Of a stretch of DNA of 64,000 nt, positions 1-64,000 are shown in pieces. The notes beneath the pieces are model-generated. The model was not told where the DNA came from and ran no database searches. It was given only the letters and a program-made list of their open reading frames with translations. The position numbers were made by a program, and so were the translations under genes. The stretch spans positions 1 to 64,000 of the IMG/VR virus record IMGVR_UViG_3300048629_000034; one strand, written 5' to 3'. This DNA is from a virus (lineage: Duplodnaviria > Caudoviricetes). Position 1 is the first letter of the stretch. Each line of letters opens with the position of its first letter.

Positions 1-7
1 TTACTTT

Positions 8-2023
8 TTAGCATCCATCCGAGAAATTTTTATCATTGTCTATATTTTCAAGCAATCTTGCTGAAGCACTATTTATATCAAAAATCATTTGTTCTATATT
101 TTTATTGTGTTCTTCTATATTGTCGTTTTTTATATATTCATTTCTTAGGTTCATCAATATGCTTGGGAATGCTGTTTTCCAGTATCCATTATCCTGATTG
201 TGAGTTATTTTGTTAGGATAAGTATCTACCAGTAATTTCTTGATGTCGTTATTTTGCTCAACTGAGGCTTTTATTAGTTCTGTCATAAGCTTGTATGAAT
301 TATCTTTGTCTGTGCCTTTTTTCCCTGCTATTTTTATACCAGCAGACTTGTTGTATTTACTATATATGTCACTATCGAATTTACCACTCTTTAATGTTTG
401 ATATGCATGCTCCACACTATAGTATTTTTTACCGTTATACATAAATTCTCTTTTAGCCAAATTACTCAATTGACTATTCTCATTAGAACCATACCATATA
501 TTTATAATGCTTGTATCAATGCCTTCCATATGATCTGTATACAGAACCAATGCTTGCAGATGACTGTATTTATCATTTCTTCCTGTACCACGATATGATA
601 CTGTTTCATCTATAATTGCATTACCGTTATCATCCTTAGGCATGACTTCTGTTATATTCTTACCGATATGCTGTCTTTTTTTATCAAGTATTTTATATTT
701 CTCATCAGTTTGACTTGGTATTATGCCCTTATATTTTCCATTCTCTATGAACTCTTTTGAGCTTTTATCGCTCATCAACCAGTTGTAGAATATCTCAGTA
801 GCCATACCGTTGTCTTTTGTGTTTATTTTTATGTATGGTAACTTTGTTAAATTAGCTTGTATGTTTTTACCCAGCGCCAAAGCAAATGGGTTGCTATAGT
901 TATATGGCTTGCCTCTACCTTCATTTGATGCTCTTTGTGCTACAATCTCATTCTTCCAGAACTTACTGCTATTATCCATATCATCAAATGCTCCACTGAA
1001 GTCGATTTTACCTAGTTTTTCCAGTAGTTCAGTATCAGGCTTAATTTCTTTTTTTATGTCAGTTTTATAATAATCAGCAAACAGTTTATGTATTTTATCG
1101 GATACTTTGTCTATTGTCTCTTGATCATAATGTGGCGCTGGTACCCATTCGTTAGTTTCTTCATCTTTGTTGTCGTATATTTCGAGTTTTCTAGCACCAA
1201 TTCCAGCAAATTTCATACCTTTGGTTATTTTAACTTTATCGTCTTTTGTTTGCTCAAACTTTCTTTTATTGTAATTGAATTTGTACCAGCTAAGGTCTGT
1301 AGGATTAAGCACGTATATGTCTCTATTTGATGCTTTTGCAATTTCTATAGCAGTATTGGTTCCTCCAGAGCCACTTGTTTTGTCGTCAGTTAGCTCTGAT
1401 ATTGCAAATATTGTATCTGATTTTCTTACTTGTGATACATTTCTAACCTGAAGTCTCTGAGGATATGTTGCTTTTGATTGCTCTAGTGGATATTGATTTT
1501 CGAACACATTACTATAGAATTCCACATTTTCTCGATACAGCTCATCAGACATTACAGCTCCGTATTTGCCTTTTAGTAATCCTGCTAAGTAGGATTTATC
1601 TCCTTTGCTATTGCCATATCTTGCAGTTATATGATTATTTTTTATGTCATTACCATACTTAGAGCCAATAATATCGAACAGTGCATCAGCACCTCTCGCA
1701 CCACCACTTGTATTTATTGTAGCATCACTATTCGGAATTTCATCAAATCCATCTATCGTAGACAAATCTAATTTTCCAGATTTTGCAGCTTTACTCAACC
1801 TATCACTATTCTTCTTGTATATTTTAATTTCAGGAGCAGTTGCATTTTCAAGCTCTTTTATTTTATTGATTATCTCACTATAATCTTGACCATTATTCGA
1901 TATTAATTCTTTTGCAATTTGTTTTATGTCGGTTAATTTATTATTTTTTTTATCAGCTTTACTACTAGATATACTATTTAGTATTTCAAGCAGTATATTA
2001 TTTAATTTGTTACATTGTGACAT
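8..2023 (-). CDS. Multidomain protein: SLOG (cpYpsA-like) domain plus C-terminal NADAR domain; probable virion cargo
   Basis: SGGARGAD and GGTNTAIEIA...FAGIGAR match SLOG motifs; NIWYGSNENSQLSNL...YYSVEHAYQ matches NADAR. Lies directly downstream of vRNAP. ATG at 2023 has an AGGAGA SD. Confidence 0.7.
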   Translation of the reverse strand: MSQCNKLNNILLEILNSISSSKADKKNNKLTDIKQIAKELISNNGQDYSEIINKIKELENATAPEIKIYKKNSDRLSKAAKSGKLDLSTIDGFDEIPNSDATINTSGGARGADALFDIIGSKYGNDIKNNHITARYGNSKGDKSYLAGLLKGKYGAVMSDELYRENVEFYSNVFENQYPLEQSKATYPQRLQVRNVSQVRKSDTIFAISELTDDKTSGSGGTNTAIEIAKASNRDIYVLNPTDLSWYKFNYNKRKFEQTKDDKVKITKGMKFAGIGARKLEIYDNKDEETNEWVPAPHYDQETIDKVSDKIHKLFADYYKTDIKKEIKPDTELLEKLGKIDFSGAFDDMDNSSKFWKNEIVAQRASNEGRGKPYNYSNPFALALGKNIQANLTKLPYIKINTKDNGMATEIFYNWLMSDKSSKEFIENGKYKGIIPSQTDEKYKILDKKRQHIGKNITEVMPKDDNGNAIIDETVSYRGTGRNDKYSHLQALVLYTDHMEGIDTSIINIWYGSNENSQLSNLAKREFMYNGKKYYSVEHAYQTLKSGKFDSDIYSKYNKSAGIKIAGKKGTDKDNSYKLMTELIKASVEQNNDIKKLLVDTYPNKITHNQDNGYWKTAFPSILMNLRNEYIKNDNIEEHNKNIEQMIFDINSASARLLENIDNDKNFSDGC

Positions 2024-2034
2024 CAACTCTCTCC

Positions 2035-5000
2035 TTATTTACAGTTTTCTATTTTTATTTTATCTAATATTACATTCAATGTAGCAAATAATCTCGGTAT
2101 AGTCTTTTTCTTATTTGGTTCAACTAGATCATCTAAGTTGTTTATTTCGTCGATATTATCCAGTTTCTTCTCAGCAAATATACTAGCATCTCGATATGTA
2201 TCTTTTGTACCAGGCAGAGCATCGGCCATGAATGATTTCACATTATCTATTATACTATCAGTGTCTATATTTGATTTATTATCTACATTAGCACTATGCC
2301 CAGCTTCTTTACTGTATACCATTTGATGAACTTCTACTGGCAATTTACTGTATAGCTCAACTCTTTTGTTGTTGATTTTAACTTCTTCCTCCATGTTTTT
2401 AAGCATACTCTCGATGTCAATTGGACCTCTGTCGGTGAAGTTATCGTATTCCACACTAGCAATTATTTGATCTTTTTTCGAAGCATTCTTATTGTCATTG
2501 TTTAATTCACTGACTATATCGTCAAACCCATTATTGTTGGCAAATTCTATTGATTCTTGTAATGATTTCAGTGCAGAATCATATATGTTCCATTTATTGT
2601 TTAATTCATAGAATAATTTATTATACCTTTTAGCTATTTCATCCATAGTGTATGGATTGGCTACTAATGCATCAAATACTTGTTTTACATCGAACCCTTC
2701 CATTATCATACTCATTATTGCTCCATCTAGTGTATGAATCGGCAGTACACCACCAGCACTTCCTGATGCAGTTACAGTTTTTCTAACTACTGCTGATTTA
2801 GTTGATTTTATGTCTTTAGTTTCACCATCAGCACCAGTTATTGTTAGCTCGTCTTTCAGAGCTACAGTTACCGACTTTCTTTTTGTTTTATCATTTGAAT
2901 TTTGGAATATACCAACTCCATCTTTTTTGCTTGAACTTAATGGAGTTTTCATAGCAGGATAAGCCTCAATCATTGATTCTCTGATTTTAGTCATATCCTC
3001 TATAGTAAGCATCTCAACTGACTTATCGTTAGCTTTAGCAAACTCTTCTTTTTTCTTATCTAGTACTTTATTATATATCATTACTGATATCTTCATAGCA
3101 TTGTTTATATTATTATTTGCCTTATGGAAGTGAGAGTGGCTCTCTTTTAATATATCAGCAGCAGCCATACCGTATGTATTCGAGAATATATCTCTAATCG
3201 CCGTACCTATGCTACCTGTGTAATCAACTCCATCCTGTACTGATTTAGCTTGGACCATGATTGCTTCTGAACCTTTATATTCAAGTATATATGCAATTTT
3301 TCTCATATTTGAACTTGATGTAGTAACCTCTAGCTCTACATCTTTGTTTTCTTTTTTTCTGTTTGTATTTATTTGTTTAACTATATCATCTATAGTAGTT
3401 AATCCAATTGTCATAGGAGATGACTCATACATACTATCTGGTATTAATTCTTTGATTATTTTCCATTCCATTACATCTTCTTCAGCGATGTTGTCAGTAC
3501 CCATTACTTTTTTTGTGAATGTATTTAGGAACTCTTTACTTAGGTCATTACCTATCCCAATTGCTATTGACTTGCTTCCTGAACCATATGCATCTTTCAT
3601 CAGTGGGAATTTCATGATATCTCTACCATCTTTTGTAACCACTAATGTACCACCATTATCTTCAACGAATTCAAACTCATATCCGGACTTAAGCAGATGT
3701 TGCGCATACACAGATGCCTTTATTATTGAACTAGCCTTTTTACTCTTTGAATCAGCCTCTTCTCTCTCTCGTGTTTGTTCTAGTATCTTGGTTAAACGAC
3801 CCAATAATTTGGCTAAGTCCTCGTATAAGTCATCCATTGTGCTGAACATGTCGTTTGGTGACTTATCTCCGATTGAATCTTGCGGATAGTAGAATACACC
3901 AGTCTTTTTTGATTTACTGATTTGTGTATCGTAATTTGGGAACGGTATTTGCATAATCTTGAATGCTGGACCATTTGTCTTTCCATCTGATTCTACAGTT
4001 AGTGTTGTCTTGACTGACTTATTACCGTCTTTTCTTGCTTTATCTATTTTAATTAGCGTATCTAATGCAAGTTCCGTTTGACCTATGAACTCATAGTGCA
4101 GCGATATCTCTTTACCGTTGACTGTAATTTCAATTGAATCTTTAGCATCTGGATCTAGTATATAGTCATTAACTATTTGTTGTAATTTTGCCACATCAGT
4201 TTTTAGTATTTCGTCAGCAAATACATTAATCTCTTCGTCGGTTTTTCCTTCGAATTTCATACCAAATGATTGTGCTATTGCTTTTTTGAATCCTAATCTG
4301 TAGTTACCTATTTCAATCTCATACTCATCATCTGACTTATTGAACAGGAATCTAGAGAAGTGCTTATCTCCTTGATAATCTCCAACTCCTGGGTCCGTCA
4401 TTGTTCTACCACTCTTAGCTAGGAAGTAGTCAAGCATTATCTCTCTGTGAGCTTTTGGATCTGAATCTATCCTATCATAGTGTTCCAGTAATGTATCTAT
4501 ATTATCATCTATCGACCTATTTAGTCCTTTTTGAGCTTCTATCATGTCGAACATCGTATGTTCTTTTTTTAACTCATCTATATCTTTCCAGCCAAGCAAT
4601 CTCTTGTATTTTAGTACTTTCTTTTCTCTCTTCTCAGAACCAATCTTACCGAACATCTTACCTATTAATTCTGTATTCATAGTAAGTACTCTGTTCTCTT
4701 CGGTAACAATTGCATCAGTGTTAGTTTTTGAACCAATATTTAACGGATTATTTCTAACTTTAACTCTATAGTCTTCGTCGTGTTTCTTCGTTCTGGTTCT
4801 TGGATAGTTAGTTATTGAATCATCTGATATTTCATCTGCTATTGCGTTTAATTCTTCTTTGCTCTCATTGATTGTTGCGATGTGTAACTTTTGACCACTA
4901 TTTTTTATTGAACTATCGTACTCTATGAATTTATTATGCAGTTTAACCATTGGTGTAGTTGTTTTTTCGTCTGTACCATTTAGCTCTAAAAACTCAACCA

Positions 5001-8000
5001 TCTTTTGTTTTTCTAGGTATAGTAGTGCAGCCATACCTAATCCTGCAGCATATTGTTCATACACTCCGTCAACTCCACTATCCTTTGGTTTTAATCCAAG
5101 TTGATTAATTATTGCTCTACCAATCGTGTCAGCTACATATACTCTAGGGATACCTTTGTTTGCATACTCTGTTAAGTGAGCTGGAGTTATATCATCTTCA
5201 CTTATATTTAGGAATGTAGACAGTTTATTTGAGTCCATACTAATCCAAGTTGAGCTTGACCTATTGAATGCAGATAATGCTTCTATCGAAATTGCTAATG
5301 CAACATTATCATTAACTGGAGCATTATTTTTAGCTTCCGAGAAGTCATACATTAATTGCAGCGATGGATTATTAATTACATGCATTGTACCTTTTTTGTC
5401 TTCTGTTCTTATGTCTCTATTTAGTAGTCCATCAAATATATTATGTATATCCTTTTCTTCGTAGAATTTAACTAGCTCAGGAAACTCTTCTTTGATCATA
5501 TCGTGTTCGTTTTCAAATTTATCACTAAATGCATATGTAGCAAATACTGTATGCTTACCGTCTTTTATATCGAACACTTCATTTGGTCTCAGGTGCTTGT
5601 TTTTATCAGACAACCTGTTTGTGTTAATTATATTGTGTATGCTTAATATCTCTTTATCTTTTATTATCTCTAATCTTGAATCTCTGAGTTTATCTGCCTT
5701 ATTTCTTAGCTTAGCTTCTCTTTTTGGAACTACATTATTGGTTCTGGTAACTAATTGCTGTTGTTTATCATTTAATTCTTTTTGTTTTGCATCGTATTTT
5801 TCATTTAACCTAACTCTTATATTACTAAGCACGCCATCTATTAATTTTTTGATTTTCTCACCATCAGACTCTATGTTTCCAGCTATTATTAGTAGCTCTC
5901 TTGCTATTGAGCTAATACTATTTATCGGCTCATTTTCTCCAGTGTCTTTTATGTATTTAAGCAGTGTAGTTTTTATTTTGTTAGCAACAGCAGATCCGTC
6001 TGTCTTTGATTTCTTTATATTATTTAATTCTTGTAGTAATTTGAATAGTTGTCTGTTATCTGCATCCAATTCCTCTATTTCTTGGTTTAGCTCGTCCATG
6101 TTGTCTTTATTTTTTGAACCAATTCTAGCCGCATCTCTTCTTAGTAGCTTACCAATTAATTCATTTACATATTCTTCTCGCTTCTTTGCTTTCTCTTTTA
6201 GCTTGTTATAGCTTATTGTTATTCTACCAATAAGACCTTTATTTGATTTAATTTTCTTGTATGTATCTTTTATATCTGCATTTATCTTATCTAACTTATC
6301 TTTTTGGCCAGCTCTATAATCTGAGTTTTCCTTTTTTGTCTGAATCTCTTTGTAGCCTTTTATTTCTTTTAATCCGCGACTACTGATCTTTTCTAGTATC
6401 AGCTTCTTTCTGTCGTTTTGGTATATATCTTTAGTAGTATAACCATGTTCATCAGCAAGTTCTTTTATTTGTTTACCATTGTTTTTAGCAAATTCGCTCA
6501 GCTTTGCAGTTGCTTCACGATAATCAATCATATCTGAACTATATTGCTCATCTGTGTATTTGTCGTTGCTTGAGCCAGCTTCTAGCTTATCTAGTGCAGA
6601 ATTAATATTATCTTTGATTTCATCTAATCTAGTTTTTGTATCTGGCTCCGATTGTTCTTCATCAGCTTGGTCCTCAATCTCATTATTATCATTTTTGTCT
6701 GGATTTTCTTGTTTTGGTTTAGGCTCCACTGTTTGTTCATCGAACGGAACAGCAGCAAGCTCTCCATTCATCGTTCGTTCTATTTCATCTTTACTTGATT
6801 GCTGTTGTGCAATTGGTTCTGATTGATTATTTGCATTAGTATCAGTTTTGTCTTTATTTATATGCTCAAATGCAGTACCATTGCTATGATTTATATTTGC
6901 AATTTCGCTCATCATTTTAGCTACATCACTAGTGTTATTTGCATCCAAGTCTGTCATCAGAGCATTAAGTATCATATCATCTCTGTTGATTGCATTTATT
7001 GTTGTATTAACTCCAGTAGGTAAATACAGTTTATCTTTTTGTGCATTATCAATTTTGTCACTATTAGCTATTGCTGTATTTAGTAGTGATCTTATTTGGT
7101 CTTGTGGATTAATTGTAAATATAGCACTTTCGCCATCTGCACTTACTTTCTTAGCGGGCTTTTTAGTGTTAGACATTGGAGCAGCATATCTTTTTTCAAT
7201 ATCTTTTAGTGGGTATTTACCGCCCTTTATATCTGCTTTTAATTCAGCAGGTATCTGATATTCATCCTTGCTTAGCTTAGCATCGCTGTCGCCAGTTATT
7301 TTAGTGTATAATTCATTCCATTTTTTATAGGAACTAACTACATTACCACTTGTACCATCTTCCAGAAATTTTACATAATTGATTATTTGTTTTATTCTGG
7401 TATTCTTATTAGTGCTGAACCCATAATTATTCAAGTGTGCTTTATTATTTTCAATCATACCCTCAACTGCTTTGTTTAACACACCTGATTTTAAGCTTAG
7501 ATGGTGGCTGTATTCATTTAGTCTACTCTCTAGCTTATCTACTACTTTTTCTAGGCTCTTTGTATTTTTGCTTTCAGTCTTTAATTTAGCTATCTTCTTC
7601 AGTTGATTAACCACACCATCTTTCCCTAGGAATATCTCACTCGATACCTTTTCATGTAATGGAACATCTAACGAACTATCATCTTTGATCATGTCTCTTA
7701 GATTACTATTTATTGATTGAATACTATCTATGTTGTCTACATATTTATGTATCACTTGCTTATCTTCAGCAGGTATTGATTTGTCAGCATTTAATGCTTC
7801 TAACAATTTGCTTATCTTTTGTCCATTTAACGCATCGTTAGCAGACTCATCATTACCGAATGCATATGCGAGTGTATTTATATAATCAGCAGTTGAACCA
7901 CGACTCTCTCCTTCTGCATACATAGTCTCGTTAGTCATATTGTCATATTTGTCTGCATAGTGTTTGTCTATTGTATCCTGCATATACTGTTTAGCTTTAT

Positions 8001-10314
8001 CTACTTTTCTTTGTAGTTGAGTATTCTTATCTGACAGTATCTCATTATCTTCTTGATTATCCATATCTTTTTCGAACTCATCAAGTATAGCTTGAGCTGT
8101 TTTTACGTCTCCATTCGCCATTAGTCCGTCGAATCCAGGAATATATATGTTATCTATATTTGAACCAATTATTCTCTCATTGTTCATCAATTCTATCTCG
8201 GCAGTAGTTTCTTCTGGAGTCATATCTTTGGTTCTATTTGCTATGTACTTGGCTTCTTTTCTTTTATCGTACTTGGTCTTAGCTATCGAACCAATATCTT
8301 TTGCCACATGTAATCCAGCTCCAGGCACTGCACCTAATGCACCTGACCCTAATCCCATGAATGCTCCAGCACTTGCTTTGGTTCTAGTATCTTCACCCAT
8401 AGCTTCTTCTAGTCCAACTTGACCTATCATATTACCATCTAAATCAGTTTTGTTTGTACCATACACTCTGTTGAATGCATCTACGAACGATTGAGTATAT
8501 TCTTGACCGAACTCAGCTAGTCCAGCTGTTGCTAATTTAGTTCCTGCTTGACCTAGTGAACCAATGAATTTAGCAGCAGCATTTTTATCTTTGAATGCAT
8601 TCATTAATCTTGTAGCTGATTCCCTAGTCGGCAGACCTTTAATCGTATATTGTAGCGATGCTTTTTCTAGTAGTGCTGCAGGTAGGTTCAGTGCGAACAT
8701 TCCAGCTACTTTGCCTAGTGAGGCCATCTCTCCACCATTAGCCGCAACTACATCATCCAATTGATCGTTAGTCCATGTAGTTGCCATACCAATTTCGTTT
8801 GCATGATTCGCTATGAATAACTTAGCCTTGTCTTTCATTGGCAATGCTTTCATCATCTCAGCTGATTTAGCTAACTCTGCTTTAGCTGCATCACCTTTTA
8901 GTTTCTTTTTAGCTATTGTTTTTTGAGCTTTAGCTGTTTCTTCTAGTGCATCTCCAAGTAGACCCTTGAATCCTTTTTTAACTAGTTTACCAACTACTGC
9001 TGCTCCTGAAGTAGCTAACCAACCCAAACTGTATACGAATTGATCTGCGGAATCTGTAACTTTGTCTAGCATATCTAGTGCTACTTCGCCGTTACCTTTT
9101 TTGAATAACTTTCCATATGTACTTGGATGCATAGCTTCTACACCATCAGTAAGTTTACTGTATAGTCTATCTACATCAGCAGCTATATTTTGTTGTCTGG
9201 CTACATCTTGACCAACTACACTTTGTACGAACAATTGTCTATCTTTCTCCGACATTATGTCCCATTTGTCCATAGCATCAGCAGCATCTTTGAATCCGAA
9301 TGCATTTAGTGTTCTAGCACCTGCATTACCTATTAATTCAACCACCGAGTCTGCTTCACTTGTTAATCTATCTAATCCACCAGCTGTGAATTGTTTAATT
9401 ATATTTGATGGAGCCAATGAATCCCATAAGGTACTACCACCTTCTTTTGTGAATACCATATCTTTGATGTCTTTTTTTCTAGCAACTCCACCTAAGTTGT
9501 AATCAGCCACATCGTCAGATTCCATTATATTTGGATTGTATTCTTCGGTGTATCCTCTTTTTGCTCCCATCAATTTGTGCAGATAATCACCATTGTCGTA
9601 TGTTCTATTACCTAGTGCTACATCGGAACCATGTATAGTAGCCTCAGCAGTTACTGTATCATTGTATGGTTTTAATATCGCCATACCTACATCACCTAAT
9701 TTTCTTGGAGTATATCCTGCACCTGTAGTTGGTTTACCATTCCAGTTATATGTATCTAGTACATCTGAGTCTGCACCTTGACCGTATGTATGTCTAGCCA
9801 TCCCCATTTTAGTTGAACCATCATTAGCTAATCCTTGATACAGTGTACTTGCTTTACCATTGTATGGTTTTTGTTTCCATTGACCATCTTCGTAGTAGTG
9901 ATGGATATATTGGTTCTGTACACCAGTTTCAGTTAAGTAATCATCGGCTTGGTCACTTATGTATTTTGCCATTTGGGCAGGAGTTTGCAATGCATGATTT
10001 CTGATTTTATTTGCATTTGAGTAGAACTTGCCATCCTCGACAAATCCAGTATTCTTTTGCAATGGTATTGGATTATTAGTTATACTTCCATTAGTAGTAT
10101 TTTGATTTATTCTTCCGTCTATGCTTGCTTGATTTAGTGCATTGAACTGTGAGTTTTGACCCAACTTCTTAGTCAATCCTTGTAGCTTCTGCTGAGCTTT
10201 ATTGTCTAATTGTTGTTCTAGTGTTGGTTCTTGAGTCTGTCCGTATAGGTACTTCTCTGCATCTTGTGTTGATATATTTTGGCTGTATGCCAGGTATTCT
10301 GCATCTGTTAACAT
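2035..10314 (-). CDS. Virion-encapsidated RNA polymerase (N4 gp50-like), 2759 aa
   Basis: Motif A TVESDGKTNGP, motif B RDIMKFPLMKDAYGSG, IHTLDGAIM and motif C KQVFDA resemble N4 mini-vRNAP. Giant size and a single Cys. Confidence 0.93.
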   Translation of the reverse strand: MLTDAEYLAYSQNISTQDAEKYLYGQTQEPTLEQQLDNKAQQKLQGLTKKLGQNSQFNALNQASIDGRINQNTTNGSITNNPIPLQKNTGFVEDGKFYSNANKIRNHALQTPAQMAKYISDQADDYLTETGVQNQYIHHYYEDGQWKQKPYNGKASTLYQGLANDGSTKMGMARHTYGQGADSDVLDTYNWNGKPTTGAGYTPRKLGDVGMAILKPYNDTVTAEATIHGSDVALGNRTYDNGDYLHKLMGAKRGYTEEYNPNIMESDDVADYNLGGVARKKDIKDMVFTKEGGSTLWDSLAPSNIIKQFTAGGLDRLTSEADSVVELIGNAGARTLNAFGFKDAADAMDKWDIMSEKDRQLFVQSVVGQDVARQQNIAADVDRLYSKLTDGVEAMHPSTYGKLFKKGNGEVALDMLDKVTDSADQFVYSLGWLATSGAAVVGKLVKKGFKGLLGDALEETAKAQKTIAKKKLKGDAAKAELAKSAEMMKALPMKDKAKLFIANHANEIGMATTWTNDQLDDVVAANGGEMASLGKVAGMFALNLPAALLEKASLQYTIKGLPTRESATRLMNAFKDKNAAAKFIGSLGQAGTKLATAGLAEFGQEYTQSFVDAFNRVYGTNKTDLDGNMIGQVGLEEAMGEDTRTKASAGAFMGLGSGALGAVPGAGLHVAKDIGSIAKTKYDKRKEAKYIANRTKDMTPEETTAEIELMNNERIIGSNIDNIYIPGFDGLMANGDVKTAQAILDEFEKDMDNQEDNEILSDKNTQLQRKVDKAKQYMQDTIDKHYADKYDNMTNETMYAEGESRGSTADYINTLAYAFGNDESANDALNGQKISKLLEALNADKSIPAEDKQVIHKYVDNIDSIQSINSNLRDMIKDDSSLDVPLHEKVSSEIFLGKDGVVNQLKKIAKLKTESKNTKSLEKVVDKLESRLNEYSHHLSLKSGVLNKAVEGMIENNKAHLNNYGFSTNKNTRIKQIINYVKFLEDGTSGNVVSSYKKWNELYTKITGDSDAKLSKDEYQIPAELKADIKGGKYPLKDIEKRYAAPMSNTKKPAKKVSADGESAIFTINPQDQIRSLLNTAIANSDKIDNAQKDKLYLPTGVNTTINAINRDDMILNALMTDLDANNTSDVAKMMSEIANINHSNGTAFEHINKDKTDTNANNQSEPIAQQQSSKDEIERTMNGELAAVPFDEQTVEPKPKQENPDKNDNNEIEDQADEEQSEPDTKTRLDEIKDNINSALDKLEAGSSNDKYTDEQYSSDMIDYREATAKLSEFAKNNGKQIKELADEHGYTTKDIYQNDRKKLILEKISSRGLKEIKGYKEIQTKKENSDYRAGQKDKLDKINADIKDTYKKIKSNKGLIGRITISYNKLKEKAKKREEYVNELIGKLLRRDAARIGSKNKDNMDELNQEIEELDADNRQLFKLLQELNNIKKSKTDGSAVANKIKTTLLKYIKDTGENEPINSISSIARELLIIAGNIESDGEKIKKLIDGVLSNIRVRLNEKYDAKQKELNDKQQQLVTRTNNVVPKREAKLRNKADKLRDSRLEIIKDKEILSIHNIINTNRLSDKNKHLRPNEVFDIKDGKHTVFATYAFSDKFENEHDMIKEEFPELVKFYEEKDIHNIFDGLLNRDIRTEDKKGTMHVINNPSLQLMYDFSEAKNNAPVNDNVALAISIEALSAFNRSSSTWISMDSNKLSTFLNISEDDITPAHLTEYANKGIPRVYVADTIGRAIINQLGLKPKDSGVDGVYEQYAAGLGMAALLYLEKQKMVEFLELNGTDEKTTTPMVKLHNKFIEYDSSIKNSGQKLHIATINESKEELNAIADEISDDSITNYPRTRTKKHDEDYRVKVRNNPLNIGSKTNTDAIVTEENRVLTMNTELIGKMFGKIGSEKREKKVLKYKRLLGWKDIDELKKEHTMFDMIEAQKGLNRSIDDNIDTLLEHYDRIDSDPKAHREIMLDYFLAKSGRTMTDPGVGDYQGDKHFSRFLFNKSDDEYEIEIGNYRLGFKKAIAQSFGMKFEGKTDEEINVFADEILKTDVAKLQQIVNDYILDPDAKDSIEITVNGKEISLHYEFIGQTELALDTLIKIDKARKDGNKSVKTTLTVESDGKTNGPAFKIMQIPFPNYDTQISKSKKTGVFYYPQDSIGDKSPNDMFSTMDDLYEDLAKLLGRLTKILEQTREREEADSKSKKASSIIKASVYAQHLLKSGYEFEFVEDNGGTLVVTKDGRDIMKFPLMKDAYGSGSKSIAIGIGNDLSKEFLNTFTKKVMGTDNIAEEDVMEWKIIKELIPDSMYESSPMTIGLTTIDDIVKQINTNRKKENKDVELEVTTSSSNMRKIAYILEYKGSEAIMVQAKSVQDGVDYTGSIGTAIRDIFSNTYGMAAADILKESHSHFHKANNNINNAMKISVMIYNKVLDKKKEEFAKANDKSVEMLTIEDMTKIRESMIEAYPAMKTPLSSSKKDGVGIFQNSNDKTKRKSVTVALKDELTITGADGETKDIKSTKSAVVRKTVTASGSAGGVLPIHTLDGAIMSMIMEGFDVKQVFDALVANPYTMDEIAKRYNKLFYELNNKWNIYDSALKSLQESIEFANNNGFDDIVSELNNDNKNASKKDQIIASVEYDNFTDRGPIDIESMLKNMEEEVKINNKRVELYSKLPVEVHQMVYSKEAGHSANVDNKSNIDTDSIIDNVKSFMADALPGTKDTYRDASIFAEKKLDNIDEINNLDDLVEPNKKKTIPRLFATLNVILDKIKIENCK

Positions 10315-10324
10315 ATGTAGGTAT

Positions 10325-10376
10325 TCTCCAGTATATTGTATTTTCTAATTATTAGATTATACTATCATACTGGAGA
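10325..10376 (-). promoter_or_regulatory. Inverted repeat covering the vRNAP SD, with an internal -10 box
   Basis: TCTCCAGTAT (10325-10334) pairs with ATACTGGAGA (10367-10376). TATAAT on the minus strand at 10356-10361. Confidence 0.5.
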
Positions 10377-10395
10377 TTTAAGTTAGCTTATAGGT

Positions 10396-12285
10396 TTAAT
10401 GTCGTTGAAGACCATACCAAACGTCTTTAATTCCATTGTATGAATCACCTATTAGTTTTAAGTCTTTTTGCCACTGATTTCCAGGATTACCATATGGAGC
10501 TACGGAATTTTTTAATGACTCAGCAGTATTTTGGTCTACTCCAAATCCTTGTATCATAGCTTTCAGTTCTCTCATTTGTCTATTCTTTGAGTCTTGCGAA
10601 TCTTGATTGTGCTTTAATTTTAATGCATTTCTATATATTCTATTCTTTTCCTTGCTGCTAGTGTCTTTGTTTGAGTACTTGGCTAATTCTTTTTCTGACA
10701 AGTATTCTGCAACAATCTTAGTTTTTTCTAGCTTTTGGATTTTTTTTACTGCATCTTCGTTTCCAGTTTCAGGATCCGATCGAATTGATTCTATTTTATT
10801 GTTGATAAAATCAATAGTGTCATTCTTGTTGGTCTCACTTGTGCCACCAACTACATTAACCTCATTACTATTGGACGTGCCTTTAAGTGAATTGAATACA
10901 CTAGGCAATGGATCTGTTTTAGCAACTTGGTTATTGTTGTTGAAATCAATTTTATAAAGGTATTGAAGATAATCTGCTTTTGGTATCTGATAGCCTTCGC
11001 TATCACTACTTTTAGCCTTAGTCTTCTGTTTGCCCTCATTTAGCTTGTCCATTAGTTTTTTTAAAGCATCAGCTTTTTGTTGTGTCATAATGCTTTTTGT
11101 ATCTGAACCAATGCCATTATCTAACTTGAATTGTTTGGTTAGTTCTTTTATTTGTTTTATGTATTTTGATGGTGATCCAAGCGATGATGCTGATGAGCTA
11201 CTACTTGTTTTATTTTCATATGCAGAGGCAGCATCTTGCAGTAATTCCATTTTTCTGTTATCAGATACATTTAGTTGTAGTATATTTTCTACTAGTTTAG
11301 TAGATACCTTGCCAGATATGATTTCATTTAGAGTTTTGTTATCTTTGTTTTTAGCATTTAGTAGACCTATTGAGTCTTTTAGCTTGTCATTTATAAAGCT
11401 ATACGACCATCCTTCTCCAACTAGCCCTGCTATTACCTTAGGATCCATGCTGTATATACCAGTAAACATAGTCTTTTTGCTTCTGCCTGATTTGCTTCCA
11501 GATGGGCCTGACGACGAATTGTCTTTTTTCGCTTCCAGCTTAGCCAGCTGTTTTAATACATCAAGTTCTGCATCAAACTCTGCCTTGTTTGCTTTCCATT
11601 TAGCAGTTCTTGTATAAGTTGAACCAGTACTACTTGCAGGATACAGGGAGTCAACTAATTTTAATTGGTTTGTTATATCACTAGCTTTTATACCTTTGAT
11701 TTTAGACAACCTGTCGTGAAGTATTTTCTTGTAGTTTTGTGGATTGTATACTATATCTGCATAATCTTCTTTATACAGATCCATAGCACCTTTATTCGCT
11801 TTATCTTGAACTTTCCAATCAGCGTATCCTTGTTTTTGAGCAAGTTTATTTTGCTTGGAAATAAATGCATTATTGATTTTGTCTGAATCATATGAACCAT
11901 CTTCATTTAATCCAACAGACAGTATATTCTTGTCAACCCAGCCTGAACTTACAGAACCATCTTGAGCCTGCACAACATCTTGACCAAATGTATTTTGATT
12001 TATTTGTTTTAGCAGTTGGTTCTCTAAGTCATTCTTTGGAGTATCAATTGCTGCCTGATTGATAGCATCTTGTTTGTCCCATTCCGCTTGCTGTCTAGCT
12101 TGTAGTTTCTGTTGCCAGCTATCAGCTTTTGCTTGTCTAGCAGCTTGTCTTTTTCTTTCCTGCTCAAGCAGGTCAAGCTCTTTGTTTTTTAAGCTTTGTG
12201 ATTGAATATTAGCTAATGCATCTCTTATTCCTTTGGTAGCATCATCAACTGACACTTTACCAAAGTTCATTGTGTATCCTGACAT
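10396..12285 (-). CDS. Probable ejection/internal virion protein (N4 gp51 position)
   Basis: Synteny upstream of vRNAP, no Cys, Q/K/S-rich coiled regions. Confidence 0.55.
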   Translation of the reverse strand: MSGYTMNFGKVSVDDATKGIRDALANIQSQSLKNKELDLLEQERKRQAARQAKADSWQQKLQARQQAEWDKQDAINQAAIDTPKNDLENQLLKQINQNTFGQDVVQAQDGSVSSGWVDKNILSVGLNEDGSYDSDKINNAFISKQNKLAQKQGYADWKVQDKANKGAMDLYKEDYADIVYNPQNYKKILHDRLSKIKGIKASDITNQLKLVDSLYPASSTGSTYTRTAKWKANKAEFDAELDVLKQLAKLEAKKDNSSSGPSGSKSGRSKKTMFTGIYSMDPKVIAGLVGEGWSYSFINDKLKDSIGLLNAKNKDNKTLNEIISGKVSTKLVENILQLNVSDNRKMELLQDAASAYENKTSSSSSASSLGSPSKYIKQIKELTKQFKLDNGIGSDTKSIMTQQKADALKKLMDKLNEGKQKTKAKSSDSEGYQIPKADYLQYLYKIDFNNNNQVAKTDPLPSVFNSLKGTSNSNEVNVVGGTSETNKNDTIDFINNKIESIRSDPETGNEDAVKKIQKLEKTKIVAEYLSEKELAKYSNKDTSSKEKNRIYRNALKLKHNQDSQDSKNRQMRELKAMIQGFGVDQNTAESLKNSVAPYGNPGNQWQKDLKLIGDSYNGIKDVWYGLQRH

Positions 12286-12294
12286 AGTGTTCCC

Positions 12295-12765
12295 TTATAA
12301 TGTTTTGTAGGCTTTTAATCCAAGTATCTTTGTTGGTTTATTTCCATGAGCATTAAATACAGCAAGCGTGTTATCTCTAGCTATTTGTGCATTTTGATTG
12401 TTTTTTAGTTGCTGTCTTCCAAGTTCCATATTTAATTTATTGGCAGCATGCTTGTCTCTGTAGTTTAAGTGTCCCATACCTAAATTAGCTAGAGATATAC
12501 CAAGTCCACCCCAGCCTTTAGTAGCATCGAATGATTGTAAACCAGTAGCACTTTCTATAAGTTTACCTTCGTCATTATATTTCTCTGGGTTACCCCATAA
12601 ATCTTTAAGCCAGTTGTTTTCTGTAGTATTGAAATCTATATCTTGAGTGTTTATTGGTACAGAATAGCTTCTGACAATAGATGATAAACCATATTTATCT
12701 TTGTCGTCATTTTTATAGTTAATATAATCTTCTAGGCTTCCCATATTTGTATTCCTTATAGTCAT
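12295..12765 (-). CDS. Small ejection/structural protein (N4 gp52-like)
   Basis: Size, synteny and the Gly-rich segment GWGGLGISLANLGMG. Confidence 0.6.
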   Translation of the reverse strand: MTIRNTNMGSLEDYINYKNDDKDKYGLSSIVRSYSVPINTQDIDFNTTENNWLKDLWGNPEKYNDEGKLIESATGLQSFDATKGWGGLGISLANLGMGHLNYRDKHAANKLNMELGRQQLKNNQNAQIARDNTLAVFNAHGNKPTKILGLKAYKTL

Positions 12766-12825
12766 ACTTTATGCATGACTTTATTTTTATTCTACTACAT
12801 TACCATAATCAATTTTAACTCTGAC

Positions 12826-14526
12826 TTAACCGATTATTTGCCCTATCTTATCTATTCTATGCATAACTGGATATTTTGGTCCTATATTGAATATTGATTG
12901 TGGATCAGTATATTCTTCGTATCTACCTGCATTCACACATTCCATTTTCTGTAGCAACTTAGCCTTATTTGCTTGATCTACATATGCTAATCCGATCTCT
13001 CTACTTTTCTCAACCATATTGAATGCTTCATTTGATTTGTCTAGTTCATTTCTCATTGAAGCTAATTCTTCTTCGTCTTTTGCTTGTTTATAATCCATTA
13101 CCCAATTAGACACCCTTGCAAATGCTTGGACTTGATGAATAACAGATGTTCTAAGTGTAGATATGTATCCTTTTACTTTTGATGTGACAGCATCTGTGAT
13201 TGTTTCAATTACTCCCTTTTGAGCAGTATCTGTGGCAAACTTAGTAGCCATATTCTTGATTGATATTAGCATATTTGTGAATCCAGCTATAGCTGCTACT
13301 TTTCCAGCTATTCCTGATATTTTTGATGAGTATGATGCTCCTGCTTCATCACCCCAAGACACCATAGCCATAGCAAGCACAGACAGTGATAATGCTATCA
13401 CTGTTGCTGTATAAGCTATGATTTCTACTATAGACAAGCCAGCAGTACTAAACGGAGGGAATATTATACACAGAATCACCACAATGATTACAAGTAATTT
13501 TTTCCACCACTTTACTTTCTTTTTTTGATATCCACTATCTATAGCTTTAGACCATATTTGATTACACACAGGAGTAGGTAGATTATCAGTATGAAATATA
13601 CTAGCTCTAAGCGAACCATTCAAGAAGAACGCATCAGTTCTTTCGTATGTAGCTCTCAGTGCAGAACCAAACCAACTATCAGATTCTAGAACTATTGGCC
13701 TAACATATCCGAGCAATTGAGCTGTTGCCTGTTCGTTTACACCTAAATGTTTAACTATTTCACTGTAATTTTGTATATAGCGAGTAAGTTTTAATGTTGC
13801 TGTATATGTATATACTTTAGTAACTATTGGTTCTGATAGTTCATCTTTTTGATGTTGAGTCTCTAGGTCTATTGATATCTTCTCTTTTGTTATCTCAAAC
13901 AATGATGGATCAAATAGAACATATCTTGATGTCAAGTCTATGTCAGAATCAGTGATTGCTGTAGGGTTTGTATCACTAGCAGGTATAGCTACTTCATTGT
14001 TTATATCTGAAACGATTGTAGAATTTGTATATACAGTAGTATAGTTGGTTCTTATCTCATCTATTATTTCTGTGTTTGTTTTTGTATCCCATTCAAGCGA
14101 CTCATTTGGTTTGATCTGTAGTTCCAATTGGAAGTCGTCTATTTCGAACAGTATAGTATTCATTCTGCTAGAGATAGCATTATCCATTAATTGGTTATCA
14201 TATGCCTCTCCAGCTAAACTAGCAGAATAACTAGCATCAATCTTGCTTTGATTTAGGTATATCCACGCAGAGTCGATACCTTGAGGATTATTAGCTTTTA
14301 GTTCTTCATACATACCAATTTCTTGGAATAATTCTTTATTAGCTTCTAGATTGTGCTTAGGATACCAGTATTTTCTATCAACTAACACCTCGTTTTCACC
14401 AGAACCAACAGTCCCCCATTTACGTAGAAATCTTCTCTTTTTGCCTAGCTGATATGCAAAGTCAGCCATTGCTGCTTCGCTTGATTTTACACCATCAGGA
14501 AGATTGAACATAATTGGATGTTTCAT
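12826..14526 (-). CDS. Structural protein with transmembrane segments (N4 gp53-like)
   Basis: KKKVKWWKK followed by hydrophobic helices; synteny. Confidence 0.6.
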   Translation of the reverse strand: MKHPIMFNLPDGVKSSEAAMADFAYQLGKKRRFLRKWGTVGSGENEVLVDRKYWYPKHNLEANKELFQEIGMYEELKANNPQGIDSAWIYLNQSKIDASYSASLAGEAYDNQLMDNAISSRMNTILFEIDDFQLELQIKPNESLEWDTKTNTEIIDEIRTNYTTVYTNSTIVSDINNEVAIPASDTNPTAITDSDIDLTSRYVLFDPSLFEITKEKISIDLETQHQKDELSEPIVTKVYTYTATLKLTRYIQNYSEIVKHLGVNEQATAQLLGYVRPIVLESDSWFGSALRATYERTDAFFLNGSLRASIFHTDNLPTPVCNQIWSKAIDSGYQKKKVKWWKKLLVIIVVILCIIFPPFSTAGLSIVEIIAYTATVIALSLSVLAMAMVSWGDEAGASYSSKISGIAGKVAAIAGFTNMLISIKNMATKFATDTAQKGVIETITDAVTSKVKGYISTLRTSVIHQVQAFARVSNWVMDYKQAKDEEELASMRNELDKSNEAFNMVEKSREIGLAYVDQANKAKLLQKMECVNAGRYEEYTDPQSIFNIGPKYPVMHRIDKIGQIIG

Positions 14527-14539
14527 ATGTTTGGTTCTT

Positions 14540-15391
14540 TTATACTGATGGTAGGTTCAGGTCAGCTAGCTTCTTGATTGAATTGCTGAAGTCATCAATT
14601 AGTGAGTAGTTAGCTAGTAACTCACCTTTGTCTGCACTAATTACTGTACCAATAGTAGCACTAGCTCCACTAGCAGCACTAGCCCATGCATTATATACAT
14701 ACCCTTTAGCTTGTTCTGTAGCTATCATTAATTGTTGATCACTTAGTGACTTATTTGTATCCATTCTTGTAACTCCAGTAACTCCAGTCTCACTAATTGT
14801 GTATCCAGCATATGTTCCGTAGTTTACGTATGTATCTGCTACTAGTTTGTGTATTCCAGCGTTAGTCTCAGTTTTCTTCAGTTGAACCAATTCAGTCTCT
14901 TTAACTGCTTGTTTAACCTTTTGAGCTACTAACTCTTCTTCTGTATCTTTGGTTCCTTTTCCTAATGCAACTACTCTACCATCAACTACTGTCGGTAATC
15001 CATCGGTTTTAACTGAACCAGACTGTGCAGCTATATCTTGCGTGTACACTTGTGCTTTCTGAGCTTCTGTCAACTTAATCTTCTCAGCTAGTAACTCTAA
15101 CTCAGCTTCTGTAGTAGCTTTCTTTAACTTTAACTCAGCTTCTGAACTACTCCATTGTAGTGCTAGACTCATCGAACTTGACGCTATACTAGTACTCATA
15201 CTTGTCAGTACATTACTAATTACTTCAGCCTTAACTGTCTCATCAATATCACCTTTATCCAGCATATCACTCATTGTTTCTTTCATTCTGATATATACAG
15301 AATCACTATCTAGTGACTTATTCACTAGCTCTTGGTATTTATTCACTACATCTAATTGTGTGTCTAATTCTATTGTTACTTTTATACTCAT
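14540..15391 (-). CDS. Structural protein (N4 gp54-like)
   Basis: Synteny; helical/coiled-coil sequence similar to 23822-24154. Confidence 0.5.
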   Translation of the reverse strand: MSIKVTIELDTQLDVVNKYQELVNKSLDSDSVYIRMKETMSDMLDKGDIDETVKAEVISNVLTSMSTSIASSSMSLALQWSSSEAELKLKKATTEAELELLAEKIKLTEAQKAQVYTQDIAAQSGSVKTDGLPTVVDGRVVALGKGTKDTEEELVAQKVKQAVKETELVQLKKTETNAGIHKLVADTYVNYGTYAGYTISETGVTGVTRMDTNKSLSDQQLMIATEQAKGYVYNAWASAASGASATIGTVISADKGELLANYSLIDDFSNSIKKLADLNLPSV

Positions 15392-15425
15392 TTATTATTT
15401 CCTTTTTATTTTGTTTGGTTGATTA

Positions 15426-16292
15426 TTACAGGTTAATACATTCAATTGTGCACTTAACAGAAATTGAGTGCGCGGAATAGTTCGCTCCATCCCCTTGACA
15501 CTCAAATACAAGCTTAAGCGGGCCATCGCTCCCGCTAGGACTATAGACTTCTTTATGGTAGGTTATGACTTCTATAGTGCTAGACCCATAGGTAGAAGAA
15601 GAGCATAATATATTTATACCTCCTACTGCTACTGTCAGAGGATTTTCTGGAGAATGGTTACCAGTATACGTGTAACTTTCAAGTAAAACACTTCCGAAAA
15701 ATACGGATATTTTAGCATAGCTGTTACCACTAACATAAATAGGCTTACTTAACCGTAACGTATTGTTTCTTTCAGTAAGTAATCTGTATGCGCCAAATGG
15801 GACAGCTTCGTAATCATAAGCATATATGTCAGTTTCTATAGTTTTACTGATAACAGAAGTATTTGAAACTTCTACACGAATATATTTATAATAATCACCA
15901 AATATAGTCTTTGTAGGTAATCCACTTGCTGTTGTAACAGCAAGTGTATTATAATCAATAGTAGCACCTTTAATATAAGCACCCTCTATATTCGGATCAA
16001 CACTAGTGCCTGCAGCAGTATCATTTAATTTGAAACCAGTAGTTGTGTTATCTACATTAATGTGGTCAGCAGTTATACCTATAACATTGACTTTACTAGC
16101 ATCAATAGTACCAGTAGTAATTCTACTACCATCAATTACAGTAGTATCATTAGCTAGCACAGTATTTATATCATCATATGGGATATAGTTACTTAAATCT
16201 ATACTATCTACAGCAGTATCTACATCTTCCAATGTAGCTACTTCTTTAGCTTTTAATACTGCAGGTTCTAGTGTTTGTATGTCAATTGCCAT
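15426..16292 (-). CDS. Tail fibre/receptor-binding-like protein
   Basis: IDGSRITTGTI fibre repeat shared with the upstream 2062-aa protein; beta-rich C-terminus. Confidence 0.55.
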   Translation of the reverse strand: MAIDIQTLEPAVLKAKEVATLEDVDTAVDSIDLSNYIPYDDINTVLANDTTVIDGSRITTGTIDASKVNVIGITADHINVDNTTTGFKLNDTAAGTSVDPNIEGAYIKGATIDYNTLAVTTASGLPTKTIFGDYYKYIRVEVSNTSVISKTIETDIYAYDYEAVPFGAYRLLTERNNTLRLSKPIYVSGNSYAKISVFFGSVLLESYTYTGNHSPENPLTVAVGGINILCSSSTYGSSTIEVITYHKEVYSPSGSDGPLKLVFECQGDGANYSAHSISVKCTIECINL

Positions 16293-16329
16293 TTAGTTTT
16301 CCTTTTATTGCTTTATAGTATAAGATAAA

Positions 16330-19300
16330 TTACACCATGTTATTCACTGAAATAACACCTTGGGTACAGTAAGGTTCTGCAGAGCTATCATCATAATCCT
16401 TACCAATAGTCCTGAAGAATAACGGAGCTCCTCTAATAACTCCACGTAATCCACCGATACCTGAGTAAGAAGAGTCGCTAGCATTTGGATCCCTTGAGAC
16501 TTTAATTTCGTTAAAAAAGTATAAATACCCATTATTCTCCTCCCTAATAGTCGTAAGAGTTATAGTGAACCCGTTAGAAGTAGTAGACGCAGTTGTGGTA
16601 CCCCATCCACTGTTACCAATAGCAGATATACCGTTAGCCCCCAATGTGTAATGAACATAACCATTTACATTAGAAGCTGAGCTAGATATAAATGTTGTAG
16701 TAATAGTATTGATTAAAGTATTACCTAGATATATATCTAGGTAGGAAGTACCAGTTAGATACTCGGTCACCCCAGAGTATGGATGAATAGTAAATACAAT
16801 ATCATCCACCTCTAAATACGGATCAGTACCTTTTACTAACTTATTGGTGCTAAGCGTAGCATAATCTGAGTATGAGTATAAAGGTACGTTAAATACTTCA
16901 GCACCTACTGGTACACTATACAAGTTAATATAGTCATAAGAAGTGTCATGGATAAATGAAGGTCTATGAGTATAAGAAGGTATTGAAAATGAACTTACAC
17001 TAGGTATCCTATATTCATCAGTACCACTTATATAAACAGCAGCAGGCATAGTAGTAGAGTTGTAGTCGGAAACAGGTATATGGTAGTTAGTAAGCACTTC
17101 TAGTTCTCCATCTAAGTCTAAGTAACTAGCTTTAATAACAGCTCCCTCAATGTAACTACCTATTAGCCTTTTACCAGTCAACTCGGTAGCGCTTATAGTC
17201 TCAGCAACTAGCCCAGTAGTATTGATTCTGTCAGCTAATATTGTCCCTGTAGTTATTTTACTTCCGTTTATTGTAGTAGTGTTATTGTTAATAGCATCTG
17301 CTACTTCTTCAGGACGTACGTAAGGGCTAAGGTCTATACTACTAACTTGACTATCCACATAATCAACATCAGCCAATATACCAGTAACAGTATCAGATGT
17401 CATAATTGCTATCTTCATTTGTGATATAGTACACACTCCAGTCCAACCTAATACGAACCAATCAGTAGTACTATTTAGTAGTATATCCTCTACTGTACCT
17501 ACTTGTGTAAGTGTATCAGCCTCTCTAATTATACCAAATGAACTATTTGTACTTGTGTTAGGTTGTATTAATCCTTCTACTATATACCATTTGTCATTAA
17601 CTAATGTAGCATTATGAGGTATAGCAGTTGTAGTGTATGTATCTCCATCTATTTGAATTACACTCATAGTATAATCTGTACCTGGTTTGATTGCAAACTT
17701 ATAATAGTAACTACTGTACATATCTTCGATGTAAGGTGAGTACACTTCATCAGAACTGCTAGGTAGTGCTATCTGAGGCTCTGCAAACGCATCAGCACCA
17801 ACTGATACTGAAGACACTGGATTACCTATGAATTGATATCCTGCATTGTCATCACTACCTATAAGACTGGTAGTAGGGATTAAGTTATCAGTTATATTGA
17901 TGTTCCTGTCTTTAAAAGACACAGTATTTACTGTAGATGAGATTGCTTCATCTATTGTTCCCAGCTGATTATTACCGAATGTAACTTTACCGTTAAATAG
18001 TGTCTCTCCGTTTCTTATACTAAATGTAGGTGTGCTATTCGTTCCATCTGAGTCACTAGTAAATTTAAACTTATCAGCATTGATCCAGAACTCACTATCG
18101 TAGCTTGGATTATTACCACCTTCTCCTCTAATTGCCTCAGACGTTAATCCAAATCCGCTTTTGTATGTGTGACCGTCGAGTGTGATATTAGAGCCATACT
18201 TGAAGTTAGTCTCAACCTTATCAGCAGTAACTTTTATTGTGTCCATTAATACTGAGTTACCACCAAGTGCTCCACCTATGTCAGCAGCTATTTTACCAGC
18301 ATCTTTATACTCTGGAATCCATCTATCAGTATTGTTAGGGACTTCATCACCATCTTTTGGGTACGGATCAGTAACTTTTATTACTACGTTGGGTTCAACT
18401 GTATCATCAATTATATTGTCAACTGGTTCGCTATATAGTGCATTTCCATCAGTATCACGTTCTTGCACATAGGTATTCACACCGTCAACTATTTCTTCTT
18501 TTAGTATTGGCATAACCATTCCGTCTGGAAATAAGTATGCTTCTTGATTTTGTATTTGTTCACTAACGGCTATCATTCCTTCAGTCTTCCAGTCATCATT
18601 CCATGACGATTCTTCACTATCCCATATAGTAGTAATCAGTATGCCATCAGTATTATTATGTATCCACATATCACCGTCATTCATAGTGTTTATGGTGCTT
18701 GGATCAGATTCTTGTCTATATACAGTAAGCTTACCGTCAGCAGTGTATTGTGATTCAGCTGCCTTTATGTATCCCTGAGCAAGTGCACCTTCTTGTAATT
18801 GCCAGTTTGTACCATCATACCTGTATGCTTTATAGTTATTTGGATCCAATGTATTAACATACCAATCTCCACTATTTGCATTAGAAGGAGCTGTGTTTGT
18901 ATATGAAATGTTGGTAACAGAGTTATCATTACCAACATAGCCTTCTAAATTTATTATATCAGTAGCTAATGAATTATCTCTTATAAGAGACCAATCAGTT
19001 ACTACGCTTGGAGAGTCTTTCAGTGCTCTATATGGAGTATTATCACTACCATAGTACAGTATGTCCCCTTCACGAGCATCACTAATAGCATATGTGCTTA
19101 AATACCAACTAGATATCTTACCATCGGCAACAGCTTCAGCATCTTTAGCAGCTTTATAAGCTTTTGCTACAGAGTTATCACTCTCAACCCAAGTAGTACC
19201 ATCAAATCTGTAAGCCACGACTGTGTACTCAGCAGGGTTAGTATCTGCTACAACAGAGTGTGTATTTATCCACCAATCTCCGATATCGTAGTCAGTGTCT

Positions 19301-22300
19301 GTTGTGCTAGGAGCTACAGTACTGTACGTAGCATTTATAACCCCATCAGCAGTACCTTGCGCAGCTAAGGCTGCACTTTGGGCTACAGCTATACCAGTAA
19401 CAAGTGAGCTGTTAGATATAGAGTTCCAATTAGATTCTATAGCTAATTCTGAAGTATTTATTTCAATCTTCGCAACATATAAGTCAGTAACTGTTTCTCC
19501 GTTAACAGTAGTACTTTTTACTAGTATATCCCCTTTCCTAGCTGTTACCACCTCTGCGAAGGTACTAGCGTAAAACGTAGTAACCTTACCATCAGCTGCT
19601 GCTTGCGAATTGATAGCTTGAACGTAAGCTTGACCTACCGTGTTTGTAGTATTAACAACCCAAGCCAATACACCGTTAACTAACTCATATCTCTTAACAG
19701 AAGGAGATAATAGAGTAGTATCTATCCACCAATCCCCTTCAGAAGGGCTGGTCGGTTCAGTATCTGAGTAGTATGCATCTACCTTGCCATCTAAAGTCCC
19801 TAAATCACTCTTAACAGTAGATATCCTTGTTAAAAGGTCTGTGTCTTGAGATAACTCCCACCCGTTGGTGGTATCATACACGTAGGTTGTTCCATCATCT
19901 AATGTAGTAGAGCCTCTTATAATAAGTACGTCTCCATCATGCACATCATTAGGCACTGTGATATCATCTTGGTAGTAAAACCTAGTACTATCATCTCCAG
20001 CTTTTTTAGCCTTAGTGAAAGCATCAGCTATTGCATTATTAGTCTGAGTCCAAGTATACGTACTAGGACTTACAGAGTTATCAATAGCTGTACATTTATA
20101 AGCAGTAGCTACTCCACCTCTAGAGTCATCATTAAATATATACCAATCCCCTAGGTTACCAACTACAGATCCAGTAGGTGCTACTGTAGCATAAGTAGCA
20201 TCCACTATACCGTCTGCAGTGCTTTGAGCTTGATTAGCTAGTAAAGCTGCTTCAGCTATAGAGGTGTCTTGAACTTCTACCCACTGAGTATTTGAGAACT
20301 GATACCTCCACAACTTGTTACCGTTATTTGTATCAATCCATAAGTCACCATCATTGCTCTCAACCATACCTTCAGGCTCATTATCTTGATAATGTGTGAC
20401 AATCTTACTATCGGCAGTACCTTGAGCAGTCACAATAGCTCTATCCTGAACACTGTGCCAACTCTTAGTGGTTCCATCTGAGTCAAGCATGTACATATAC
20501 TGAGAATTATCGGTACTATCAATAAGTAAATCTCCTAGTACTAGAGGTACATCAGCAGTACCTGTAACAGTACTAGTAGTACCAAAGTACGTACTTATCT
20601 TAGTAGTAGCTAAGGTTACACCTGAATTAGCCACTTCCTGTACATCAGCTAACCTAGAGAGAAGATTAACATCCTCTATAGGAGTGTAGGTCTTCACAGT
20701 TAATCCATTAACATCTTGTGTGACACTTATACGATGTTGGGTACCAATACCATAAACTAAGTTAGTTACTGGGTCAGTGTACTCCGCAGTAAGTGTTACT
20801 ATGTCTCCATCATCACCAGGTAAGGAGTTAAGAGTATCCAGATAGAACATTTGAAGCTTACCATCAGCAGTAGCTTCTGCTGTCCTAGCAGCTATGTAAG
20901 CATCAGCTATAGCGTTGCTTTTTTCGTGCCAGTTACCAGTAGTTGTGGAGGCTGTAGTACTATCATCATACATATATGCTGTAGCAGTATAGTCATGCTT
21001 ATAGATGTACCAGTCACCATTACTTCCAGTAACGTTCGCAGTTGGTGCTACATCATAGTAATTGGCTTCTATAATACCATCTGCAGTATATTGAGCAATA
21101 TCAGCAGCAGATTGTGCAGTAGCTATAGCAGTAGTAAGTGATGTATTAATTATCTTACTCCAGTAAGCTTCTATAGGTGTAGTGTCTGTAGCTGGTGTTA
21201 TAACTAGCGTGAACTGCTCACCTGAGAAGTGTTCAATGCCATTACCGTCAGTGTAATCTGCAGTAAGTACTAGTAAATCTCCATTCTCAGCTAAGCTATC
21301 AATAATAAAATCATCTTGATAGTATATAGTCATCTTTCTATCTGCCATAGTCTGGGCTTTGATAGCTTCAGCGTACGCATTAGCAGCAGTAGTATCTGTT
21401 ATTAGGTACCATCCGAAACCATCAACATCTACTTTGCCATCAACAGTATCCGATCCATAAAGGAACTTCCAACTAGCTATATACTCATTAATATCATTTA
21501 CAACTTTATATTGAATATAAGTATCTCCAGTATGTTTATTACGCTCTGCAATTGAGTTTGTTGCTAGGTCCGAATTGTACCAAGTAGCGTACGGTTCTGT
21601 TGGTGACGGTCTTCCAACATAATCACCATCAGGCAAACTTTCAGCATCTAGCACGGGTGAATCAGTGCCTGAGAATATATCAATCTTACCGTCAATTTGA
21701 TTTTGAAATAACTCTAGCTGCTGTGCTATACCAGACATTGCAATACCACTATCTGTTGGGTCATAACCTACAAATGTATTTATATCATTAATGTATCCAG
21801 CAGAACCAATAGACAACCCATCATTAGTGAATAGTTTAGCATTTAGTGTAGTAATTCTTTCAGCTTGCACTGATGTTTCGGAAGCCAATGCTGTATCAAC
21901 CTCTTGCAATGTAGCTACATTATCATTAAATACCGACTGTATCGTACTGATATTACTAGCTGTGGTAAATTGATTGTTAGCTATTGTATTCTTCAAGTCA
22001 GTAACTAGTGAATTAATTCTACCACCATCTATCTGGCTGTTGATATGTTGCAGAACCAACGTAGATGCTTCCTCTGGAGTGGCTTTTGTTTGTTCTAGTT
22101 TGATTATATTAGCAGCAACATTCATCAGTGTGGAATTCAGTGTTTCTAATTTTCGTACGACTATGCCATCGATTGTCTCTTCGCTCATTATTGATTCAGT
22201 GTATGTATTTCTAGCTAACTCTGCTTCTAATAATGAGGCATTAATTGCATTCATTGCTAACTTTAAGTCACCAAGTGTCCGTGCACTAGCTAATTCAGCT

Positions 22301-22518
22301 ATACTATTAATTGAGTCTAGCAACCATTGTGGTGTGGCACTACCTGAACCATGTAGGAATATATCATCACCAGTTACTATATACTCTTTTTTCTGTATTA
22401 TTACATCTAAGTCTGTTGTAGGTGCTACTTCTATTATGTGATTTGGTTCAGCAGATGCTATTGTATCATTAGTGCTTGTTTCTACTATTACGTTATCTAC
22501 TTCTGTTGCTATACTCAA
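16330..22518 (-). CDS. Large tail fibre/tail tip protein, 2062 aa, with internal modular repeats
   Basis: Recurrent A(Q/E)xTADG(K/I)...Y and GDxW(I/Y) modules; DUF1983-like SGFGL...EFWINADKF segment; INGSKITTGTI. Confidence 0.7.
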   Translation of the reverse strand: MSIATEVDNVIVETSTNDTIASAEPNHIIEVAPTTDLDVIIQKKEYIVTGDDIFLHGSGSATPQWLLDSINSIAELASARTLGDLKLAMNAINASLLEAELARNTYTESIMSEETIDGIVVRKLETLNSTLMNVAANIIKLEQTKATPEEASTLVLQHINSQIDGGRINSLVTDLKNTIANNQFTTASNISTIQSVFNDNVATLQEVDTALASETSVQAERITTLNAKLFTNDGLSIGSAGYINDINTFVGYDPTDSGIAMSGIAQQLELFQNQIDGKIDIFSGTDSPVLDAESLPDGDYVGRPSPTEPYATWYNSDLATNSIAERNKHTGDTYIQYKVVNDINEYIASWKFLYGSDTVDGKVDVDGFGWYLITDTTAANAYAEAIKAQTMADRKMTIYYQDDFIIDSLAENGDLLVLTADYTDGNGIEHFSGEQFTLVITPATDTTPIEAYWSKIINTSLTTAIATAQSAADIAQYTADGIIEANYYDVAPTANVTGSNGDWYIYKHDYTATAYMYDDSTTASTTTGNWHEKSNAIADAYIAARTAEATADGKLQMFYLDTLNSLPGDDGDIVTLTAEYTDPVTNLVYGIGTQHRISVTQDVNGLTVKTYTPIEDVNLLSRLADVQEVANSGVTLATTKISTYFGTTSTVTGTADVPLVLGDLLIDSTDNSQYMYMLDSDGTTKSWHSVQDRAIVTAQGTADSKIVTHYQDNEPEGMVESNDGDLWIDTNNGNKLWRYQFSNTQWVEVQDTSIAEAALLANQAQSTADGIVDATYATVAPTGSVVGNLGDWYIFNDDSRGGVATAYKCTAIDNSVSPSTYTWTQTNNAIADAFTKAKKAGDDSTRFYYQDDITVPNDVHDGDVLIIRGSTTLDDGTTYVYDTTNGWELSQDTDLLTRISTVKSDLGTLDGKVDAYYSDTEPTSPSEGDWWIDTTLLSPSVKRYELVNGVLAWVVNTTNTVGQAYVQAINSQAAADGKVTTFYASTFAEVVTARKGDILVKSTTVNGETVTDLYVAKIEINTSELAIESNWNSISNSSLVTGIAVAQSAALAAQGTADGVINATYSTVAPSTTDTDYDIGDWWINTHSVVADTNPAEYTVVAYRFDGTTWVESDNSVAKAYKAAKDAEAVADGKISSWYLSTYAISDAREGDILYYGSDNTPYRALKDSPSVVTDWSLIRDNSLATDIINLEGYVGNDNSVTNISYTNTAPSNANSGDWYVNTLDPNNYKAYRYDGTNWQLQEGALAQGYIKAAESQYTADGKLTVYRQESDPSTINTMNDGDMWIHNNTDGILITTIWDSEESSWNDDWKTEGMIAVSEQIQNQEAYLFPDGMVMPILKEEIVDGVNTYVQERDTDGNALYSEPVDNIIDDTVEPNVVIKVTDPYPKDGDEVPNNTDRWIPEYKDAGKIAADIGGALGGNSVLMDTIKVTADKVETNFKYGSNITLDGHTYKSGFGLTSEAIRGEGGNNPSYDSEFWINADKFKFTSDSDGTNSTPTFSIRNGETLFNGKVTFGNNQLGTIDEAISSTVNTVSFKDRNINITDNLIPTTSLIGSDDNAGYQFIGNPVSSVSVGADAFAEPQIALPSSSDEVYSPYIEDMYSSYYYKFAIKPGTDYTMSVIQIDGDTYTTTAIPHNATLVNDKWYIVEGLIQPNTSTNSSFGIIREADTLTQVGTVEDILLNSTTDWFVLGWTGVCTISQMKIAIMTSDTVTGILADVDYVDSQVSSIDLSPYVRPEEVADAINNNTTTINGSKITTGTILADRINTTGLVAETISATELTGKRLIGSYIEGAVIKASYLDLDGELEVLTNYHIPVSDYNSTTMPAAVYISGTDEYRIPSVSSFSIPSYTHRPSFIHDTSYDYINLYSVPVGAEVFNVPLYSYSDYATLSTNKLVKGTDPYLEVDDIVFTIHPYSGVTEYLTGTSYLDIYLGNTLINTITTTFISSSASNVNGYVHYTLGANGISAIGNSGWGTTTASTTSNGFTITLTTIREENNGYLYFFNEIKVSRDPNASDSSYSGIGGLRGVIRGAPLFFRTIGKDYDDSSAEPYCTQGVISVNNMV

Positions 22519-22544
22519 TTAATTCTCCTTGTTGATTTTACTAG

Positions 22545-23822
22545 CTATTCTACGTGTACTTCTGGTATCTTAGCTACGAACTTTCCATTATTGAATGTAT
22601 CACAGTGGATTCTAATTCCGTATGTTGGTCGCAAATAATACTTATCTACCTTGTCTGCTCTTTCGCTTAGTAGGTCTTGTGAACCAACAGTATAACTACC
22701 TGCAGCTATCTTTGGTATTCTTACTTGCAGTTTACCTGCTTTTGGATTAATTACAGATATTTCTATTTCTATATTAACAGCACTCATATCGCATAGCTTG
22801 TACATTTCTCCGACAAATGTATCATTGGCATTAGTTAATGCAGCTTCTATCACTATACTGTAGTTGGCAATCATATCAACAGTAGGATATTGTTCTGTAT
22901 CTACTAATGGAATTATTGTGAACTCGTTAATCCCTTGTACATAATTAAACTCATAACCATCAGCGTAACTAACTTCTGAGCCATTATAGCTGATGCCATT
23001 AATATCTTGGTTCAGAATTAACTTAATCGTAGCTATTGTAACTGTACCGTCTTGTCCTGTGTACATATCAATTATATCTTGTAAGCTAACAAGTATATCT
23101 TCTGAATCAATTGTGTAATACCCAACTGTACCATCTACTATTGTCGGTGTATTACATGTTACCGTAACTCCTGGTTCTATTGCATCCAATCCAGCTATTG
23201 CAGGCTTATACTCAACTGTTGTCTGCAAGTACATAACCAACTCATTTGTAGTATTTACTGTATATGGACCAATTTCTGACTTGCCTACTAGTGTTAGCTC
23301 ATTATTGTCTAGCACACAATCAACTATTAGTGAATCAGCATTTATTAGTTCTTTGATCTTATTCTTGATATCATTAATTGAGTGGGTGTCAGCAGTAATT
23401 GTTGTATCGCTTGCATATGTCAGTGAGTGTGTTTCAGCTACTTGACTATCACTATCTATTGATATTTCAATTGTCTGTGCAATCTCATTATTTGTTACAG
23501 TACCGTCTTCCGCAGTTACGGAGTCATACTCAACTGCTGGTGTGTATGTAATCTTCAATACTGTCTCTTCGCTTACTTCATCAGTACCTACTGTAGCATT
23601 CTGACCTTGCGACGTTATCTCATATGTTGGTTCTTCTGTGAATTCATATGTTGGTCCAGTTGCAGCTACATAACTAGTAACCTTATCTACTGTGATAACC
23701 TCTGTTACTATAGCATCTTTGATTATTTCCATTGGCAGTGTTGATCCAGTTTGCTTAATTGTTAGCGTGAACTCATTATCTGCTGATTTACTTAATATGA
23801 ATTTGTCTGTATTGCATGACAT
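22545..23822 (-). CDS. Hypothetical acidic beta-rich virion protein
   Basis: Long ORF in the structural operon, T/V/E-rich. Confidence 0.5.
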   Translation of the reverse strand: MSCNTDKFILSKSADNEFTLTIKQTGSTLPMEIIKDAIVTEVITVDKVTSYVAATGPTYEFTEEPTYEITSQGQNATVGTDEVSEETVLKITYTPAVEYDSVTAEDGTVTNNEIAQTIEISIDSDSQVAETHSLTYASDTTITADTHSINDIKNKIKELINADSLIVDCVLDNNELTLVGKSEIGPYTVNTTNELVMYLQTTVEYKPAIAGLDAIEPGVTVTCNTPTIVDGTVGYYTIDSEDILVSLQDIIDMYTGQDGTVTIATIKLILNQDINGISYNGSEVSYADGYEFNYVQGINEFTIIPLVDTEQYPTVDMIANYSIVIEAALTNANDTFVGEMYKLCDMSAVNIEIEISVINPKAGKLQVRIPKIAAGSYTVGSQDLLSERADKVDKYYLRPTYGIRIHCDTFNNGKFVAKIPEVHVE

Positions 23823-24154
23823 TATTGAACTCCTACTAATTGTAATCCGGCGATAATATCTTCATGAACTTTTGATTTTACATTTTTGGCTTCGTGTTCG
23901 TACACTATTGTAGCTTCTAGTATTGTTTTGCTTATTTGAGTATTTTTCAATTCTTTTTCTAGTTCGAATTGTGTAGCTGATTGGAACATGCCTGGAATTA
24001 TCTGACCATATATCATACCGACATCTGATTGTTTTAGTAGCTGGTCATCCATGGCCTGTTTTAAGTGATTGTTTACACTAGCCATAGCTTTATCAAATGT
24101 ACCGTTGCCATGTATAGAACCATCAGTTATATTATCGAATGAAATTAATGACAT
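23822..24154 (-). CDS. N4 gp54-like structural protein (short)
   Basis: GNGTFDKAMASVNNHL...ATQFEL resembles the N-terminus of the N4 gp54 family. Confidence 0.55.
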   Translation of the reverse strand: MSLISFDNITDGSIHGNGTFDKAMASVNNHLKQAMDDQLLKQSDVGMIYGQIIPGMFQSATQFELEKELKNTQISKTILEATIVYEHEAKNVKSKVHEDIIAGLQLVGVQ

Positions 24155-24238
24155 TGTCTTCTCTCCAATTGTATTTTAGTTATGATACCTACACATCTCT
24201 TAATTTATCATTAAGTGTGCAGATATCATTTTTTGGAG

Positions 24239-24928
24239 CTATACTAATCTTTCTAGTAATTCATCTGGATACACAAATGTACCTCTATCAGTTTTTCTAC
24301 CTGGAGAATCTTCAGTTAATCTTCTGCACATTCTCTTTTCTTCATATGTTTCTAGCACACCTATATCTTCTAATCTATCATTTAATTCTTGTGATGTTAT
24401 ATTCAGATTGTTTTCTTTTATGAATCGTGATACTGATTTGTATCCTTCTTCCCAATCTATGAATTTATCTGATTCAAGTTTAATTACTTTATTTTCTAGT
24501 TCTGTGATTAATTTTTGTTCAGCTTCGATTAGTCTATTTTGTTCTTCTAACTTCATTTGCATAAGTTCAACCCTCATGACAAATAATTCAGTTATCAGGT
24601 TAGCTTTATGCTCTTTAACTATATCTGTATTTCTCATTAGCATAAGCAATAGTTCTATATGCGGAACATATAATTTTGTCTTTGACCAATCAACTTGTTT
24701 ATTGTTTCTACTTTTTGCAAGTTTTAATTTTGGAACTTTCAAGTTGGATTTTAAATCTATCTTTAATTTGCTCTCAATATTGCTTGCCATATTTGTAAAC
24801 AAATCTATATTGTTTAATATTAGTTTTTGTGTTGATTTTTCATCAACTTCACAATATTCTGCGATATCTGTAACTGTAGTATAAACCACACCATTATTTT
24901 CTGTTTTTACGATACTATTTGTATTCAT
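24239..24928 (-). CDS. Rha-family phage regulatory protein with antirepressor-like C-terminus
   Basis: YTTVTDIAEY...QKLI and LLMLMRNTDIVKEHKANLI match the Rha pattern. Likely ATG at 24928 (the ORF track starts at 24946). Confidence 0.65.
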   Translation of the reverse strand: MNTNSIVKTENNGVVYTTVTDIAEYCEVDEKSTQKLILNNIDLFTNMASNIESKLKIDLKSNLKVPKLKLAKSRNNKQVDWSKTKLYVPHIELLLMLMRNTDIVKEHKANLITELFVMRVELMQMKLEEQNRLIEAEQKLITELENKVIKLESDKFIDWEEGYKSVSRFIKENNLNITSQELNDRLEDIGVLETYEEKRMCRRLTEDSPGRKTDRGTFVYPDELLERLV

Positions 24929-24974
24929 AATTTTTCTTTCCGACAAAATGATATTTAAGAGGAATTTACGAAGT

Positions 24975-25234
24975 GTCGAGGTTCGTGTATCCAGATGTTA
25001 ATCCTGAACTCTTAATAAACAAGTAGCCACGAACCTCGACGAAAGAGACTACCTGTTTATTAAAAGTTCATCTTATTTACTTTGCCTAAAGGTAATATCA
25101 AGTGATACTACTACTTTAGTCTAGATTACGACCCCTAGGCAAAGTAAACTTTTGTTCAATTAAGAACCTGTAGTGAAAGCCCGTGTAAAGTTACTCGAGC
25201 ATTCGTGAGATTGGACCCTCACTATAAATTCTTA
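24975..25234 (-). ncRNA. Candidate structured leader/antisense-type RNA upstream of rha
   Basis: 13-bp complement 24975-24987/25028-25040; 15-bp hairpin 25012-25026/25049-25063; 13-bp IR 25076-25088/25136-25148. Confidence 0.4.
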
Positions 25235-25276
25235 TATGTATTATATATTGTATTAGCTTAATTCTATATTAGAATT

Positions 25277-25315
25277 AGAACCAACACTAACTATATAGTA
25301 ATTAGTGTTGGTTCT
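25277..25315. terminator. Hairpin, probable terminator
   Basis: AGAACCAACACTAA pairs with TTAGTGTTGGTTCT just downstream of 25325-25897. Confidence 0.55.
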
Positions 25316-25324
25316 TTTTGTACG

Positions 25325-25897
25325 TTAAGAAGCTACTCTTAATCTTTGTTTTTCTTTTAGAGCTGCGATTTCATCCTCAGTCCATCCACCGATTTCTGTA
25401 ACTTGGAATCTTGGTCTATATCTAGCTTTTTCTACACCATTTTCTTTATAGAACTCTACAGTACTGATTTCTCTAAGTCTAGCGATACCAGCTTTAGTAA
25501 TACCTTGAGTCTCTCCGTCTAGCGAGATAGTCTCTGTGTATTGCCCATATAAGTTACCCCATGAGAATGAGAATGCCATACCTCTTTCCTGCTCATCAAC
25601 TGACTGAGTAGTAGATGTATCATGAACCAAACACTTGATCAACCTTTTGTTATCAGCATCTCTGTCATGCATAGTTGCTTCTTTCATTTTTGTTTTCTTT
25701 TTGGCAGTCTTAGTTTCAGTCTCTTCTGGTTTAGATTCAACTTCTTCTCCAGAATCAATTGCTCTTCTAGTTTTTTCAGCTTCAAGCTCTTTAATTAAGT
25801 CAACTGTTTTCATAGTAGTTGGATTACCATCTAATTTTAGTAGTTTAGCAGCAGCAACTAATTCTTTTCTGTCCATTTCTTCGAATGATTTACTCAT
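25325..25897 (-). CDS. Conserved protein downstream of the capsid gene (N4 gp55 position)
   Basis: Synteny; C-terminal WTEDEIAALKEKQR. Confidence 0.55.
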   Translation of the reverse strand: MSKSFEEMDRKELVAAAKLLKLDGNPTTMKTVDLIKELEAEKTRRAIDSGEEVESKPEETETKTAKKKTKMKEATMHDRDADNKRLIKCLVHDTSTTQSVDEQERGMAFSFSWGNLYGQYTETISLDGETQGITKAGIARLREISTVEFYKENGVEKARYRPRFQVTEIGGWTEDEIAALKEKQRLRVAS

Positions 25898-26046
25898 GTA
25901 TTGTCTCCGTTTTTATTGTTTTTATTTTGTGATTAACACAATTGTATAACTATATCTTTTTTTGTATTAATTAAGTCTTAATCAATATATTCTTATAGGG
26001 TGTAATGTTTATTTGTTTGTTTTGATTGTGTGTGTGATATGAATTT

Positions 26047-26088
26047 TATATACTTCTCCTTTTTTTGTCTATGTAGGAGAAGTATATA
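26047..26088. repeat. 14-bp perfect inverted repeat
   Basis: TATATACTTCTCCT pairs with AGGAGAAGTATATA. Confidence 0.7.
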
Positions 26089-26151
26089 GTAAGTAGATTT
26101 GCTTAAATGGACATTAGACCAGAAGCAAATTGGTAGTTAGCTTTATATTTA

Positions 26152-26180
26152 GATAAACACCGGAGAACCCAGTGTTTATC
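26152..26180 (-). terminator. Terminator after the capsid gene
   Basis: GATAAACAC...GTGTTTATC hairpin about 10 nt past the stop codon. Confidence 0.55.
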
Positions 26181-26190
26181 GATTGTTTGC

Positions 26191-27528
26191 CTATAATGCG
26201 CTAGAAATTTTCTTAGATACCGCTAATAAACTTTTGATTCTTTCAGGTCTGTATACAAGCATCCCGTAAGTCCATTCAGATACAACTGCACCTTTTGATT
26301 TGTATAAATCATTATGTACATCTCTTGTTGGTTTTACGTGTTCAGCAGTTACATTAGAACCATTGAATTTTACAGTAGTATGAGCATCGTCACCAACTAC
26401 AACTAATGGGAATACATCGTAGTATCCACCAGATTGCCATCTGTTAGCTTTAACTGCAGCATCAGCAGAATCGTCATCAACTTTACCACCTAGTCCTTTG
26501 TATACTTGCATATCAGGAACAGAGATGAATCTGAAGTTACCAATAGCACCAATTTCACCGTCTAGTAATGTAGTACCAGCAGCATATTTGTTTCTTGGTT
26601 CCCATAGTAATACATCACCAGGACCTTTGATTGATCTAAGTGTAGGGATCATTGATTGGTGTACATATACAGGCCATGCTTCATCAACAGTAACTGTATC
26701 TAATTTAGCAACACCAGTGATAATTTCAGTTTGCATTGGAACATCATTGTTTCTTAAATCCATTTCAAATGCTTCTAATGCGTCCCAAGTTAATAGGTCA
26801 GCAGATGTCATTTGTGATTTAGAAGTAGCAGTAGCAGAAGCAATCATTGTATTAACTTCAGCAGCAGCTAGAATTGAATGTTGAGCTTGCATTTCTTGCA
26901 TCTCAGCAGTAGCTCTAGATAAATCTTTAATTTTTTGTGCTAGTAATTTAACTCTTGAATCTAATTTCATAGATCTAGTTGTATATACAACTGCAGTACC
27001 ATGGAATCCAACTTTAGCAGAAATTAGTTTACTTCTTGAGTTGATTAAGTTAATAACTCCACCATCTTCACCTAATGGAACAATTGGTCCGTTAACTAGT
27101 GAGAATGAAGCATTTGCATATAATAGTGTACCAGCTCCAGCCTTAACTGTAGCAACTCCAGTAGTTCCTTCTGCATCAGCTTGAGCAGCAGCTCTAGCAG
27201 CAGTAGCATCACCTAAGCTATCACCTAAGTAGTCATTAGCATCGAATGTACCGATTAAAACACCATTAGCGTCATAAGCATAGAATACATTTTTAATTAA
27301 TTCAGCAGTAGATGCATCCACATTACCGTCGATAATATTTTCTGGATGGAATACTGGAATTTTTACTTCCATTGTGAATGTATCACCATGGTTATCTGGC
27401 ATATTTGATACTTTACCTAGTTTAGAGAAGAATCTCTTTCTTGTTGGTTGTTCTACTACTGCCTTACTTACGAATTCTGGTGTAAATTGTCTATCGATTG
27501 ATGAATTTAATCTTTCAATTGCGCTCAT
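26191..27528 (-). CDS. Major capsid protein, N4-gp56 family
   Basis: GEIGAIGNFRFISVPDM, YDVFPLVVVGDDA, YGMLVYRPERI. Confidence 0.92.
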   Translation of the reverse strand: MSAIERLNSSIDRQFTPEFVSKAVVEQPTRKRFFSKLGKVSNMPDNHGDTFTMEVKIPVFHPENIIDGNVDASTAELIKNVFYAYDANGVLIGTFDANDYLGDSLGDATAARAAAQADAEGTTGVATVKAGAGTLLYANASFSLVNGPIVPLGEDGGVINLINSRSKLISAKVGFHGTAVVYTTRSMKLDSRVKLLAQKIKDLSRATAEMQEMQAQHSILAAAEVNTMIASATATSKSQMTSADLLTWDALEAFEMDLRNNDVPMQTEIITGVAKLDTVTVDEAWPVYVHQSMIPTLRSIKGPGDVLLWEPRNKYAAGTTLLDGEIGAIGNFRFISVPDMQVYKGLGGKVDDDSADAAVKANRWQSGGYYDVFPLVVVGDDAHTTVKFNGSNVTAEHVKPTRDVHNDLYKSKGAVVSEWTYGMLVYRPERIKSLLAVSKKISSAL

Positions 27529-27590
27529 TGTTATATTTCCTATTTTATTTTATTTGTTGTCTTCTCTGTACGGAGATTGCCTCCGTACAA

Positions 27591-29021
27591 CTATTTCAGT
27601 AATGACTCGAAGTAGTCAAGAAATGCATCACCCTCTAGGTCTGCTTTGTCTTCTCTTCCAATTGTCTGTGCTTGAGTTCCAGCTTCTTTTTGAGTTGTAC
27701 TAATATTAGTAGCAGCTCTTCTAGCAGCATCGGCATCAGCATCAGCTTTCTGCTTTTGAATTGCAGCTTTTTCTGCTTCAATGGCAGCTCTATCAGCTTC
27801 TAATTGCTTTCTTGCCGCTTCGATTTCATTTAACTCAGAACCACTATTATTTACTTGCTGTTCTATGTTTGGCTCAGCTTGTACTTGTTGTGGCACTGTC
27901 TCTTGTCTTGGAGGTTGTTGGTTCTGATTTTGACCAGCAATTGATTGCTTATATTCAGCATCCAACTCGCTCCACGCTTCATTGTATTGTTGAAGTCTTG
28001 ATTTGGAACCAAATGCACCATACCTATCAGACATAGATTTTTCCTCTATTCTAGCCTGAATAGCATCATACATTCCATTGTCCATGTGCTGAATTAGCTC
28101 TGCAGATGCAGCTCTATTTTGTACCAGCTCGTGCACACTATCGTTGTCCCAAGTAGATGTAAGTTCTCCAATGAATTTGTCACCAACACCATTTTGATAT
28201 GCCATATCTGCCATTTCGCTTAGTGCTAGTTCACCTTGACTTTGTATGTAATTAGCAGAATCTGCTTCATTATTTTCTCCGTCAATGTTCTCTAGGTCAT
28301 ATGGATCTATTCCAGCTTCTTTAACAATCTTAGCGATAGCTCCTTTATCCTTGTTTATTACACTTAACGCTAGATTGAATTTTGATGGATCATCAACTAA
28401 TCCTTGTTCTTCTAGTGCCTTATGGAATGGCTTGAATTTCTTGTACTGCTCATTTTTTCTAACGTAATCTGATGCCATTTGTAATCTCTGAATAACCTCT
28501 TTTGGATTGTCAGGACCTCTCATCATTTTACCATTAGCCTTAAACTCAGTATTAACTATCGCATCATAGTATGCTTTATATTTTTCTGTTTCAGCTTGAA
28601 GCCTTTCATACTCAGATTTATAATCAGTAGCGTCTGTGTCTGGATTGTTTTCATCTTTTGGTTCATCTTTATTATCTAATTCAGTTTTACCTGCATCATC
28701 TAAGTTAGCTTCACCATCAGTATCAGAACCATTGCCATTGTCTTCACTTCCGTTATTATCATCGGTACTTTGTGCTTCTTGCCCTTCAGAAGCTAGTGTG
28801 TCTGTATCGGTATTAGCGATACCCTCATCTTCAATTGAACCAGAGTCTACATTGGAATTTTCATCTTGTTCTTCTGTTCCATTTTCTTCAGGATCTTGAC
28901 CACTATTATCTTCTGGATCGATGTTTCCATCTTCTTGATGTTGTTCTTCTTCACCATAATCATATGTTCCGTTGATCATTGCATCAAGTTCGTCGTTAAT
29001 ACTTTCGTATGTCTCGCTCAT
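27591..29021 (-). CDS. N4 gp57-like protein (scaffold/tape-measure-annotated)
   Basis: Acidic N-terminus, FKANGK...QMASDY motif, located between portal and capsid. Confidence 0.75.
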   Translation of the reverse strand: MSETYESINDELDAMINGTYDYGEEEQHQEDGNIDPEDNSGQDPEENGTEEQDENSNVDSGSIEDEGIANTDTDTLASEGQEAQSTDDNNGSEDNGNGSDTDGEANLDDAGKTELDNKDEPKDENNPDTDATDYKSEYERLQAETEKYKAYYDAIVNTEFKANGKMMRGPDNPKEVIQRLQMASDYVRKNEQYKKFKPFHKALEEQGLVDDPSKFNLALSVINKDKGAIAKIVKEAGIDPYDLENIDGENNEADSANYIQSQGELALSEMADMAYQNGVGDKFIGELTSTWDNDSVHELVQNRAASAELIQHMDNGMYDAIQARIEEKSMSDRYGAFGSKSRLQQYNEAWSELDAEYKQSIAGQNQNQQPPRQETVPQQVQAEPNIEQQVNNSGSELNEIEAARKQLEADRAAIEAEKAAIQKQKADADADAARRAATNISTTQKEAGTQAQTIGREDKADLEGDAFLDYFESLLK

Positions 29022-29035
29022 TTTATTTCTCCTTT

Positions 29036-29410
29036 TTAATCGGTATATCTAGACAAGGTTGCATTTGCATTGCCGTATCTGATTTCGATTTCTCCTTTGA
29101 CATTATCGTCACCTATATATTCTATCAAATCTTTTATCGACTCAATTTTGCTGAATAAATCTTCTATCGAGTATGGAGATAAGTAGTTAGGAACCATTTG
29201 TTCATTAAATAACTCTTCTTTTTTTCTGTTTATATATCCGTCTATAATTACAGTCCGAAAGTCTTTGTTGTCAGTTAATCTCACAAATGCATTGTATACA
29301 TCAACATCTCTCTTTGCAGAAGCTAATGCTTCGGCTTTTGACATCTCTGTACGTCTTCTACTAGTCATATGCATTTCTCCATGCATAGAGCTATTGTTTT
29401 CATATTCCAT
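29036..29410 (-). CDS. N4 gp58-like protein
   Basis: RLTDNKDFRTVIIDGY motif; synteny. Confidence 0.65.
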   Translation of the reverse strand: MEYENNSSMHGEMHMTSRRRTEMSKAEALASAKRDVDVYNAFVRLTDNKDFRTVIIDGYINRKKEELFNEQMVPNYLSPYSIEDLFSKIESIKDLIEYIGDDNVKGEIEIRYGNANATLSRYTD

Positions 29411-29501
29411 AACTAATCTCCATTCTCGTTATACAATCACTCCAGCTTTTATTTGTGACTGGACTTCAGAGGAAGTTTGGTCCAGCATGCGTATTTGACA
29501 G

Positions 29502-29510
29502 ATTATAGCA
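29502..29510 (-). promoter_or_regulatory. Extended -10 sigma70 promoter for the capsid operon
   Basis: TGCTATAAT on the minus strand in the intergenic region. Confidence 0.5.
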
Positions 29511-29544
29511 TATCAATACTTTAATCGTCAAATTTTATGTATAT

Positions 29545-30015
29545 TTACTTCCTTAATTCAGGAAGCGTTTTAACGAAATCAGAAACTAATGACTTACTCT
29601 CTGTAGTAGACGGAGGAGCTGGGTGTACTGCATTTTGATCTGCTACTGGGTATTGTCCAGATTGATTTGGGTGCTGCATAGCCTTCGCTGTTTGCTCTTC
29701 TGCTATTCTTGCGTACAATTCATTTGCAGGAACAGTTCCATTCTTTTCATAAGCAGCTATTTGTCTAGCTTTGATTCTGTCTTCTGCTTGCTGATTAAGT
29801 ACTTCAAGAGTATCAAGGTAGTCGTCAACAGACATACCAGCCTCTGCTGCTTTAATTTCTAGCTCAGTAGGTGCTTTTGCTTTTTTATACATGTCTAGCG
29901 ATCCAGCATCTGATACTGGTGGTTGCATAGCAGCAAATGCGTCTGCTTCTTCTCGAGTTGCTATAGGTGCGCCTTGTGATTGTGCATACATATCGTTTGA
30001 GTTTGGAATTACCAT
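29545..30015 (-). CDS. Hypothetical protein
   Basis: ORF coupled to the portal stop codon. Confidence 0.6.
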   Translation of the reverse strand: MVIPNSNDMYAQSQGAPIATREEADAFAAMQPPVSDAGSLDMYKKAKAPTELEIKAAEAGMSVDDYLDTLEVLNQQAEDRIKARQIAAYEKNGTVPANELYARIAEEQTAKAMQHPNQSGQYPVADQNAVHPAPPSTTESKSLVSDFVKTLPELRK

Positions 30016-32285
30016 TATTTTTGTCCTTGTGTTTGATTTAATCTGTTTATTTCTTGTTGCTGTTTTAATTTAGCTTCCTCTGCGGTAAGCTTAGCTATAG
30101 CGCCAGTCTCTGTTTGTCTTTGCGTAGCATTTTGAGCCATTCTAGCATGTGCAAGTTTACTTTGTTCTGACACTTTCATATCTTCTAATTTCTCTTGTCT
30201 TGCTCTACCAGATTGCTCCTTAACGAATTCCATGTCTAGTTTGTCTTTCATTGACTTACTAACTTCAGCTGATGCTAAAGCTTGCTCAGCCTTAGCCATT
30301 TTGCCTACATGGTCACTTTCGTTTTCCTGTGCTCTACTGTATCTCTCAGCTATTCTACTATCAGCCTCTTCTATATCTTTTTGTAAGTTAGCTATTTCTA
30401 GTTGTAGTTTTTGGTTCTCTAGTTGAGCATTAGCAACTTGCTGTTTCTTTAGTTCTTCCATTACTGGATCTGGCTGTTCTTGTTGTGGTTCGAAAGCTTC
30501 AACTTGATCAGCTAAATCTGGTTGATCCATTAATCTCATAATTCTAGCATTAATCATCTTAGCTAAGTTTGGATCCATACTAGCAGCATTAGTTTGCATA
30601 AGCATTACTAAATCACTGATAGTTTTCTCATCAGCTTCTTTTGTTTTGATATCAACTGTTATATCGAACTCGCCACGCAAGTCTTCTCTTTTAATTCTAG
30701 CAAACTCTTTGTCTGTAATTCTAATAACCTCTTCGTCTCTAGCAAATACTTGTGCATTTACTATATCGAATCTAGCTAATTGTTTTACTAGCGCACTAAT
30801 TCTTCTTAGTATACTCATGTTTCTAGTTGCTGCAGCACTTTGTGTTATCTGTGCTCCAGTAGCAGATCCAGACAAACTTTGCTTAGATATTGAACCAGAC
30901 CTAGAATCAGCATCATTTTGAGCAGACTCAATCATTTGGAATACGCTTGGACTCACTGGCTCTACATTTTCTTTATATATAGCGTGTTTTGGATCAACAT
31001 TTGGATTACATTTTACATCTAATCCCGCTCTGTGATCTTCCCAGTCTTGTACTGTGTCGAATAATCTACCATTAACTATCTTCTGACCTGCAGCCTGTGT
31101 ACCTGTTATATCTAATGCAGCTCTAGTCATTTTTCCTGTAATCTCTTGATTGTCCTCAAGGAACTCTATGTCTGTCTTTCCATATATCTCTTGAAATTCT
31201 GGTATGTACTGACATATTGCAAATGGTATTTTTTTATGTGGAAATGGATTCTTTTCTAATCGAACCATAGTATCACCTATCATTGTAGCAACTATTGGTT
31301 CTAATTTTCCATTACCTTGAATATCGAAGTATCCCCAGTATTCGTAAACTTTTACTTTCTTTCTTGCTTTATCTGCAAATACAAATGAGTTACCATTAAC
31401 TACATTGTCTTTTTCGCCGTAAACATTCTCGGTATTGTCGGAATGAAAATCAATTTTGTCTATATTTCTATAGTGACCAGTAGTAGTTCCATCAGGAAGT
31501 GTCTTCTGTTTGTTCTTCATTAGTACACTATAGTCAAGTTCATATATATCAACTACGAATCTTGCTTTTCTGATATCGCCTTCACATGTTGGATCTATTA
31601 TTACATTTTGTACTGGTCTAACCTCGTGAGTAGGATGATTGGCAACTAGCCTCATCTCCTTAACTTCAACTATTTTAGTACCTATTACTTTAGGTTGTGG
31701 GTTTTGCATCTCCATAGAAGCTTGTTCTGGTGTCATTTGGCCTGATTGAACCATAGCAGACAATTCAGCCATAACTTGTTCTGGCTCAGCATAGATCGGT
31801 TGCTCTACCTGTTTTGTGAACTCCTCTTCTTCGCTATACCATCCACTCTTTACTACTGCAACTGATGTATCATATGCAGATATAGCAATATCAGACATTA
31901 GCTTTTCTTTATTTACGTAAGTTGACCAATAGTAATTAAGTAATATTTGATTGTTTTCAGCCATCTTTACGTCATCACCAGTTCTTGGTTTTAATGTAAA
32001 CATTCTTCTTGATGATAGGAATGGATCTTGTAGAGCAGGAATCTTATCCTCTCTCTGTTTCATAATTAGTCTTGATTTATATTTTGATTTATTTGGAAGT
32101 GTATCAGGAGTTTTTCCGCCATTAATTAATGTTTGTAGTTTTTCAACTTTAGCAACCATCTCTGAATGCTTAGATGATGCTTTGTCCATATCGCCTTTCA
32201 GCTGAGCAACTGTCGGCTCATTTTTCCAACATGGCTGAAGTTTATTTCCGTTATCTTCGTCAAATGTTACTTGCTCTGGACTCAT
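30015..32285 (-). CDS. Portal protein (N4 gp59-like)
   Basis: WKNEPTVAQLKGD, NVIIDPTCEGD, VYEYWG, RLEKNPFP. Confidence 0.92.
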   Translation of the reverse strand: MSPEQVTFDEDNGNKLQPCWKNEPTVAQLKGDMDKASSKHSEMVAKVEKLQTLINGGKTPDTLPNKSKYKSRLIMKQREDKIPALQDPFLSSRRMFTLKPRTGDDVKMAENNQILLNYYWSTYVNKEKLMSDIAISAYDTSVAVVKSGWYSEEEEFTKQVEQPIYAEPEQVMAELSAMVQSGQMTPEQASMEMQNPQPKVIGTKIVEVKEMRLVANHPTHEVRPVQNVIIDPTCEGDIRKARFVVDIYELDYSVLMKNKQKTLPDGTTTGHYRNIDKIDFHSDNTENVYGEKDNVVNGNSFVFADKARKKVKVYEYWGYFDIQGNGKLEPIVATMIGDTMVRLEKNPFPHKKIPFAICQYIPEFQEIYGKTDIEFLEDNQEITGKMTRAALDITGTQAAGQKIVNGRLFDTVQDWEDHRAGLDVKCNPNVDPKHAIYKENVEPVSPSVFQMIESAQNDADSRSGSISKQSLSGSATGAQITQSAAATRNMSILRRISALVKQLARFDIVNAQVFARDEEVIRITDKEFARIKREDLRGEFDITVDIKTKEADEKTISDLVMLMQTNAASMDPNLAKMINARIMRLMDQPDLADQVEAFEPQQEQPDPVMEELKKQQVANAQLENQKLQLEIANLQKDIEEADSRIAERYSRAQENESDHVGKMAKAEQALASAEVSKSMKDKLDMEFVKEQSGRARQEKLEDMKVSEQSKLAHARMAQNATQRQTETGAIAKLTAEEAKLKQQQEINRLNQTQGQK

Positions 32286-32626
32286 GAATCTCCTATATTC
32301 TCTTTTGTGTGATAGATTTGCTATCTCTTATTGCATAATACTACTACAATAATTCTTAACTATGACTTATATTCTCATATACATATTTGAGCCCACACTA
32401 GGTATGGACTCTCATATACACATTAAGGAGAAAAATGTTATACGATCTTACCATATATTAAGCTGTATCACTTTTGTCCTAAAGCTCTACTTGATCTCAT
32501 ATTGAACCAATGAGTAGCTTTAGGATCTACATATTATACAAAAGGAGAAAATGAAAAAAATGTTGAGAGCACACACTCTCGTTCGGCATATGGTCGCACC
32601 GTACATCTTTACACACATTCTTTATG

Positions 32627-32935
32627 CTACATTTTTTTAGCACAATCCTTGTATGTTTTCCCACTCATTGCTCTACTCATAGTAGAAGTACCAACTCCCA
32701 TTTTACTAGCTAAGTCAGATACACTAACACCCATTTTGAATTGATCTCTGCACCATATGATTATCTTGCAGTCCAATTTCTTTTTATTTGTAGTTTTTCT
32801 TTTTACAGCTTTGTCTGCATATGTAGCTGTTGGCTTAACAAATTTTGAATCTACCTCAGCATTGAATGGACCACGAATTGATTGTGATATTCTAGCTATA
32901 ATGTATTCGTACATGCTTTTTATTGTATCGAACAT
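32627..32935 (-). CDS. Small HTH DNA-binding protein
   Basis: GVSVSDLASKMGVGTSTMSRAMSG. Confidence 0.6.
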   Translation of the reverse strand: MFDTIKSMYEYIIARISQSIRGPFNAEVDSKFVKPTATYADKAVKRKTTNKKKLDCKIIIWCRDQFKMGVSVSDLASKMGVGTSTMSRAMSGKTYKDCAKKM

Positions 32936-32962
32936 ATTTTCTCCTTTTTTATTTATTGTATT

Positions 32963-33601
32963 CTATCTAACTTTTAATAAGTTTTCAAGTCTATTATTCC
33001 ATCCATTCAAATAACTTATGTATTTATCCGGATTGCTCGCTACTAATTTAGCTAATTCTAACTGCATATGACTAATGAAGTATGCCTCGAACAGGTATCC
33101 ATATGTATTATTTATATCAACTGCACCAGCTACATTAGCTAATCCAAGTTCAGTTTTAGAACCATACGCACCATCTACTACTAGTTTTGAACCAATAGTA
33201 AACTCATTGTCTATGAATTTATTTACAGTAGATTGTATTGATTTGATTGTATTCTTTGGACTTAGTGTATATGCAGACATAACTGCAACCACTGATTCTA
33301 CTGGATACATATCGATATGTATATTATAGTAGTACTCGTCATAGAACTCACTAACCAATTCTTTAACTATTTCCACATCTATATTGTTATTTATATCGTC
33401 TATTGTTAGTTGGTTCCATTCGTTTGAGTTTAAGTGGTATCCTAATTCATTTGCAATCTGATCTATGTATTCGAATATCTTGGCTGAACTATGTTGTGTT
33501 CTATATATCCCATATGGAGCTGTGATATCACTCTCAGTTGGTAATCTGTGAACTTTAGTTCCTTCTGCTTTGGCTAAGTGTTCTAGTATTTGTTCTGTCA
33601 T
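32963..33601 (-). CDS. Endolysin, GH108-like muramidase with peptidoglycan-binding C-terminus
   Basis: N-terminal EG...T..YGI, VDGAYGSKT, YLNGWNNRL. Confidence 0.75.
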   Translation of the reverse strand: MTEQILEHLAKAEGTKVHRLPTESDITAPYGIYRTQHSSAKIFEYIDQIANELGYHLNSNEWNQLTIDDINNNIDVEIVKELVSEFYDEYYYNIHIDMYPVESVVAVMSAYTLSPKNTIKSIQSTVNKFIDNEFTIGSKLVVDGAYGSKTELGLANVAGAVDINNTYGYLFEAYFISHMQLELAKLVASNPDKYISYLNGWNNRLENLLKVR

Positions 33602-33617
33602 AGTATTGGTTCTCCTA

Positions 33618-34121
33618 TTATTGTAATATAAACATCTTCACAGCTACAGCTATCATACTTCCGGCAACAGCTCTCCATAGCCATGTAATGTTAGCATTCA
33701 TCTCATCTACTTTATCTGTTAAATGCTTTAGGTCATTTTTACTCACTTGGTCCTCACTGATCGCTAACTTTAATGCACTACATCCCTCTGATGTATTGTC
33801 TTGAGTATATTCAGTAAGCTTAAGTATTTTTCCATGATTATAATCAATTTTATCTTCTAGTGTTTTCATGTCCTTCTTGGCTGATTCACTATGGATCTTG
33901 CATGATGAGCCTTTTTTTATTTCATCGAATCTATAATTTGTCATTTGCATGAAATTTGTAAAATTGCTCAGCGAATCGATAATCTCCTCTAGCTTTCTAT
34001 TGTGACGCTCCTGCTCTTTTGCATTGCTTTCTATTACAACTTCAAGCTTGTTCATCACAACTACAAGCTGTCCAGTAGTATCTTCAAGCTTATCTATTCT
34101 ATTTTCTAATTGTTGGCTCAT
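33618..34121 (-). CDS. Coiled-coil protein with C-terminal TM helix (XhlA-like lysis accessory)
   Basis: NITWLWRAVAGSMIAVAV; within the lysis cluster. Confidence 0.5.
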   Translation of the reverse strand: MSQQLENRIDKLEDTTGQLVVVMNKLEVVIESNAKEQERHNRKLEEIIDSLSNFTNFMQMTNYRFDEIKKGSSCKIHSESAKKDMKTLEDKIDYNHGKILKLTEYTQDNTSEGCSALKLAISEDQVSKNDLKHLTDKVDEMNANITWLWRAVAGSMIAVAVKMFILQ

Positions 34122-34185
34122 TAATTTATTCCATCTGTGTATATTGATTTTCTTTTATTTTATCGAACCAATACTTATGTCAGAC

Positions 34186-34560
34186 TTATTTCTTTGACTT
34201 CATTTGTTTTATAATTCCTTCAGTAGCTCCAGAACCAAAGTAGAACACAATTATACTTATGAATGCTAACCCTATATTGAAGTGGTCGGCTACTGCATAC
34301 ACATCTGATACATTACCACCATTGTACATTACACCTAGTGATACTAGAACCAATACTATTACTAATCCAGTAATTCCAAATGCTAGTACTCTCTGAGCTA
34401 ATTTAAATGGTTCATAAGCCTTTAGTATCTCAATCTTCATCTTTGATTTACTTAGCTCCATATTTGCTTTCTCTTCATCTGTATATACCATTGCATCTAT
34501 AGCCGATATACCTGCATCTATAACTTTATCGCTTCCGAATATTTTACCTAGTATTCCCAT
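34186..34560 (-). CDS. Holin (3TM GTA-holin-like)
   Basis: MGILGKIFG...TDEEKA...PFKLAQRVLA plus hydrophobic helices. AAAGG SD before the ATG at 34560. Confidence 0.65.
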   Translation of the reverse strand: MGILGKIFGSDKVIDAGISAIDAMVYTDEEKANMELSKSKMKIEILKAYEPFKLAQRVLAFGITGLVIVLVLVSLGVMYNGGNVSDVYAVADHFNIGLAFISIIVFYFGSGATEGIIKQMKSKK

Positions 34561-34561
34561 C

Positions 34562-34840
34562 TTATTTACCTTTCTTGATTGGACTTCTATGTACATTAAC
34601 AGTGCGTCTGGCTCTCTTAGTATCTATAGTTGATTGCTTCTTTAACTCAGCTAACAGCTTATCATCGTATGTATTAGTTGACTTCTTAGTTAAGTACTCA
34701 GCTCCATTAACTATAATCTCATGGATATCTTCATCATTCATAAACTCAACTATCTTAGCAATCTTCTTACTTTTGTTAGCTGATCTTTGTATGAACCAAG
34801 CTAATCCTTTAGCTATTAGTTTATATAGTAATTCTTTCAT
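34562..34840 (-). CDS. Hypothetical protein in the lysis cluster
   Basis: ORF with plausible start and amphipathic N-terminus. Confidence 0.45.
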   Translation of the reverse strand: MKELLYKLIAKGLAWFIQRSANKSKKIAKIVEFMNDEDIHEIIVNGAEYLTKKSTNTYDDKLLAELKKQSTIDTKRARRTVNVHRSPIKKGK

Positions 34841-34915
34841 TCGTCACCCCATTCTTTCATGTTTAGTCCTTTTTTATTAAACTTAACAAAGCCCTCCTAA
34901 GAGGACTCTATAAAT

Positions 34916-35224
34916 TTATTTAGTAGCTAGCTCTTTAGCCATTGCTCTAAATGTTTGATATTCAGAATACTCTTCTGGTTTACTATCCCTATCGTTAGTT
35001 AATGCAATCTCTGCTCCAGCAGTATATTGTGTAGCAATTATAGCTTCAACTATATCACCGTAGCTAGCAGATTTATCTACTTTTACTTCATCACATTCGT
35101 ATGTAGTAATTTCGTTGTTAGTCATTTCGTCTATTTTTGATACTGATTTCATATTGAATCTGTAAACTTTTTTACCTTGTACTTCTTCTGTTTCGTTTGG
35201 CATAACATCGTATTGTGCTTTCAT
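34916..35224 (-). CDS. Small protein directly downstream of the DGR RT (candidate DGR accessory or fibre chaperone)
   Basis: Starts 3 nt after the RT stop; followed by a hairpin at about 34890-34910. Confidence 0.55.
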   Translation of the reverse strand: MKAQYDVMPNETEEVQGKKVYRFNMKSVSKIDEMTNNEITTYECDEVKVDKSASYGDIVEAIIATQYTAGAEIALTNDRDSKPEEYSEYQTFRAMAKELATK

Positions 35225-35227
35225 ATT

Positions 35228-36268
35228 TTAATTCCTTATTAATATTTTATTGTTGATTCTTCGATTGGCGAAAATCATTCTTAGTTTGTAGGTAGATATC
35301 GTATTCCATAAATTAAATGAATCTGTAATTATTGACCACCCATTATAGGCTGCAACCTTACCCTTTAGCTGTCTATCTCCAAAATTTTCATGATTATTCG
35401 TAATGTCTCTGAACGTCTTTACCATATTTTTCTTGATTTTGTTTCTTATCATAGTATATTGATGAAAGAATCTGAACCCAAGAAAGTCTACTCCTCGCTT
35501 ATTTACTTGGTATACCTGGTAATTGCCTTTTATTGATAACTTTAATTCTTTATCCAAATACTCCTTTATTGTATTAAATACATCATGAAGATATTCTTTG
35601 TCGTCATGCAATATAACTATATCGTCACAATATCTAAAATAATGCTTTACACCAAGTTTTTCTTTGACCCAATGATCAAAATAAGTTAAGTATAGATTAC
35701 CGAAGTATTGGCTCATATAGTTTCCAATCGGAACACCTTTAGTACTATCTATTATTTCATCAAGCAATGTTAATGTGTCTTTGCATTTAATCTTTTTACG
35801 TATTATTTGTTTTAGTATATCATTGTTTATGCTAGGATAGAATTTTTGCACATCTAGTTGTAAGCAATATACGGGTTTATCTTTTCTGATTATTCGTTCT
35901 ATCTTCTTTTTAGCCTTATGAACACCTCTTCCTCTTATTGATTGGTAGGTGTCAGATATTAGTGTTTTAAACCAGATTGGTTCAAGCACTTGCATTATGG
36001 CATGATGTATAACTCTGTCAGGAAAATATGGTAGTTTATATATTTCTCTTTCTTTACCTTTGTCGTTCTTTATGAATATCTCATATTGACTATTAACAAA
36101 GGTCTTACTTTTAAGCATTTGGTGTATTTTTTCTATGTAGAAGTTTTCGTTTCGGTTGAATCGCATAACTTCTTTATAGTGCTTTTTACCAAGCTGAGCT
36201 CTTTTATGAGCTAATCGTATATTATCTATATTGTATATTTTTTCGTATAAATTATTGTATCTTTTCAT
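35228..36268 (-). CDS. DGR reverse transcriptase
   Basis: KEREIYKLPYFPDRVIHHA, LDVQKFYPSI, GVPIGNYMSQ, YFRYCDD, GVDFLGF. Likely start MKRYNNL at 36268 with GGGGTGA SD. Confidence 0.95.
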   Translation of the reverse strand: MKRYNNLYEKIYNIDNIRLAHKRAQLGKKHYKEVMRFNRNENFYIEKIHQMLKSKTFVNSQYEIFIKNDKGKEREIYKLPYFPDRVIHHAIMQVLEPIWFKTLISDTYQSIRGRGVHKAKKKIERIIRKDKPVYCLQLDVQKFYPSINNDILKQIIRKKIKCKDTLTLLDEIIDSTKGVPIGNYMSQYFGNLYLTYFDHWVKEKLGVKHYFRYCDDIVILHDDKEYLHDVFNTIKEYLDKELKLSIKGNYQVYQVNKRGVDFLGFRFFHQYTMIRNKIKKNMVKTFRDITNNHENFGDRQLKGKVAAYNGWSIITDSFNLWNTISTYKLRMIFANRRINNKILIRN

Positions 36269-36387
36269 TGTCTTATCACCCCTGAATCTTCCCGTTAGGT
36301 ACCAATACATAATAGAGCATAGCAGTGTGTTTTACCAAGAGGTAAGGGAGCAAATCGTTAAGTATTTGTTGTTTTAATTGATAAGTT

Positions 36388-36488
36388 CGGGTACCCACAT
36401 TATCATTCGAATTAGAAGTGGTCCAATTGGTATTCAGATAGAACGTGCCAGTATTCAGCCCATTATTCGCATTCCCGCTAGATAACAT
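36388..36488 (-). ncRNA. DGR template repeat (TR)
   Basis: 101-nt ungapped alignment to 36611-36711; 19 of 20 mismatches fall at TR adenines; rich in AAT codons. Confidence 0.95.
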
Positions 36489-36525
36489 GTTAAACTTACT
36501 CCCTGTATATATGTAGGCAGTTTTG

Positions 36526-36571
36526 AGTGGGATACCCAGCCCACTTTATTTATACTATGTGATATAGTATA
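36526..36571. promoter_or_regulatory. Two hairpins between VR and TR (candidate DGR target-recognition cruciform)
   Basis: AGTGGG/CCCACT (36526-36545) and TATACTAT/ATAGTATA (36551-36571), about 20 nt past the target stop. Confidence 0.5.
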
Positions 36572-36588
36572 TACGATTAAACCTTACA

Positions 36589-37935
36589 TTAAGCTTTCTT
36601 AAATTGAGACCGGGCACCCACATCAACATCCGAATCAGAAGCGCGCCAACCGGCATGCAGATAGAACGCGCCAGCACTCAGCCCATGATGCGCAGCCCCG
36701 CCAGATAACATAATTCTATTTCCACTATTTTGCCAGTAATAATCACCAATCTTAGTTGAGCTTCCTGCACCTATAGTATCTGGGAAGAATCCTTTTGAGC
36801 TATTTGCTAGTGTATTTTGATAGCCACTGCTAGCACTCATTGTAATTCCAGCTGATACATAATCACCACTGAATACATCATCAGCAAATCCAGCAGAATT
36901 ATTTGATATATACGGCACATAGTCTTGGATATTGATACCATCTACGAATGTCCATACATTACCGTAGAAGTCTTCTATACCTCTGTATGACATAAATGCA
37001 GCATCTGCAGCAGCGTCATCTGCATCACCAGCATAGTTAATTGCACCAGTACCATTACCTATCGAATTACTTCTACCAGCAATCCCATGATAGCTACCAG
37101 GAGCCCATGAACCGCCACTTAGTTGAGTTCTACCCATACCAATAACTTCTTGTGAATTGAAGTCAGCAAATTCTACCAGCATTAGTAATTGAACAGCACT
37201 TAGTGTATTGAAATCTTGATGACCCCATCCAGAACCATTACTCTTGGCAGTTGTTCTAGCACCGTCTCTAGTTTGCGATACTTTTGGGTACGAACCACTA
37301 ACTGATCTACCATTTGCATCCATTGCATATGCAGCAATGTATATTTTATAGATTTCACTTCCGTTATCTACAAATGCAGGATGAACTGTAGCTCCATCAA
37401 ACGGAAGCAAATTAATCATATGTGAATGCGTTCCATTTTTATATGAGTATTTGTAGTAGAACTTTGGTATCTCTACCATTACATCACCATCAGTACCATC
37501 TAATACAGCAGCACTACCATCTTCTTTGTAATTACTATTTGTTTCTGATAAGTAGTAATTAACTGTACCATTATCAAGTAGTGTACATCTTTTCATCTGT
37601 CTTTGGATATATGTAAAATCAGTTCCACCGATTCTATTGTATATATCACCATTTTGATCCCATGTAACACCATATGGTTGTATCGGGTCTAGTACACTGA
37701 TATCGCCTGAACCAACAATAGAATTACCATTAATAGTTTTTAACTCACTCTCTTTAACAATAGTAGCATCAGCTGGTTCATATCTAGCATCACTTGTAGC
37801 TTTATCATATACGTCTGCAGCATTAGCCTTATCATTACCTAGTGTAGTAATATCAGCTTCAGCACCTTCTATTCTAAGTCTATGAGCTTTAAATTCTGCC
37901 CCGACTTTTGTTCCTATCGATGTCATTATTGACAT
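36589..37935 (-). CDS. DGR target: tail adhesin with C-terminal C-type-lectin-fold domain (Mtd-like)
   Basis: GDVMVEIPKFYY and YRGIEDFYGNVWTFVDG; VR at the extreme C-terminus. Confidence 0.88.
   Translation of the reverse strand: MSIMTSIGTKVGAEFKAHRLRIEGAEADITTLGNDKANAADVYDKATSDARYEPADATIVKESELKTINGNSIVGSGDISVLDPIQPYGVTWDQNGDIYNRIGGTDFTYIQRQMKRCTLLDNGTVNYYLSETNSNYKEDGSAAVLDGTDGDVMVEIPKFYYKYSYKNGTHSHMINLLPFDGATVHPAFVDNGSEIYKIYIAAYAMDANGRSVSGSYPKVSQTRDGARTTAKSNGSGWGHQDFNTLSAVQLLMLVEFADFNSQEVIGMGRTQLSGGSWAPGSYHGIAGRSNSIGNGTGAINYAGDADDAAADAAFMSYRGIEDFYGNVWTFVDGINIQDYVPYISNNSAGFADDVFSGDYVSAGITMSASSGYQNTLANSSKGFFPDTIGAGSSTKIGDYYWQNSGNRIMLSGGAAHHGLSAGAFYLHAGWRASDSDVDVGARSQFKKA
36611..36711 (-). repeat. 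DGR variable repeat (VR)
   Basis: GC-rich copy of the TR encoding MLSGGAAHHGLSAGAFYLHAGWRASDSDVDVGAR. Confidence 0.95.
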
Positions 37936-38144
37936 ATAGTATCCTTTATTTCTTTTATTTGCGTAAACACGATTACGCTTATTTATCCACTATCATATGA
38001 TAGCACCTCTATGTATTTTACATTATGTATTATACATAGTCCTCGTGTTAGTTTATAGCCTCATTTCGGAGGCTACACGTATACTCTAGTGTATGGCCAT
38101 ATTTTACTATAGCCATACTAAGAATACACTTATATTTATATATT

Positions 38145-39113
38145 CTATTTAGCTGAACTAAATGCTGTATCGAAATCAGCAAGTGAACCAATAGCAGCTA
38201 TACTATCATTTAGTACTTTACCTTGAGCAGCACTAAGTGATATAGATGTATCTGTGCTATCTAGTCCGTTATACACATCTCTTTGAGCTATAGTTGTATC
38301 TATAGCATTTCCATTGTATGTTGGTTCTCCGTTAGCATCTTCTCCGAATTTATCCAATATAGTAGAATTACTATGAGAATGAAGATCAGTAGTTTTTGCA
38401 ACATCACTTGGTAGCGTATACACAGTATCTGTAAATACAGCATTAGCAGGTACTGGAGTTAGGACTTTATTGTCTACATAAACTTGTGTAGTAAAATCAC
38501 TATCGTTAGTAATATCAGAAGTTTTGGTAACCTTAGTATATCCCATAGCTCCAATTTCACTATCTGATAATTTAGTATCATCAAGGAATGAGCTTAAATC
38601 AACACTATTACCGTTAGAAATAGATATAGCAGTACCACTTAATGATAATAATTGACTATCAGTTTCAGATGTCAAGTAACCTGCATCATTAGTTAGTTCG
38701 CTTACTTTTGTAGGAACTGAGCTAATATCAGCTTTATTTGATAATGTATTATTTATTGTTGAAACATCAGAAGCTAATCCAGCTTCAACGCCTTTAGCTC
38801 TAGTAACCTCATAAGTTAAGTCAGTAACAGTATCTTGTGCTGTTGTATCCGAAGCTAATGCAGCTATATCAGCTACAATAGTACTGTCATCGTACACAGT
38901 ATCTGTAAATACAGCATTAGCAGGTACTGGAGTTAGGACTTCCGAAGCTAGTGCCTTAGTATCCAATTCATCAGCGACAGCTACGAAGTTTTGTTGTATT
39001 GGTTCATTCCAATTGATACTATCTCTACCTATAAGGTCTAGGCCTTTATATTGGACAGTAGCATTACTAGGAAGTGCTAACGAACCAGTATCTGTAACCA
39101 AATTATATGTCAT
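38145..39113 (-). CDS. Tail fibre-like protein with internal repeats
   Basis: VPTKVSELTNDAGY, two copies of VLTPVPANAVFTDTVY, SLSAAQGKVLND. Confidence 0.7.
   Translation of the reverse strand: MTYNLVTDTGSLALPSNATVQYKGLDLIGRDSINWNEPIQQNFVAVADELDTKALASEVLTPVPANAVFTDTVYDDSTIVADIAALASDTTAQDTVTDLTYEVTRAKGVEAGLASDVSTINNTLSNKADISSVPTKVSELTNDAGYLTSETDSQLLSLSGTAISISNGNSVDLSSFLDDTKLSDSEIGAMGYTKVTKTSDITNDSDFTTQVYVDNKVLTPVPANAVFTDTVYTLPSDVAKTTDLHSHSNSTILDKFGEDANGEPTYNGNAIDTTIAQRDVYNGLDSTDTSISLSAAQGKVLNDSIAAIGSLADFDTAFSSAK
38419..38941. repeat. 49-bp perfect direct repeat (38419-38467 and 38893-38941)
   Basis: TACACAGTATCTGTAAATACAGCATTAGCAGGTACTGGAGTTAGGACTT occurs twice. Confidence 0.9.
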
Positions 39114-39218
39114 ATATAATTCCTTTCATTTTTATTTTTGTTAGTGCAGGTAGTGCAGCACTGAAAGTATAACTTTATATTATACTTAAAGTGCCATAAA
39201 CCCCCTTAGTAGAGGGGT

Positions 39219-41366
39219 CTAATTACCTGCGCCTCCAGATCCTGCCGTACCCATCGACGCTCCAGACTGGCTAGCTTCGTTGAACATGTATTGGATTTTA
39301 CAAACTTTACCGTCAAATTCACCAGCAGTAACTACATCTAAATTAATAGTAGTTCCTGAGATAGATGCAACATTAACTGCTACAGCTTCAGAATCATTGT
39401 CACCAGCATAAACGATAACTTCTCCGAAGATTACACCGTCAGCGATTGGAGCATAAGTAGTAGTAATTGAATCACCAGAAACAGTTACAGAACCATCAAG
39501 ACCTTCTAATTTCATCATTGGAATCCATAAGTCAGCATATTTTTTAGCTTCTAATTCTGCATATAATACAGAACCAACAGTAGTGTTATCACCTTCGATT
39601 ACGTCAAGTCTTAAGTCAAGTGCATCATCAGCATCTTTTCTAGTAGTCTCTTCAGCAGTGATAGCGTCTTTTCTGTCTTGGATCTCAGTGTCAACTTTAG
39701 TGTCGATAACACCTTCAGCTGTAGTTGCTCTAGACTCTTCAGCATCAACATCAGCGATTCTGTCAGTAGCTTCTTGAGAGATAGCATTAGCATTAACTAG
39801 CTCAGCAGCTTTAGCTCTAGTTTCTTCAACTAGGATGTCGTAAGCAACAGAACCAACAGTTTGATCATCAGCATTTAATGTAGTGATAGCTGCAGCATTA
39901 GCAACTTCAGCAGCAGTAGCTCTAGTAATCTCAGAGTTTAATGCAGTTGTTTGAGCTGTATTGTTTGATGTAATTGTACTATTTAAAGTAGCAACTTCGT
40001 TTGTAACTCTAGTATCAACAACACCATCAGCAGCAATGTATGCAGCAGTCATAGCAGTATCAGCAGCTTTGTAGTCTGTATCTAATTGAGTAATTGCATT
40101 AGTGTTAGCAACTTCAGCATTTCCAGCTCTAGTAGCTTCAGTAGAAATTAATCCCTCAACTCTAGTGATTTCAGAACCTCTAGTAGAGATTTCAGAATCA
40201 ACTTTACTTTCAATTCTAGTTTCTTCACTAACAGATCTATTTTTCTCAGCAGTAACTAAACCAGTTAACTCAGCGAAATCTGCAATTTTTAAGAATGATT
40301 TAGAAGTAAATCCAGATGGCACATAATCTCCACCTTGATCTGGCAATACAACATATACATCTTTTTCAGAAGTTACGTAGTAAGCTTGACCAGCAACTAA
40401 GTCGCCTTCAACTAATGCATCGATTCCCGCTAAATCAGCAACTGAACCTTTCCAAGAAACACCAGCAACTAGTGTACCTTCAACAGCAGATAATCTTCCA
40501 GATAATGCAGAGTCAGCATTTGTTCTGTTAGTTACTTCAGTAGATAGTGCAGCTTCAATAGCAGTCTTGTTACCAGAAACAGTAGAAGTTAATGCAGTGA
40601 TTACACCATCAACTCTAGTAATTTCAGTTCCTCTATCAGTAACCTCAGTAGCAATAGCAGTAGCATTAGTAGCTTCAGCACCTTCAGCTCTTGTTTTTTC
40701 AACAAGTACAGCAGCATCAGCATAAGCTTCAGTAGCAGTTATAGCAGCGATTCTATCAGTTTTTTCAGTATCAACTTTACCGTCGATTCTAGTTTCTTCA
40801 GAGATAGCTCTAGTTTGCTCAGCCTTAACAGCATATGCAACTGAACCAGCAACAGTATCAATATCATTTAATAATGCGATTTCAGCATCAGTAGCAGAGA
40901 TTTCACCATCTAATTTTGTTTCAATTCTAGCTTCTTCAGCTTTTGCTCTTGTCTCTTCGTCAGCAGTAGCAGTAGATGAACCAGACGCTAAGTTTGCAAT
41001 ATCATTTGCCAGTACAGCTTCTTGAGCAAGTGCTCTGTTTTCTTCAACTAAAATAGCAGCATCTCTATCAGTTACTTCTGTAGAAATAGCAGTACCTCTG
41101 TCAGAGATTTCTTGATTTAAATTATCTTCTAATTTTTTTAATGTAGCATTTGAAGCAGATACTCCACCTTTTAAGTCTACGATAGCTTGTGATCTATCAG
41201 CAACTTCTTGGCTAATACCACCTTGTAAATTCTTACCAGCTTCTGCAGATAATGGTTTACCAGTTCCACCAGTAGTTACATCATTTACGATGTCAGAGAA
41301 GAAAATCTTATCTTTTAGTGAAGGTATCGTTCTATTACCAGATTGTCTAATTTTATTAATTGCCAT
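39219..41366 (-). CDS. Long coiled-coil fibre/appendage protein
   Basis: Many E.TRA..AE repeats, LSAEAGK and GSV.YA modules. Confidence 0.7.
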   Translation of the reverse strand: MAINKIRQSGNRTIPSLKDKIFFSDIVNDVTTGGTGKPLSAEAGKNLQGGISQEVADRSQAIVDLKGGVSASNATLKKLEDNLNQEISDRGTAISTEVTDRDAAILVEENRALAQEAVLANDIANLASGSSTATADEETRAKAEEARIETKLDGEISATDAEIALLNDIDTVAGSVAYAVKAEQTRAISEETRIDGKVDTEKTDRIAAITATEAYADAAVLVEKTRAEGAEATNATAIATEVTDRGTEITRVDGVITALTSTVSGNKTAIEAALSTEVTNRTNADSALSGRLSAVEGTLVAGVSWKGSVADLAGIDALVEGDLVAGQAYYVTSEKDVYVVLPDQGGDYVPSGFTSKSFLKIADFAELTGLVTAEKNRSVSEETRIESKVDSEISTRGSEITRVEGLISTEATRAGNAEVANTNAITQLDTDYKAADTAMTAAYIAADGVVDTRVTNEVATLNSTITSNNTAQTTALNSEITRATAAEVANAAAITTLNADDQTVGSVAYDILVEETRAKAAELVNANAISQEATDRIADVDAEESRATTAEGVIDTKVDTEIQDRKDAITAEETTRKDADDALDLRLDVIEGDNTTVGSVLYAELEAKKYADLWIPMMKLEGLDGSVTVSGDSITTTYAPIADGVIFGEVIVYAGDNDSEAVAVNVASISGTTINLDVVTAGEFDGKVCKIQYMFNEASQSGASMGTAGSGGAGN

Positions 41367-41448
41367 GAATTAATCCTTTATTTTGTTTTGTTTGAGCTGA
41401 GCGTAGTAGGGGCTCAAGTCGCTCTAATCAAGAGCCCCGTAGTTTTTT

Positions 41449-41700
41449 TTATTTGTTATCGTCGACAGCTAATTCAAATTCCTCAACTGTACCGATATCT
41501 GTTGTCGAGCCACCAGCCGCAGACTCCAGGAAGTCTAATCTGGTTATAATACCATCTTGAGTATTAATTACATCTTTAACGACACTAGCTCCTGCTACAT
41601 CATTACTATCAATTATTTTAGTATTAAATTTATCTCTATTTCTTATTATATTTGATGTTGAATCGGCAGACGATGTACTGAAATATCTTCTTGGTAGCAT
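41449..41700 (-). CDS. Small virion protein
   Basis: Translationally coupled ORF; shares a C-terminal motif with two other tail-region proteins. Confidence 0.5.
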   Translation of the reverse strand: MLPRRYFSTSSADSTSNIIRNRDKFNTKIIDSNDVAGASVVKDVINTQDGIITRLDFLESAAGGSTTDIGTVEEFELAVDDNK

Positions 41701-41996
41701 TATAGACTCGATATATATTTTACTTCACAGGCTTTACCAGTCAAGTTTTCTTCAGCAAGCATCTCCACTCTGGTACCGCTTCTATTGAATTTGCCATCAA
41801 GAACCAAGTCACCACCATCTACTCCAAATATGACCATAGATATTATTTCTCCTCTTGGCTCCATGCTTAGCTCTACCCAGTTAGTATTTCCATCGTTATA
41901 TATTGTTAGATTATCTGTTATACATATAGTTTTGTCAATGCTTTTTATTGTACTTGAGTTGTAACTTTTAGTACTTGTTCTATATAGCACTTTCAT
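41700..41996 (-). CDS. Hypothetical protein
   Basis: Coupled ORF in the operon. Confidence 0.5.
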   Translation of the reverse strand: MKVLYRTSTKSYNSSTIKSIDKTICITDNLTIYNDGNTNWVELSMEPRGEIISMVIFGVDGGDLVLDGKFNRSGTRVEMLAEENLTGKACEVKYISSL

Positions 41997-42252
41997 CTCC
42001 TGACATAGTAAACTCTACACCATTCACTCTAAGCTCGTCTCCTCCACTTAGGAATATTTTAGTGCTTAGGAATATCGTCTCGTTTGGTTCTATTTGCATA
42101 TTCATCAGCTGGCTTCTTTGCATACCATTCTTGTCATATATATAAGCCTGAGCATATTTAGTTATCTGTTCTGAATTGAACATAGTCATCCCAACTATAG
42201 CTATCGATATAGTATCTGAAGATACTACATTTTCAGTATATGTTTTTATCAT
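41980..42252 (-). CDS. Hypothetical beta-sandwich virion protein
   Basis: Coupled ORF; KIFLSGGDELRV. Confidence 0.5.
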   Translation of the reverse strand: MIKTYTENVVSSDTISIAIVGMTMFNSEQITKYAQAYIYDKNGMQRSQLMNMQIEPNETIFLSTKIFLSGGDELRVNGVEFTMSGDESAI

Positions 42253-42257
42253 TTTAT

Positions 42258-42545
42258 CTATCCTCCGAATACCATAGCATTTTTCTTAGCTATATTATTT
42301 GCATCTTCAAATGTTGTATAGTTTTCTTTAATGTATTTTATATCACCGTTAACTACATTAGCAGCGTTTAATATATCGTTAGTAGCTACGGCTTCATTTG
42401 CACTTATGAAGTTATCTACAGCTTCCGGAGTTGGAGTATATATCTTATTTTCAACTATTTTATTTATTTCAATCCCCTCTGATATGTTGGCTCTTAATCT
42501 AGCAGTATCTGCTGTTGATAATCTAATGCTTTGGTTCGCCATCAA
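42258..42545 (-). CDS. Hypothetical protein
   Basis: ORF with an AGGAG SD. Confidence 0.5.
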   Translation of the reverse strand: MMANQSIRLSTADTARLRANISEGIEINKIVENKIYTPTPEAVDNFISANEAVATNDILNAANVVNGDIKYIKENYTTFEDANNIAKKNAMVFGG

Positions 42546-42552
42546 TTAGCTC

Positions 42553-42900
42553 CTATGCTATATTTGTTATTGTATCTGATATAGTTACAGAACCAACTGC
42601 TATCACATCTATTTTACCGTCAGCTTTATTTTTAATCTTTAGATCAAACTCTCCAGATTTAAACGGAAGCATTGATGTAACTGTTGGTTCTAGCGTAAGT
42701 AGTATCACACCATTTGATGCCATTGCTTCATTGTCTAGGTATTGAGTAAATGATACTCTTTCTCCATTTTTAGCTATTACATCTAAATAGCAATCGAATG
42801 CAGACGAATCGACAACACTAGATGTATTATCTAGTACATAGAATGTATGTTGATATGTTGTTCCTCTAAGTATATCTATCTTTTCATCTAATATAATCAT
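42553..42900 (-). CDS. BppU/LtfC-like beta-sandwich tail adaptor
   Basis: IDILRGTTY...GVILLTL...FDLKI...GSVTI pattern. Confidence 0.5.
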   Translation of the reverse strand: MIILDEKIDILRGTTYQHTFYVLDNTSSVVDSSAFDCYLDVIAKNGERVSFTQYLDNEAMASNGVILLTLEPTVTSMLPFKSGEFDLKIKNKADGKIDVIAVGSVTISDTITNIA

Positions 42901-42919
42901 CGATTATCTCCTGTTATAA

Positions 42920-43225
42920 TTACGCTTCTGCAGCTATAAATGCATCTTCGAAATCTTCGTATGTACCTTGATCTGCACTTGCCTCGGCTTTCTTTGCCCA
43001 ATGCTTAGCACTATATTTTCCTGATTCAACTTCAACATCTTCACCTTCTTCTGCCCACTTAGCAGCCTTTTCTTTGCTAGCTAAAGCACTATCAGCATTC
43101 TTGCTAGCATTTACAACTTTATCAATATTGTCTCTTACTGGCTTATTATCAGTATCCATTTGTACCATATCGGGATATTTATTATTTATTATATCTGCTA
43201 CTAAATTTGAAAAGCTAGAACTCAT
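42920..43225 (-). CDS. Small tail-associated protein
   Basis: KYSAKHWAKKAEASA fibre-type motif. Confidence 0.5.
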   Translation of the reverse strand: MSSSFSNLVADIINNKYPDMVQMDTDNKPVRDNIDKVVNASKNADSALASKEKAAKWAEEGEDVEVESGKYSAKHWAKKAEASADQGTYEDFEDAFIAAEA

Positions 43226-43689
43226 GTATTATTTCCTTGATTGTTATTGTCACATTCATACAGTGCTTCAGAATATGCTTCATCTGTAGTTGAATATTCT
43301 TTGCTATTGTCTACGTTTTGAAGTGCGTCTGTATTGGTTGCTGGCTCAATATATACAGGTACAGTGTTTTCTACGGCCTCATTTAGCAACTCTTCTACCT
43401 TTACACACCAACCAAATCCTGTAGGATTATCGCAATACCTCATATATTCATATATGTATTTTAAGTCAGCACTACCTGGTTGAGCACACAGTAAATCACC
43501 ACTCATGTATGAATCCAATTTTCGTAACCAATTGATATCAATTACATGCTCTATGCCATTGATTGTTCTGATCTCTTTATATGGTATATTTGAACCAACA
43601 ATTGACTGAGCAGCAATTACTCTATTGTCAGAGTTTGGTTCTGATTGTATTTGCGATAGTATGCCTACAGCATTATTTAGCATTAGCAT
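43222..43689 (-). CDS. Hypothetical protein
   Basis: Overlapping ORF in the operon. Confidence 0.5.
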   Translation of the reverse strand: MLMLNNAVGILSQIQSEPNSDNRVIAAQSIVGSNIPYKEIRTINGIEHVIDINWLRKLDSYMSGDLLCAQPGSADLKYIYEYMRYCDNPTGFGWCVKVEELLNEAVENTVPVYIEPATNTDALQNVDNSKEYSTTDEAYSEALYECDNNNQGNNT

Positions 43690-44092
43690 TCTCCATTGTA
43701 GTTCCTTTTGTTGTCTTCAGGAATCTATCAACTTTCTTTTCATATTCAAATATGATTTTGTCTGCTTCTTGCTTGTAGTATGGCTTCATTTGTTTTTCAC
43801 CCATATAGCTAGCCATTATATTAGCTATAGCAGGAACTAAGTCATTATCTACATCTATTTCATCTGTTTCAAGCTCTGGAAGTTTTGGCATCCTAATGAA
43901 CATATTTCCAATACCTTGTCTAACTATTGGCTCATCTATGTCTGGAGTAAGTAATTTTAATGCTGTACACTTTGATGCTAAATCACACATAGCCATCTCT
44001 AACCCAGCTAAGAATACATCATCATCTCTAGGAAGCACGACATCACCTGTAAGTAGAATCTTAATCGCAGATTTTAATCTTTTAAGTGTCAT
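43673..44092 (-). CDS. Possible head-tail adaptor
   Basis: Immediately downstream of the terminase (N4 gp67 position); helical termini. Confidence 0.4.
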   Translation of the reverse strand: MTLKRLKSAIKILLTGDVVLPRDDDVFLAGLEMAMCDLASKCTALKLLTPDIDEPIVRQGIGNMFIRMPKLPELETDEIDVDNDLVPAIANIMASYMGEKQMKPYYKQEADKIIFEYEKKVDRFLKTTKGTTMENANAK

Positions 44093-44149
44093 ATTATGCT
44101 TCCTTTATATTATTTTATCAAGTATACCTAACGGTTTCTTATCTGCTAC

Positions 44150-47100
44150 TTAAACATAGCTTGAGAATGCGTTGGTTCTATTTCCTATACTTTTTCTTCT
44201 GTTCGCAAACAGTCTCATGCCTCCAGATGCCTGTGTCCCTACATTATGACCAGCATTTTTTGACATCTCTTGACCTGTCATGCCGCTCATTGGGTAGTTT
44301 ATTTGCATCATAGCTATTTGACTAATCAAATCTGGCCCATCATCATGTCTAGAATTATGAACTATGCATCCGTTAACTACAAAGTTGCTGTAACCAGGAA
44401 CCTCTATATCGTAGACAGGCTCATTCTTTCCTGTGTTTTTTATTTCTTCTATAGAAACTAGATCTGCATTCGACAGAGCAATATTTTTGTCGAATAGTAT
44501 GTCCCATAAATTTTTTTCCACATTCTCTACATTCGCATTCGAATTTAATTGTTTTTCTAGCTTCGTCAATACATATTTTTCCGCAATATTTAGTTTTGTT
44601 TGAAACTGGTGAGACAAATTTCTTTCCGCAATTCTTGCACTCTCTTTCTTCTGACCTAAGTAATCTTTTTTTCTCATTATGTATTTTTGTACATTTTGGA
44701 TTGTTGCATAAAATTTGGTTATGGCTTTGTTGCATAACCTCATTTGAACAGATACTACACTTGATAACTTGAAGCGGTTTATAATCGATATTGAATCTAA
44801 GTTTCTTTGCTTTACTTCGACACGATTCTCCGCAATATTTTGCATCGTTTCTTGAGTTTTTGTGCATAATAAACTCTGTTCCGCACCATTTACATATTCT
44901 GTTGATCTTTCTATTCTGTTGTTTTCTTGCAGATGCTTTTTTTCGGTATGATTTGTCTCTGGCATAGAAATGATCATTTGATCCTTTGTGTATTTTTTGA
45001 TGCTCTTGTCTGGTAAGAATGATGAGATTACATGCTTCATTGTTGTCTTTATTTTCGTCAACATGATGCACATCAAACCCTCGCGGGATTGATGTGCCAG
45101 TTTCTCTTTCAAACACTTCTCTGTGTAACCATTTTCTTTTTCCGTTAATATTTCTTGTGGATTGATAGTATCCGTTTGGTTTTTTTCTCCACTTGAATCC
45201 ATATCTTTCATCTTGCATATACTGTTCCTTATCAATACATCCCAATGCCTCAGATCGTCTACTCTTACATAACCTCTTGCTGTCATAACCCTATGACAAC
45301 CCGTAAGCCTCATAATTAGTCCATCTGCGGTAACTAGTTCATATATCTCTTTATTTCCAGTAAATATAGCATTTTTTGGTTTAACATATGCTGAATACGA
45401 CCCATTTGTTGCTAGTACCATATCCTCATTAGTAATATCAGTTATATACTTTTCTCCGTCAATACACTTAACCAAAGTATCAGCAGAGAAACAACCGAAG
45501 CTGTCGTGTTTTATCATCATCAACTGCTCCATAAGTACTTTCATGTCAGGAATATCCTGAAGCTCTCTCGGAAACCATATCTTTCTGTTCTGGAATAATG
45601 GTAGAGTCATTCTGAACCTCCAGTGCTTATTACCACCTTCCAGTCTACTTGTTATCCCCTCAGAGCCAGCTTTACTACCTTTGGCTCTAGCGAATGTGAA
45701 GAATATACCTTTTCTAGGCATTCTCTCTCTAACTGCTTCTAGGTGAGCTCTTTGGTTCCCATCTAATTCTATACCAACTTCTATGTATCTAGCACCAAGT
45801 GAAGTATATAGTTGCGCAAACCTAAATAACTCATCGTATTGATCTTCTATTGTACATTTTCTAAGCGACAAATCCAACATAAAGTGATCCATATTACTAT
45901 TTACAGCCCACACAGCTATACCACTATAATCACCATTTAGATCATTACTTGAAGTAAAATCTGTTGTGATATATATATTGTAATCACTCATTCTTTTTTG
46001 GATATCTACTCTATTGAACCATTGTATGTAGTTCTGCTGTAGCATTTTATCTTCAGATGTACTTGTTCGCAGATAATGCTCTTGCATTAGTTTCTTCATT
46101 GGTTCTGGATTTCCTGCATCTTTGGCTCTTTGTGCTCTTCGATAATCCCTCATACAGTTCGAGAAGCTATGTCTGTCTGGCCATACTGATACAAATTCAT
46201 CCTCTACCATATCTTCTCTTATTGATTCACCTCTAGGGAACACAACTGGAAGCCAAGTACCTTCTTCAATTCTTCTTGTAACGCTATCATTCTTTCCATA
46301 TGGAGTACCAATTATTACTGCGAAGTTTTTATTATTATTTAAACCAGGAAGCACATCGGCTTCAATAGTACTTTCTATGCTTGTCATTATTGATTTACTT
46401 GCTGCAGCCTTCTCGCCCTTTATCAAATCGTCAAATATTGAGGCATCCGGCCTAGCTAGTCCTGACCTAGTTCCTCTAACCCCAGCTTCAGCTCCAACGC
46501 CACCCAATGTGAATGTTCTAAGCATTCTGCCTGGAACAGTATCTTCTGACTTTCCTTGTTTTATTACATGGTCTTCATATGCTCGTAATTCTGACTTTGT
46601 TATTGGCTTTCTAACAAACAATACTTCATTTACATTTAGTTTCCATGACTCGAAGAATTGTTGCATATATGGACTCTCTAGGAATACTTGCTTAATCATC
46701 CCCATTGTGGTTTTTACATTATTCTCCATTGTGTCCCCTACATATAGCATGTAGTTTATTTTTCCGAAACCTGGAAGTTTCCCTTTAATTGCTGCGAACA
46801 TAAATAAATATGTTACAATACTGCTCTTGCTAAATTCCCTGCAAGACAATATTGCTATTCTGTCATTCATTCCAAAGTAATCAATATTACGAACCATAAA
46901 GAATGGCTGAACATTTGGTTGTCTGAATATACAATCAACGAAGAAGTAATGTGGCAAACTATTGCTGTTCTCTGGTTCTCTACCTAGTGCCATACGAATG
47001 AATGCCATAAACTCTATGGCATGGTCACTTGGGATATACCATTTTAACTTTAGATCTATATTATCTAACAACTTATCCATAGTTATTATCTTATCTTCGA

Positions 47101-47212
47101 ATGCTTTCAATACTATTCCATCAGAACCAACCTCCCACTTGTGATGAGGGTCGACTCCATCTGGATATATTGCAGCTACACTATTTGGTAGCTTATCTGC
47201 TGGTATAAGCAT
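44150..47212 (-). CDS. terL: Terminase large subunit (N4 gp68-like) containing a 380-aa intein
   Basis: CREFSKS Walker A variant, GVRGTR...RPDASIFDDL, IIGTP, WPDRH, YITTDF, HDD. Confidence 0.93.
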   Translation of the reverse strand: MLIPADKLPNSVAAIYPDGVDPHHKWEVGSDGIVLKAFEDKIITMDKLLDNIDLKLKWYIPSDHAIEFMAFIRMALGREPENSNSLPHYFFVDCIFRQPNVQPFFMVRNIDYFGMNDRIAILSCREFSKSSIVTYLFMFAAIKGKLPGFGKINYMLYVGDTMENNVKTTMGMIKQVFLESPYMQQFFESWKLNVNEVLFVRKPITKSELRAYEDHVIKQGKSEDTVPGRMLRTFTLGGVGAEAGVRGTRSGLARPDASIFDDLIKGEKAAASKSIMTSIESTIEADVLPGLNNNKNFAVIIGTPYGKNDSVTRRIEEGTWLPVVFPRGESIREDMVEDEFVSVWPDRHSFSNCMRDYRRAQRAKDAGNPEPMKKLMQEHYLRTSTSEDKMLQQNYIQWFNRVDIQKRMSDYNIYITTDFTSSNDLNGDYSGIAVWAVNSNMDHFMLDLSLRKCTIEDQYDELFRFAQLYTSLGARYIEVGIELDGNQRAHLEAVRERMPRKGIFFTFARAKGSKAGSEGITSRLEGGNKHWRFRMTLPLFQNRKIWFPRELQDIPDMKVLMEQLMMIKHDSFGCFSADTLVKCIDGEKYITDITNEDMVLATNGSYSAYVKPKNAIFTGNKEIYELVTADGLIMRLTGCHRVMTARGYVRVDDLRHWDVLIRNSICKMKDMDSSGEKNQTDTINPQEILTEKENGYTEKCLKEKLAHQSREGLMCIMLTKIKTTMKHVISSFLPDKSIKKYTKDQMIISMPETNHTEKKHLQENNRIERSTEYVNGAEQSLLCTKTQETMQNIAENRVEVKQRNLDSISIINRFKLSSVVSVQMRLCNKAITKFYATIQNVQKYIMRKKDYLGQKKESARIAERNLSHQFQTKLNIAEKYVLTKLEKQLNSNANVENVEKNLWDILFDKNIALSNADLVSIEEIKNTGKNEPVYDIEVPGYSNFVVNGCIVHNSRHDDGPDLISQIAMMQINYPMSGMTGQEMSKNAGHNVGTQASGGMRLFANRRKSIGNRTNAFSSYV
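44354..45493 (-). mobile_element. Intein (aa 574-953 of TerL)
   Basis: Block A CFSADTLV, block B LTGCHRVMT, block F VYDIEV, block G CIVHN followed by +1 Ser. Confidence 0.93.
44421..45218 (-). CDS. HNH homing endonuclease with four Cys4 zinc-finger repeats, overprinted inside the intein
   Basis: LHREVF...VHHVDENKDNN...NL...EH..IH; four CxxC...C(x3-5)C repeats; AAGGA SD at 45226-45230. Confidence 0.85.
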   Translation of the reverse strand: MQDERYGFKWRKKPNGYYQSTRNINGKRKWLHREVFERETGTSIPRGFDVHHVDENKDNNEACNLIILTRQEHQKIHKGSNDHFYARDKSYRKKASARKQQNRKINRICKWCGTEFIMHKNSRNDAKYCGESCRSKAKKLRFNIDYKPLQVIKCSICSNEVMQQSHNQILCNNPKCTKIHNEKKRLLRSEERECKNCGKKFVSPVSNKTKYCGKICIDEARKTIKFECECRECGKKFMGHTIRQKYCSVECRSSFYRRNKKHRKE

Positions 47213-47218
47213 TGCTAT

Positions 47219-47989
47219 TTACTCCTGAAACACAAACGTTGGTTCCATATCTATGGCCGCCAATACCGCTGCGTTCTTTGCCATATCGATAGTCTCAATA
47301 TCGTATTCTCCTAGTCCTGCAGTAACATGCTCAAGCACGCTCTCTCCATTGCTGGTTTCACCAACTTTAACTACACACATTCCTGCATTTTTCTCTACAG
47401 TGATACTATCTTTATCTATTCCTAGTTCAGTATGTATTGCTTCAGCTATCTCTTCTAAGCTATCAGTAAGATATCCAATTGATTCAGAAGTTATTCTGTC
47501 TCCTACTCCATACGATACCATTCCATCTTGTCCCCAAGCGTACCATCTATTCTCTTCTTCGTTGAATCCAACAGTAGCTCTCCATGAATGATCATTGGCT
47601 CCCCTGTATCCATTAGTAACTTTAACAGTATAATACAACTCATATGCAAAAGTGATAGGACCTATCATTAATCCATTATATAGAACATCAATCATTACGT
47701 TATCGTAACTAGCACCAAGTCGTCTAGCTTCTCTAGCAACATCTTCAACTGATGTAGCAATAGATAACCTTCTCTCGATAGGCTCACCTTTTTCATCTGC
47801 TCCACATGAGATCACATATTCTAAATCAAATGAACCATCAACTAACTCAGTATCTATCATTTCTGTAATTAAGTCAGTTCTCCATAATTTGTTTAAATCA
47901 TCTACTGTTGTATTGTCTAGTATTGTATCGTCGATTACCTCAGTGTCTATTGTTTGTTTTATTATCTCTAATGTAGTATTCTTGCTCAT
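47219..47989 (-). CDS. Hypothetical acidic protein
   Basis: ORF with an AGGAG SD. Confidence 0.6.
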   Translation of the reverse strand: MSKNTTLEIIKQTIDTEVIDDTILDNTTVDDLNKLWRTDLITEMIDTELVDGSFDLEYVISCGADEKGEPIERRLSIATSVEDVAREARRLGASYDNVMIDVLYNGLMIGPITFAYELYYTVKVTNGYRGANDHSWRATVGFNEEENRWYAWGQDGMVSYGVGDRITSESIGYLTDSLEEIAEAIHTELGIDKDSITVEKNAGMCVVKVGETSNGESVLEHVTAGLGEYDIETIDMAKNAAVLAAIDMEPTFVFQE

Positions 47990-48063
47990 CTATTTTCTCC
48001 TTTTGATGATTAGTGTATTTATTTAATTATATTTTACTTTTACTTTGATTAAGTTTAATCAAG

Positions 48064-48309
48064 TTAGTACATCTCCACATATCCGTTTGATCTTACTATT
48101 TTCATATCAGGAAATGTGTCTTGAGCTATATTTACTTTTATTTCTTCCTCTGCATATCTTCGAACCAATGCCATACTGCTAAGATCAATAAACATGGCTA
48201 CTTTTTTACCTATACAAAACCATTTGGCTCCAAGCATTGCTGTTCTGCAGCACTTGTATGCATTATTCTTTTCATCAGCTTCTTTTTTCCATGATGATAG
48301 TATGCCCAT
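48064..48309 (-). CDS. Hypothetical protein
   Basis: ORF in the operon. Confidence 0.45.
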   Translation of the reverse strand: MGILSSWKKEADEKNNAYKCCRTAMLGAKWFCIGKKVAMFIDLSSMALVRRYAEEEIKVNIAQDTFPDMKIVRSNGYVEMY

Positions 48310-48313
48310 ATAG

Positions 48314-48679
48314 CTACACTCTTGATTCTGTGTCTATTTGGATCATTTTCTTGATATTATTCATTCTCTCTTTAGCCATTCCTATGTGCATGTAATGATA
48401 TGCTAACTCGTTGAAGTTGTTCCAATCATCCTCAGTTGTCTTTTGTCTATATGACTTTTTGTATGTACAATGCAGATGCCTATGACAATCCCAGCATACA
48501 ACTACTGCATTATCTTGACAGTATCGTAACTCTGGATGCGTACTTCCATCAGCTTTATGGTGCACTTGTAGATTGCCAGTATCTCCACATATTGAACATA
48601 CCTTTTGGATCAATAATGCATCTCTTCTCCAATTTCTATATTCCTTAGTCTTTCTCCATTTAGCTGTACCTTTATCCAT
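48314..48679 (-). CDS. HNH endonuclease near the terminase
   Basis: CSICG...LQVHH...N.VVVCWDCHRHLH. Confidence 0.85.
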   Translation of the reverse strand: MDKGTAKWRKTKEYRNWRRDALLIQKVCSICGDTGNLQVHHKADGSTHPELRYCQDNAVVVCWDCHRHLHCTYKKSYRQKTTEDDWNNFNELAYHYMHIGMAKERMNNIKKMIQIDTESRV

Positions 48680-48681
48680 GA

Positions 48682-48912
48682 CTATTTATCCTTATCCATT
48701 CCACGGAGCATCTTACTTGTGCATGACTGACATATATTTACTCTCTTGATTACATCACGATGAAGTAACTTTAGTATATACTTTTTAACTAATCTCTTTA
48801 CCCATCTGGATCCAGAGAATGTCATGCGAGTCTTAACTTCCTCTAGGTTTACTCTCATATCAAACGAGTTGAACTCAGTGTTTGTTTTGTTGCATCTATC
48901 GCATATAATCAT
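48682..48912 (-). CDS. Small zinc-binding protein
   Basis: CDRC...CQSC. Confidence 0.55.
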   Translation of the reverse strand: MIICDRCNKTNTEFNSFDMRVNLEEVKTRMTFSGSRWVKRLVKKYILKLLHRDVIKRVNICQSCTSKMLRGMDKDK

Positions 48913-49175
48913 ATTATTCCTTTACTTTTTGCAGACCTTCTGATGGCAGCATAGCTATCAGCGTATCTATATTTATCATTGCCATGTATCATTCTATCCA
49001 TGTTATGTATATAATCTCTTATATCATCAGAATTAATAAGTCTATTTACTAGTGCTAGCTCAGTAGCTTCTTCCCACATTATGATGAGTTTTTTCCTTGC
49101 AGAAATAACTTGTTCTTTTCTTATCTGCTCTCTTACTAAGTCATCTACATCTGACTGATCTAGAAAGTCAGCCAT
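48909..49175 (-). CDS. Hypothetical protein
   Basis: ORF in the operon. Confidence 0.5.
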   Translation of the reverse strand: MADFLDQSDVDDLVREQIRKEQVISARKKLIIMWEEATELALVNRLINSDDIRDYIHNMDRMIHGNDKYRYADSYAAIRRSAKSKGII

Positions 49176-49184
49176 TAATTATCT

Positions 49185-50045
49185 CTATGTATTGTAGTAC
49201 TCATCATCATCTATTTCTAGCACATCTGCATCTTGTATCTCTTCGATATCAGCTTTCTCTTTTTTGTAGTGTATCTTCTGAGCATCAGCTATATTTCCAC
49301 CGGAACCAAATGCAGCCTTTTGATTAGCAATTATGCTAGCCATATTATCATTCATCTTTTGGTATTGCTCCATCATTTTATCACTGTATCCAACCTCTAA
49401 TTGGATCTGCTTGCTTTCGATCTCATCAGGAGCTTTTGTCATATCATACAAGTTTTTAGCTGCTAACATTTCAACCGTAGGACTAACAGCTTTTCCTGTA
49501 GCACTTATACCGTTAGCCAGCTCATATGACTTTTGTATCGCCCACTCATTATAATGAGCAAACTTTATACTTGTATGCACTGCTCTTTGTGCTCTAATGT
49601 CCTTCATTAGCTGTCTATTATTATATCTGCTTACATGAACATCGTATGGAGTTTTTGTTATCCCAGCAGCTAAGTCATCATGAATCTTTTTTGTCTTAGC
49701 TGGGAATACAACTTCGAATGCCTTGACGTTTGGCATAGTATCACATAATATACAGTATTTTAATGCATTAAGAAAATATTCAATATCGTGCGACTGTCCT
49801 ATTTTACCCATTAGTCCTGAGTGCGATAATAGTTGCTCTTCGAAATCTTCAACATCAATTCCACATTGAGCTTGTGAGTTTTTAATTATATCTACAACTT
49901 CGTCAGTAACCATATGTAGCATATTCTTAGGTACGAACTTCTTTAGCTTTTCTATCGTTATACTATTAGCAGCTATCTTAGCCTCACGCTCTTTATCTAT
50001 TCTTGTCTTTTGTATCTCGGTAACTTGTTTCATATTTGGAACCAA
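49185..50045 (-). CDS. N4 gp69-like protein (possible terminase small subunit)
   Basis: ITIEKLKKFVP...FLNALKY...AFEVVFP...VSPTVEMLAA; synteny. Confidence 0.7.
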   Translation of the reverse strand: MVPNMKQVTEIQKTRIDKEREAKIAANSITIEKLKKFVPKNMLHMVTDEVVDIIKNSQAQCGIDVEDFEEQLLSHSGLMGKIGQSHDIEYFLNALKYCILCDTMPNVKAFEVVFPAKTKKIHDDLAAGITKTPYDVHVSRYNNRQLMKDIRAQRAVHTSIKFAHYNEWAIQKSYELANGISATGKAVSPTVEMLAAKNLYDMTKAPDEIESKQIQLEVGYSDKMMEQYQKMNDNMASIIANQKAAFGSGGNIADAQKIHYKKEKADIEEIQDADVLEIDDDEYYNT

Positions 50046-50207
50046 CTATCTCCTAGTCTTTATTTATTTTAGTATATCTAATTGCATATTATTTTTTTAT
50101 TATATATTTTCATTTCTTTAATATCATATGCGGTTCTAGTCCATAGCGTTGCCAACCGCTTCGCTAGGCAACTTGGAATCACCACGTGTTGTGAGAGAGG
50201 AACTTGT

Positions 50208-50720
50208 TTATTTGAACGCCAGAGTTTTAGCAGCTCTTTGCATTAGCAATTCCACATTATCAACCACAGGCTCAGGTTCCGGCTCGTAGTCTGCATATTT
50301 ATCGAGTAACTTTTCGTACTCTTCAATCAATCGCTCTTCGCTATTTACATAGAAGAACTCGGTATGCCCACTTATTTTGTCATCCATCATCACAGAACCA
50401 GATAACAATAACTGATGCATTTCCTTCTCTATCTTGCGGAAGCCTTTCGACATCCTATATCGCTTCACACTAGTCCTTGGTATATATCTCCAATGGTTGA
50501 ACATCGACATCACAACCTCAGATAATCTGTGCTGTACCTTACGACTCGTTATCCCCACCTTATATATCGTAGTTGAACCAACACTATTACCATCAGCATC
50601 TTTCTCCAGTATTATATCGTGGAATTTATCTCCGCCCATATCTATGCAGATATCGTGTTGGATCTCAAACTTCATAATATATATAATCTGGTTTTTTGCT
50701 GATAACTTCTCTTTATTCAT
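50208..50720 (-). CDS. T5orf172/GIY-YIG-like protein
   Basis: IYIM...YKVGITSR..QHRL...IEKEMH...GHTEFF. Confidence 0.75.
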   Translation of the reverse strand: MNKEKLSAKNQIIYIMKFEIQHDICIDMGGDKFHDIILEKDADGNSVGSTTIYKVGITSRKVQHRLSEVVMSMFNHWRYIPRTSVKRYRMSKGFRKIEKEMHQLLLSGSVMMDDKISGHTEFFYVNSEERLIEEYEKLLDKYADYEPEPEPVVDNVELLMQRAAKTLAFK

Positions 50721-50723
50721 ATT

Positions 50724-51425
50724 CTAGAATCTTTTTTCGTATCCAAGTTTTATTCCATACTGAGGCTTGTCTCGACCTTGAGTAGTTGAATAATAACCAG
50801 AAGCATCGAAGCCTCCGTTCTTATATGAACCACCTATTTCATTTTTCTTATTTCCACCTGGGTCTCTGTCGACATCTGCATACATATTGTAACTGACAGG
50901 CGTTCCGTCTGGAAGGTTATATTTATCTCCATACGATACTCTTCCTCCGTAAGCAGCACGCCCTGCGGAATCTGGTCTCATGTATCTTGTATCAACTTTG
51001 ATATTGCCGAACTTATCTCCAGCATGAGCAATCGTCATATCGCCGTCATATCCTCTATCGTTAGTCATCTTTCTTCCGACATTAGCATATGCAGAACCAG
51101 ACAATGGAGCATTAGCCTGAACATATAAATCAAGTGCCCGTGATACATCACCACCTTGTTCCAATTCTGGCTCAATGTATTGGATCTCGTTCTTTGGTCC
51201 ATCGTATCCAGCTTCAACTGCAGCAAGATAATTAGCCGTATCTTGAGCTACAGCTTCATTATATTGTTCTATCGCAGTTTGAGATGCTATTCTATTTCTG
51301 TCTCTAGCCGTAAGTTCTCCTTTTAACTTACCTAAATCTAATCCAGTGTCATACTGAAATATACCGTTTCTGCTTTTGTCTTTTGTTCTGATTTGCTTCC
51401 GCTTTTTATCTACATATACCGACAT
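50724..51425 (-). CDS. Hypothetical protein with beta-barrel-like C-terminal half
   Basis: Gly/Tyr amphipathic strands ending YGIKLGYEKRF. Confidence 0.5.
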   Translation of the reverse strand: MSVYVDKKRKQIRTKDKSRNGIFQYDTGLDLGKLKGELTARDRNRIASQTAIEQYNEAVAQDTANYLAAVEAGYDGPKNEIQYIEPELEQGGDVSRALDLYVQANAPLSGSAYANVGRKMTNDRGYDGDMTIAHAGDKFGNIKVDTRYMRPDSAGRAAYGGRVSYGDKYNLPDGTPVSYNMYADVDRDPGGNKKNEIGGSYKNGGFDASGYYSTTQGRDKPQYGIKLGYEKRF

Positions 51426-51803
51426 ATAATATCCTTATCTTCATAGAACCAATTATACCTTACCGATATCAATTTGTCAACCTTATATCTAGTCCGACCA
51501 TATTTGGCTCTGACGGTATTATAATATTTTGGAGATGTTGTGGTATGGATTAGTCCTGTTATCGTCTTGGTGCCCCCGGGTGTGATCATGGGGAGGTGAT
51601 GTTGGGTTGTTTTATTGGAGGGGGAGGTTGAGGGAAAACCATATTTTGGAAATTTGTAGCATGTATGAAAATGTGATGTTCCCCATATACGGAAGCTCGC
51701 AATCGAAACATACCCCGCCCTATCAATTCAAATTCTAATAACGATACTTATATTTCTAGCAGAGTTACTTTCTCTCGGAAATAATCTTCTCCATATACTT
51801 TGT

Positions 51804-51835
51804 AATACAGTTCCTGTATTTTTTCTATCTATTGG
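51804..51835 (+). promoter_or_regulatory. vRNAP hairpin promoter P1
   Basis: AATACAG-TTC-CTGTATT-TTTT-CTATCTATTGG; GAA triloop on the template strand. Confidence 0.8.
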
Positions 51836-51908
51836 ATAAATCCGTTATCCGTTTTAACTGTATCATATAGATACAATCACAACCCATATTACTGTAGGAG
51901 GTATATTT

Positions 51909-52241
51909 ATGGAAAATCTAACTTTATTAATCGTTGTAGCCTTAGTTGGTCTTTATATTGTAAACAGACTTGATTTGTTTGACAATGGTGAAAAGTATGC
52001 GAAAGCTACTTTAAGAAAAGCAGTTATCAAACAAGAAGCTTCTCTTAAGAAGACTGAGGTTTCTGTTGGTAGAAAGAATGCCGAGCTGGCCGAATCTTTA
52101 GTTGACAATCCAATATTGTCAACTAAAGCACTTGGTTCTGTGGTCAATCAAGCTAGTAATATATATTCACAACAAATTGTTGCTGATATACAATCTAGAT
52201 TGAAATCAACTACAACTGGTAGTAACACACCACCAATGTAG
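51909..52241 (+). CDS. Early membrane-anchored protein
   Basis: N-terminal TM helix; AGGAGG SD. Confidence 0.75.
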   Translation: MENLTLLIVVALVGLYIVNRLDLFDNGEKYAKATLRKAVIKQEASLKKTEVSVGRKNAELAESLVDNPILSTKALGSVVNQASNIYSQQIVADIQSRLKSTTTGSNTPPM

Positions 52242-52247
52242 TTGTAG

Positions 52248-52282
52248 TTGCTGGGGCTTAATTGCCTTCAGCAATTTCTTTT
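52248..52282 (+). terminator. Intrinsic terminator overlapping P2
   Basis: TTGCTGGGGC-TTAATT-GCCTTCAGCAA followed by TTTCTTTT. Confidence 0.6.
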
Positions 52283-52291
52283 ATCTATTGG
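52260..52291 (+). promoter_or_regulatory. vRNAP hairpin promoter P2
   Basis: AATTGCC-TTC-AGCAATT-TCTT-TTATCTATTGG; same spacing as P1. Confidence 0.65.
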
Positions 52292-52367
52292 ATACTATAT
52301 ATTGTATCCGTCGTCTATCTATTGCTCTTCTGAGTTAATCTAATTTATATCTTGAAAGGATATTATA

Positions 52368-52796
52368 ATGGCAAAAAATAAAACTGAATCTAAAAATGTG
52401 TTTGTAAACTTAGACAATGGGATTTCTCTGAACGGTCTAAAGACTGAACTGTCTGAAGATAAGTTATTCGAATGGGCTGAAGCATCAGTTGGAATGATGT
52501 TCAAACTTCATTTCAAATCTAAATCTGATGGGTATACAGAGTACCCTGGGATTTCTGATATTGAAGCATCACTAGATGCTCTAAACCAATTTAAAGATGC
52601 TGCTGGCAACAGCAAATTCTTCACCAAATGTCAATCGTCACCTGACATTTGGGCAGCAATTGATGTTGCTGCTGTAAAACAATTAACATTCAATAAGTCT
52701 GGAGTATGGATTACTCTTGGTAGTCCACATATCATCCCAACTGAGGATGAAATCGAGGCTAGCAAAGCAGCTGTAGCTGCCTACCTAGCTGATTAA
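52368..52796 (+). CDS. Early hypothetical protein
   Basis: AAAGGA SD; followed by a CTTCGG hairpin at about 52801-52818. Confidence 0.75.
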   Translation: MAKNKTESKNVFVNLDNGISLNGLKTELSEDKLFEWAEASVGMMFKLHFKSKSDGYTEYPGISDIEASLDALNQFKDAAGNSKFFTKCQSSPDIWAAIDVAAVKQLTFNKSGVWITLGSPHIIPTEDEIEASKAAVAAYLAD

Positions 52797-52841
52797 GTTA
52801 TCCGAGCTTCGGCTTGGGTTTCTTATTCTTCTTTTTTTTAC

Positions 52842-52957
52842 CTTCTCCATATACATCATTTCACTATCAATCTCATACATCTCAAATCATTACCTTCTCC
52901 ATACACAGTCTTCTATCAATCTAACTTCTACTAATCTATTCTAACTTCTCCATATAC
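52842..52957. repeat. CTTCTCCATA(T/C)AC repeats
   Basis: Copies at 52842, 52894 and 52945, plus one at 51786. Confidence 0.75.
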
Positions 52958-53016
52958 TTCAGGGCAGGGGATAGTGTCAAGAGGAAGTACCGTATTACAG
53001 ATAGTGCAGACCTCTT

Positions 53017-53048
53017 AATTCTCTTCGAGAATTTTTTCTATCTATTGG
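53017..53048 (+). promoter_or_regulatory. vRNAP hairpin promoter P3
   Basis: AATTCTC-TTC-GAGAATT-TTTT-CTATCTATTGG. Confidence 0.8.
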
Positions 53049-53111
53049 TAACTCTATATATGATAGAACCAACAACAACCAGCATTATTATACATTATAA
53101 AAGGAAACATT

Positions 53112-53204
53112 ATGGAATACATACAATTTATATTCGGATGGATATTATTTCTATCTATCGTATTAGGCATACCATTATATATGGCATACCAAGATAGGGG
53201 TTAA
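53112..53204 (+). CDS. 30-aa transmembrane microprotein (not in the ORF track)
   Basis: AAGGA SD; MEYIQFIFGWILFLSIVLGIPLYMAYQDRG. Confidence 0.6.
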   Translation: MEYIQFIFGWILFLSIVLGIPLYMAYQDRG

Positions 53205-53350
53205 TTATTTGTGTCAACCGACTCATCATCGAGACATATTCTATGAAACAGACACAAATGCAGTAACGATAGGGCTTATAAAGCTTTATGGCTCAAATAT
53301 GTGTGTCAGCGACACAATTGCAAAAGCTGACTCATTTGTGTCAACCAGAA

Positions 53351-54163
53351 CTAACATTCTGGCTCCTCATCATCATTTACTTCATATAATAAGTCTTTTA
53401 GAACTGTCGATATATGTGATTTAGATATTTTCAATAGTTTCATATTCGTAACTGCAAGTCTTGTTATCTCATAAGCTTGAGCTAACATTGGATCTCCAGG
53501 TTCTTCCTCTTGCTGATCATCATTGCTCTCCTTAGCCAGCTTCTCGAGATATTCTATATCTTTACGAATTACAGATAGTACATCAGTTAATCTTCCAGAC
53601 ATAGTCTCATACATTCCACCTTTAAATAACAGATCCAATACAGTTGGTCTAGTTTTATTAATGTATGAACAATGCACAAGTAACTTCTTACTAACAGAAT
53701 GTTTCTGAGCAGCCATCATTTGATTTATACCTTTGGCTTTATGTTCTCGGAATGCAGTAATAGCTAATATAGTCTTAGTACTATGGACTCTGGTTCTAGT
53801 CTGACCTATCATTACTTCAAGATCTTCAATCTTAGTATTAGATGGAATTTCAACAGCATATATATCTTCGATACCTGCTTTGATACAACCATCAAGTCTA
53901 TTACGACCATCAACAACAGAAGTTTTACCTCGTTTCTTCCATAACCATATTGGTTCTAATTGACCATCTATCTTAAGTGATTGACCAATAGATTGTCTTT
54001 CATCTTCAGATCCATATGGTTGAGTCCAAGTAACTTTGTGGTAATTCTTGATATCCTGTTGATAATGGTCAGCTACTTTTACAAGCTGCCAAGTTTCAGT
54101 ATTCTTTGCTAATCTAGCTTTTGTCATATTGACTCCTTTATTTATAAGGAAAGTATACAGCAA
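53351..54163 (-). CDS. ParB/Srx N-terminal domain protein, inverted within the early region
   Basis: SLKIDGQLEPI...VVDGRNRL. True start probably MTKARL at 54127 (AAGGAG SD). Confidence 0.75.
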   Translation of the reverse strand: MLYTFLINKGVNMTKARLAKNTETWQLVKVADHYQQDIKNYHKVTWTQPYGSEDERQSIGQSLKIDGQLEPIWLWKKRGKTSVVDGRNRLDGCIKAGIEDIYAVEIPSNTKIEDLEVMIGQTRTRVHSTKTILAITAFREHKAKGINQMMAAQKHSVSKKLLVHCSYINKTRPTVLDLLFKGGMYETMSGRLTDVLSVIRKDIEYLEKLAKESNDDQQEEEPGDPMLAQAYEITRLAVTNMKLLKISKSHISTVLKDLLYEVNDDEEPEC

Positions 54164-54171
54164 TTATACTT

Positions 54172-54450
54172 AAAAGTAACTGAATAAGTAACCGAAAGCT
54201 ATAGCAAATATATATTATAGCTTTTATTTCTTGTAAACTACCACAGTTAACATCTTTATAGCTAATAAATATAACAAAAAGAGGGTAAAAGTAACTGTAT
54301 TTGCACAATTATATTCCAGTTACTTTTTATACAATTACAGAGGTACGCAGTTCCACTTGTAATACTATAGGGCACTGACTTTTTGGTAAGAACATGTTAA
54401 CTGTGGTGGCTAGAGTACCGAAAGCTATAGCATGTTCCAATTATAGCTTT
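54172..54450. repeat. Nested direct and inverted repeats upstream of the ParB-like gene
   Basis: ACCGAAAGCTATAGCA occurs twice; ACCACAGTTAACAT IR; AAAAGTAACTG as both direct and inverted repeat. Confidence 0.75.
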
Positions 54451-54697
54451 TGCAGGAATATAAATAGTATTATTTTATATTGCATGGAGTCAATAGTGTG
54501 CTCATCCGCTAACGCTACGAGCACATTCTCCATCACAAATAGGAGAGAAGGAAAATACATAAAACTAGCATAATTTCTTTCCTTCTAAAAAGGACAACCT
54601 CCACAGAGCCCATCTGATGGGGCCTACACGACTATCCACGACCAACTTTGCCACAACAACCTGGCCTATACAGACTCTATATAAAAGGAAGCACAAA

Positions 54698-54910
54698 ATG
54701 CACAACCAAACTCAATACCAATCAAACCCACTACAGGACTCATTAGACATCCAATTCAGCGAGATTAACCTAATCAACAGTACATCATATGCAGCGGAGC
54801 TAAACACCAGTAAACTCAAGCTATCGAACAAATACGAACAGCGCATAACTAAGTCAAAGCTATGGCATAATCCTTCAATGGCTGAGCTCATATCTGCGAT
54901 CAAATCATAA
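54698..54910 (+). CDS. Hypothetical protein
   Basis: AAAGGA SD before MHNQTQY. Confidence 0.45.
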   Translation: MHNQTQYQSNPLQDSLDIQFSEINLINSTSYAAELNTSKLKLSNKYEQRITKSKLWHNPSMAELISAIKS

Positions 54911-55054
54911 CCATCTAACCCACAACAGAACCTCTTCCGTTACAGGGTTGGGCTAGCGTCAGCGGTGCCCAACATATCTATTAGAACCAAATAGTCAGAA
55001 CATGTAATAAATTAAATTATAAAAAAAGAAATAGATAACAAACAGCTTCTTTTT

Positions 55055-55086
55055 ACTACGCTTCGCTTCGTTTTTCTATCTATTGG
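55055..55086 (+). promoter_or_regulatory. vRNAP hairpin promoter P4
   Basis: ACTACGC-TTC-GCTTCGT-TTTT-CTATCTATTGG; template core is GCGAAGC. Confidence 0.7.
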
Positions 55087-55260
55087 ATATCTTTGCCACT
55101 CCTACATTAGGCAATTATATCTAGATAACGGAAATTATCCATAACATAACAATAGTAGTTATGGAATATATTTATCGAACCAATGACGACTCCTACAATA
55201 GTTGTTGGTTCTATTAAGTATATATCGCATTATATACAAATCAAATACAAAGGAAACATT

Positions 55261-55551
55261 ATGTTAGAAATAGGAATAGCAATAGCTGCAGGTATATATA
55301 TCTGGATGAATCGTGAGAGAGTTAAAACTTACTCATCAACTCAAGAGGAAGCGTCTAAAGTGGCAGCAAAGAAAGCTGAAGTAGATATGCAAGAAGATCT
55401 AGCTGAGCTTGAAGAAGAAGTACTGGAGACAATCCAAAATAATAACGGTAAGTGGCATTCAGTTAAATCAATTGACAAACTAATTAGAGAAGCTAAGAAG
55501 AAAACACTAGCTGACCTGCAACAAGTACCAACAAATACACCACCAGTGTAA
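55261..55551 (+). CDS. Early membrane-anchored protein, paralogue of 51909-52241
   Basis: AAGGA SD before MLEIGIAIAAG; ends NTPPV. Confidence 0.7.
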   Translation: MLEIGIAIAAGIYIWMNRERVKTYSSTQEEASKVAAKKAEVDMQEDLAELEEEVLETIQNNNGKWHSVKSIDKLIREAKKKTLADLQQVPTNTPPV

Positions 55552-55666
55552 ATTCATAGAACCAATTATCAGTATTGGTTCTGTTGAGTTTATTATATAT
55601 CGCATAGTAAACCAAATCGTTTTATGTATCACAGATAGTGAGAACCAATCATCCAAAGGAAACAAA

Positions 55667-56332
55667 ATGAGTAAATTAACTAAAGAACAACTAATCGCAC
55701 AAATCGCAGAAGCAGCTAAAACTAGAGCAATCGAAGCATCAGATAGAATTGAAGAGATCAAACTAACTAATGAATTAACATATATCCAGTCAGATAAATA
55801 TCTAGATGATCAAGTTAAGTTAGCCGATGATAAAATTCTGCTGGCTATAACTAAGCCATTGAATGCAATCAGTGATCTATCTTTCACTAGATATAAAGAG
55901 TTTATGTTTGGTTCACAACTTAATGAATTACTTGGAGCTATCAGAACTGTACAATTCCAGAAGAAAGAGGGCCATGTTCCACTAAATGAAGCTATCCTAA
56001 CTTCTCCAGAGCTAGAGCAATTCATTAATATAATCGACCTGCATGGATCTGAATTACCTGAAGCTATGGGCAGACAGACTTACTTTGATAAGTTAACTGG
56101 AACTATTGTGTCTGGTACTATTGGTGATGCTGAGCAAGCAAGAGATATCTTATCTACAATATGTAGAGAACTTGGATTGTGTAATGTATCACTAAGCAAA
56201 GTGTCGCATGCGCACTTTACATTATTAGAGGACAAAGCTGTAATAAGAGCAAATCAAATGCTGGAAGACAACCAATTATTATCTGGTGAAGCAGTATCAG
56301 CTTCTGAAGACATAGTATACCAAACAGCATAG
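55667..56332 (+). CDS. Early hypothetical protein
   Basis: AAAGGA SD; terminator-like hairpin at about 56340-56372. Confidence 0.75.
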   Translation: MSKLTKEQLIAQIAEAAKTRAIEASDRIEEIKLTNELTYIQSDKYLDDQVKLADDKILLAITKPLNAISDLSFTRYKEFMFGSQLNELLGAIRTVQFQKKEGHVPLNEAILTSPELEQFINIIDLHGSELPEAMGRQTYFDKLTGTIVSGTIGDAEQARDILSTICRELGLCNVSLSKVSHAHFTLLEDKAVIRANQMLEDNQLLSGEAVSASEDIVYQTA

Positions 56333-56407
56333 GCTCAAGTTAGTGGGGAGTGATCCCTGCTAAACATTTTTTAACACTATAATTAACTATAATTGAAAGG
56401 ATAGTAA

Positions 56408-58309
56408 ATGAGTAATAACAACACAATGACAATAAGAGAAAGACTAGCAGAGAGAGTAAGTTTTAGAACACAACTGCAAGAGCATGGAAAGCTTCTATTG
56501 CCTTTAGAGATAACGGATAGACTAACATTCGAACCAAGTGACAGGCTATTACTTATGTGGCAGGCAATCTGGAATAACTACCTAAGGAATCACAGTAGTA
56601 CACCTACTCCATATTGGTATGATGAAGTAAACAGTCCAGCAGAATTTAATCAATTTACTAAAGCATGTTGTGATGCTGGTTGGATCAAATCTATAGTGGT
56701 ACCAACTAGACACTGGGCTGAACTTGAATTAGTTGAGTCTAAGCTTCATGAATATATCGAACCAGCTATGATACTTCATATGAGAGGACACAAGAAATTC
56801 GTTAAATATGTAATGACTGAAACTAAAGCCGAATCTAATATCTTCGGAGACACTCCAAGTGAAACAATAACTAAAGCATCTCGTACTAGAGTTAATGGTA
56901 AAGTATCTGATACAGGTATCACTAGAACTGGATTTGCTAAGGCAGGTAAATCTAAATTCAAATTCGATACAGCTAAACTAGTTGAATATTATGATGCAAT
57001 CATTGCTAATACTACTAAAGGTATCGCTAAAGCAGTGGCGAAGCATAACATCAAGCTAGATGGTGCAGATTATCAATCAATCAGTACTGATATAGTAGAC
57101 TACTATATACATTCTGATGGAGTATATCAACTGGGTGCTAATATAAATGATTCCCGTGGAAGAGCAATCAGTTCTGCATTAACTAGAGTATTTAATCCAA
57201 TCGGCTTCAAGGACGCTAGAGCATTACTATTATTAGAACCAAAGCTAATAACTGATCGACCTGAGTACCTACATGCAATATATCTATTTATAGCTGAACT
57301 AAATGGTATCAAGCGATGTGAATCAGAACAAGAGAAGGCAAATCTAGGTAAGAAATTCTATATCAACAGAGAATTACCTGAGTTAGATCTAACTGATGAG
57401 GAGGACCTAAAAGATCTACATGAACTTATTTGGTTGGAACGACTGTATGACGAACTGGACGAGCTTAAATCACTATCTAAAGATGCTGCTTGGAGAACTT
57501 GTGTACCTTTAGAAAATGACGCCGGAGCTTCACTTCTACAGTTCGATGCAGTATTACTTAATCACAAACCATACATGGAAAGAACCAACTTATTAGTTGA
57601 AACTGGTATAACTGATCCTTGGTATATCGATGGACTAACTAGACCTCAAGTGAAATTTACTTGTACACCGTATTTGTATGGCTCTAGTCAGACTCCAGAA
57701 AAACTATGGTCAAAGAATAAAGTGCCGTTTATTAAACGTGATGTAGCACTTATGTCGCATCATCTTAGAAACGGTGACTATGCAGTAGCAAACTTATTTA
57801 AGAACTTCATAATCGATAATGTACAACCTACAGAGTCAATGAAAATCAAAATATGGAATGAAGAATTTACTATTGAATGTAACAGATTCAAGAATGTAGG
57901 TGATTATACTAAGATATACAAACTGTATAATTCAACTACGGGTACAATTGAACGAATAGCTCATACACATACACATAAAGTACCTGATTTGGTTCAATTC
58001 AGAAGATACTTCAAAACACTTCTAACTCATAATCTTGATTCACAAGTAGCTAACAATGTATGTAAGCAATTGGACTGGTCGCTATCTATCCATGATGCAT
58101 TTGTAACTTATGCTACAGATGCGAAGTTGACTAGACAATTATATGCAGAGCAGATTGAGGCAGTATATGCAGACAGACAACAAATCTTAAATGATTTCTT
58201 CAAGTCTATCAATCTTCATCCAAGAGCTATGAAACAATGGAAACAGTTACAAGAGCAAATCATACCGCTAGAAGGTGATTTCAAATGTAATGATATGGCC
58301 CTAAAGTAA
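56408..58309 (+). CDS. T7-like single-subunit RNA polymerase (unsplit N4 RNAP II equivalent)
   Basis: DSRGR, motif A ENDAGASLLQ, motif B RPQVKFTCTPYLYGS, THNLDS, motif C SIHDAF. Confidence 0.88.
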   Translation: MSNNNTMTIRERLAERVSFRTQLQEHGKLLLPLEITDRLTFEPSDRLLLMWQAIWNNYLRNHSSTPTPYWYDEVNSPAEFNQFTKACCDAGWIKSIVVPTRHWAELELVESKLHEYIEPAMILHMRGHKKFVKYVMTETKAESNIFGDTPSETITKASRTRVNGKVSDTGITRTGFAKAGKSKFKFDTAKLVEYYDAIIANTTKGIAKAVAKHNIKLDGADYQSISTDIVDYYIHSDGVYQLGANINDSRGRAISSALTRVFNPIGFKDARALLLLEPKLITDRPEYLHAIYLFIAELNGIKRCESEQEKANLGKKFYINRELPELDLTDEEDLKDLHELIWLERLYDELDELKSLSKDAAWRTCVPLENDAGASLLQFDAVLLNHKPYMERTNLLVETGITDPWYIDGLTRPQVKFTCTPYLYGSSQTPEKLWSKNKVPFIKRDVALMSHHLRNGDYAVANLFKNFIIDNVQPTESMKIKIWNEEFTIECNRFKNVGDYTKIYKLYNSTTGTIERIAHTHTHKVPDLVQFRRYFKTLLTHNLDSQVANNVCKQLDWSLSIHDAFVTYATDAKLTRQLYAEQIEAVYADRQQILNDFFKSINLHPRAMKQWKQLQEQIIPLEGDFKCNDMALK

Positions 58310-58326
58310 TCTCATTAACTATCTAA

Positions 58327-58365
58327 TTATATCTATACCGAAAGGTGTAGGTATAATTTTTTTTT
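58327..58365 (+). terminator. Terminator after the RNAP gene
   Basis: TTATATCTATACC-GAAA-GGTGTAGGTATAA followed by a T-run. Confidence 0.75.
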
Positions 58366-58445
58366 ACAATGAAAGAAAATGGATAGAATATTATAGGTAT
58401 AATCTTATGATATCTATTTTTTTACGAAAGATAGAAAGGAAAATT

Positions 58446-58580
58446 ATGAACCAATTTATATTAGTTTTGCTATTAATTATTTTTTTGGGATATATTTTAT
58501 ATATATTCATACCTGTACTAGTAATTGGATACATTATCTACCGAGTATATAAATACAACACACAATGCACTAAGGAATAA
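58446..58580 (+). CDS. 44-aa membrane protein (not in the ORF track)
   Basis: AAAGGA SD; MNQFILVLLLIIFLGYILYIFIPVLVIGYIIYR. Confidence 0.6.
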   Translation: MNQFILVLLLIIFLGYILYIFIPVLVIGYIIYRVYKYNTQCTKE

Positions 58581-58583
58581 CAC

Positions 58584-58754
58584 ATGACAATGCTTAACCC
58601 AAACTTTAGACTATTAGTAAACACTATCGGATTAATTATCGTATTTTATATTATGACAATTATATCTGAATATTTTTTTTATTTATTAATCGGGATAGCC
58701 GCTTATTGGTTCTACAATAATGCAAACACACCATCAGACCAGAGTAAGCTGTAA
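58584..58754 (+). CDS. 56-aa membrane protein (not in the ORF track)
   Basis: AAGGA SD; two hydrophobic segments. Confidence 0.55.
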   Translation: MTMLNPNFRLLVNTIGLIIVFYIMTIISEYFFYLLIGIAAYWFYNNANTPSDQSKL

Positions 58755-58756
58755 TC

Positions 58757-59206
58757 ATGGGACTAATAGCAGCAATAGTAATATTAGTAGCATTATTTGA
58801 ATATTTCAGTAACCATACAGACAATCAATACGATGACTACAAATTTACAGCAAGTAAAACTAAATGGTTCAATGAATTAGAAGACAAGAAAGACGAGTAT
58901 AATGATAAATTATATAATTCAACTAATAGTTCTACTCTCATGTACATATCAAAAGAAGACAAACGGGAGTATATGAAATCAAAAAGATGGAAGACACTTA
59001 AGCTACTAAAATATTATGAAGTAAAAGAAAGATGCGAAATGTGTAACACTAAAGCAGAACCAAATGATCTCGAACTTCATCACAATACTTATGTATCATT
59101 AACAAATGAGCCTCTATCTCATCTTAATTTGCTCTGCAGATCATGTCACCAAAGCATACATGATAAATACGGATATGATAGATCAACTCTATATCCAATC
59201 AATTAA
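58757..59206 (+). CDS. HNH endonuclease with N-terminal TM segment
   Basis: MGLIAAIVILVALFEYF; CEMC...LELHH...LCRSCH..IH. Confidence 0.75.
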   Translation: MGLIAAIVILVALFEYFSNHTDNQYDDYKFTASKTKWFNELEDKKDEYNDKLYNSTNSSTLMYISKEDKREYMKSKRWKTLKLLKYYEVKERCEMCNTKAEPNDLELHHNTYVSLTNEPLSHLNLLCRSCHQSIHDKYGYDRSTLYPIN

Positions 59207-59377
59207 AAACAAACAAATAAACATAACGTAAATACAATAATCCACATATACAGAAACTATCCTTTCAAGATAATTTCCAAAAAATCCTTACAAATTTTTA
59301 ACAAAATAAACAACAAACTCTGTATGTGTGGATCATTGTGTTTACAAACACTTATATTAATAACAAAGGAACCAACT

Positions 59378-59662
59378 ATGGTAAATAGTAAGACAGAAAA
59401 CAAAATAGTAAAACTAGACGGTTGTGTATTAGGGCACCTTCAATCAAAAACACCACTTGATCTATATTATGAAACAATGATATGGGACATAGAAGACGAC
59501 TTCTTAATGCATTTTGCTCTTATGGGGTTTACCAGCGAAGACCTAATAGAAGTAAATAGAATAGCTAAAGAATCAACTAAAGATGAAGCTATATCAAATA
59601 TAATGCAAATGGCAGATAGATGCAACTGTATGGGTCAAGCATATAAATTTCTTTGCCTATAA
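59378..59662 (+). CDS. Hypothetical protein
   Basis: AAGGA SD before MVNSKTE. Confidence 0.6.
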   Translation: MVNSKTENKIVKLDGCVLGHLQSKTPLDLYYETMIWDIEDDFLMHFALMGFTSEDLIEVNRIAKESTKDEAISNIMQMADRCNCMGQAYKFLCL

Positions 59663-59686
59663 TTTTATAACAAAAGGAACCAAACT

Positions 59687-60217
59687 ATGAAACACATATT
59701 ATCAATCTTACTACTAACTGTATCTTTATACGCAGTAACAGAGAAACAAGCACTTCAAGAATGGAGAAACTTTTCTCCTGATCAAATGAGAATTATGGTT
59801 AAAACTTGGAACTACGGTAAGGAACATAACCTACCGTGGAGTTTGACAGCCATTGCTTGGAAAGAGAGTAAATTTGGTTTGGTATGTGTTCCATTAAAAC
59901 CGAATAAATCATCGGATTATGGCATAACTCAGATAAACTTAAATGAGTATTTTAGAAAAAATAAAATTCCAAACACAAGATGGAATAGATCAAAATATGC
60001 GACAATGTTTATTCGAGATGATGAAAAAGCACTTGAAGAAGCTGTTAATATACTAGAATACTATAACAGTATTCGACCAAAAGGATATGGTTGGAGATGG
60101 GTCTGGGCCCGATACAATCAAGGTCACAACGTTGATTATGTTGGAAAAAAATATGCTCGTGATATCGCAACATATATCAGAGTAATGAAGAAAATTACAA
60201 AAGGAGAATATAAATGA
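59687..60217 (+). CDS. Lytic transglycosylase (SLT-like) with signal peptide
   Basis: AIAWKESKFG, DYGITQIN, ARYNQG; N-terminal MKHILSILLLTVSLYA. Confidence 0.85.
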   Translation: MKHILSILLLTVSLYAVTEKQALQEWRNFSPDQMRIMVKTWNYGKEHNLPWSLTAIAWKESKFGLVCVPLKPNKSSDYGITQINLNEYFRKNKIPNTRWNRSKYATMFIRDDEKALEEAVNILEYYNSIRPKGYGWRWVWARYNQGHNVDYVGKKYARDIATYIRVMKKITKGEYK

Positions 60218-60735
60218 AAAGACAATTGTTAGTTAAAGTTACGCAAGAAATATATGATGTTAGAAATAGAATAACTAAAGAGCTTAAATCTCTACCTAAT
60301 GGGCAAAAGATGAGAAAATCATACATAGATACATTAGCAATGATGATGTCAGAAGTTGTATGTTTAGATGACTCTCTTGTGGATATGCATAATACATTCG
60401 AAAGTGACAAAGTTATTGCATTTGATGTTGATGAAGAGATTATTGATAAAGCAAAATCAATAAAAGACTACGAAGGAATTAGCATATCAACTCAATACTC
60501 ATTAGGAATAGTGGAATTAAATAAATTAGATATGGATAGAATTATAGACATTATATATTCAACTATAATTAAAAAAGAAGAAGTTGAAGTGTGTGCAAAC
60601 ACTACATCTAATGATGAAAACGATCAAGTATATATTGGTTCTACTAATTTAATAATAATATCAGATATGAAAGAAGCAACTAAACTTGTAGCAAGTTCGG
60701 ACTATATTATTCATGGAGTATATATAGAGACATGA
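60214..60735 (+). CDS. Hypothetical protein
   Basis: Coupled ORF with an SD. Confidence 0.6.
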   Translation: MKRQLLVKVTQEIYDVRNRITKELKSLPNGQKMRKSYIDTLAMMMSEVVCLDDSLVDMHNTFESDKVIAFDVDEEIIDKAKSIKDYEGISISTQYSLGIVELNKLDMDRIIDIIYSTIIKKEEVEVCANTTSNDENDQVYIGSTNLIIISDMKEATKLVASSDYIIHGVYIET

Positions 60736-60784
60736 TTGTATTACAGAACCAACAATTAGAACAACAACAAATAAGGACCAAAGA

Positions 60785-60964
60785 ATGACGCTAAACAAAT
60801 TCATGAAGATAAACATGGAGACACTAGAAGAGATATACTCTCTGAAACAACCATATAACCAGTTACCATTTAAACAATGGTGCGAAAATATATTTAACTA
60901 TCCATCGGAAAAAGCTAAATCTTTCGCTGAAACAAATTTCAATATAGCATGGGGGGATAAGTAA
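60785..60964 (+). CDS. 59-aa hypothetical protein
   Basis: AAGGA SD; TAATG coupling to the next ORF. Confidence 0.5.
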   Translation: MTLNKFMKINMETLEEIYSLKQPYNQLPFKQWCENIFNYPSEKAKSFAETNFNIAWGDK

Positions 60965-61167
60965 TGTCAGTATTTAATTCACCACCATCTGCACCATTTC
61001 TTATAAATTTAATTGAGATATATTCTAATGAACAAAAAGAATATGCAATTCACTCAGAACCATACATAGTTTATACTAGAGTAATTAACGATCTATCTAT
61101 GATACTAAATGAAATATACAAGGATGTAGGTGGATATGATGTGGAGGCAGTAATATGCGACAAGTAG
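60964..61167 (+). CDS. Hypothetical protein
   Basis: Coupled ORF. Confidence 0.5.
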   Translation: MSVFNSPPSAPFLINLIEIYSNEQKEYAIHSEPYIVYTRVINDLSMILNEIYKDVGGYDVEAVICDK

Positions 61168-61310
61168 TATTAGAATTTAACTCTGGAATCTTGACAGAAT
61201 ATTTTGCAAATACTGTAAGATTTCATGGTGAAATATCATCTGAATATTACAACAAATTAATTGATAGACTCGCTAATCTTGGCTATGATATAATCGAAAG
61301 ACATGTGTAG
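61155..61310 (+). CDS. 51-aa hypothetical protein
   Basis: GGAGG SD; fills the gap between neighbouring ORFs. Confidence 0.45.
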   Translation: MRQVVLEFNSGILTEYFANTVRFHGEISSEYYNKLIDRLANLGYDIIERHV

Positions 61311-61325
61311 AAAAAGGAAATATGA

Positions 61326-61538
61326 ATGGTAACAATGCATGACAAGGACAGCTTTGAATACAAACTTATGCTTGCAAGAAAAAGAAGAATGGCAGTTAGT
61401 AATTATTTATTAAGTGAAGATTTAGATGAATATGGCGAATACTCACACAAGAACTTAACTCGTCTTATTGAAAAAATAGACGCAGAGATAAAATATCTAA
61501 AGCCTATATGTATAGAAAGATATAGAAACAAAGTATAA
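61326..61538 (+). CDS. Hypothetical protein
   Basis: AAGGA SD. Confidence 0.55.
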   Translation: MVTMHDKDSFEYKLMLARKRRMAVSNYLLSEDLDEYGEYSHKNLTRLIEKIDAEIKYLKPICIERYRNKV

Positions 61539-61591
61539 GCTTAGTATTATTTATGTATTATATTGAAAAATAAACAATAAAAAGATAAATA

Positions 61592-62041
61592 ATGAATAGA
61601 GAATTAAAAGATCAAAGAACATATAAGATACTCATATTTAAGAAATTAATAGAGGATTTTATATCCCTAATTGATCCAGAAACCAAACACAAACTATATA
61701 TAGAGTACACTAATGGTATTGATGAAAAAAACACAAACAATTTGTATGCACTGTCAAAGAAAATGAATTACCAAAACTGGTCTGAATATATACTATACTC
61801 AACCATGCTAGGTAGGATTTTAAATACAGAATTAACTCAATATCTACCTAAAGTTCTAACATTCGAGGAGATAGCACTACTCTGCAAGACTGGAACAAAG
61901 CAACGTGCAGAACAGTTAACAAAAGGTGCCATAGCGAAGATTAAACATAGTAAAAATTTTGACATATTATCGAATTTTAAATTGAGCTTTGAAACAAGGT
62001 ACAATTGTGAACAGATAAAAGACGTTGATGGCGAACATTAA
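61592..62041 (+). CDS. Protein with a sigma70 region-4-like HTH
   Basis: LTFEEIALL...TKQRAEQL...AIAKIK. Confidence 0.6.
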   Translation: MNRELKDQRTYKILIFKKLIEDFISLIDPETKHKLYIEYTNGIDEKNTNNLYALSKKMNYQNWSEYILYSTMLGRILNTELTQYLPKVLTFEEIALLCKTGTKQRAEQLTKGAIAKIKHSKNFDILSNFKLSFETRYNCEQIKDVDGEH

Positions 62042-62411
62042 CTAGTAGCGGGCGCAGTGGATATTACCCGACTATTAAACGTAATTTGTTTATTTTATTT
62101 TTCCAAAATATAGTAGATATGCGACAATTAATATCGACTACATTACAATTCTAATAGGCATTACAATTGTAAAACTCTCATGAACCAACAAAAAACTATA
62201 ATAAGCAGTGTCTTTAGCTATTCAATACTTATTGTAGTTCTATTTTGGTTCATATTTTAAATACTCCATATAGACATGCACTCAATATCATACAAACATA
62301 TAAAGGGGTGCCTTGTACTAAAATTGCTCCCTGATTTACTATCATAGAAATGCGCACTCTGATACGAGTGTATGTCTATATGGATCACTACAAATAACAA
62401 AGGAAATAAAA

Positions 62412-62936
62412 ATGTCAATATCATTAGCTAAACTTAGCAAATATGTAGGAGAAAATTCTAATTATTTTGCATCTATGAAAACAACATCAATTGAAAAGTT
62501 TAATTGGATCTTCTCGTTCGATACTAAGAACCAAATCACCTCAATAAACATGGCTAGAGACTTCCAGGAAGAAACTTTTAGAATGATATATGAACATTAT
62601 AATTCGTTCTCTAAAGACACACACTATGGAACATGGTTAGGAAAGTGTGGTATATACTCAAATAATCTAGATCAACAGGCAAGAAATAGAATAATTTCAA
62701 TATCAAGAGGGGAAGCATTATCTATGTTTGGACATAGGTGGAATTTTACGAAAAGCTGTTTAGAAGAAAGAAAACATATAGAAGCGAAAATAGATAATAT
62801 TAGAAATAATATTTCAGTAGAAGGAACCAATATATCATTCAACATAAAGGAGTCGGATCAGAAACTAATTCTTTATGTATTATCCAATGCGATGGATGAA
62901 TTGTCAATAGATATACAAAAGGGAGAAAACAAATGA
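62412..62936 (+). CDS. Hypothetical protein (tandem paralogue 1)
   Basis: AAGGA SD; similar to the next ORF. Confidence 0.6.
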   Translation: MSISLAKLSKYVGENSNYFASMKTTSIEKFNWIFSFDTKNQITSINMARDFQEETFRMIYEHYNSFSKDTHYGTWLGKCGIYSNNLDQQARNRIISISRGEALSMFGHRWNFTKSCLEERKHIEAKIDNIRNNISVEGTNISFNIKESDQKLILYVLSNAMDELSIDIQKGENK

Positions 62937-63313
62937 CAGATAGAGAATTAGCGTTCAAATGTAATTTAGATGGAAACTACTTTACTATAATGAAATATAG
63001 CAATATAAATAAGTATAATTATTTTACAAACAGAGATAAAAATAAATACAACTCTGTGATTAAAGCATCAGAGCGAATTGAAATAATGTATCTAGCTGCA
63101 GAAAAACTATATTATATGTTCGATTCTGAATATAAATTATCAAAATGGATGCAAAAACACAATATAACTAACGGTTTCAATCATCAATCTGGAAACAGTT
63201 TAGGGTTAAGCATATTTAGAGTAAAGGATGATGGTTACTTTTCTACAAAATATCCGTTTATTATGAAGCTTGAGAAGATATATAAAGCAATGGAAAGTGA
63301 AAATATGCTATAA
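62933..63313 (+). CDS. Hypothetical protein (tandem paralogue 2)
   Basis: GGAG SD; shared NYF..MK motif. Confidence 0.6.
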   Translation: MTDRELAFKCNLDGNYFTIMKYSNINKYNYFTNRDKNKYNSVIKASERIEIMYLAAEKLYYMFDSEYKLSKWMQKHNITNGFNHQSGNSLGLSIFRVKDDGYFSTKYPFIMKLEKIYKAMESENML

Positions 63314-63636
63314 TAAAGCAATTATACGCACACAAAGTATTCATATTATCAAGCTTATCGGTTTATCGAAAAAGTACGGCGTAGCATCTCCGTTAAGATG
63401 CTAAAATAATTAAAATTATGATTTTTACGAATGGTAAAAACAAAATAATTAAAGTTCAACTTTTAAAGAATAAAGTTCAATGTTTAATGATCATAAGTTT
63501 ATAATTTTAAAGAATAAAGTTTAACCTCTGTATAAATCTGGAATAAATAGCATAAGGAATTACTTTTCCTAGATAAAGCTACCAGCAGATAAGTTTGATA
63601 ATGTGAATACATAACTACAAATTAAAAGGAATTAAA

Positions 63637-64000
63637 ATGGAAAAAATAAGTTTAACGAGATTACTAGCAAAAATTAAAATGTATAATAAACGATTAGCTA
63701 AGGTACAATTTTCTCCAGCTTTGCTGGCTAAAGGAAATAAAGAATTAGTAGAATTATCAAAAGAAAATGAGACATGTTTAGATGAATTGACTTCATACAC
63801 CTCTATTTATGATAACACCAACAATTTAAAAATTGTATTGAATGATGCAAATAATACAACTAAATTTGATGCAGGTCCACTTGGAAAAATTAGTATTGCA
63901 CAAGCGATTATTATTAAAAATAATGTTGATAAATTAGTAATTATTAATAACCAATTAAAAGGTGAGTTAGCAACAGCTCAATATCACAGGGACGAACATA
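63637..64000 (+). CDS. Hypothetical protein, truncated by the window end
   Basis: AAAGGA SD; MEKISLTRLLAKIK open to the end of the window. Confidence 0.6.
   Translation, partial: MEKISLTRLLAKIKMYNKRLAKVQFSPALLAKGNKELVELSKENETCLDELTSYTSIYDNTNNLKIVLNDANNTTKFDAGPLGKISIAQAIIIKNNVDKLVIINNQLKGELATAQYHRDEH

Follow-up and report, generated by a model that had tools for sequence, protein, structure and literature searches.

Terminal cysteines at the breaks of a split N4-type virion RNA polymerase suggest a disulfide-linked ejection thread

Introduction

The virion RNA polymerase (vRNAP) of phage N4, gp50, consists of three folded units with flexible linkers between them, and the exit of proteins of at least 3,500 residues through a channel of about 35 Å is stated as an open question in the 2026 N4 structure paper (PMC13434306). 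N4 (gp50–gp52) and Pseudomonas phage DEV (gp71–gp73) share their gene order with the locus described here, including two Cys-free proteins encoded upstream; in both phages the vRNAP is one chain of about 3,400–3,500 aa with zero Cys. Across 191 Schitoviridae, Cys has been almost wholly removed from the ejected proteins (PMC11445570). A vRNAP split over two genes, ORF127 and ORF126, was described in a cultured N4-related podovirus of 100–104 kb, the Alteromonas phages vB_AmaP_AD45-P1 to P4 (here AltAD45), and both proteins were seen in virions; that report mentions 'two cysteins' and concludes that the polymerase is not injected, and it raises neither the facing termini nor a link between them (PMC3821669).

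A disulfide between two ejection proteins has been resolved in a different phage. In the virion of cyanopodophage A4 (Anabaena phage A-4L), cryo-EM revealed a bond between gp27 Cys1715 and gp26 Cys5, with the C-terminal helix of gp27 docked into gp26 (PMC12002296). A4 is T7-like, has a genome of 42 kb and lacks a virion RNA polymerase, and its bond was read as a local stabiliser of the pentameric pre-ejectosome; a general rule, the rejoining of split proteins and the carriage of cargo are absent from that paper's reading (PMC12002296). In our literature searches we met no paper that states, for vRNAPs, the rule described below, by which Cys residues sit at the facing termini of the pieces of a broken chain.

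Gene layout of the split polymerase

We analysed a window of 64,000 nt (positions 1 to 64,000 of IMG/VR record IMGVR_UViG_3300048629_000034) from a phage whose portal is 32–34% identical to N4-like portals and whose genome is larger than those of N4 and DEV (113 kb versus about 70 kb). Window position 1 is also base 1 of its contig, which is 113 kb long and has overlapping ends: bases 1–149 are repeated at 112967–113115 with 97% identity, and the record closes on itself. The first-pass annotation had pointed to a further gene beyond the left window edge. That gene exists, although the edge is the contig start and not an interior position; because the contig ends overlap, the gene that follows the cargo gene can be read at 107887..112914 on the minus strand. 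The features needed here are as follows.

2035..10314, minus strand: vRNAP piece 1, 2,759 aa, with an N-terminal domain and a T7/N4-type polymerase domain, ending ...IENCK-stop
8..2023, minus strand: middle cargo protein, 671 aa from its ATG, starting MSQC... and ending ...SDGC-stop
Genome 107887..112914 (L003:7887-12914), outside the window, minus strand: C-domain piece, 1,675 aa, starting MNC
2041..2043, minus strand: TGT, encoding Cys2758, one residue before the end of piece 1; one half of junction 1
2012..2014, minus strand: TGT codon of cargo Cys4; the other half of junction 1
11..13, minus strand: TGC, encoding Cys671 at the C-terminal end of the cargo; one half of junction 2, opposite Cys3 of the C-domain piece
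1..149, no strand: repeat shared with the other contig end (97% identity)
10396..12285, minus strand: Cys-free protein of 629 aa that adjoins the vRNAP upstream; N4 gp51-type slot by position
12295..12765, minus strand: Cys-free protein of 156 aa; small N4 gp52-type slot, by position only

The three chain genes lie in different frames, each with its own ribosome-binding site; that of the cargo gene, GGAGAGAG, precedes the ATG at 2021-2023. Residues 1509–2682 of piece 1 match the 'virion RNA polymerase' family phrog_2206 over profile positions 897–1980 (E 4.9e-65), and the C-domain piece matches the same profile at 2341–3005 (E 3.5e-121). The C-domain piece also aligns to N4 gp50 residues 2442–3384, inside the C-terminal domain of gp50 at about 2124–3500 (hhalign probability 100%, E 1e-44), and to N4 gp50 chains in the PDB (9pnr and others; E 2e-78), and it carries an invariant HExxH metal-binding motif. 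These successive matches bear out the earlier proposal that one polyprotein had been split. Pfam assigned no family to piece 1 of the window, and PF21867 is present in three relatives (L004, L009 and L010). A motif-C-like FDA at 2547–2549 lies 210 aa from the end of piece 1, in agreement with the previous reading that the polymerase stops about 200 aa past motif C; its alignment to IFDGM of N4 (1946) is weak (hhalign probability 5%) and covers motif C only.

On these matches, the window chain is a split variant of the N4-type vRNAP that resembles AltAD45. The polymerase and C-terminal domains of N4 gp50 have their homologues in this chain, and the flexible linkers between the folded units of gp50 fit cuts placed at those linkers. 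Where N4 and DEV encode a single Cys-free polypeptide, the window phage has a cut, a foreign enzyme gene and terminal Cys: three genes and four terminal Cys in place of one Cys-free protein of about 3,500 aa. AltAD45 has two pieces and no intervening cargo gene, as against three pieces here. Homology, operon position and Cys depletion together suggest that the chain travels in the virion and is ejected into the host cell. The 629-aa protein stands outside the Cys chain and is a gp51-type candidate by position and length, both of which agree with the Schitoviridae ejection operon; the 156-aa protein agrees in length with a class of about 154 aa (PMC11445570).

Cysteines in the window genome

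Translation of the open reading frames confirmed that Cys in the polymerase piece and the next gene product is restricted to termini. Piece 1 has a single Cys, at 2758 of its 2,759 residues; the cargo has two, at 4 and 671, and none elsewhere. The C-domain piece starts as the first-pass annotation had anticipated for the gene beyond the edge, with its single Cys at position 3 of 1,675 and none in the remainder. The products of 10396..12285 and 12295..12765 contain zero Cys, as had been noted for the upstream ejection proteins, and the figures given there for N4 vRNAP (about 3,500 aa, Cys-free) are also right, gp50 being 3,500 aa long with no Cys.

The three chain proteins thus hold 4 Cys in 5,105 aa, against about 57 expected from the 1.11% Cys in other ORFs of the same genome (P about 7e-20). 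For four Cys to land by chance one apiece within 4 residues of the four facing ends has a probability of about 9e-12.

Cysteines in related phages

Several sets of relatives support the pattern. First, among split-size homologues of the C-domain piece, 125 of 139 cluster representatives have a single Cys at position 3–5, and in 126 such C-pieces (170,463 aa) the residue at position 3–5 accounts for 126 of the 127 Cys. Start-codon miscalls explain two of the three full-length exceptions, in which MGC and MSTC starts were hidden behind ...PCKD-stop and ...NCRG-stop. Second, the N-pieces P0159–P0161 and those of nine loci have a lone near-terminal Cys; in the nine, which are 14–31% identical, it is the sole invariant column in the last 320 aa. 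Third, both cargo homologues recovered, P0156 and P0157, have Cys at both ends only. The terminal Cys is therefore conserved, as the earlier reading demanded, in distant homologues of all three proteins. A search with an N-terminal-domain piece against the records of five relatives returned nothing.

In relatives, a Cys pair is present at about 25 junctions, which fall at one or the other domain boundary and flank unrelated cargos. The rule holds in two-piece systems (L009, L010, L017 and AltAD45-P1), in three-piece systems with unrelated cargos (L004, L006, L015 and L060), in a locus split at the other domain boundary (L044) and in loci split at both (L045, L047 and L051). In AltAD45-P1 (NC_021532), the only Cys of the large piece is residue 2493 of 2495 (...HCKQ-stop), and that of the C-piece is residue 4 (MTIC...). 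Fused vRNAPs are nearly all without Cys. The Cys rule tracks the break, not the sequence. The Cys lie 0–4 residues from the terminus in contexts as varied as NCK, GC, CS, CD, CKQ, MAC, MSC and MxxC, and the outer termini of the chain, namely the N-terminal end of the first protein and the C-terminal end of the last, have none in the window or in any relative read. The middle proteins of relatives comprise an SF1 helicase, NADAR proteins and unknowns, each with Cys at both ends, which suits the earlier suggestion that cargo modules can be plugged into the chain.

A few pieces have an extra internal Cys (L006 cargo, 1708; L060 C-piece, 1258; G005 C-piece, 1086). One locus, L046, may be split without Cys; equally, it may be a fused gene with a frameshift. 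In another genome, G001, a lone C-terminal-Cys protein and a lone N-terminal-Cys protein are encoded 5.7 kb apart. The former, of 1,515 aa, is called a helicase-bearing partner on account of its SF1-helicase motifs; as an N-piece it is unproven, BLASTP finding no similarity to the vRNAP N-domain.

The same arrangement occurs outside the N4-like phages. In Cellulophaga phage phi14:2 (Crassvirales), g067, g066 and g065 encode three consecutive giant virion proteins that obey the same Cys rule: the lone Cys of g067 is its last residue, the polymerase g066 has Cys at 3 and at 2179 of 2180 only, and the single Cys of g065 is residue 3. The pieces are in virions according to MS/MS annotation. The polymerase of phi14:2 belongs to the two-barrel fold class, in contrast to the T7 type here, and g065 shares a zincin-like HExxH region with our C-piece; a relationship between g065 and the N4-type C-domain is only hinted at (hhalign probability 43%; tblastn E 3e-4). 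In A4, the upstream ejection protein gp27 has a lone Cys at 1715 of 1717 and the next protein, gp26, a lone Cys at 5. This signature is identical to that of the window chain, for which the bond is a prediction, and we found no sequence similarity between the A4 ejection proteins and the window chain proteins.

Proposed linkage and alternative explanations

We consider it likely that head-to-tail disulfides join the pieces into one ejection thread and that the host cytoplasm reduces them; both the disulfide and the cytoplasmic release rest on analogy with the bond seen in A4. The N4-type vRNAP of this phage is cut at the flexible boundary between its polymerase and C-terminal domains, the cut houses the gene of a foreign SLOG/NADAR-like enzyme, and each chain protein is purged of Cys save one 0–4 residues from each facing terminus. 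Two interchain disulfides in the virion, between piece 1 Cys2758 and cargo Cys4 and between cargo Cys671 and C-domain Cys3, would then rebuild a single linear N-to-C thread of about 5,100 residues. Ejection proteins must unfold at least in part to traverse the narrow tail, and docking without a covalent bond would then fail to keep the pieces together, whereas a covalent link at the chain ends would hold them and keep the thread unbranched. The link would withstand both the extracellular medium and the oxidising periplasm, until cytoplasmic thioredoxin or glutaredoxin reduced it and freed polymerase, cargo enzyme and C-domain.

Because the host cytoplasm is reducing, the bond is unlikely to exist before packaging and would probably form after packaging or lysis, on pre-docked termini; the idea of co-packaging by disulfide is accordingly less secure than that of co-ejection. 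Against the thread, it offers no explanation for head-to-tail partner choice among several copies, and with four free Cys per set, self-cyclisation of the cargo or a link from piece 1 to the C-domain piece is chemically possible. AltAD45 gave two separate bands on SDS-PAGE (PMC3821669), which is compatible with a thread only if the gel was reducing. Looking for an Erv1/ALR sulfhydryl oxidase (PF04777) gave nothing in this genome and nothing in the control genomes either, which makes the negative uninformative.

In AB-type translocated toxins, one disulfide keeps the cargo chain attached to its carrier while both pass a narrow channel, and reduction by cytosolic thioredoxin releases the cargo. 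The likeness is one of working: the toxin chains arise by cleavage of one precursor and are unrelated to the phage proteins, whereas the pieces of the window chain are separate gene products that would be joined end to end.

Other explanations for the terminal Cys are less convincing. It is unlikely that they serve assembly only, with transient disulfides or thiol-dependent docking guiding 1:1:1 entry into the procapsid, no bond in the mature virion and no force transmitted during ejection. Transient cytoplasmic disulfides do form during phage protein assembly in the case of the P22 tailspike (PMC3357383), and encapsidation in N4 reportedly requires the C-terminal domain, as cited in PMC3821669, so a split phage must co-package its polymerase piece somehow. 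However, the equivalent bond of A4 is present in the mature virion, and a role confined to assembly leaves the purge of all other Cys and the strict end-to-end linkage unaccounted for. Rather improbable is a clasp that is not a disulfide, in which facing Cys jointly hold a metal or each binds the portal, the tail or a DNA end. The pairing shows that the two ends act jointly, with a chemistry not readable from sequence alone, and the HExxH of the C-domain piece implies that metals belong to its biology; yet a stable Zn site needs more than two thiols, conserved flanking His, Asp or further Cys are missing, the variable distance to the terminus favours a flexible disulfide over a metal site, and the only solved case, A4, is a disulfide.

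We regard as just as improbable the idea that each Cys has an independent job, whether in membrane acylation, in processing or as a redox sensor that registers entry into the cytoplasm, with pairing as a by-product of where new termini arise. N4-type vRNAP associates with membranes (PMC11445570) and Cys is the sole residue with such chemistry, but separate roles would not respect a polarity in which Cys never occurs on the outer termini, nor do they fit cargos of unrelated folds that always carry both Cys. Finally, it is scarcely credible that nucleotide signals at the junctions (ribosome-binding site, stop/start overlap, re-initiation) produce the Cys codons incidentally, or that the pieces are joined by read-through, frameshifting or an intein-like reaction. 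At some junctions an AGGA/AGGT ribosome-binding site is embedded in the codons of ...GC-stop; against this, both TGT and TGC serve as Cys codons and both TAA and TAG as stops, the spacing varies between a 4-nt overlap and 59 nt, and both ribosome-binding sites of the window lie past the stop. The 5.7 kb between the two genes of G001 excludes a nucleotide effect of gene junctions there. In-frame read-through is impossible because neighbouring frames differ, and the report on AltAD45 describes two separate polypeptides in virions and a re-sequenced stop codon (PMC3821669). Inteins were considered by the split-intein criterion of fragments of about 100 and about 35 aa at the junction, with Cys as the first intein and +1 extein residue, and were rejected: 0–4 residues lie beyond each Cys, and no intein blocks occur next to it.

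If the disulfide thread is real and a Cys pair spans every break in the chain, the pieces have to move together as a single covalent thread with no branches, which would constrain models of ejection. It would also overturn the inference published for AltAD45 from the polymerase cysteines to non-injection (PMC3821669). That short-tailed phages in general use terminal Cys pairs as a modular coupling device, in which any double-Cys protein is a 'wagon' in the injected thread, is a tentative extension that we hold to be somewhat short of an even chance; if so, the device arose or spread across N4-like, crAss-like and T7-like phages.

The cargo protein and its possible slot

The cargo has a putative DprA/SLOG-like Rossmann domain at about residues 100–260 and a NADAR-like domain at about 514–610. 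For the first, residues 104–259 match phrog_768 (E 1.8e-9). For NADAR, a match to phrog_1017 (E 6.6e-7) and structural rows of the Atlas at 494–634 are supporting leads; the Pfam NADAR model (PF08719) scores 17.9 bits, below its cut-off of 35.1, and Pfam, including PF02481, is otherwise silent on the window cargo. Word-indexed searches gave just 2 cargo homologues and 3 N-piece homologues, and a related-locus search with the cargo protein among viral contigs gave no matches. The motifs SGGAxGxD and GGTNTA are invariant across three cargo homologues, and P0156 scores 59 bits for NADAR. An AlphaFold2 model built from a 3-sequence alignment was unusable (mean pLDDT 33). A comparison of the L004 cargo with the window cargo gave no support for homology (hhalign probability 6.5%). 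We therefore describe the cargo as NADAR-like, its membership of the family being unproven.

Because the middle proteins vary, their place in the chain may be a natural slot for enzymes injected together with the polymerase, which is relevant to phage–host conflict and to phage protein delivery. Under the more tentative reading of a general coupling device, the slot would deliver varied enzymes (SLOG/NADAR-like proteins, an SF1 helicase and unknowns of about 1,900 aa) ahead of or with the DNA, and cytoplasmic reduction would free them as early effectors, probably against host defences. The window cargo is probably an injected anti-defence or nucleotide-processing enzyme, and its NADAR-like domain could undo ADP-ribosylation-type defences.

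Layout of the split polymerase operon

The window covers bases 1-64000 of a 113,115-bp IMG/VR virus contig. The two ends of the contig overlap by 149 nt (bases 1–149 correspond to 112967–113115, with 4 mismatches, all within the last 30 nt), so the record joins up end to end and the gene past the left window edge is readable. The repeated stretch, an assembly overlap from a circular or terminally redundant genome, carries a second copy of the cargo gene's 3′ end. The operon comprises five ORFs:

12295..12765, minus strand: 156-aa ORF, Cys-free, first in minus-strand order
10396..12285, minus strand: 629-aa ORF, Cys-free, second in minus-strand order
2035..10314, minus strand: 2759-aa ORF (piece 1), single Cys at 2758 (C-terminal ...IENCK)
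8..2023 from its ATG, minus strand: 671-aa ORF (cargo), Cys only at 4 and 671 (MSQC... to ...SDGC)
Genome 107887..112914 (L003:7887-12914), minus strand: 1675-aa ORF (C-piece) across the contig join, single Cys at position 3 (MNCK...)

The 1675-aa ORF ends the operon, because the following gene lies on the opposite strand. The three chain genes occupy different frames, each with its own ribosome-binding site, separated by spacers of 11 and 59 nt, and are therefore three genes rather than a single gene with a read-through stop. The first-pass annotation had described a lone penultimate Cys in the 2759-aa virion RNA polymerase (vRNAP), Cys only at both ends of the 671-aa product and none in the 629-aa and 156-aa ORFs upstream, all of which we confirm; the next gene, which it expected to encode a protein with a Cys near its N terminus and none elsewhere, proved to be the 1675-aa ORF.

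Cys makes up 1.11% of the genome's other ORFs, so that about 57 would be expected in the 5105 residues of the three chain proteins, versus 4 found (P about 7e-20). The chance of four Cys falling singly within 4 residues of the four facing termini is about 9e-12.

A 2062-aa tail protein encoded upstream of the ejection genes (16330-22518, minus strand; phrog_23593, E = 5e-38) contains just 3 Cys. The 156-aa protein scores 25.1 bits against Pfam Gly_radical (cut-off 22.2), a match that is probably spurious; the protein lacks an RVxG-type glycyl-radical motif.

Correspondence to the domains of N4 gp50

The 2759-aa protein matches the PHROG virion RNA polymerase profile at profile positions 897-1980, and the 1675-aa protein matches the same profile at 2341-3005 (E = 3.5e-121). 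A profile of the latter with five relatives aligns with N4 gp50 2442-3384 (hhalign probability 100%, E = 1e-44) and also picks up the structurally solved chains of N4 gp50 (E = 2e-78). The portal is 32-34% identical to those of N4-like phages. N4 gp50 consists of three folded units, an N-terminal domain, the polymerase and a C-terminal domain, with flexible linkers between them, one at 2102-2123 (PMC13434306). Together with the profile matches, this layout indicates that the N-domain and polymerase form one protein here and the C-domain another, cut at or near the 2102-2123 linker. The motif-C-like FDA of piece 1 lies 210 aa before its end, in agreement with the earlier estimate of about 200 aa.

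A zincin-like HExxH (residues 571-575 of the C-piece), followed downstream by EF, is also invariant in all split-clade C-pieces; the aligned N4 gp50 site lacks it. The HExxH region of g065 of the crAss-like phage phi14:2 weakly matches the C-piece profile (hhalign probability 43%) and the vRNAP of the N4-like phage Presley (tblastn E = 3e-4), sequence hints that g065 and the N4-type C-domain may be related.

Conservation of the terminal cysteines

Six distant C-piece homologues (29-41% identity) have exactly one Cys each, at position 3 or 4. A C-piece profile search over 1.84 billion cluster representatives gave 2745 matches, and among the best 150 of these, 139 were of split size (under 1800 aa). 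Exactly one Cys is found in 125 of the 139, with the N-terminal Cys at position 3 (90), 4 (29) or 5 (7); the 126 such C-pieces contain 127 Cys in 170,463 residues, 126 of them the N-terminal one. Two of three full-length 'Cys-free' exceptions are start-codon miscalls, with true starts MGC and MSTC and directly upstream genes ending ...PCKD and ...NCRG, and the third sits on a frameshifted contig. Piece 1 homologues share the lone penultimate Cys, and when the last 320 residues of nine piece-1-type proteins (14-31% identity) are aligned, the near-terminal Cys is the sole invariant column. Both cargo homologues bear Cys at each end and nowhere else. The proposed conservation of terminal Cys is thus borne out for relatives of piece 1, cargo and C-piece.

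Cysteines follow the chain break

The Cys rule goes with the position of the break, not with the sequence. In public assemblies, facing Cys occur in two-piece systems (L009, L010, L017 and G005) and in three-piece systems whose middle proteins are mutually unrelated: proteins of 434 aa and 1883 aa, both of unknown function, a 2110-aa SF1 helicase and a 689-aa NADAR protein. One relative (L044) is cut at the other domain boundary, with a 1091-aa protein ending ...KDC followed by one of 2095 aa beginning MAC..., and in three (L045, L047 and L051) the vRNAP is cut at both. Across about 25 junctions, the upstream Cys lies 0-4 residues before the C-end and the downstream Cys at position 2-5, and the pieces are Cys-free elsewhere, save three stray internal Cys. 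N4 gp50 has no Cys. Cys is also absent from almost all fused vRNAPs (3100-4400 aa); three have an internal CxxxxC pair. One locus (L046) is a possible split without Cys or, equally, a frameshifted fused gene.

In the record G001, a lone-C-terminal-Cys protein is encoded 5.7 kb upstream of a lone-N-terminal-Cys protein, with three other genes between; junction Cys codons (TGT, TGC), stops (TAA, TAG) and spacers (4-nt overlap to 59 nt) are all variable. Both observations argue that the residue is under selection, not a nucleotide signal at the junction.

Two fused vRNAPs, P0130 (3725 aa; residues 3471-3476) and P0149 (3496 aa; 3241-3246), contain two Cys and no more, both within a conserved ...NQC-[L/I]-MQGC... 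about 250 aa before the C-end. The motif looks like the trace of an earlier split, a stop having turned into Leu or Ile before MxxC.

Precedents in cultured phages

Alteromonas phage AltAD45-P1 has a split vRNAP with both proteins detected in virions, and its authors noted 'two cysteins' and inferred that the polymerase is not injected (PMC3821669). Our reading of its genome puts a lone Cys at 2493 of 2495 in one protein and at position 4 in the next. Proteins g067, g066 and g065 of phi14:2 show the same pattern. Cys depletion of Schitoviridae ejection proteins has been explained by passage through the periplasm (PMC11445570). In cyanopodophage A4, an unrelated short-tailed phage, the only Cys of the 1717-aa gp27 is residue 1715 and the only one of gp26 is residue 5; here the facing-Cys signature has been seen once as a real disulfide, cryo-EM of the virion resolving a gp27 Cys1715-gp26 Cys5 bond with the gp27 C-terminal helix docked in a gp26 cleft (PMC12002296).

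A split vRNAP, the depletion of Cys and a single ejection-protein disulfide of head-to-tail type have each been published. Our literature search found no paper stating a terminal-Cys rule, for vRNAPs or generally; new here are the conserved rule that unites these three in N4-type polymerases and the window's variable cargo slot.

A probable disulfide-linked thread

Taken together, our analysis makes it probable that the Cys pairs are interchain disulfides in the virion, joining polymerase piece, cargo and C-domain as one unbranched N-to-C thread. We infer a rationale of unfolding, linearity, Cys purge and reductive release. Ejection would require at least partial unfolding, so that proteins made separately would stay together on the way only through a covalent link, and only an end-to-end link would keep the thread linear. 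Removal of all other Cys would avoid wrong cross-links, and a disulfide would persist extracellularly and in the periplasm until cytoplasmic reductants cleaved it and set the parts free.

Timing and choice of partner are where this model is weakest. Because the cytoplasm is reducing, bond formation probably follows packaging or lysis and takes place on pre-docked termini, in line with the docking seen in A4, which makes a role in co-ejection more likely than one in co-packaging. A search of the genome for an Erv1/ALR sulfhydryl oxidase (PF04777) gave no match, and neither did the control genomes. The terminal Cys could instead make a transient bond for assembly only, form a metal or third-partner clasp where they face each other, have an independent role each, or be junction artefacts. 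Most of these alternatives are countered by the strict polarity of the pattern, in which outer termini never bear Cys, and by the disulfide observed in the A4 structure.

Cargo proteins

Foreign to vRNAPs, the 671-aa protein between the polymerase pieces combines a DprA/SLOG-like domain (phrog_768, E = 1.8e-9), with invariant motifs SGGAxGxD and GGTNTA, and a NADAR-like domain; the Pfam match of the latter is under the cut-off, and the assignment is backed by phrog_1017, Atlas structural neighbours and one homologue that passes the cut-off.

Helicases recur as Cys-tipped chain members: the 2110-aa middle cargo (L006) has PIF1/AAA_30 domains, and a 1515-aa protein of G001 (L055:5087-9634), whose only Cys is residue 1514, carries SF1 helicase motifs (DEASM, GDxxQLPPV, HKAQGS, YVAxSR). 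In a relative with a clear NADAR cargo (L060), a NAMPT/NAPRTase (NAD salvage) gene lies just beyond the chain, at 16897-18711, and the two may share an NAD theme.

Follow-up and report, generated by a model that had tools for sequence, protein, structure and literature searches.

The helical bundle of the vent phage NrS-1 primase-polymerase, an archaeo-eukaryotic primase (AEP), recognizes 5'-TTTGGTTA-3' (PMC8718748). The T7 primase uses the sites 5'-(G/T)(G/T)GTC-3' to make ACCA or ACCC primers, and its Okazaki fragments are 1 to 6 kb long (PMC12839067). Both sites are short asymmetric words that are read on a single-stranded template. Both were defined biochemically, without reported genome-wide enrichment. 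The word described here, GAACCAA/TTGGTTC, is also short and asymmetric, but it was defined from sequence, and words of its family are enriched 13- to 150-fold across their carriers. The NrS-1 site has TTGGTT in common with 5'-TTGGTTC-3', and our phage also encodes an AEP with a helical bundle, the part that reads the site in NrS-1. However, the NrS-1 genome holds a single copy of this 8-mer and is not enriched in it. The NrS-1 primase has no BLAST similarity to the primase of this phage. T7 gp4 shares the TGGT core (ACCA in the primer) but specifies 3 to 5 bases, compared with 7 to 8 for this word.

The uptake sequences of Neisseria (DUS) and the Pasteurellaceae (USS) occur about once per kilobase, on both strands and within genes. 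They form terminators as inverted pairs and fall into lineage "dialects." The word resembles them in each of these points, but DUS and USS belong to the genomes of competent bacteria, whereas the word is confined to lytic phages and absent from the sampled bacteria. HIP1 of the cyanobacteria is likewise a short word maintained genome-wide by selection without a proven reader. It is a palindrome, whereas GAACCAA is asymmetric and has a candidate reader gene that correlates with its presence.

The phage is N4-like; an assignment to the crAss-like phages was dropped. It comes from a hydrothermal vent metagenome. No tRNA genes were found in its genome. N4 itself has been a model phage for 60 years. 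Our literature searches, which covered about 8.4 million papers, retrieved nothing on this word or on enriched words in N4-like phages.

Abundance and selection of the word

The window (the whole 64-kb stretch analyzed) contains 97 exact copies of the word. The preliminary description, made from the letters of the window, had counted at least 90 copies where composition predicted about 7. Dinucleotide-preserving shuffles of the window gave 5.69 ± 2.63 copies and never more than 13, and all 17 positions quoted in that description hold the word. The copies, and one run that exemplifies their arrangement, are as follows.

544 to 62830, 54 on the plus strand and 43 on the minus strand: dispersed GAACCAA/TTGGTTC, n = 97 by exact count
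8162 to 8384, orientation + - + -: run of four copies within a gene of 2,759 amino acids, with the excess of opposite-strand neighbors and near-absence of same-strand neighbors seen in the genome

The whole genome of 113,115 bp contains 167 evenly distributed copies (93 plus, 74 minus), about 15 times the expectation. GAACCAA is the commonest 7-mer in both the window and the genome. Similar heptamers are far rarer, with 1 to 23 occurrences for each one-base variant in the window. The flanks show a weak preference for A/T on the 5' side and for "not G" on the 3' side but otherwise no conserved context. The preferred longer form is AGAACCAA, with 91 copies in the whole genome against 4.3 expected. 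GATC and CATG are avoided in the window.

The word occupies all six frames. By translated context, the copies divide into E-P-x (40), x-G-S (39), x-N-Q (21), R/G-T-N/K (15), L-V-x (13), and x-W-F (8). The non-coding 9% of the genome holds 31 copies, a density 2.3 times higher than in genes. This agrees with the earlier remark that the word lies in varied frames and in intergenic DNA. The other 136 copies are genic. Codon permutation gave 18.2 ± 4.2 genic copies, the synonymous-codon shuffle gave 39.8 ± 4.7, and the context-preserving synonymous shuffle gave 80.4 ± 4.2. The genic excess has z values of 13 to 28 across all codon nulls.

These numbers leave almost no room for GAACCAA as a functionless by-product, whether of base composition, of the usage of codons or dipeptides, or of mutational bias. 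A few dipeptides (E-P and G-S) do hold part of the excess, and the context-preserving shuffle by itself yields 80 of the 136 genic copies. The by-product explanation is nonetheless refuted by the frame distribution, the non-coding density, and the persistence of the excess under each codon null. Close relatives of similar composition also bear different words or none. The data support GAACCAA as a selected DNA signal, as the preliminary description had proposed; the excess outlasts codon shuffles, fills all frames, and is densest between genes. That description had itself raised the objection that the enrichment might disappear under codon- and dipeptide-preserving shuffles. The objection fails because the genic excess survives the codon-preserving nulls.

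Hairpins, spacing, and strand

Facing pairs of the word close hairpins, and copies lie inside ribosome-binding-site spacers. Both had been noticed in the preliminary description. Folding confirmed that the hairpins are stable (z, -3.4 to -6.5).

25278 to 25314: intergenic facing-pair hairpin (-20.4 kcal/mol; z, -6.5), with a stem of about 14 bp that starts with AGAACCAAC and, on the plus strand, a T-run after it
55177 to 55211: facing-pair hairpin with an 11-bp stem at the start of the gene at 55183 to 55551 (z, -3.4)
55559 to 55581: facing-pair hairpin immediately 3' of the stop of the same gene (z, -5.0)
59369 to 59375, plus strand: GAACCAA over a Shine-Dalgarno spacer (AAGGAACCAACTATG)
59677 to 59683: second GAACCAA over a Shine-Dalgarno spacer
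62182 to 62251: long composite hairpin downstream of the gene at 61592 to 62041, with a facing pair as its outer stem (z, -6.3)

Same-strand neighbors less than 60 bp apart are nearly absent. The mean same-strand gap is 1.2 to 1.5 kb in this genome and 0.8 to 2.5 kb in four other genomes. On both strands this is the spacing of Okazaki fragments. Same-strand gaps are underdispersed in 8 of 10 strand sets (coefficient of variation [CV], 0.73 to 0.92, versus about 0.97 for Poisson). In this genome, the plus-strand sites have a CV of 0.92, within one standard deviation of Poisson. The minus-strand sites (CV, 1.05) are Poisson-like, and the CV of all sites pooled is 1.0.

Orientations are interleaved in this genome, and alternations exceed chance. 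No orientation switch that would mark an origin was seen in eight genomes. The strand bias tracks the genome strand and not the gene strand (phi 1 counts, 30/15, 34/16, and 14/7). This is the expectation for a replication signal and not for a transcription signal. The middle promoters of N4 RNAPII have an AT-rich element from -7 to +2 and lie in the left genome half in sense orientation (PMC4496689). The word was rejected as such a promoter. It has three G/C positions, lies on both strands and within genes, and is abundant in the right half of the N4 genome.

A family of words in N4-like phages

The top enriched 7- or 8-mer in most low-GC phages with an N4-type primase is a variant of xG-N-N-CCA-R. 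The variants are AGAACCAA, GGAACCAG, AGTACCAG, AGAGCCAG, and TGAACCAR. The top words of five phages are given below as observed versus expected copies.

G409 (46-kb phage): AGAACCAA, 106 versus 1.3
G410: GGAACCAG, 143 versus 0.9
G411: AGAGCCAG, 63 versus 0.5
G412: AGTACCAG, 106 versus 1.4
E. coli phage N4: GAACCAG, 67 versus 3.8

The top words of G001 and Vibrio phage phi 1 also belong to the family. Cultured carriers include N4, phi 1, and Salmonella phage FSL SP-058. The test on related phages that the preliminary description had suggested found the family enriched well beyond this genome. By our reading of the table, a family word tops the list in about 44 of 56 primase-anchored IMG/VR loci. 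High-GC N4-like phages with an intact primase show weak enrichment.

The dialects change fast, even from sister phage to sister phage, and many occur side by side in phages of one sample series. Between phi 1 and VCO139, 33 of 38 word copies are conserved versus a background of 79%, without a significant difference. One-off control words are conserved equally. The word-sharing whole genomes (G409, G410, G411, G412, G001, and phi 1) otherwise have little in common.

The primase and its association with the word

The genome encodes an N4-type primase-helicase outside the window.

Genome positions 92918 to 95032: N4-type primase-helicase gene, matching PHROG 2135 ("DNA primase")

In N4 the primase ortholog is encoded immediately upstream of the Sak4-like gp44, and in phi 1 it is gp067. 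From its N terminus to its C terminus, the protein of this phage contains a P-loop ATPase, an AEP domain, and a helical bundle. The catalytic residues are conserved (DxD at 502 to 504, His530, and Asp541-Arg542). The primase sequence had no significant match in PDB or Pfam, and the fold search alone was informative. In the structural model, which is confident (pLDDT, 86.7), the AEP domain matches the cyanophage S-2L PrimPol structure and is followed by the helical bundle. By its catalytic residues and its fold, the protein is an AEP primase. Of the primase domains, the helical bundle diverges most in every pair of phages compared, whether they have the same word or different words.

The primase is the sole protein of this phage that was found in all of G410, G412, G409, G001, and phi 1 (tblastn, threshold 1e-6). 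In G409, which has the identical word, the primase is 33% identical to that of this phage and TerL is 22% identical. The portal had no match in G409 at the same threshold; the portal of L184, a locus on the G409 contig, is 23% identical.

Five N4-like relatives without a strong word (G419 to G423) all carry a degenerate primase ortholog. Four of the five have lost the motif II His and the motif III Asp-Arg, and G422 is truncated within the AEP region. DxD is additionally lost in two of the five; G419 and G423 keep it. Neither a Toprim_2 nor a Prim-Pol family primase turned up in these five relatives. All 24 aligned carriers retain D-x-D, S/R-H, and D-R-[FY]-R. On the portal tree, word-poor phages fall at no fewer than three places, and one is nested within a GAACCA-rich clade. 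In these sequence comparisons the presence of the word follows the presence and type of the primase, with limited phylogenetic independence. The degenerate orthologs are alike and may represent one old subfamily that was spread by module exchange, not several losses.

Candidate readers of the word

We infer from these comparisons that the primase would be the reader of the word and that the sites would be primer starts. The best reading, to which we give an even chance, is that the primase encoded by the phage itself prefers these words as its priming sites. GAACCAA would be the local version of a lineage-variable 7- to 8-base word, xG-N-N-CCA-R. It would be read as its complement, 5'-Y-TGG-N-N-C-3', the putative template recognition and initiation sequence of the primase. 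In an AT-rich genome the word is expected just once per 17 kb or so per strand, so selection would have seeded the sites, one per 1.2 to 1.5 kb or thereabouts on each strand. This is the scale of Okazaki fragments, with whose lengths the observed spacing agrees. Sites would be placed in any reading frame, preferably between genes, where a facing pair may serve both strands and double as a terminator hairpin. As the specificity of the primase drifted, the word would drift along with it, which would account for the dialects. Several observations weigh against this reading: enrichment is weak in high-GC N4-like phages with an intact primase, G419 and G423 keep DxD, spacing in this genome is close to Poisson, no orientation switch marks an origin, and NrS-1 is not enriched in its own site. 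To our knowledge, known primases specify 3 to 5 bases, so a fully specified 7- to 8-mer would be unusual.

A stronger form of this reading is possible, and we hold it at somewhat less than even. The AEP primase-helicase would begin its lagging-strand primers at the seeded, fully specified 7- to 8-base word and nowhere else. Priming confined to the word would be confined to phage DNA, so the word may act as a replication "bar code." Rapid coevolution of word and primase would then give each lineage a private dialect, with self-recognition at the level of DNA priming. No such bar code in N4-type phages was found in the literature searched.

Primase type and word are inherited jointly with the replication module, so another protein of the module could be the reader. 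It might be the Sak4-like annealing ATPase, the N4-type SSB, or a helicase, or else an unrecognized factor, with a role in loading or in recombination-dependent replication. The Sak4-like gene (95716 to 96396) is shared with G409 at 38% identity and is syntenic with the primase and SSB genes in N4, phi 1, and FSL SP-058. The genome-strand bias and even spacing suit any replication-linked reader. However, the Sak4-like protein has no match in G410, G412, G001, or phi 1 (tblastn, 1e-6), and we know of no sequence specificity for Sak4 or SSB proteins. Word loss coincides with the loss of primase catalytic residues, and AEP primases with helical bundles are sequence specific (PMC8718748). We consider such a reader unlikely, although it keeps some weight. 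The preliminary description had listed a dispersed binding site for a phage or host protein. As to kind, a phage protein is probably correct, but the ParB-like and HTH proteins that it named are not supported; among the word-bearing phages compared by tblastn, they occur in G412 and G411 and not in G410, G409, G001, or phi 1. It had also suggested a self-marking or modification motif. The word could be the target of a phage modification or be spared by a phage nuclease or helicase. An asymmetric 7- to 8-bp word with dialects that switch quickly between sister phages fits a self mark, which would explain fast-changing specificities such as those of restriction-modification enzymes, and the genome encodes several nucleases and helicases. 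Yet no methyltransferase or other modifying enzyme is among the annotated proteins common to word-bearing phages, and restriction-type targets are normally avoided (here GATC and CATG), whereas GAACCAA is enriched. We consider a self mark improbable.

The word could also mimic a host signal, either a Chi-like attenuator of AddAB/RecBCD, as proposed at the outset, or a DNA uptake sequence. In its density, random spacing, genic copies, and role in terminator hairpins it is similar to uptake sequences. Some phages are saturated with Chi, which ranks first among the octamers of LLS and P1 (PMC12315714); there, as here, the commonest oligomer is kept by selection at about one per 0.5 to 2 kb. Chi is the signal of a host enzyme, oriented (20 of 23 in LLS) and enriched in the host (PMC12315714). 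In contrast, the word has no polarity (93 plus and 74 minus, interleaved), is not enriched in sampled bacteria, and changes between sister phages. Words of the family also fill phages of E. coli, Salmonella, and Vibrio, hosts with a different Chi; that of E. coli and Salmonella, the hosts of N4 and FSL SP-058, is GCTGGTGG (PMC12315714). Many dialects also coexist in phages of one sample series. The host-signal reading is largely refuted, and we regard it as very improbable.

The bacterial comparison is indirect for this phage; a search of the genome collection for its host by NrdA homology yielded nothing. The sampled bacterial genomes all held at most about 0.29 copies per kb or about twice the reversed control, and none reached phage density. 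In 401 Campylobacterota genomes there was no enrichment (highest density, about 0.23 per kb; no more than about double the reversed control). The word was not enriched in one Photobacterium genome or in four other genomes. An apparent all-plus-strand polarity in the Campylobacterota was an artifact of listing order; positions 1 to 200 kb of G017 contain 23 plus and 14 minus copies. Across 185,579 species genomes, a triple-word scan returned only chance matches and local arrays (CRISPR-like or tandem hairpin), and pair-pattern scans were swamped by chance matches.

Predicted primase specificity

If the primase reads the word, this would be the first long primase recognition sequence seen to have shaped whole genomes. 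Its effects would extend to codon choice, amino acid sequence, hairpins between genes, and strand bias throughout a large family of phages. In the genomes of uncultured phages, the word would also be a simple marker of the type of replication module and of its exchange. Even with another protein as the reader, a dialect-forming N4 word enriched 13- to 150-fold is a concrete unexplained signal. With the primase as the reader, the specificity of N4-type primases would be predictable straight from sequence. The predicted templates are 5'-ACTGGTTC-3' for N4 and 5'-TTGGTTCA-3' for phi 1. Culturable systems for the prediction are N4 with E. coli, FSL SP-058 with Salmonella, and phi 1, JA-1, or VCO139 with Vibrio cholerae.

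Enrichment and selection of GAACCAA

The window contains 97 copies of the word GAACCAA/TTGGTTC. Dinucleotide shuffles give 5.7 ± 2.6 copies, in line with the preliminary description, which had reported at least 90 copies against about 7 predicted from composition. The whole 113,115-bp genome contains 167 copies, 93 on the plus strand and 74 on the minus strand. GAACCAA ranks first among 7-mers, above words made only of A and T, despite the 34% GC content of the genome. No similar heptamer is equally frequent, and each single-base variant is 4 to 100 times rarer. Flanking bases show only a weak preference, with AGAACCAA the favored 8-mer (91 copies in the genome versus 4.3 expected).

Copies are present in all six frames, and noncoding DNA, 9% of the genome, holds 31 of the 167. 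The genes contain 136 copies, compared with 40 when codons are shuffled synonymously, 18 when they are permuted, and 80 when codon-boundary context is also preserved (z = 13 to 28 across the three codon nulls). Because the within-gene excess survives these nulls, the enrichment is real and selected, and it alters both codon and amino-acid choice. The selected DNA signal proposed earlier thus persists under codon-preserving shuffles, and an artefact is extremely improbable.

Arrangement of sites

The sites taken together have Poisson-like spacing (CV, 1.0). Neighbors less than 100 bp apart are convergent in 17 cases, divergent in 6, and direct in 3. Facing pairs had been described as closing hairpins, and six tight pairs do form stable hairpins at gene ends. 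Measured strand by strand in five genomes, spacing is somewhat more regular than chance predicts, and there are almost no neighbors on the same strand. The same-strand spacing in our phage is 1.2 to 1.5 kb, on the scale of T7 Okazaki fragments (1 to 6 kb); T7 primase makes ACCA/ACCC primers at 5'-(G/T)(G/T)GTC-3' (PMC12839067). The word has a modest strand bias that tracks the strand of the genome rather than that of the genes, as expected of a replication signal. Nor does the word fit the middle promoters of N4 RNAPII, whose sequence is AT-rich and which occur only in the left half of the genome (PMC4496689).

Dialects in N4-like phages

The window covers the first 64 kb of the 113,115-bp contig, whose source is hydrothermal-vent metagenomes. 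Matches to PHROG families of N4-like podophages were obtained for the portal, major capsid, terminase, virion RNA polymerase, and primase. The cultured phages with the best portal match are Schitoviridae (about 34% identity), and the nearest metagenomic portal is only 47% identical. The relatives first compared lack GAACCAA. Word-rich contigs recovered by IMG/VR pattern scans are only remotely related to our phage; the word-rich matches include the cultured Vibrio cholerae phage phi 1 (116 copies versus 7.6). GAACCAA is not inherited by simple descent. Related 7- or 8-mers, here called dialects, are each enriched in their own phage genome.

Dialects of compared genomes (top 8-mer, copies observed and expected in the whole genome)
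Our phage: AGAACCAA, 91 observed, 4.3 expected
G409 (46 kb, 25% GC): AGAACCAA, 106 observed, 1.3 expected
G410: GGAACCAG, 143 observed, 0.9 expected
G412: AGTACCAG, 106 observed, 1.4 expected
G411: AGAGCCAG, 63 observed, 0.5 expected
G413: dialect AGAACCA[AG]
G001: dialect TGAACCAR

Further dialects at primase-anchored loci include AGAACCAC, GATCCAA, AGAACCCC, AGTACCAA, and TGAGCCAA, among others. By manual reading of the word counts for these loci, a word of the family is the top 7- or 8-mer in about 44 of 56. The right 40 kb of prototype phage N4 contains GAACCAG (67 versus 3.8) and GAACCAGT (34 versus 1.1). In 20.7 kb of Salmonella phage FSL SP-058 there are 25 copies of TGAACCA (versus 2.7), and 21.7 kb of Vibrio phage pVco-5 contain 27 GAACCAA and 31 AAACCAA. 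What the dialects share is G-N-N-C-C-A and a purine after it, or 5'-Y-TGG-N-N-C-3' on the complementary strand. Between phi 1 and VCO139, 33 of 38 word copies are conserved against a background of 79%; with so few copies the difference is not significant, and one-off control words are conserved equally well. Sister primases can go with differing dialects. At one primase-bearing locus, L481 (IMGVR_UViG_3300028534_000034), the top word does not belong to the CCA family: it is TGTAGCAAC (32 to 39 copies in 21.8 kb). This outlier would help to map what determines specificity.

We found no prior report of the word, of enriched words in N4-like phages, or of enriched primase sites in literature that did not include the older N4 work.

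Candidate reader

Among the proteins of our phage, only the primase gives a tblastn match in all of G410, G412, G409, G001, and phi 1. G409 has the same word; the further proteins it has in common with our phage at this tblastn threshold are limited to a Sak4-like ATPase, ThyX, a small HNH protein, and TerL (22% identical). G409 is a distant member of the same N4-like assemblage and not an unrelated phage, because PHROG profiles place its portal and capsid in N4-like families. The primase combines an N-terminal P-loop ATPase with the archaeo-eukaryotic primase (AEP) motifs DxD, sxH, and hD. In a confident model, the AEP domain matches the S-2L PrimPol structure and is followed by a predicted C-terminal helical bundle. 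The AEP primase-polymerase of vent phage NrS-1 recognizes 5'-TTTGGTTA-3' via a helical bundle (PMC8718748). That sequence and our 5'-TTGGTTC-3' have TTGGTT in common; the NrS-1 genome itself shows no enrichment of the site that its enzyme recognizes.

Five N4-like relatives without a strong word (G419 to G423) all encode a degenerate primase ortholog. Four of the five have lost the motif II His and motif III Asp-Arg. The ortholog of G422 is truncated inside the AEP region, and those of G420 and G421 have additionally lost DxD. Searches of these relatives for the Toprim_2 and Prim-Pol families gave no match. Their best orientation-balanced words are only 3- to 6-fold enriched and unrelated in sequence. 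G419 (L521 to L527) has TAGCTAA (141 versus 29); G420 (L528 to L532) and G421 (L533 to L537) both have AGCAACT and TTACCAA (3- to 5-fold). The five occupy at least three places in the portal tree, one within a GAACCA-rich clade; word status therefore goes with primase type and not with structural-module phylogeny. The degenerate copies are alike. A single subfamily distributed through module exchange may account for them, so that they represent few independent events.

From this sequence comparison, we give about even chances that the primase reads the word. High-GC N4-like phages with an intact primase show weak enrichment, which counts against it. Other proteins of the replication module vary together with the primase, and one of these could be the reader instead, which we consider rather unlikely. 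That the word is a modification or self mark seems more doubtful still.

Bacterial genomes

It is very improbable that the word is a host signal or mimics one. A Chi-like or other host signal had been suggested earlier, but the word was not enriched in 401 Campylobacterota genomes (density at most about 0.23 per kb, or twice the reversed control), one Photobacterium genome, or four others. An apparent strand polarity in Campylobacterota was an artefact of listing order. In 185,579 species genomes, a triple-word scan yielded nothing beyond chance hits and local arrays of repeats.

Bacillaceae chromosomes (L206, L241 Peribacillus sp. SCS-26; L252 Neobacillus; L300) contain local arrays of tandem units that recur about every 51 to 104 bp. 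The units are hairpins from TAGAACCAA ... TTGGTTCTA and are unrelated to the genome-wide enrichment. A Thermoguttaceae MAG from goat rectum (L242, 1704-4332) contains about 41 repeats of 66-bp period with CAGAACCAAAATTCC, which looks like a CRISPR array.

Other genome features

Genome 1-150 and 112966-113115: exact 150-bp repeat at the contig ends, which reflects an overlap from circular assembly or belongs to a terminal repeat
Genome 107887-112914 and 8-10314: PHROG 2206 core and giant ORFs of the virion RNA polymerase gene block, within which the contig starts
Window 44150-47212: large terminase ORF, 1020 aa
G409 19276-28170 (L414/L415): 2,964-aa protein without a PHROG match

Terminase profiles match only the ends of the terminase ORF, consistent with an inserted element. 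G409 is a complete phage with terminal repeats and N4-type portal, capsid, terminase, and primase. Its 2,964-aa protein could be a highly diverged virion RNA polymerase within a "mini" N4-like genome.

Our phage strongly avoids short palindromes, in both the window and the whole genome. These include GATC (266 versus 491 expected), CATG (280 versus 494), ACGT, CCGG, GAATTC (12 versus 42), and TCTAGA (30 versus 63). Such avoidance suggests that the host has many restriction systems.

Follow-up and report, generated by a model that had tools for sequence, protein, structure and literature searches.

The terminase large subunit gene (terL) of the phage contig studied here very probably carries a non-canonical intein in which a complete HNH homing-endonuclease gene, encoded by the same DNA in the -1 frame, replaces the in-frame endonuclease, with a single mRNA being read in two ways. 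The window analyzed corresponds to the first 64 kb (64,000 nucleotides) of a 113-kb, AT-rich, metagenome-assembled viral contig from IMG/VR with an estimated completeness of ~90%. Below, the evidence for the intein, for the overlapping gene and for the recurrence of this arrangement in other phages is presented, together with the explanations that compete with it.

Results

The terL gene and its intein

The following features were assigned to terL and its intein:

44150..47212, minus strand: terL, terminase large subunit precursor, 1020 aa including the intein (ORF list; PHROG phrog_38)
44150-44152, minus strand: terL stop codon
45494..47212, minus strand: N-extein, 573 aa, ending ...KHDSFG (ORF list, translation)
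44153..44353, minus strand: C-extein, 67 aa, beginning SRHDDGPDLIS, the conserved acidic motif of the nuclease domain (comparison with intein-less TerL)
44354..45493, minus strand: class-1 intein, 380 aa, CFSADT...IVHN, followed by Ser+1 (translation; Pfam Intein_splicing)
45224..45493, minus strand: N-terminal splicing region, intein residues 1-90, blocks A and B (AlphaFold2 pLDDT 67-88, all beta strands)
44465..45223, minus strand: shadow linker, intein residues 91-343, TerL frame, stop-free (pLDDT <50; 13-23 bits among relatives)
44354..44464, minus strand: C-terminal splicing region, intein residues 344-380, blocks F and G (pLDDT 62-86, beta strands 344-379)

The N-extein (first 573 residues) matched the PHROG terminase large subunit family phrog_38 with an E value of 1e-38, and 413 TerL homologues were found, mostly proteins of ~640 aa without an intein. 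In these intein-less relatives the residues ...FG are directly followed by S(A/R)HDDG.DLIS, with no gap, indicating a precise insertion at a conserved site; on this comparison, the intein is positioned just before the conserved S.HDD acidic motif of the TerL nuclease domain. The nearest TerL relatives are 55-57% identical to the window protein, and most of them lack the intein, are colinear over the junction and also lack the HNH gene, a patchy presence typical of mobile elements. Neither Pfam Terminase_6 nor Terminase_3 was matched by the window TerL.

The residues expected of a class-1 intein are in place. Pfam Intein_splicing was matched over TerL aa 589-953 with 60 bits (cut-off 35.8); the nucleophile at intein position 1 is Cys1, block B holds the TxxH pair T64 and H67 within LTGCHRV, and the intein ends ...IVHN with His379-Asn380 followed by Ser+1. 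When aligned with two relatives, C1, T64, H67, H379 and N380 were invariant. Given that TerL is essential and that the splicing blocks are intact, we infer that the window precursor undergoes protein splicing.

The in-frame center of the intein had no match in Pfam or PHROG, and thus no endonuclease domain was detected there. Likewise, AlphaFold2 modeled in the TerL frame only the HINT-like beta ends (residues 1-90 and 344-380) with confidence (pLDDT 62-88), while residues 91-343 stayed below 50, at about 30, part of the contrast with the HNH model described below being possibly due to alignment depth (3 sequences for the in-frame intein, 11 for HNH). An unstructured insert of ~250 residues might slow splicing in cis.

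A complete HNH gene in the -1 frame of the intein

A second gene overlaps the shadow linker on the same strand, with these features:

44421..45218, minus strand: putative HNH homing-endonuclease ORF, 265 aa plus stop, -1 frame relative to terL (Pfam HNH_3; PHROG)
45226..45230, minus strand: Shine-Dalgarno AAGGA, 7 nt 5' of the HNH ATG, within the terL coding sequence (sequence)
44997..45134, minus strand: HNH catalytic core, HNH residues 29-74 (...HH.DENKDNN...NL...H..H) (Pfam HNH_3 envelope)
44427..44909, minus strand: four zinc-ribbon-like modules (CxxC...Cx3-4C), a presumed DNA-binding array (conserved Cys columns; AlphaFold2)

The -1 frame, two bases downstream of the TerL frame, is open from stop to stop over 44421..45290 (289 codons) and offers two possible starts, a TTG at 45245 and the ATG at 45218. 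In intein coordinates the ORF starts at residue 92 and its stop falls at residue 358, the place occupied by the endonuclease domain in canonical inteins; at the 3' end, only ~15 codons (44420-44464), corresponding to the last helix and the stop codon, are shared with the folded splicing domain. When the codons of the TerL frame were shuffled 20,000 times, open runs in the -1 frame peaked at 41 codons on average and at 120 in the most extreme trial, with a mean of 23 stops, whereas the observed run is 266 codons long; chance is therefore excluded as the origin of this ORF.

Several lines of evidence converge on the identity of the product. Pfam HNH_3 (PF13392) was matched with an E value of 7e-12 and 45 bits (cut-off 24.8), PHROG HNH endonuclease families with E 9e-29, and Pfam Endonuclease_7 gave no match at E <= 0.1. 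Residues H52, D54, N59, N60, N64, H73 and H77 are invariant in 11 relatives, and the Cys ligands that align in every HNH relative are conserved. The AlphaFold2 model, built on an 11-sequence alignment, reached a mean pLDDT of 86 and has a beta-beta-alpha core at the N terminus and, after it, four zinc-ribbon units built as hairpin-hairpin-helix (pLDDT 80-95). Its best Foldseek match in the PDB was I-HmuI (1u3e; E 8e-4, probability 1.00, 116 columns), the modular, chain-like build of the model keeping the TM-score to 1u3e low. By sequence and predicted structure alike, the window HNH is thus assigned to the I-HmuI-like HNH_3 enzymes, a homing-type family.

A preceding sequence-only reading of this DNA had proposed a 380-aa TerL intein with intact splicing blocks and no in-frame endonuclease, overlapped on the same strand and in a shifted frame by a 265-aa HNH protein with four Cys4 repeats and an AAGGA site 7 nt upstream of its ATG, and each of these elements was recovered by the present analysis.

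Selection on the two overlapping frames

Four contiguous loci, i.e., the window and the relatives L012, L014 and L002, were compared in both frames. In the HNH frame, pairwise BLASTP among the four genes gave 61-165 bits (E 1e-15 to 4e-54), whereas the TerL-frame shadow encoded by the overlapping DNA of the same genes gave 13-23 bits. Because conservation is confined to the HNH frame, HNH is the protein under purifying selection. The TerL frame, which is +1 of HNH, contains no stops in any of the four loci, against means of 3.5-4.7 in synonymous shuffles of the HNH genes (P <= 0.006 each), and the +2 frame contains 22-49 stops. In free-standing and split relatives, the corresponding counts were 8-14 stops in the +1 frame and 19-35 in the +2 frame. 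Hence, judged from these alignments and stop counts, the TerL shadow frame is selected only against stops and not for its amino-acid sequence. The earlier suggestion that both frames are under selection holds for the HNH sequence, which is conserved; for the TerL frame it must be narrowed to the maintenance of a stop-free frame, its sequence not being conserved. The same reading had named an HNH frame both untranslated and unconserved as one outcome that would count against it, and on conservation the scores between relatives point the other way.

These data also bear on the reading of the ORF as a decaying relic, no longer made or active, within a mini-intein that is inherited vertically and whose long linker would be junk, a reading which we regard as improbable. 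It draws on the codon usage of the HNH frame, which is not phage-like: log-odds trained on 24 long window ORFs did not favor HNH (-0.03 per codon, +0.14 for the shadow). The closest HNH relative, P0122 (44% identity), resides on an 859-nt contig with 1.35x coverage and has one stop per relevant frame, including an in-frame TAG; this sequence was set aside as uninterpretable. In addition, no close relatives were found, and thus there is no sign of a recent transfer of the window copy: among 50,697 phage records none matched the terL region by megablast, IMG/VR searches that used either the N-extein of TerL or the in-frame intein as query returned no relatives, and the nearest relatives are only 42-44% identical at the protein level. 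A relic would nevertheless not be expected to remain intact over 265 codons where shuffles accumulate 23 stops, to keep the catalytic His, Asn and Asp and all the aligned Cys ligands, to retain its Shine-Dalgarno site and start position, or to yield a high-confidence fold.

Recurrence of the two-frame arrangement and related states

The same two-frame layout was identified in three other terL genes, represented by five independent assemblies or records. The TerL search yielded two full-length intein-bearing relatives without an in-frame endonuclease, P0003 and P0101, and the DNA of both (L012/L013, from ENA and JGI, and L014/L015, from NCBI and Logan) contains an HNH ORF of 288-289 aa in the -1 frame while the TerL frame remains open. 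The third, L002, is an isolate phage record, Acinetobacter phage vB_AbaM_Highwayman (OZ038341), with the same layout in an unrelated TerL type. In a 5.8-billion-protein collection, no more than three proteins matched HNH at near length. A scan of IMG/VR with the HNH alignment gave 40 loci, which were classified by script and Pfam as follows:

13 of 40 loci (~9 distinct): HNH overprinted in an open host ORF, the host frame always being +1 of HNH
9 of 40 loci (~6 distinct): split-intein fractured genes, with separate N-half and C-half ORFs flanking HNH
1 of 40 loci: HNH in frame, in a distant relative (L047), within a ribonucleotide reductase intein on a 296-kb jumbo phage contig
17 of 40 loci: no intein half detected nearby, at least 3 of them lying between terL and the portal gene

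An intein part was detectable in 12 of the 13 overprinted loci, the exception (L023) being a short truncated ORF. The hosts of overprinted HNH genes that could be identified with Pfam are TerL proteins of Terminase_6 or Terminase_3; since the window TerL matched neither, it represents a third TerL type. At least one overprinted intein lies in the ATPase domain instead of the nuclease domain. Split forms comprise L001, L005/L011, L016 and L037, and among phages with this form are the Vibrio N4-like phages 1.238.A/B and 1.245.O, whose GenBank records label the two parts "terminase large subunit" and "hedgehog/hint domain protein" and leave the HNH unannotated. In split forms the frames vary (+1/+1, +2/+2 or mixed).

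The -1 placement is thus fixed only where read-through is needed and variable otherwise, which, together with the stop counts given above, points to a compositional constraint: the +1 frame is easily cleared of stops and the +2 frame is not, because genes rich in Lys, Arg, Asn and Cys have few codons with T in second position. The constant -1 placement of HNH is, therefore, explained by the naturally low stop content of the +1 frame. As regards the architecture as a whole, i.e., a splicing domain, a separately initiated HNH and a shadow within the intein, the sequence-only proposal gains from the conservation of the HNH frame, the independent recurrence of the layout and the existence of free-standing and split relatives.

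Free-standing relatives adjoin terL, between it and the portal gene, and zinc-ribbon HNH proteins beside terminase genes are known (PMC3592412). Both observations would suit a domesticated packaging cofactor, comparable to the terminase-assisting HNH of HK97-like cos phages and placed inside terL for co-expression. Such a role is highly improbable for the window protein, however, given that most of the nearest TerL relatives manage without intein and without HNH, that the family (HNH_3, I-HmuI-like) is of the homing type, and that inteins at more than one site, and TerL proteins of unrelated families, carry the same kind of HNH, which is also found once in frame within a ribonucleotide reductase intein. 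Site-specific cleavage of the intein-less allele and gene conversion are predicted for HNH, with indirect support from the patchy presence among TerL relatives and from the occurrence in several TerL families and insertion sites.

Probable route of expression of the HNH gene

Purine-rich, Shine-Dalgarno-like sites were located ~4-9 nt 5' of the HNH start in the seven relatives examined, which included contiguous, split and free-standing forms. The HNH start, MQ.E..G.KW, aligns with the starts of relatives, an ATG or GTG preceded by such a site being conserved. No slippery heptamer of the type X XXY YYZ was present upstream of HNH in the four contiguous loci. Taken together, the sites, the aligned starts and the absence of a heptamer make internal initiation on the terL message the most likely route by which HNH would be made. 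RNA folding at the window HNH start predicted a hairpin whose loop would contain the Shine-Dalgarno site (z = -2.5); as three relatives had no comparable hairpin (z -0.7 to +0.2), no conserved regulatory structure is claimed.

The alternative route, in which programmed -1 frameshifting would fuse the N-extein and the N-terminal intein part to HNH, could account for the location of HNH in the -1 frame in every contiguous case and for the 24 codons that are open in this frame 5' of the ATG. Nonetheless, none of the four loci offers the heptamer, the ATG/GTG start with its Shine-Dalgarno site is conserved, and the constant frame is already accounted for by the scarcity of stops in the +1 frame and varies in split forms, where read-through is not needed; a frameshift fusion is therefore unlikely as the form in which HNH is made, and we assign this explanation a very small probability.

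Finally, although the window comes from a metagenomic assembly, the idea that two compensating indels, introduced during assembly or sequencing, pushed an in-frame HNH out of frame (a doubt raised in the initial reading) is effectively refuted. The layout is shared by four or more independently sequenced terL genes and a dozen IMG/VR contigs of diverged sequence, and their host frame is specifically purged of stops, whereas random indels would not produce a stop-free shadow frame.

Discussion

Inteins with an out-of-frame endonuclease have already been described (2025-2026). Gosselin, Arsenault and Gogarten (bioRxiv 10.1101/2025.01.02.630785) reported inteins of actinobacteriophages, many of them in terL, with an antisense or out-of-frame endonuclease; among these is an endonuclease VII-like enzyme "in frame 3 relative to the intein", and an invasion by free-standing genes was proposed. 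The window intein resembles them in being contiguous, in its location in terL, which is also frequent there, in bearing a same-strand ORF between the splicing blocks at the same offset (frame 3 being equivalent to -1), and in a host frame that is kept open. It differs in its nuclease, which Pfam assigns to HNH_3 and which has four zinc ribbons instead of being endonuclease VII-like (IPR004211), in its host, a 113-kb AT-rich non-actinobacterial metagenomic phage, and in the clear Shine-Dalgarno site; moreover, its HNH family also has split-intein, free-standing and in-frame relatives. According to a 2026 preprint, a cyanobacterial dnaX intein contains an out-of-frame endonuclease of sporadic distribution, read there as a secondary invasion of a mini-intein, while in earlier literature the dnaX endonuclease of Synechocystis is given as an antisense LAGLIDADG; the dnaX host gene is cellular, whereas that of the window is a phage terL.

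Other known systems share part of this architecture. Dassa et al. 2009 (PMC2677866) described split inteins with a GIY-YIG or Vsr-like gene between the halves, one of them in a phage terminase, predicted that HNH would be possible, and noted that the 3' end of the endonuclease overlaps the C-terminal intein part. This fractured-gene layout is matched exactly by the relatives L001, L005, L011, L016 and L037; in the window, unlike in fractured genes, the host frame is uninterrupted instead of being divided into two ORFs with one intein half each, the intein is contiguous, and splicing is predicted to occur in cis. The ShiLan domain (Arsenault et al. 2025, PMC11855218) consists of an out-of-frame HNH inside a phage DNA methylase ORF that is kept open, without a splicing domain or a detectable ribosome-binding site, so that the shadow peptide stays in the host protein, whereas in the window intact splicing blocks lie on both sides of the shadow and the HNH has a Shine-Dalgarno site. 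In canonical inteins of the HNH type (Dalgaard et al. 1997), an HNH domain in frame with the HINT domain makes up the same pair, the difference being that the window endonuclease is predicted to be a separate polypeptide from another frame. The window differs from the published cases in the HNH_3/zinc-ribbon nuclease, the non-actinobacterial AT-rich phage, and the occurrence of all four states within one HNH family.

Under the model we favor, the late terL mRNA would be read in two ways. Ribosomes starting at the terL ATG would read through the overlapping region and produce the ~250-residue unstructured linker, to be discarded with the intein to leave an active TerL of ~640 aa, and ribosomes starting at the internal AAGGA-N7-ATG would produce the free HNH enzyme. 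During mixed infection, HNH would cut intein-less terL alleles near the junction between FG and S.HDD, and repair would then copy the unit of intein and HNH into the cut allele.

The origin of this arrangement through the invasion of a mini-intein by a free-standing HNH gene is plausible. A broader reading, which we hold only tentatively and consider less probable than not, is that the HNH_3/zinc-ribbon gene and the HINT domain form one ancient composite element moving between unrelated TerL families and sites, for which the free-standing form beside terL, the split form, the contiguous -1 form and the in-frame form would be interconvertible stages of a life cycle. Pairwise identities among relatives are ~30-40% for the splicing domain and for HNH, values too uniform to tell joint inheritance. 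If this composite-element reading were true, the window would represent a living intermediate in the acquisition of endonucleases by inteins, and selection might favor the shadow linker as a harmless, flexible tether.

The window intein with its -1-frame HNH has further implications. Terminase annotation and phylogenies are inflated and confused by terL inteins of this type, and nested HNH genes are systematically missed by gene callers, as indicated by the few protein matches obtained even though about one third of the DNA loci encoding relatives are overprinted. The rule of an invariable -1 placement, with its explanation in stop content, provides a simple and testable constraint on overprinting, and the zinc-ribbon HNH enzymes are candidate site-specific nucleases. 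Finally, through natural intermediates of a single nuclease family, these findings support the model of intein origin in which splicing came first and the endonuclease was acquired later.

Relatives of the HNH ORF in other contexts

The closest relative of the 265-aa HNH ORF nested in the window's terL intein (44% identity) was found at L055, an 859-nt contig (ENA ERZ24875783), where the ORF was called with TAG translated as Gln; it carries an in-frame TAG at codon 6. The host frame contains one TGA, directly after the N-terminal splicing region. Read errors, decay and a recoded phage cannot be told apart as the origin of these stops at the 1.35x coverage of the contig.

A distant relative was identified at L047 (positions 711-5240), part of a 296-kb contig (IMGVR_UViG_3300046786_000985), which encodes a class II ribonucleotide reductase of 1510 aa with two inteins; one contains a LAGLIDADG domain, and the other the related HNH_3 domain together with NUMOD3, in-frame.

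Diversity-generating retroelement and other window features

A diversity-generating retroelement occupies 35228-37935 on the minus strand, with the tail protein gene adjoining the reverse transcriptase gene, both recognized by PHROG matches.

Retroelement components and large ORFs of the window
35228-36310, minus, reverse transcriptase (RT), PHROG E 2e-109
36388-36488, minus, TR, intergenic copy of the 101-nt repeat pair
36611-36711, minus, VR, copy of the 101-nt repeat pair in the part encoding the tail protein's C-terminus
36589-37935, minus, target gene (tail protein), PHROG E 1e-81
2035-10314, minus, very large ORF of 2759 aa, structural module
16330-22518, minus, very large ORF of 2062 aa, structural module

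The 101-nt repeats share 80% identity, and all their mismatches fall at A positions of the intergenic copy, which is the classic template-to-variable-region pattern. Further, both copies of a perfect 49-nt direct repeat (38419-38467 and 38893-38941, 474 nt apart) lie within a 322-aa ORF (38145-39113) for which no PHROG match was found, suggesting an internal duplication in a structural gene.

Inteins in other terL genes

In Vibrio phage 1.238.A (L001; NC_055735.1, N4-like), locus 239-3967 contains two inteins in terL: an in-frame LAGLIDADG-type intein near the N-terminus, and a second one, split, at the HDDA|C site. Between the split halves lies a 236-aa HNH ORF (3001-3711) without GenBank annotation, and the C-terminal terL piece is labeled there only as 'hedgehog/hint domain protein'.

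LAGLIDADG-type inteins were also identified in relatives from the window's own TerL clade (P0007, P0034, P0035 and P0119-P0121). Their sites, which differ from that of the window's intein, follow GxGA, precede TGGRGS or fall within the Walker region. With a minimum of four insertion sites, the terminase family is thus a hot spot for inteins.
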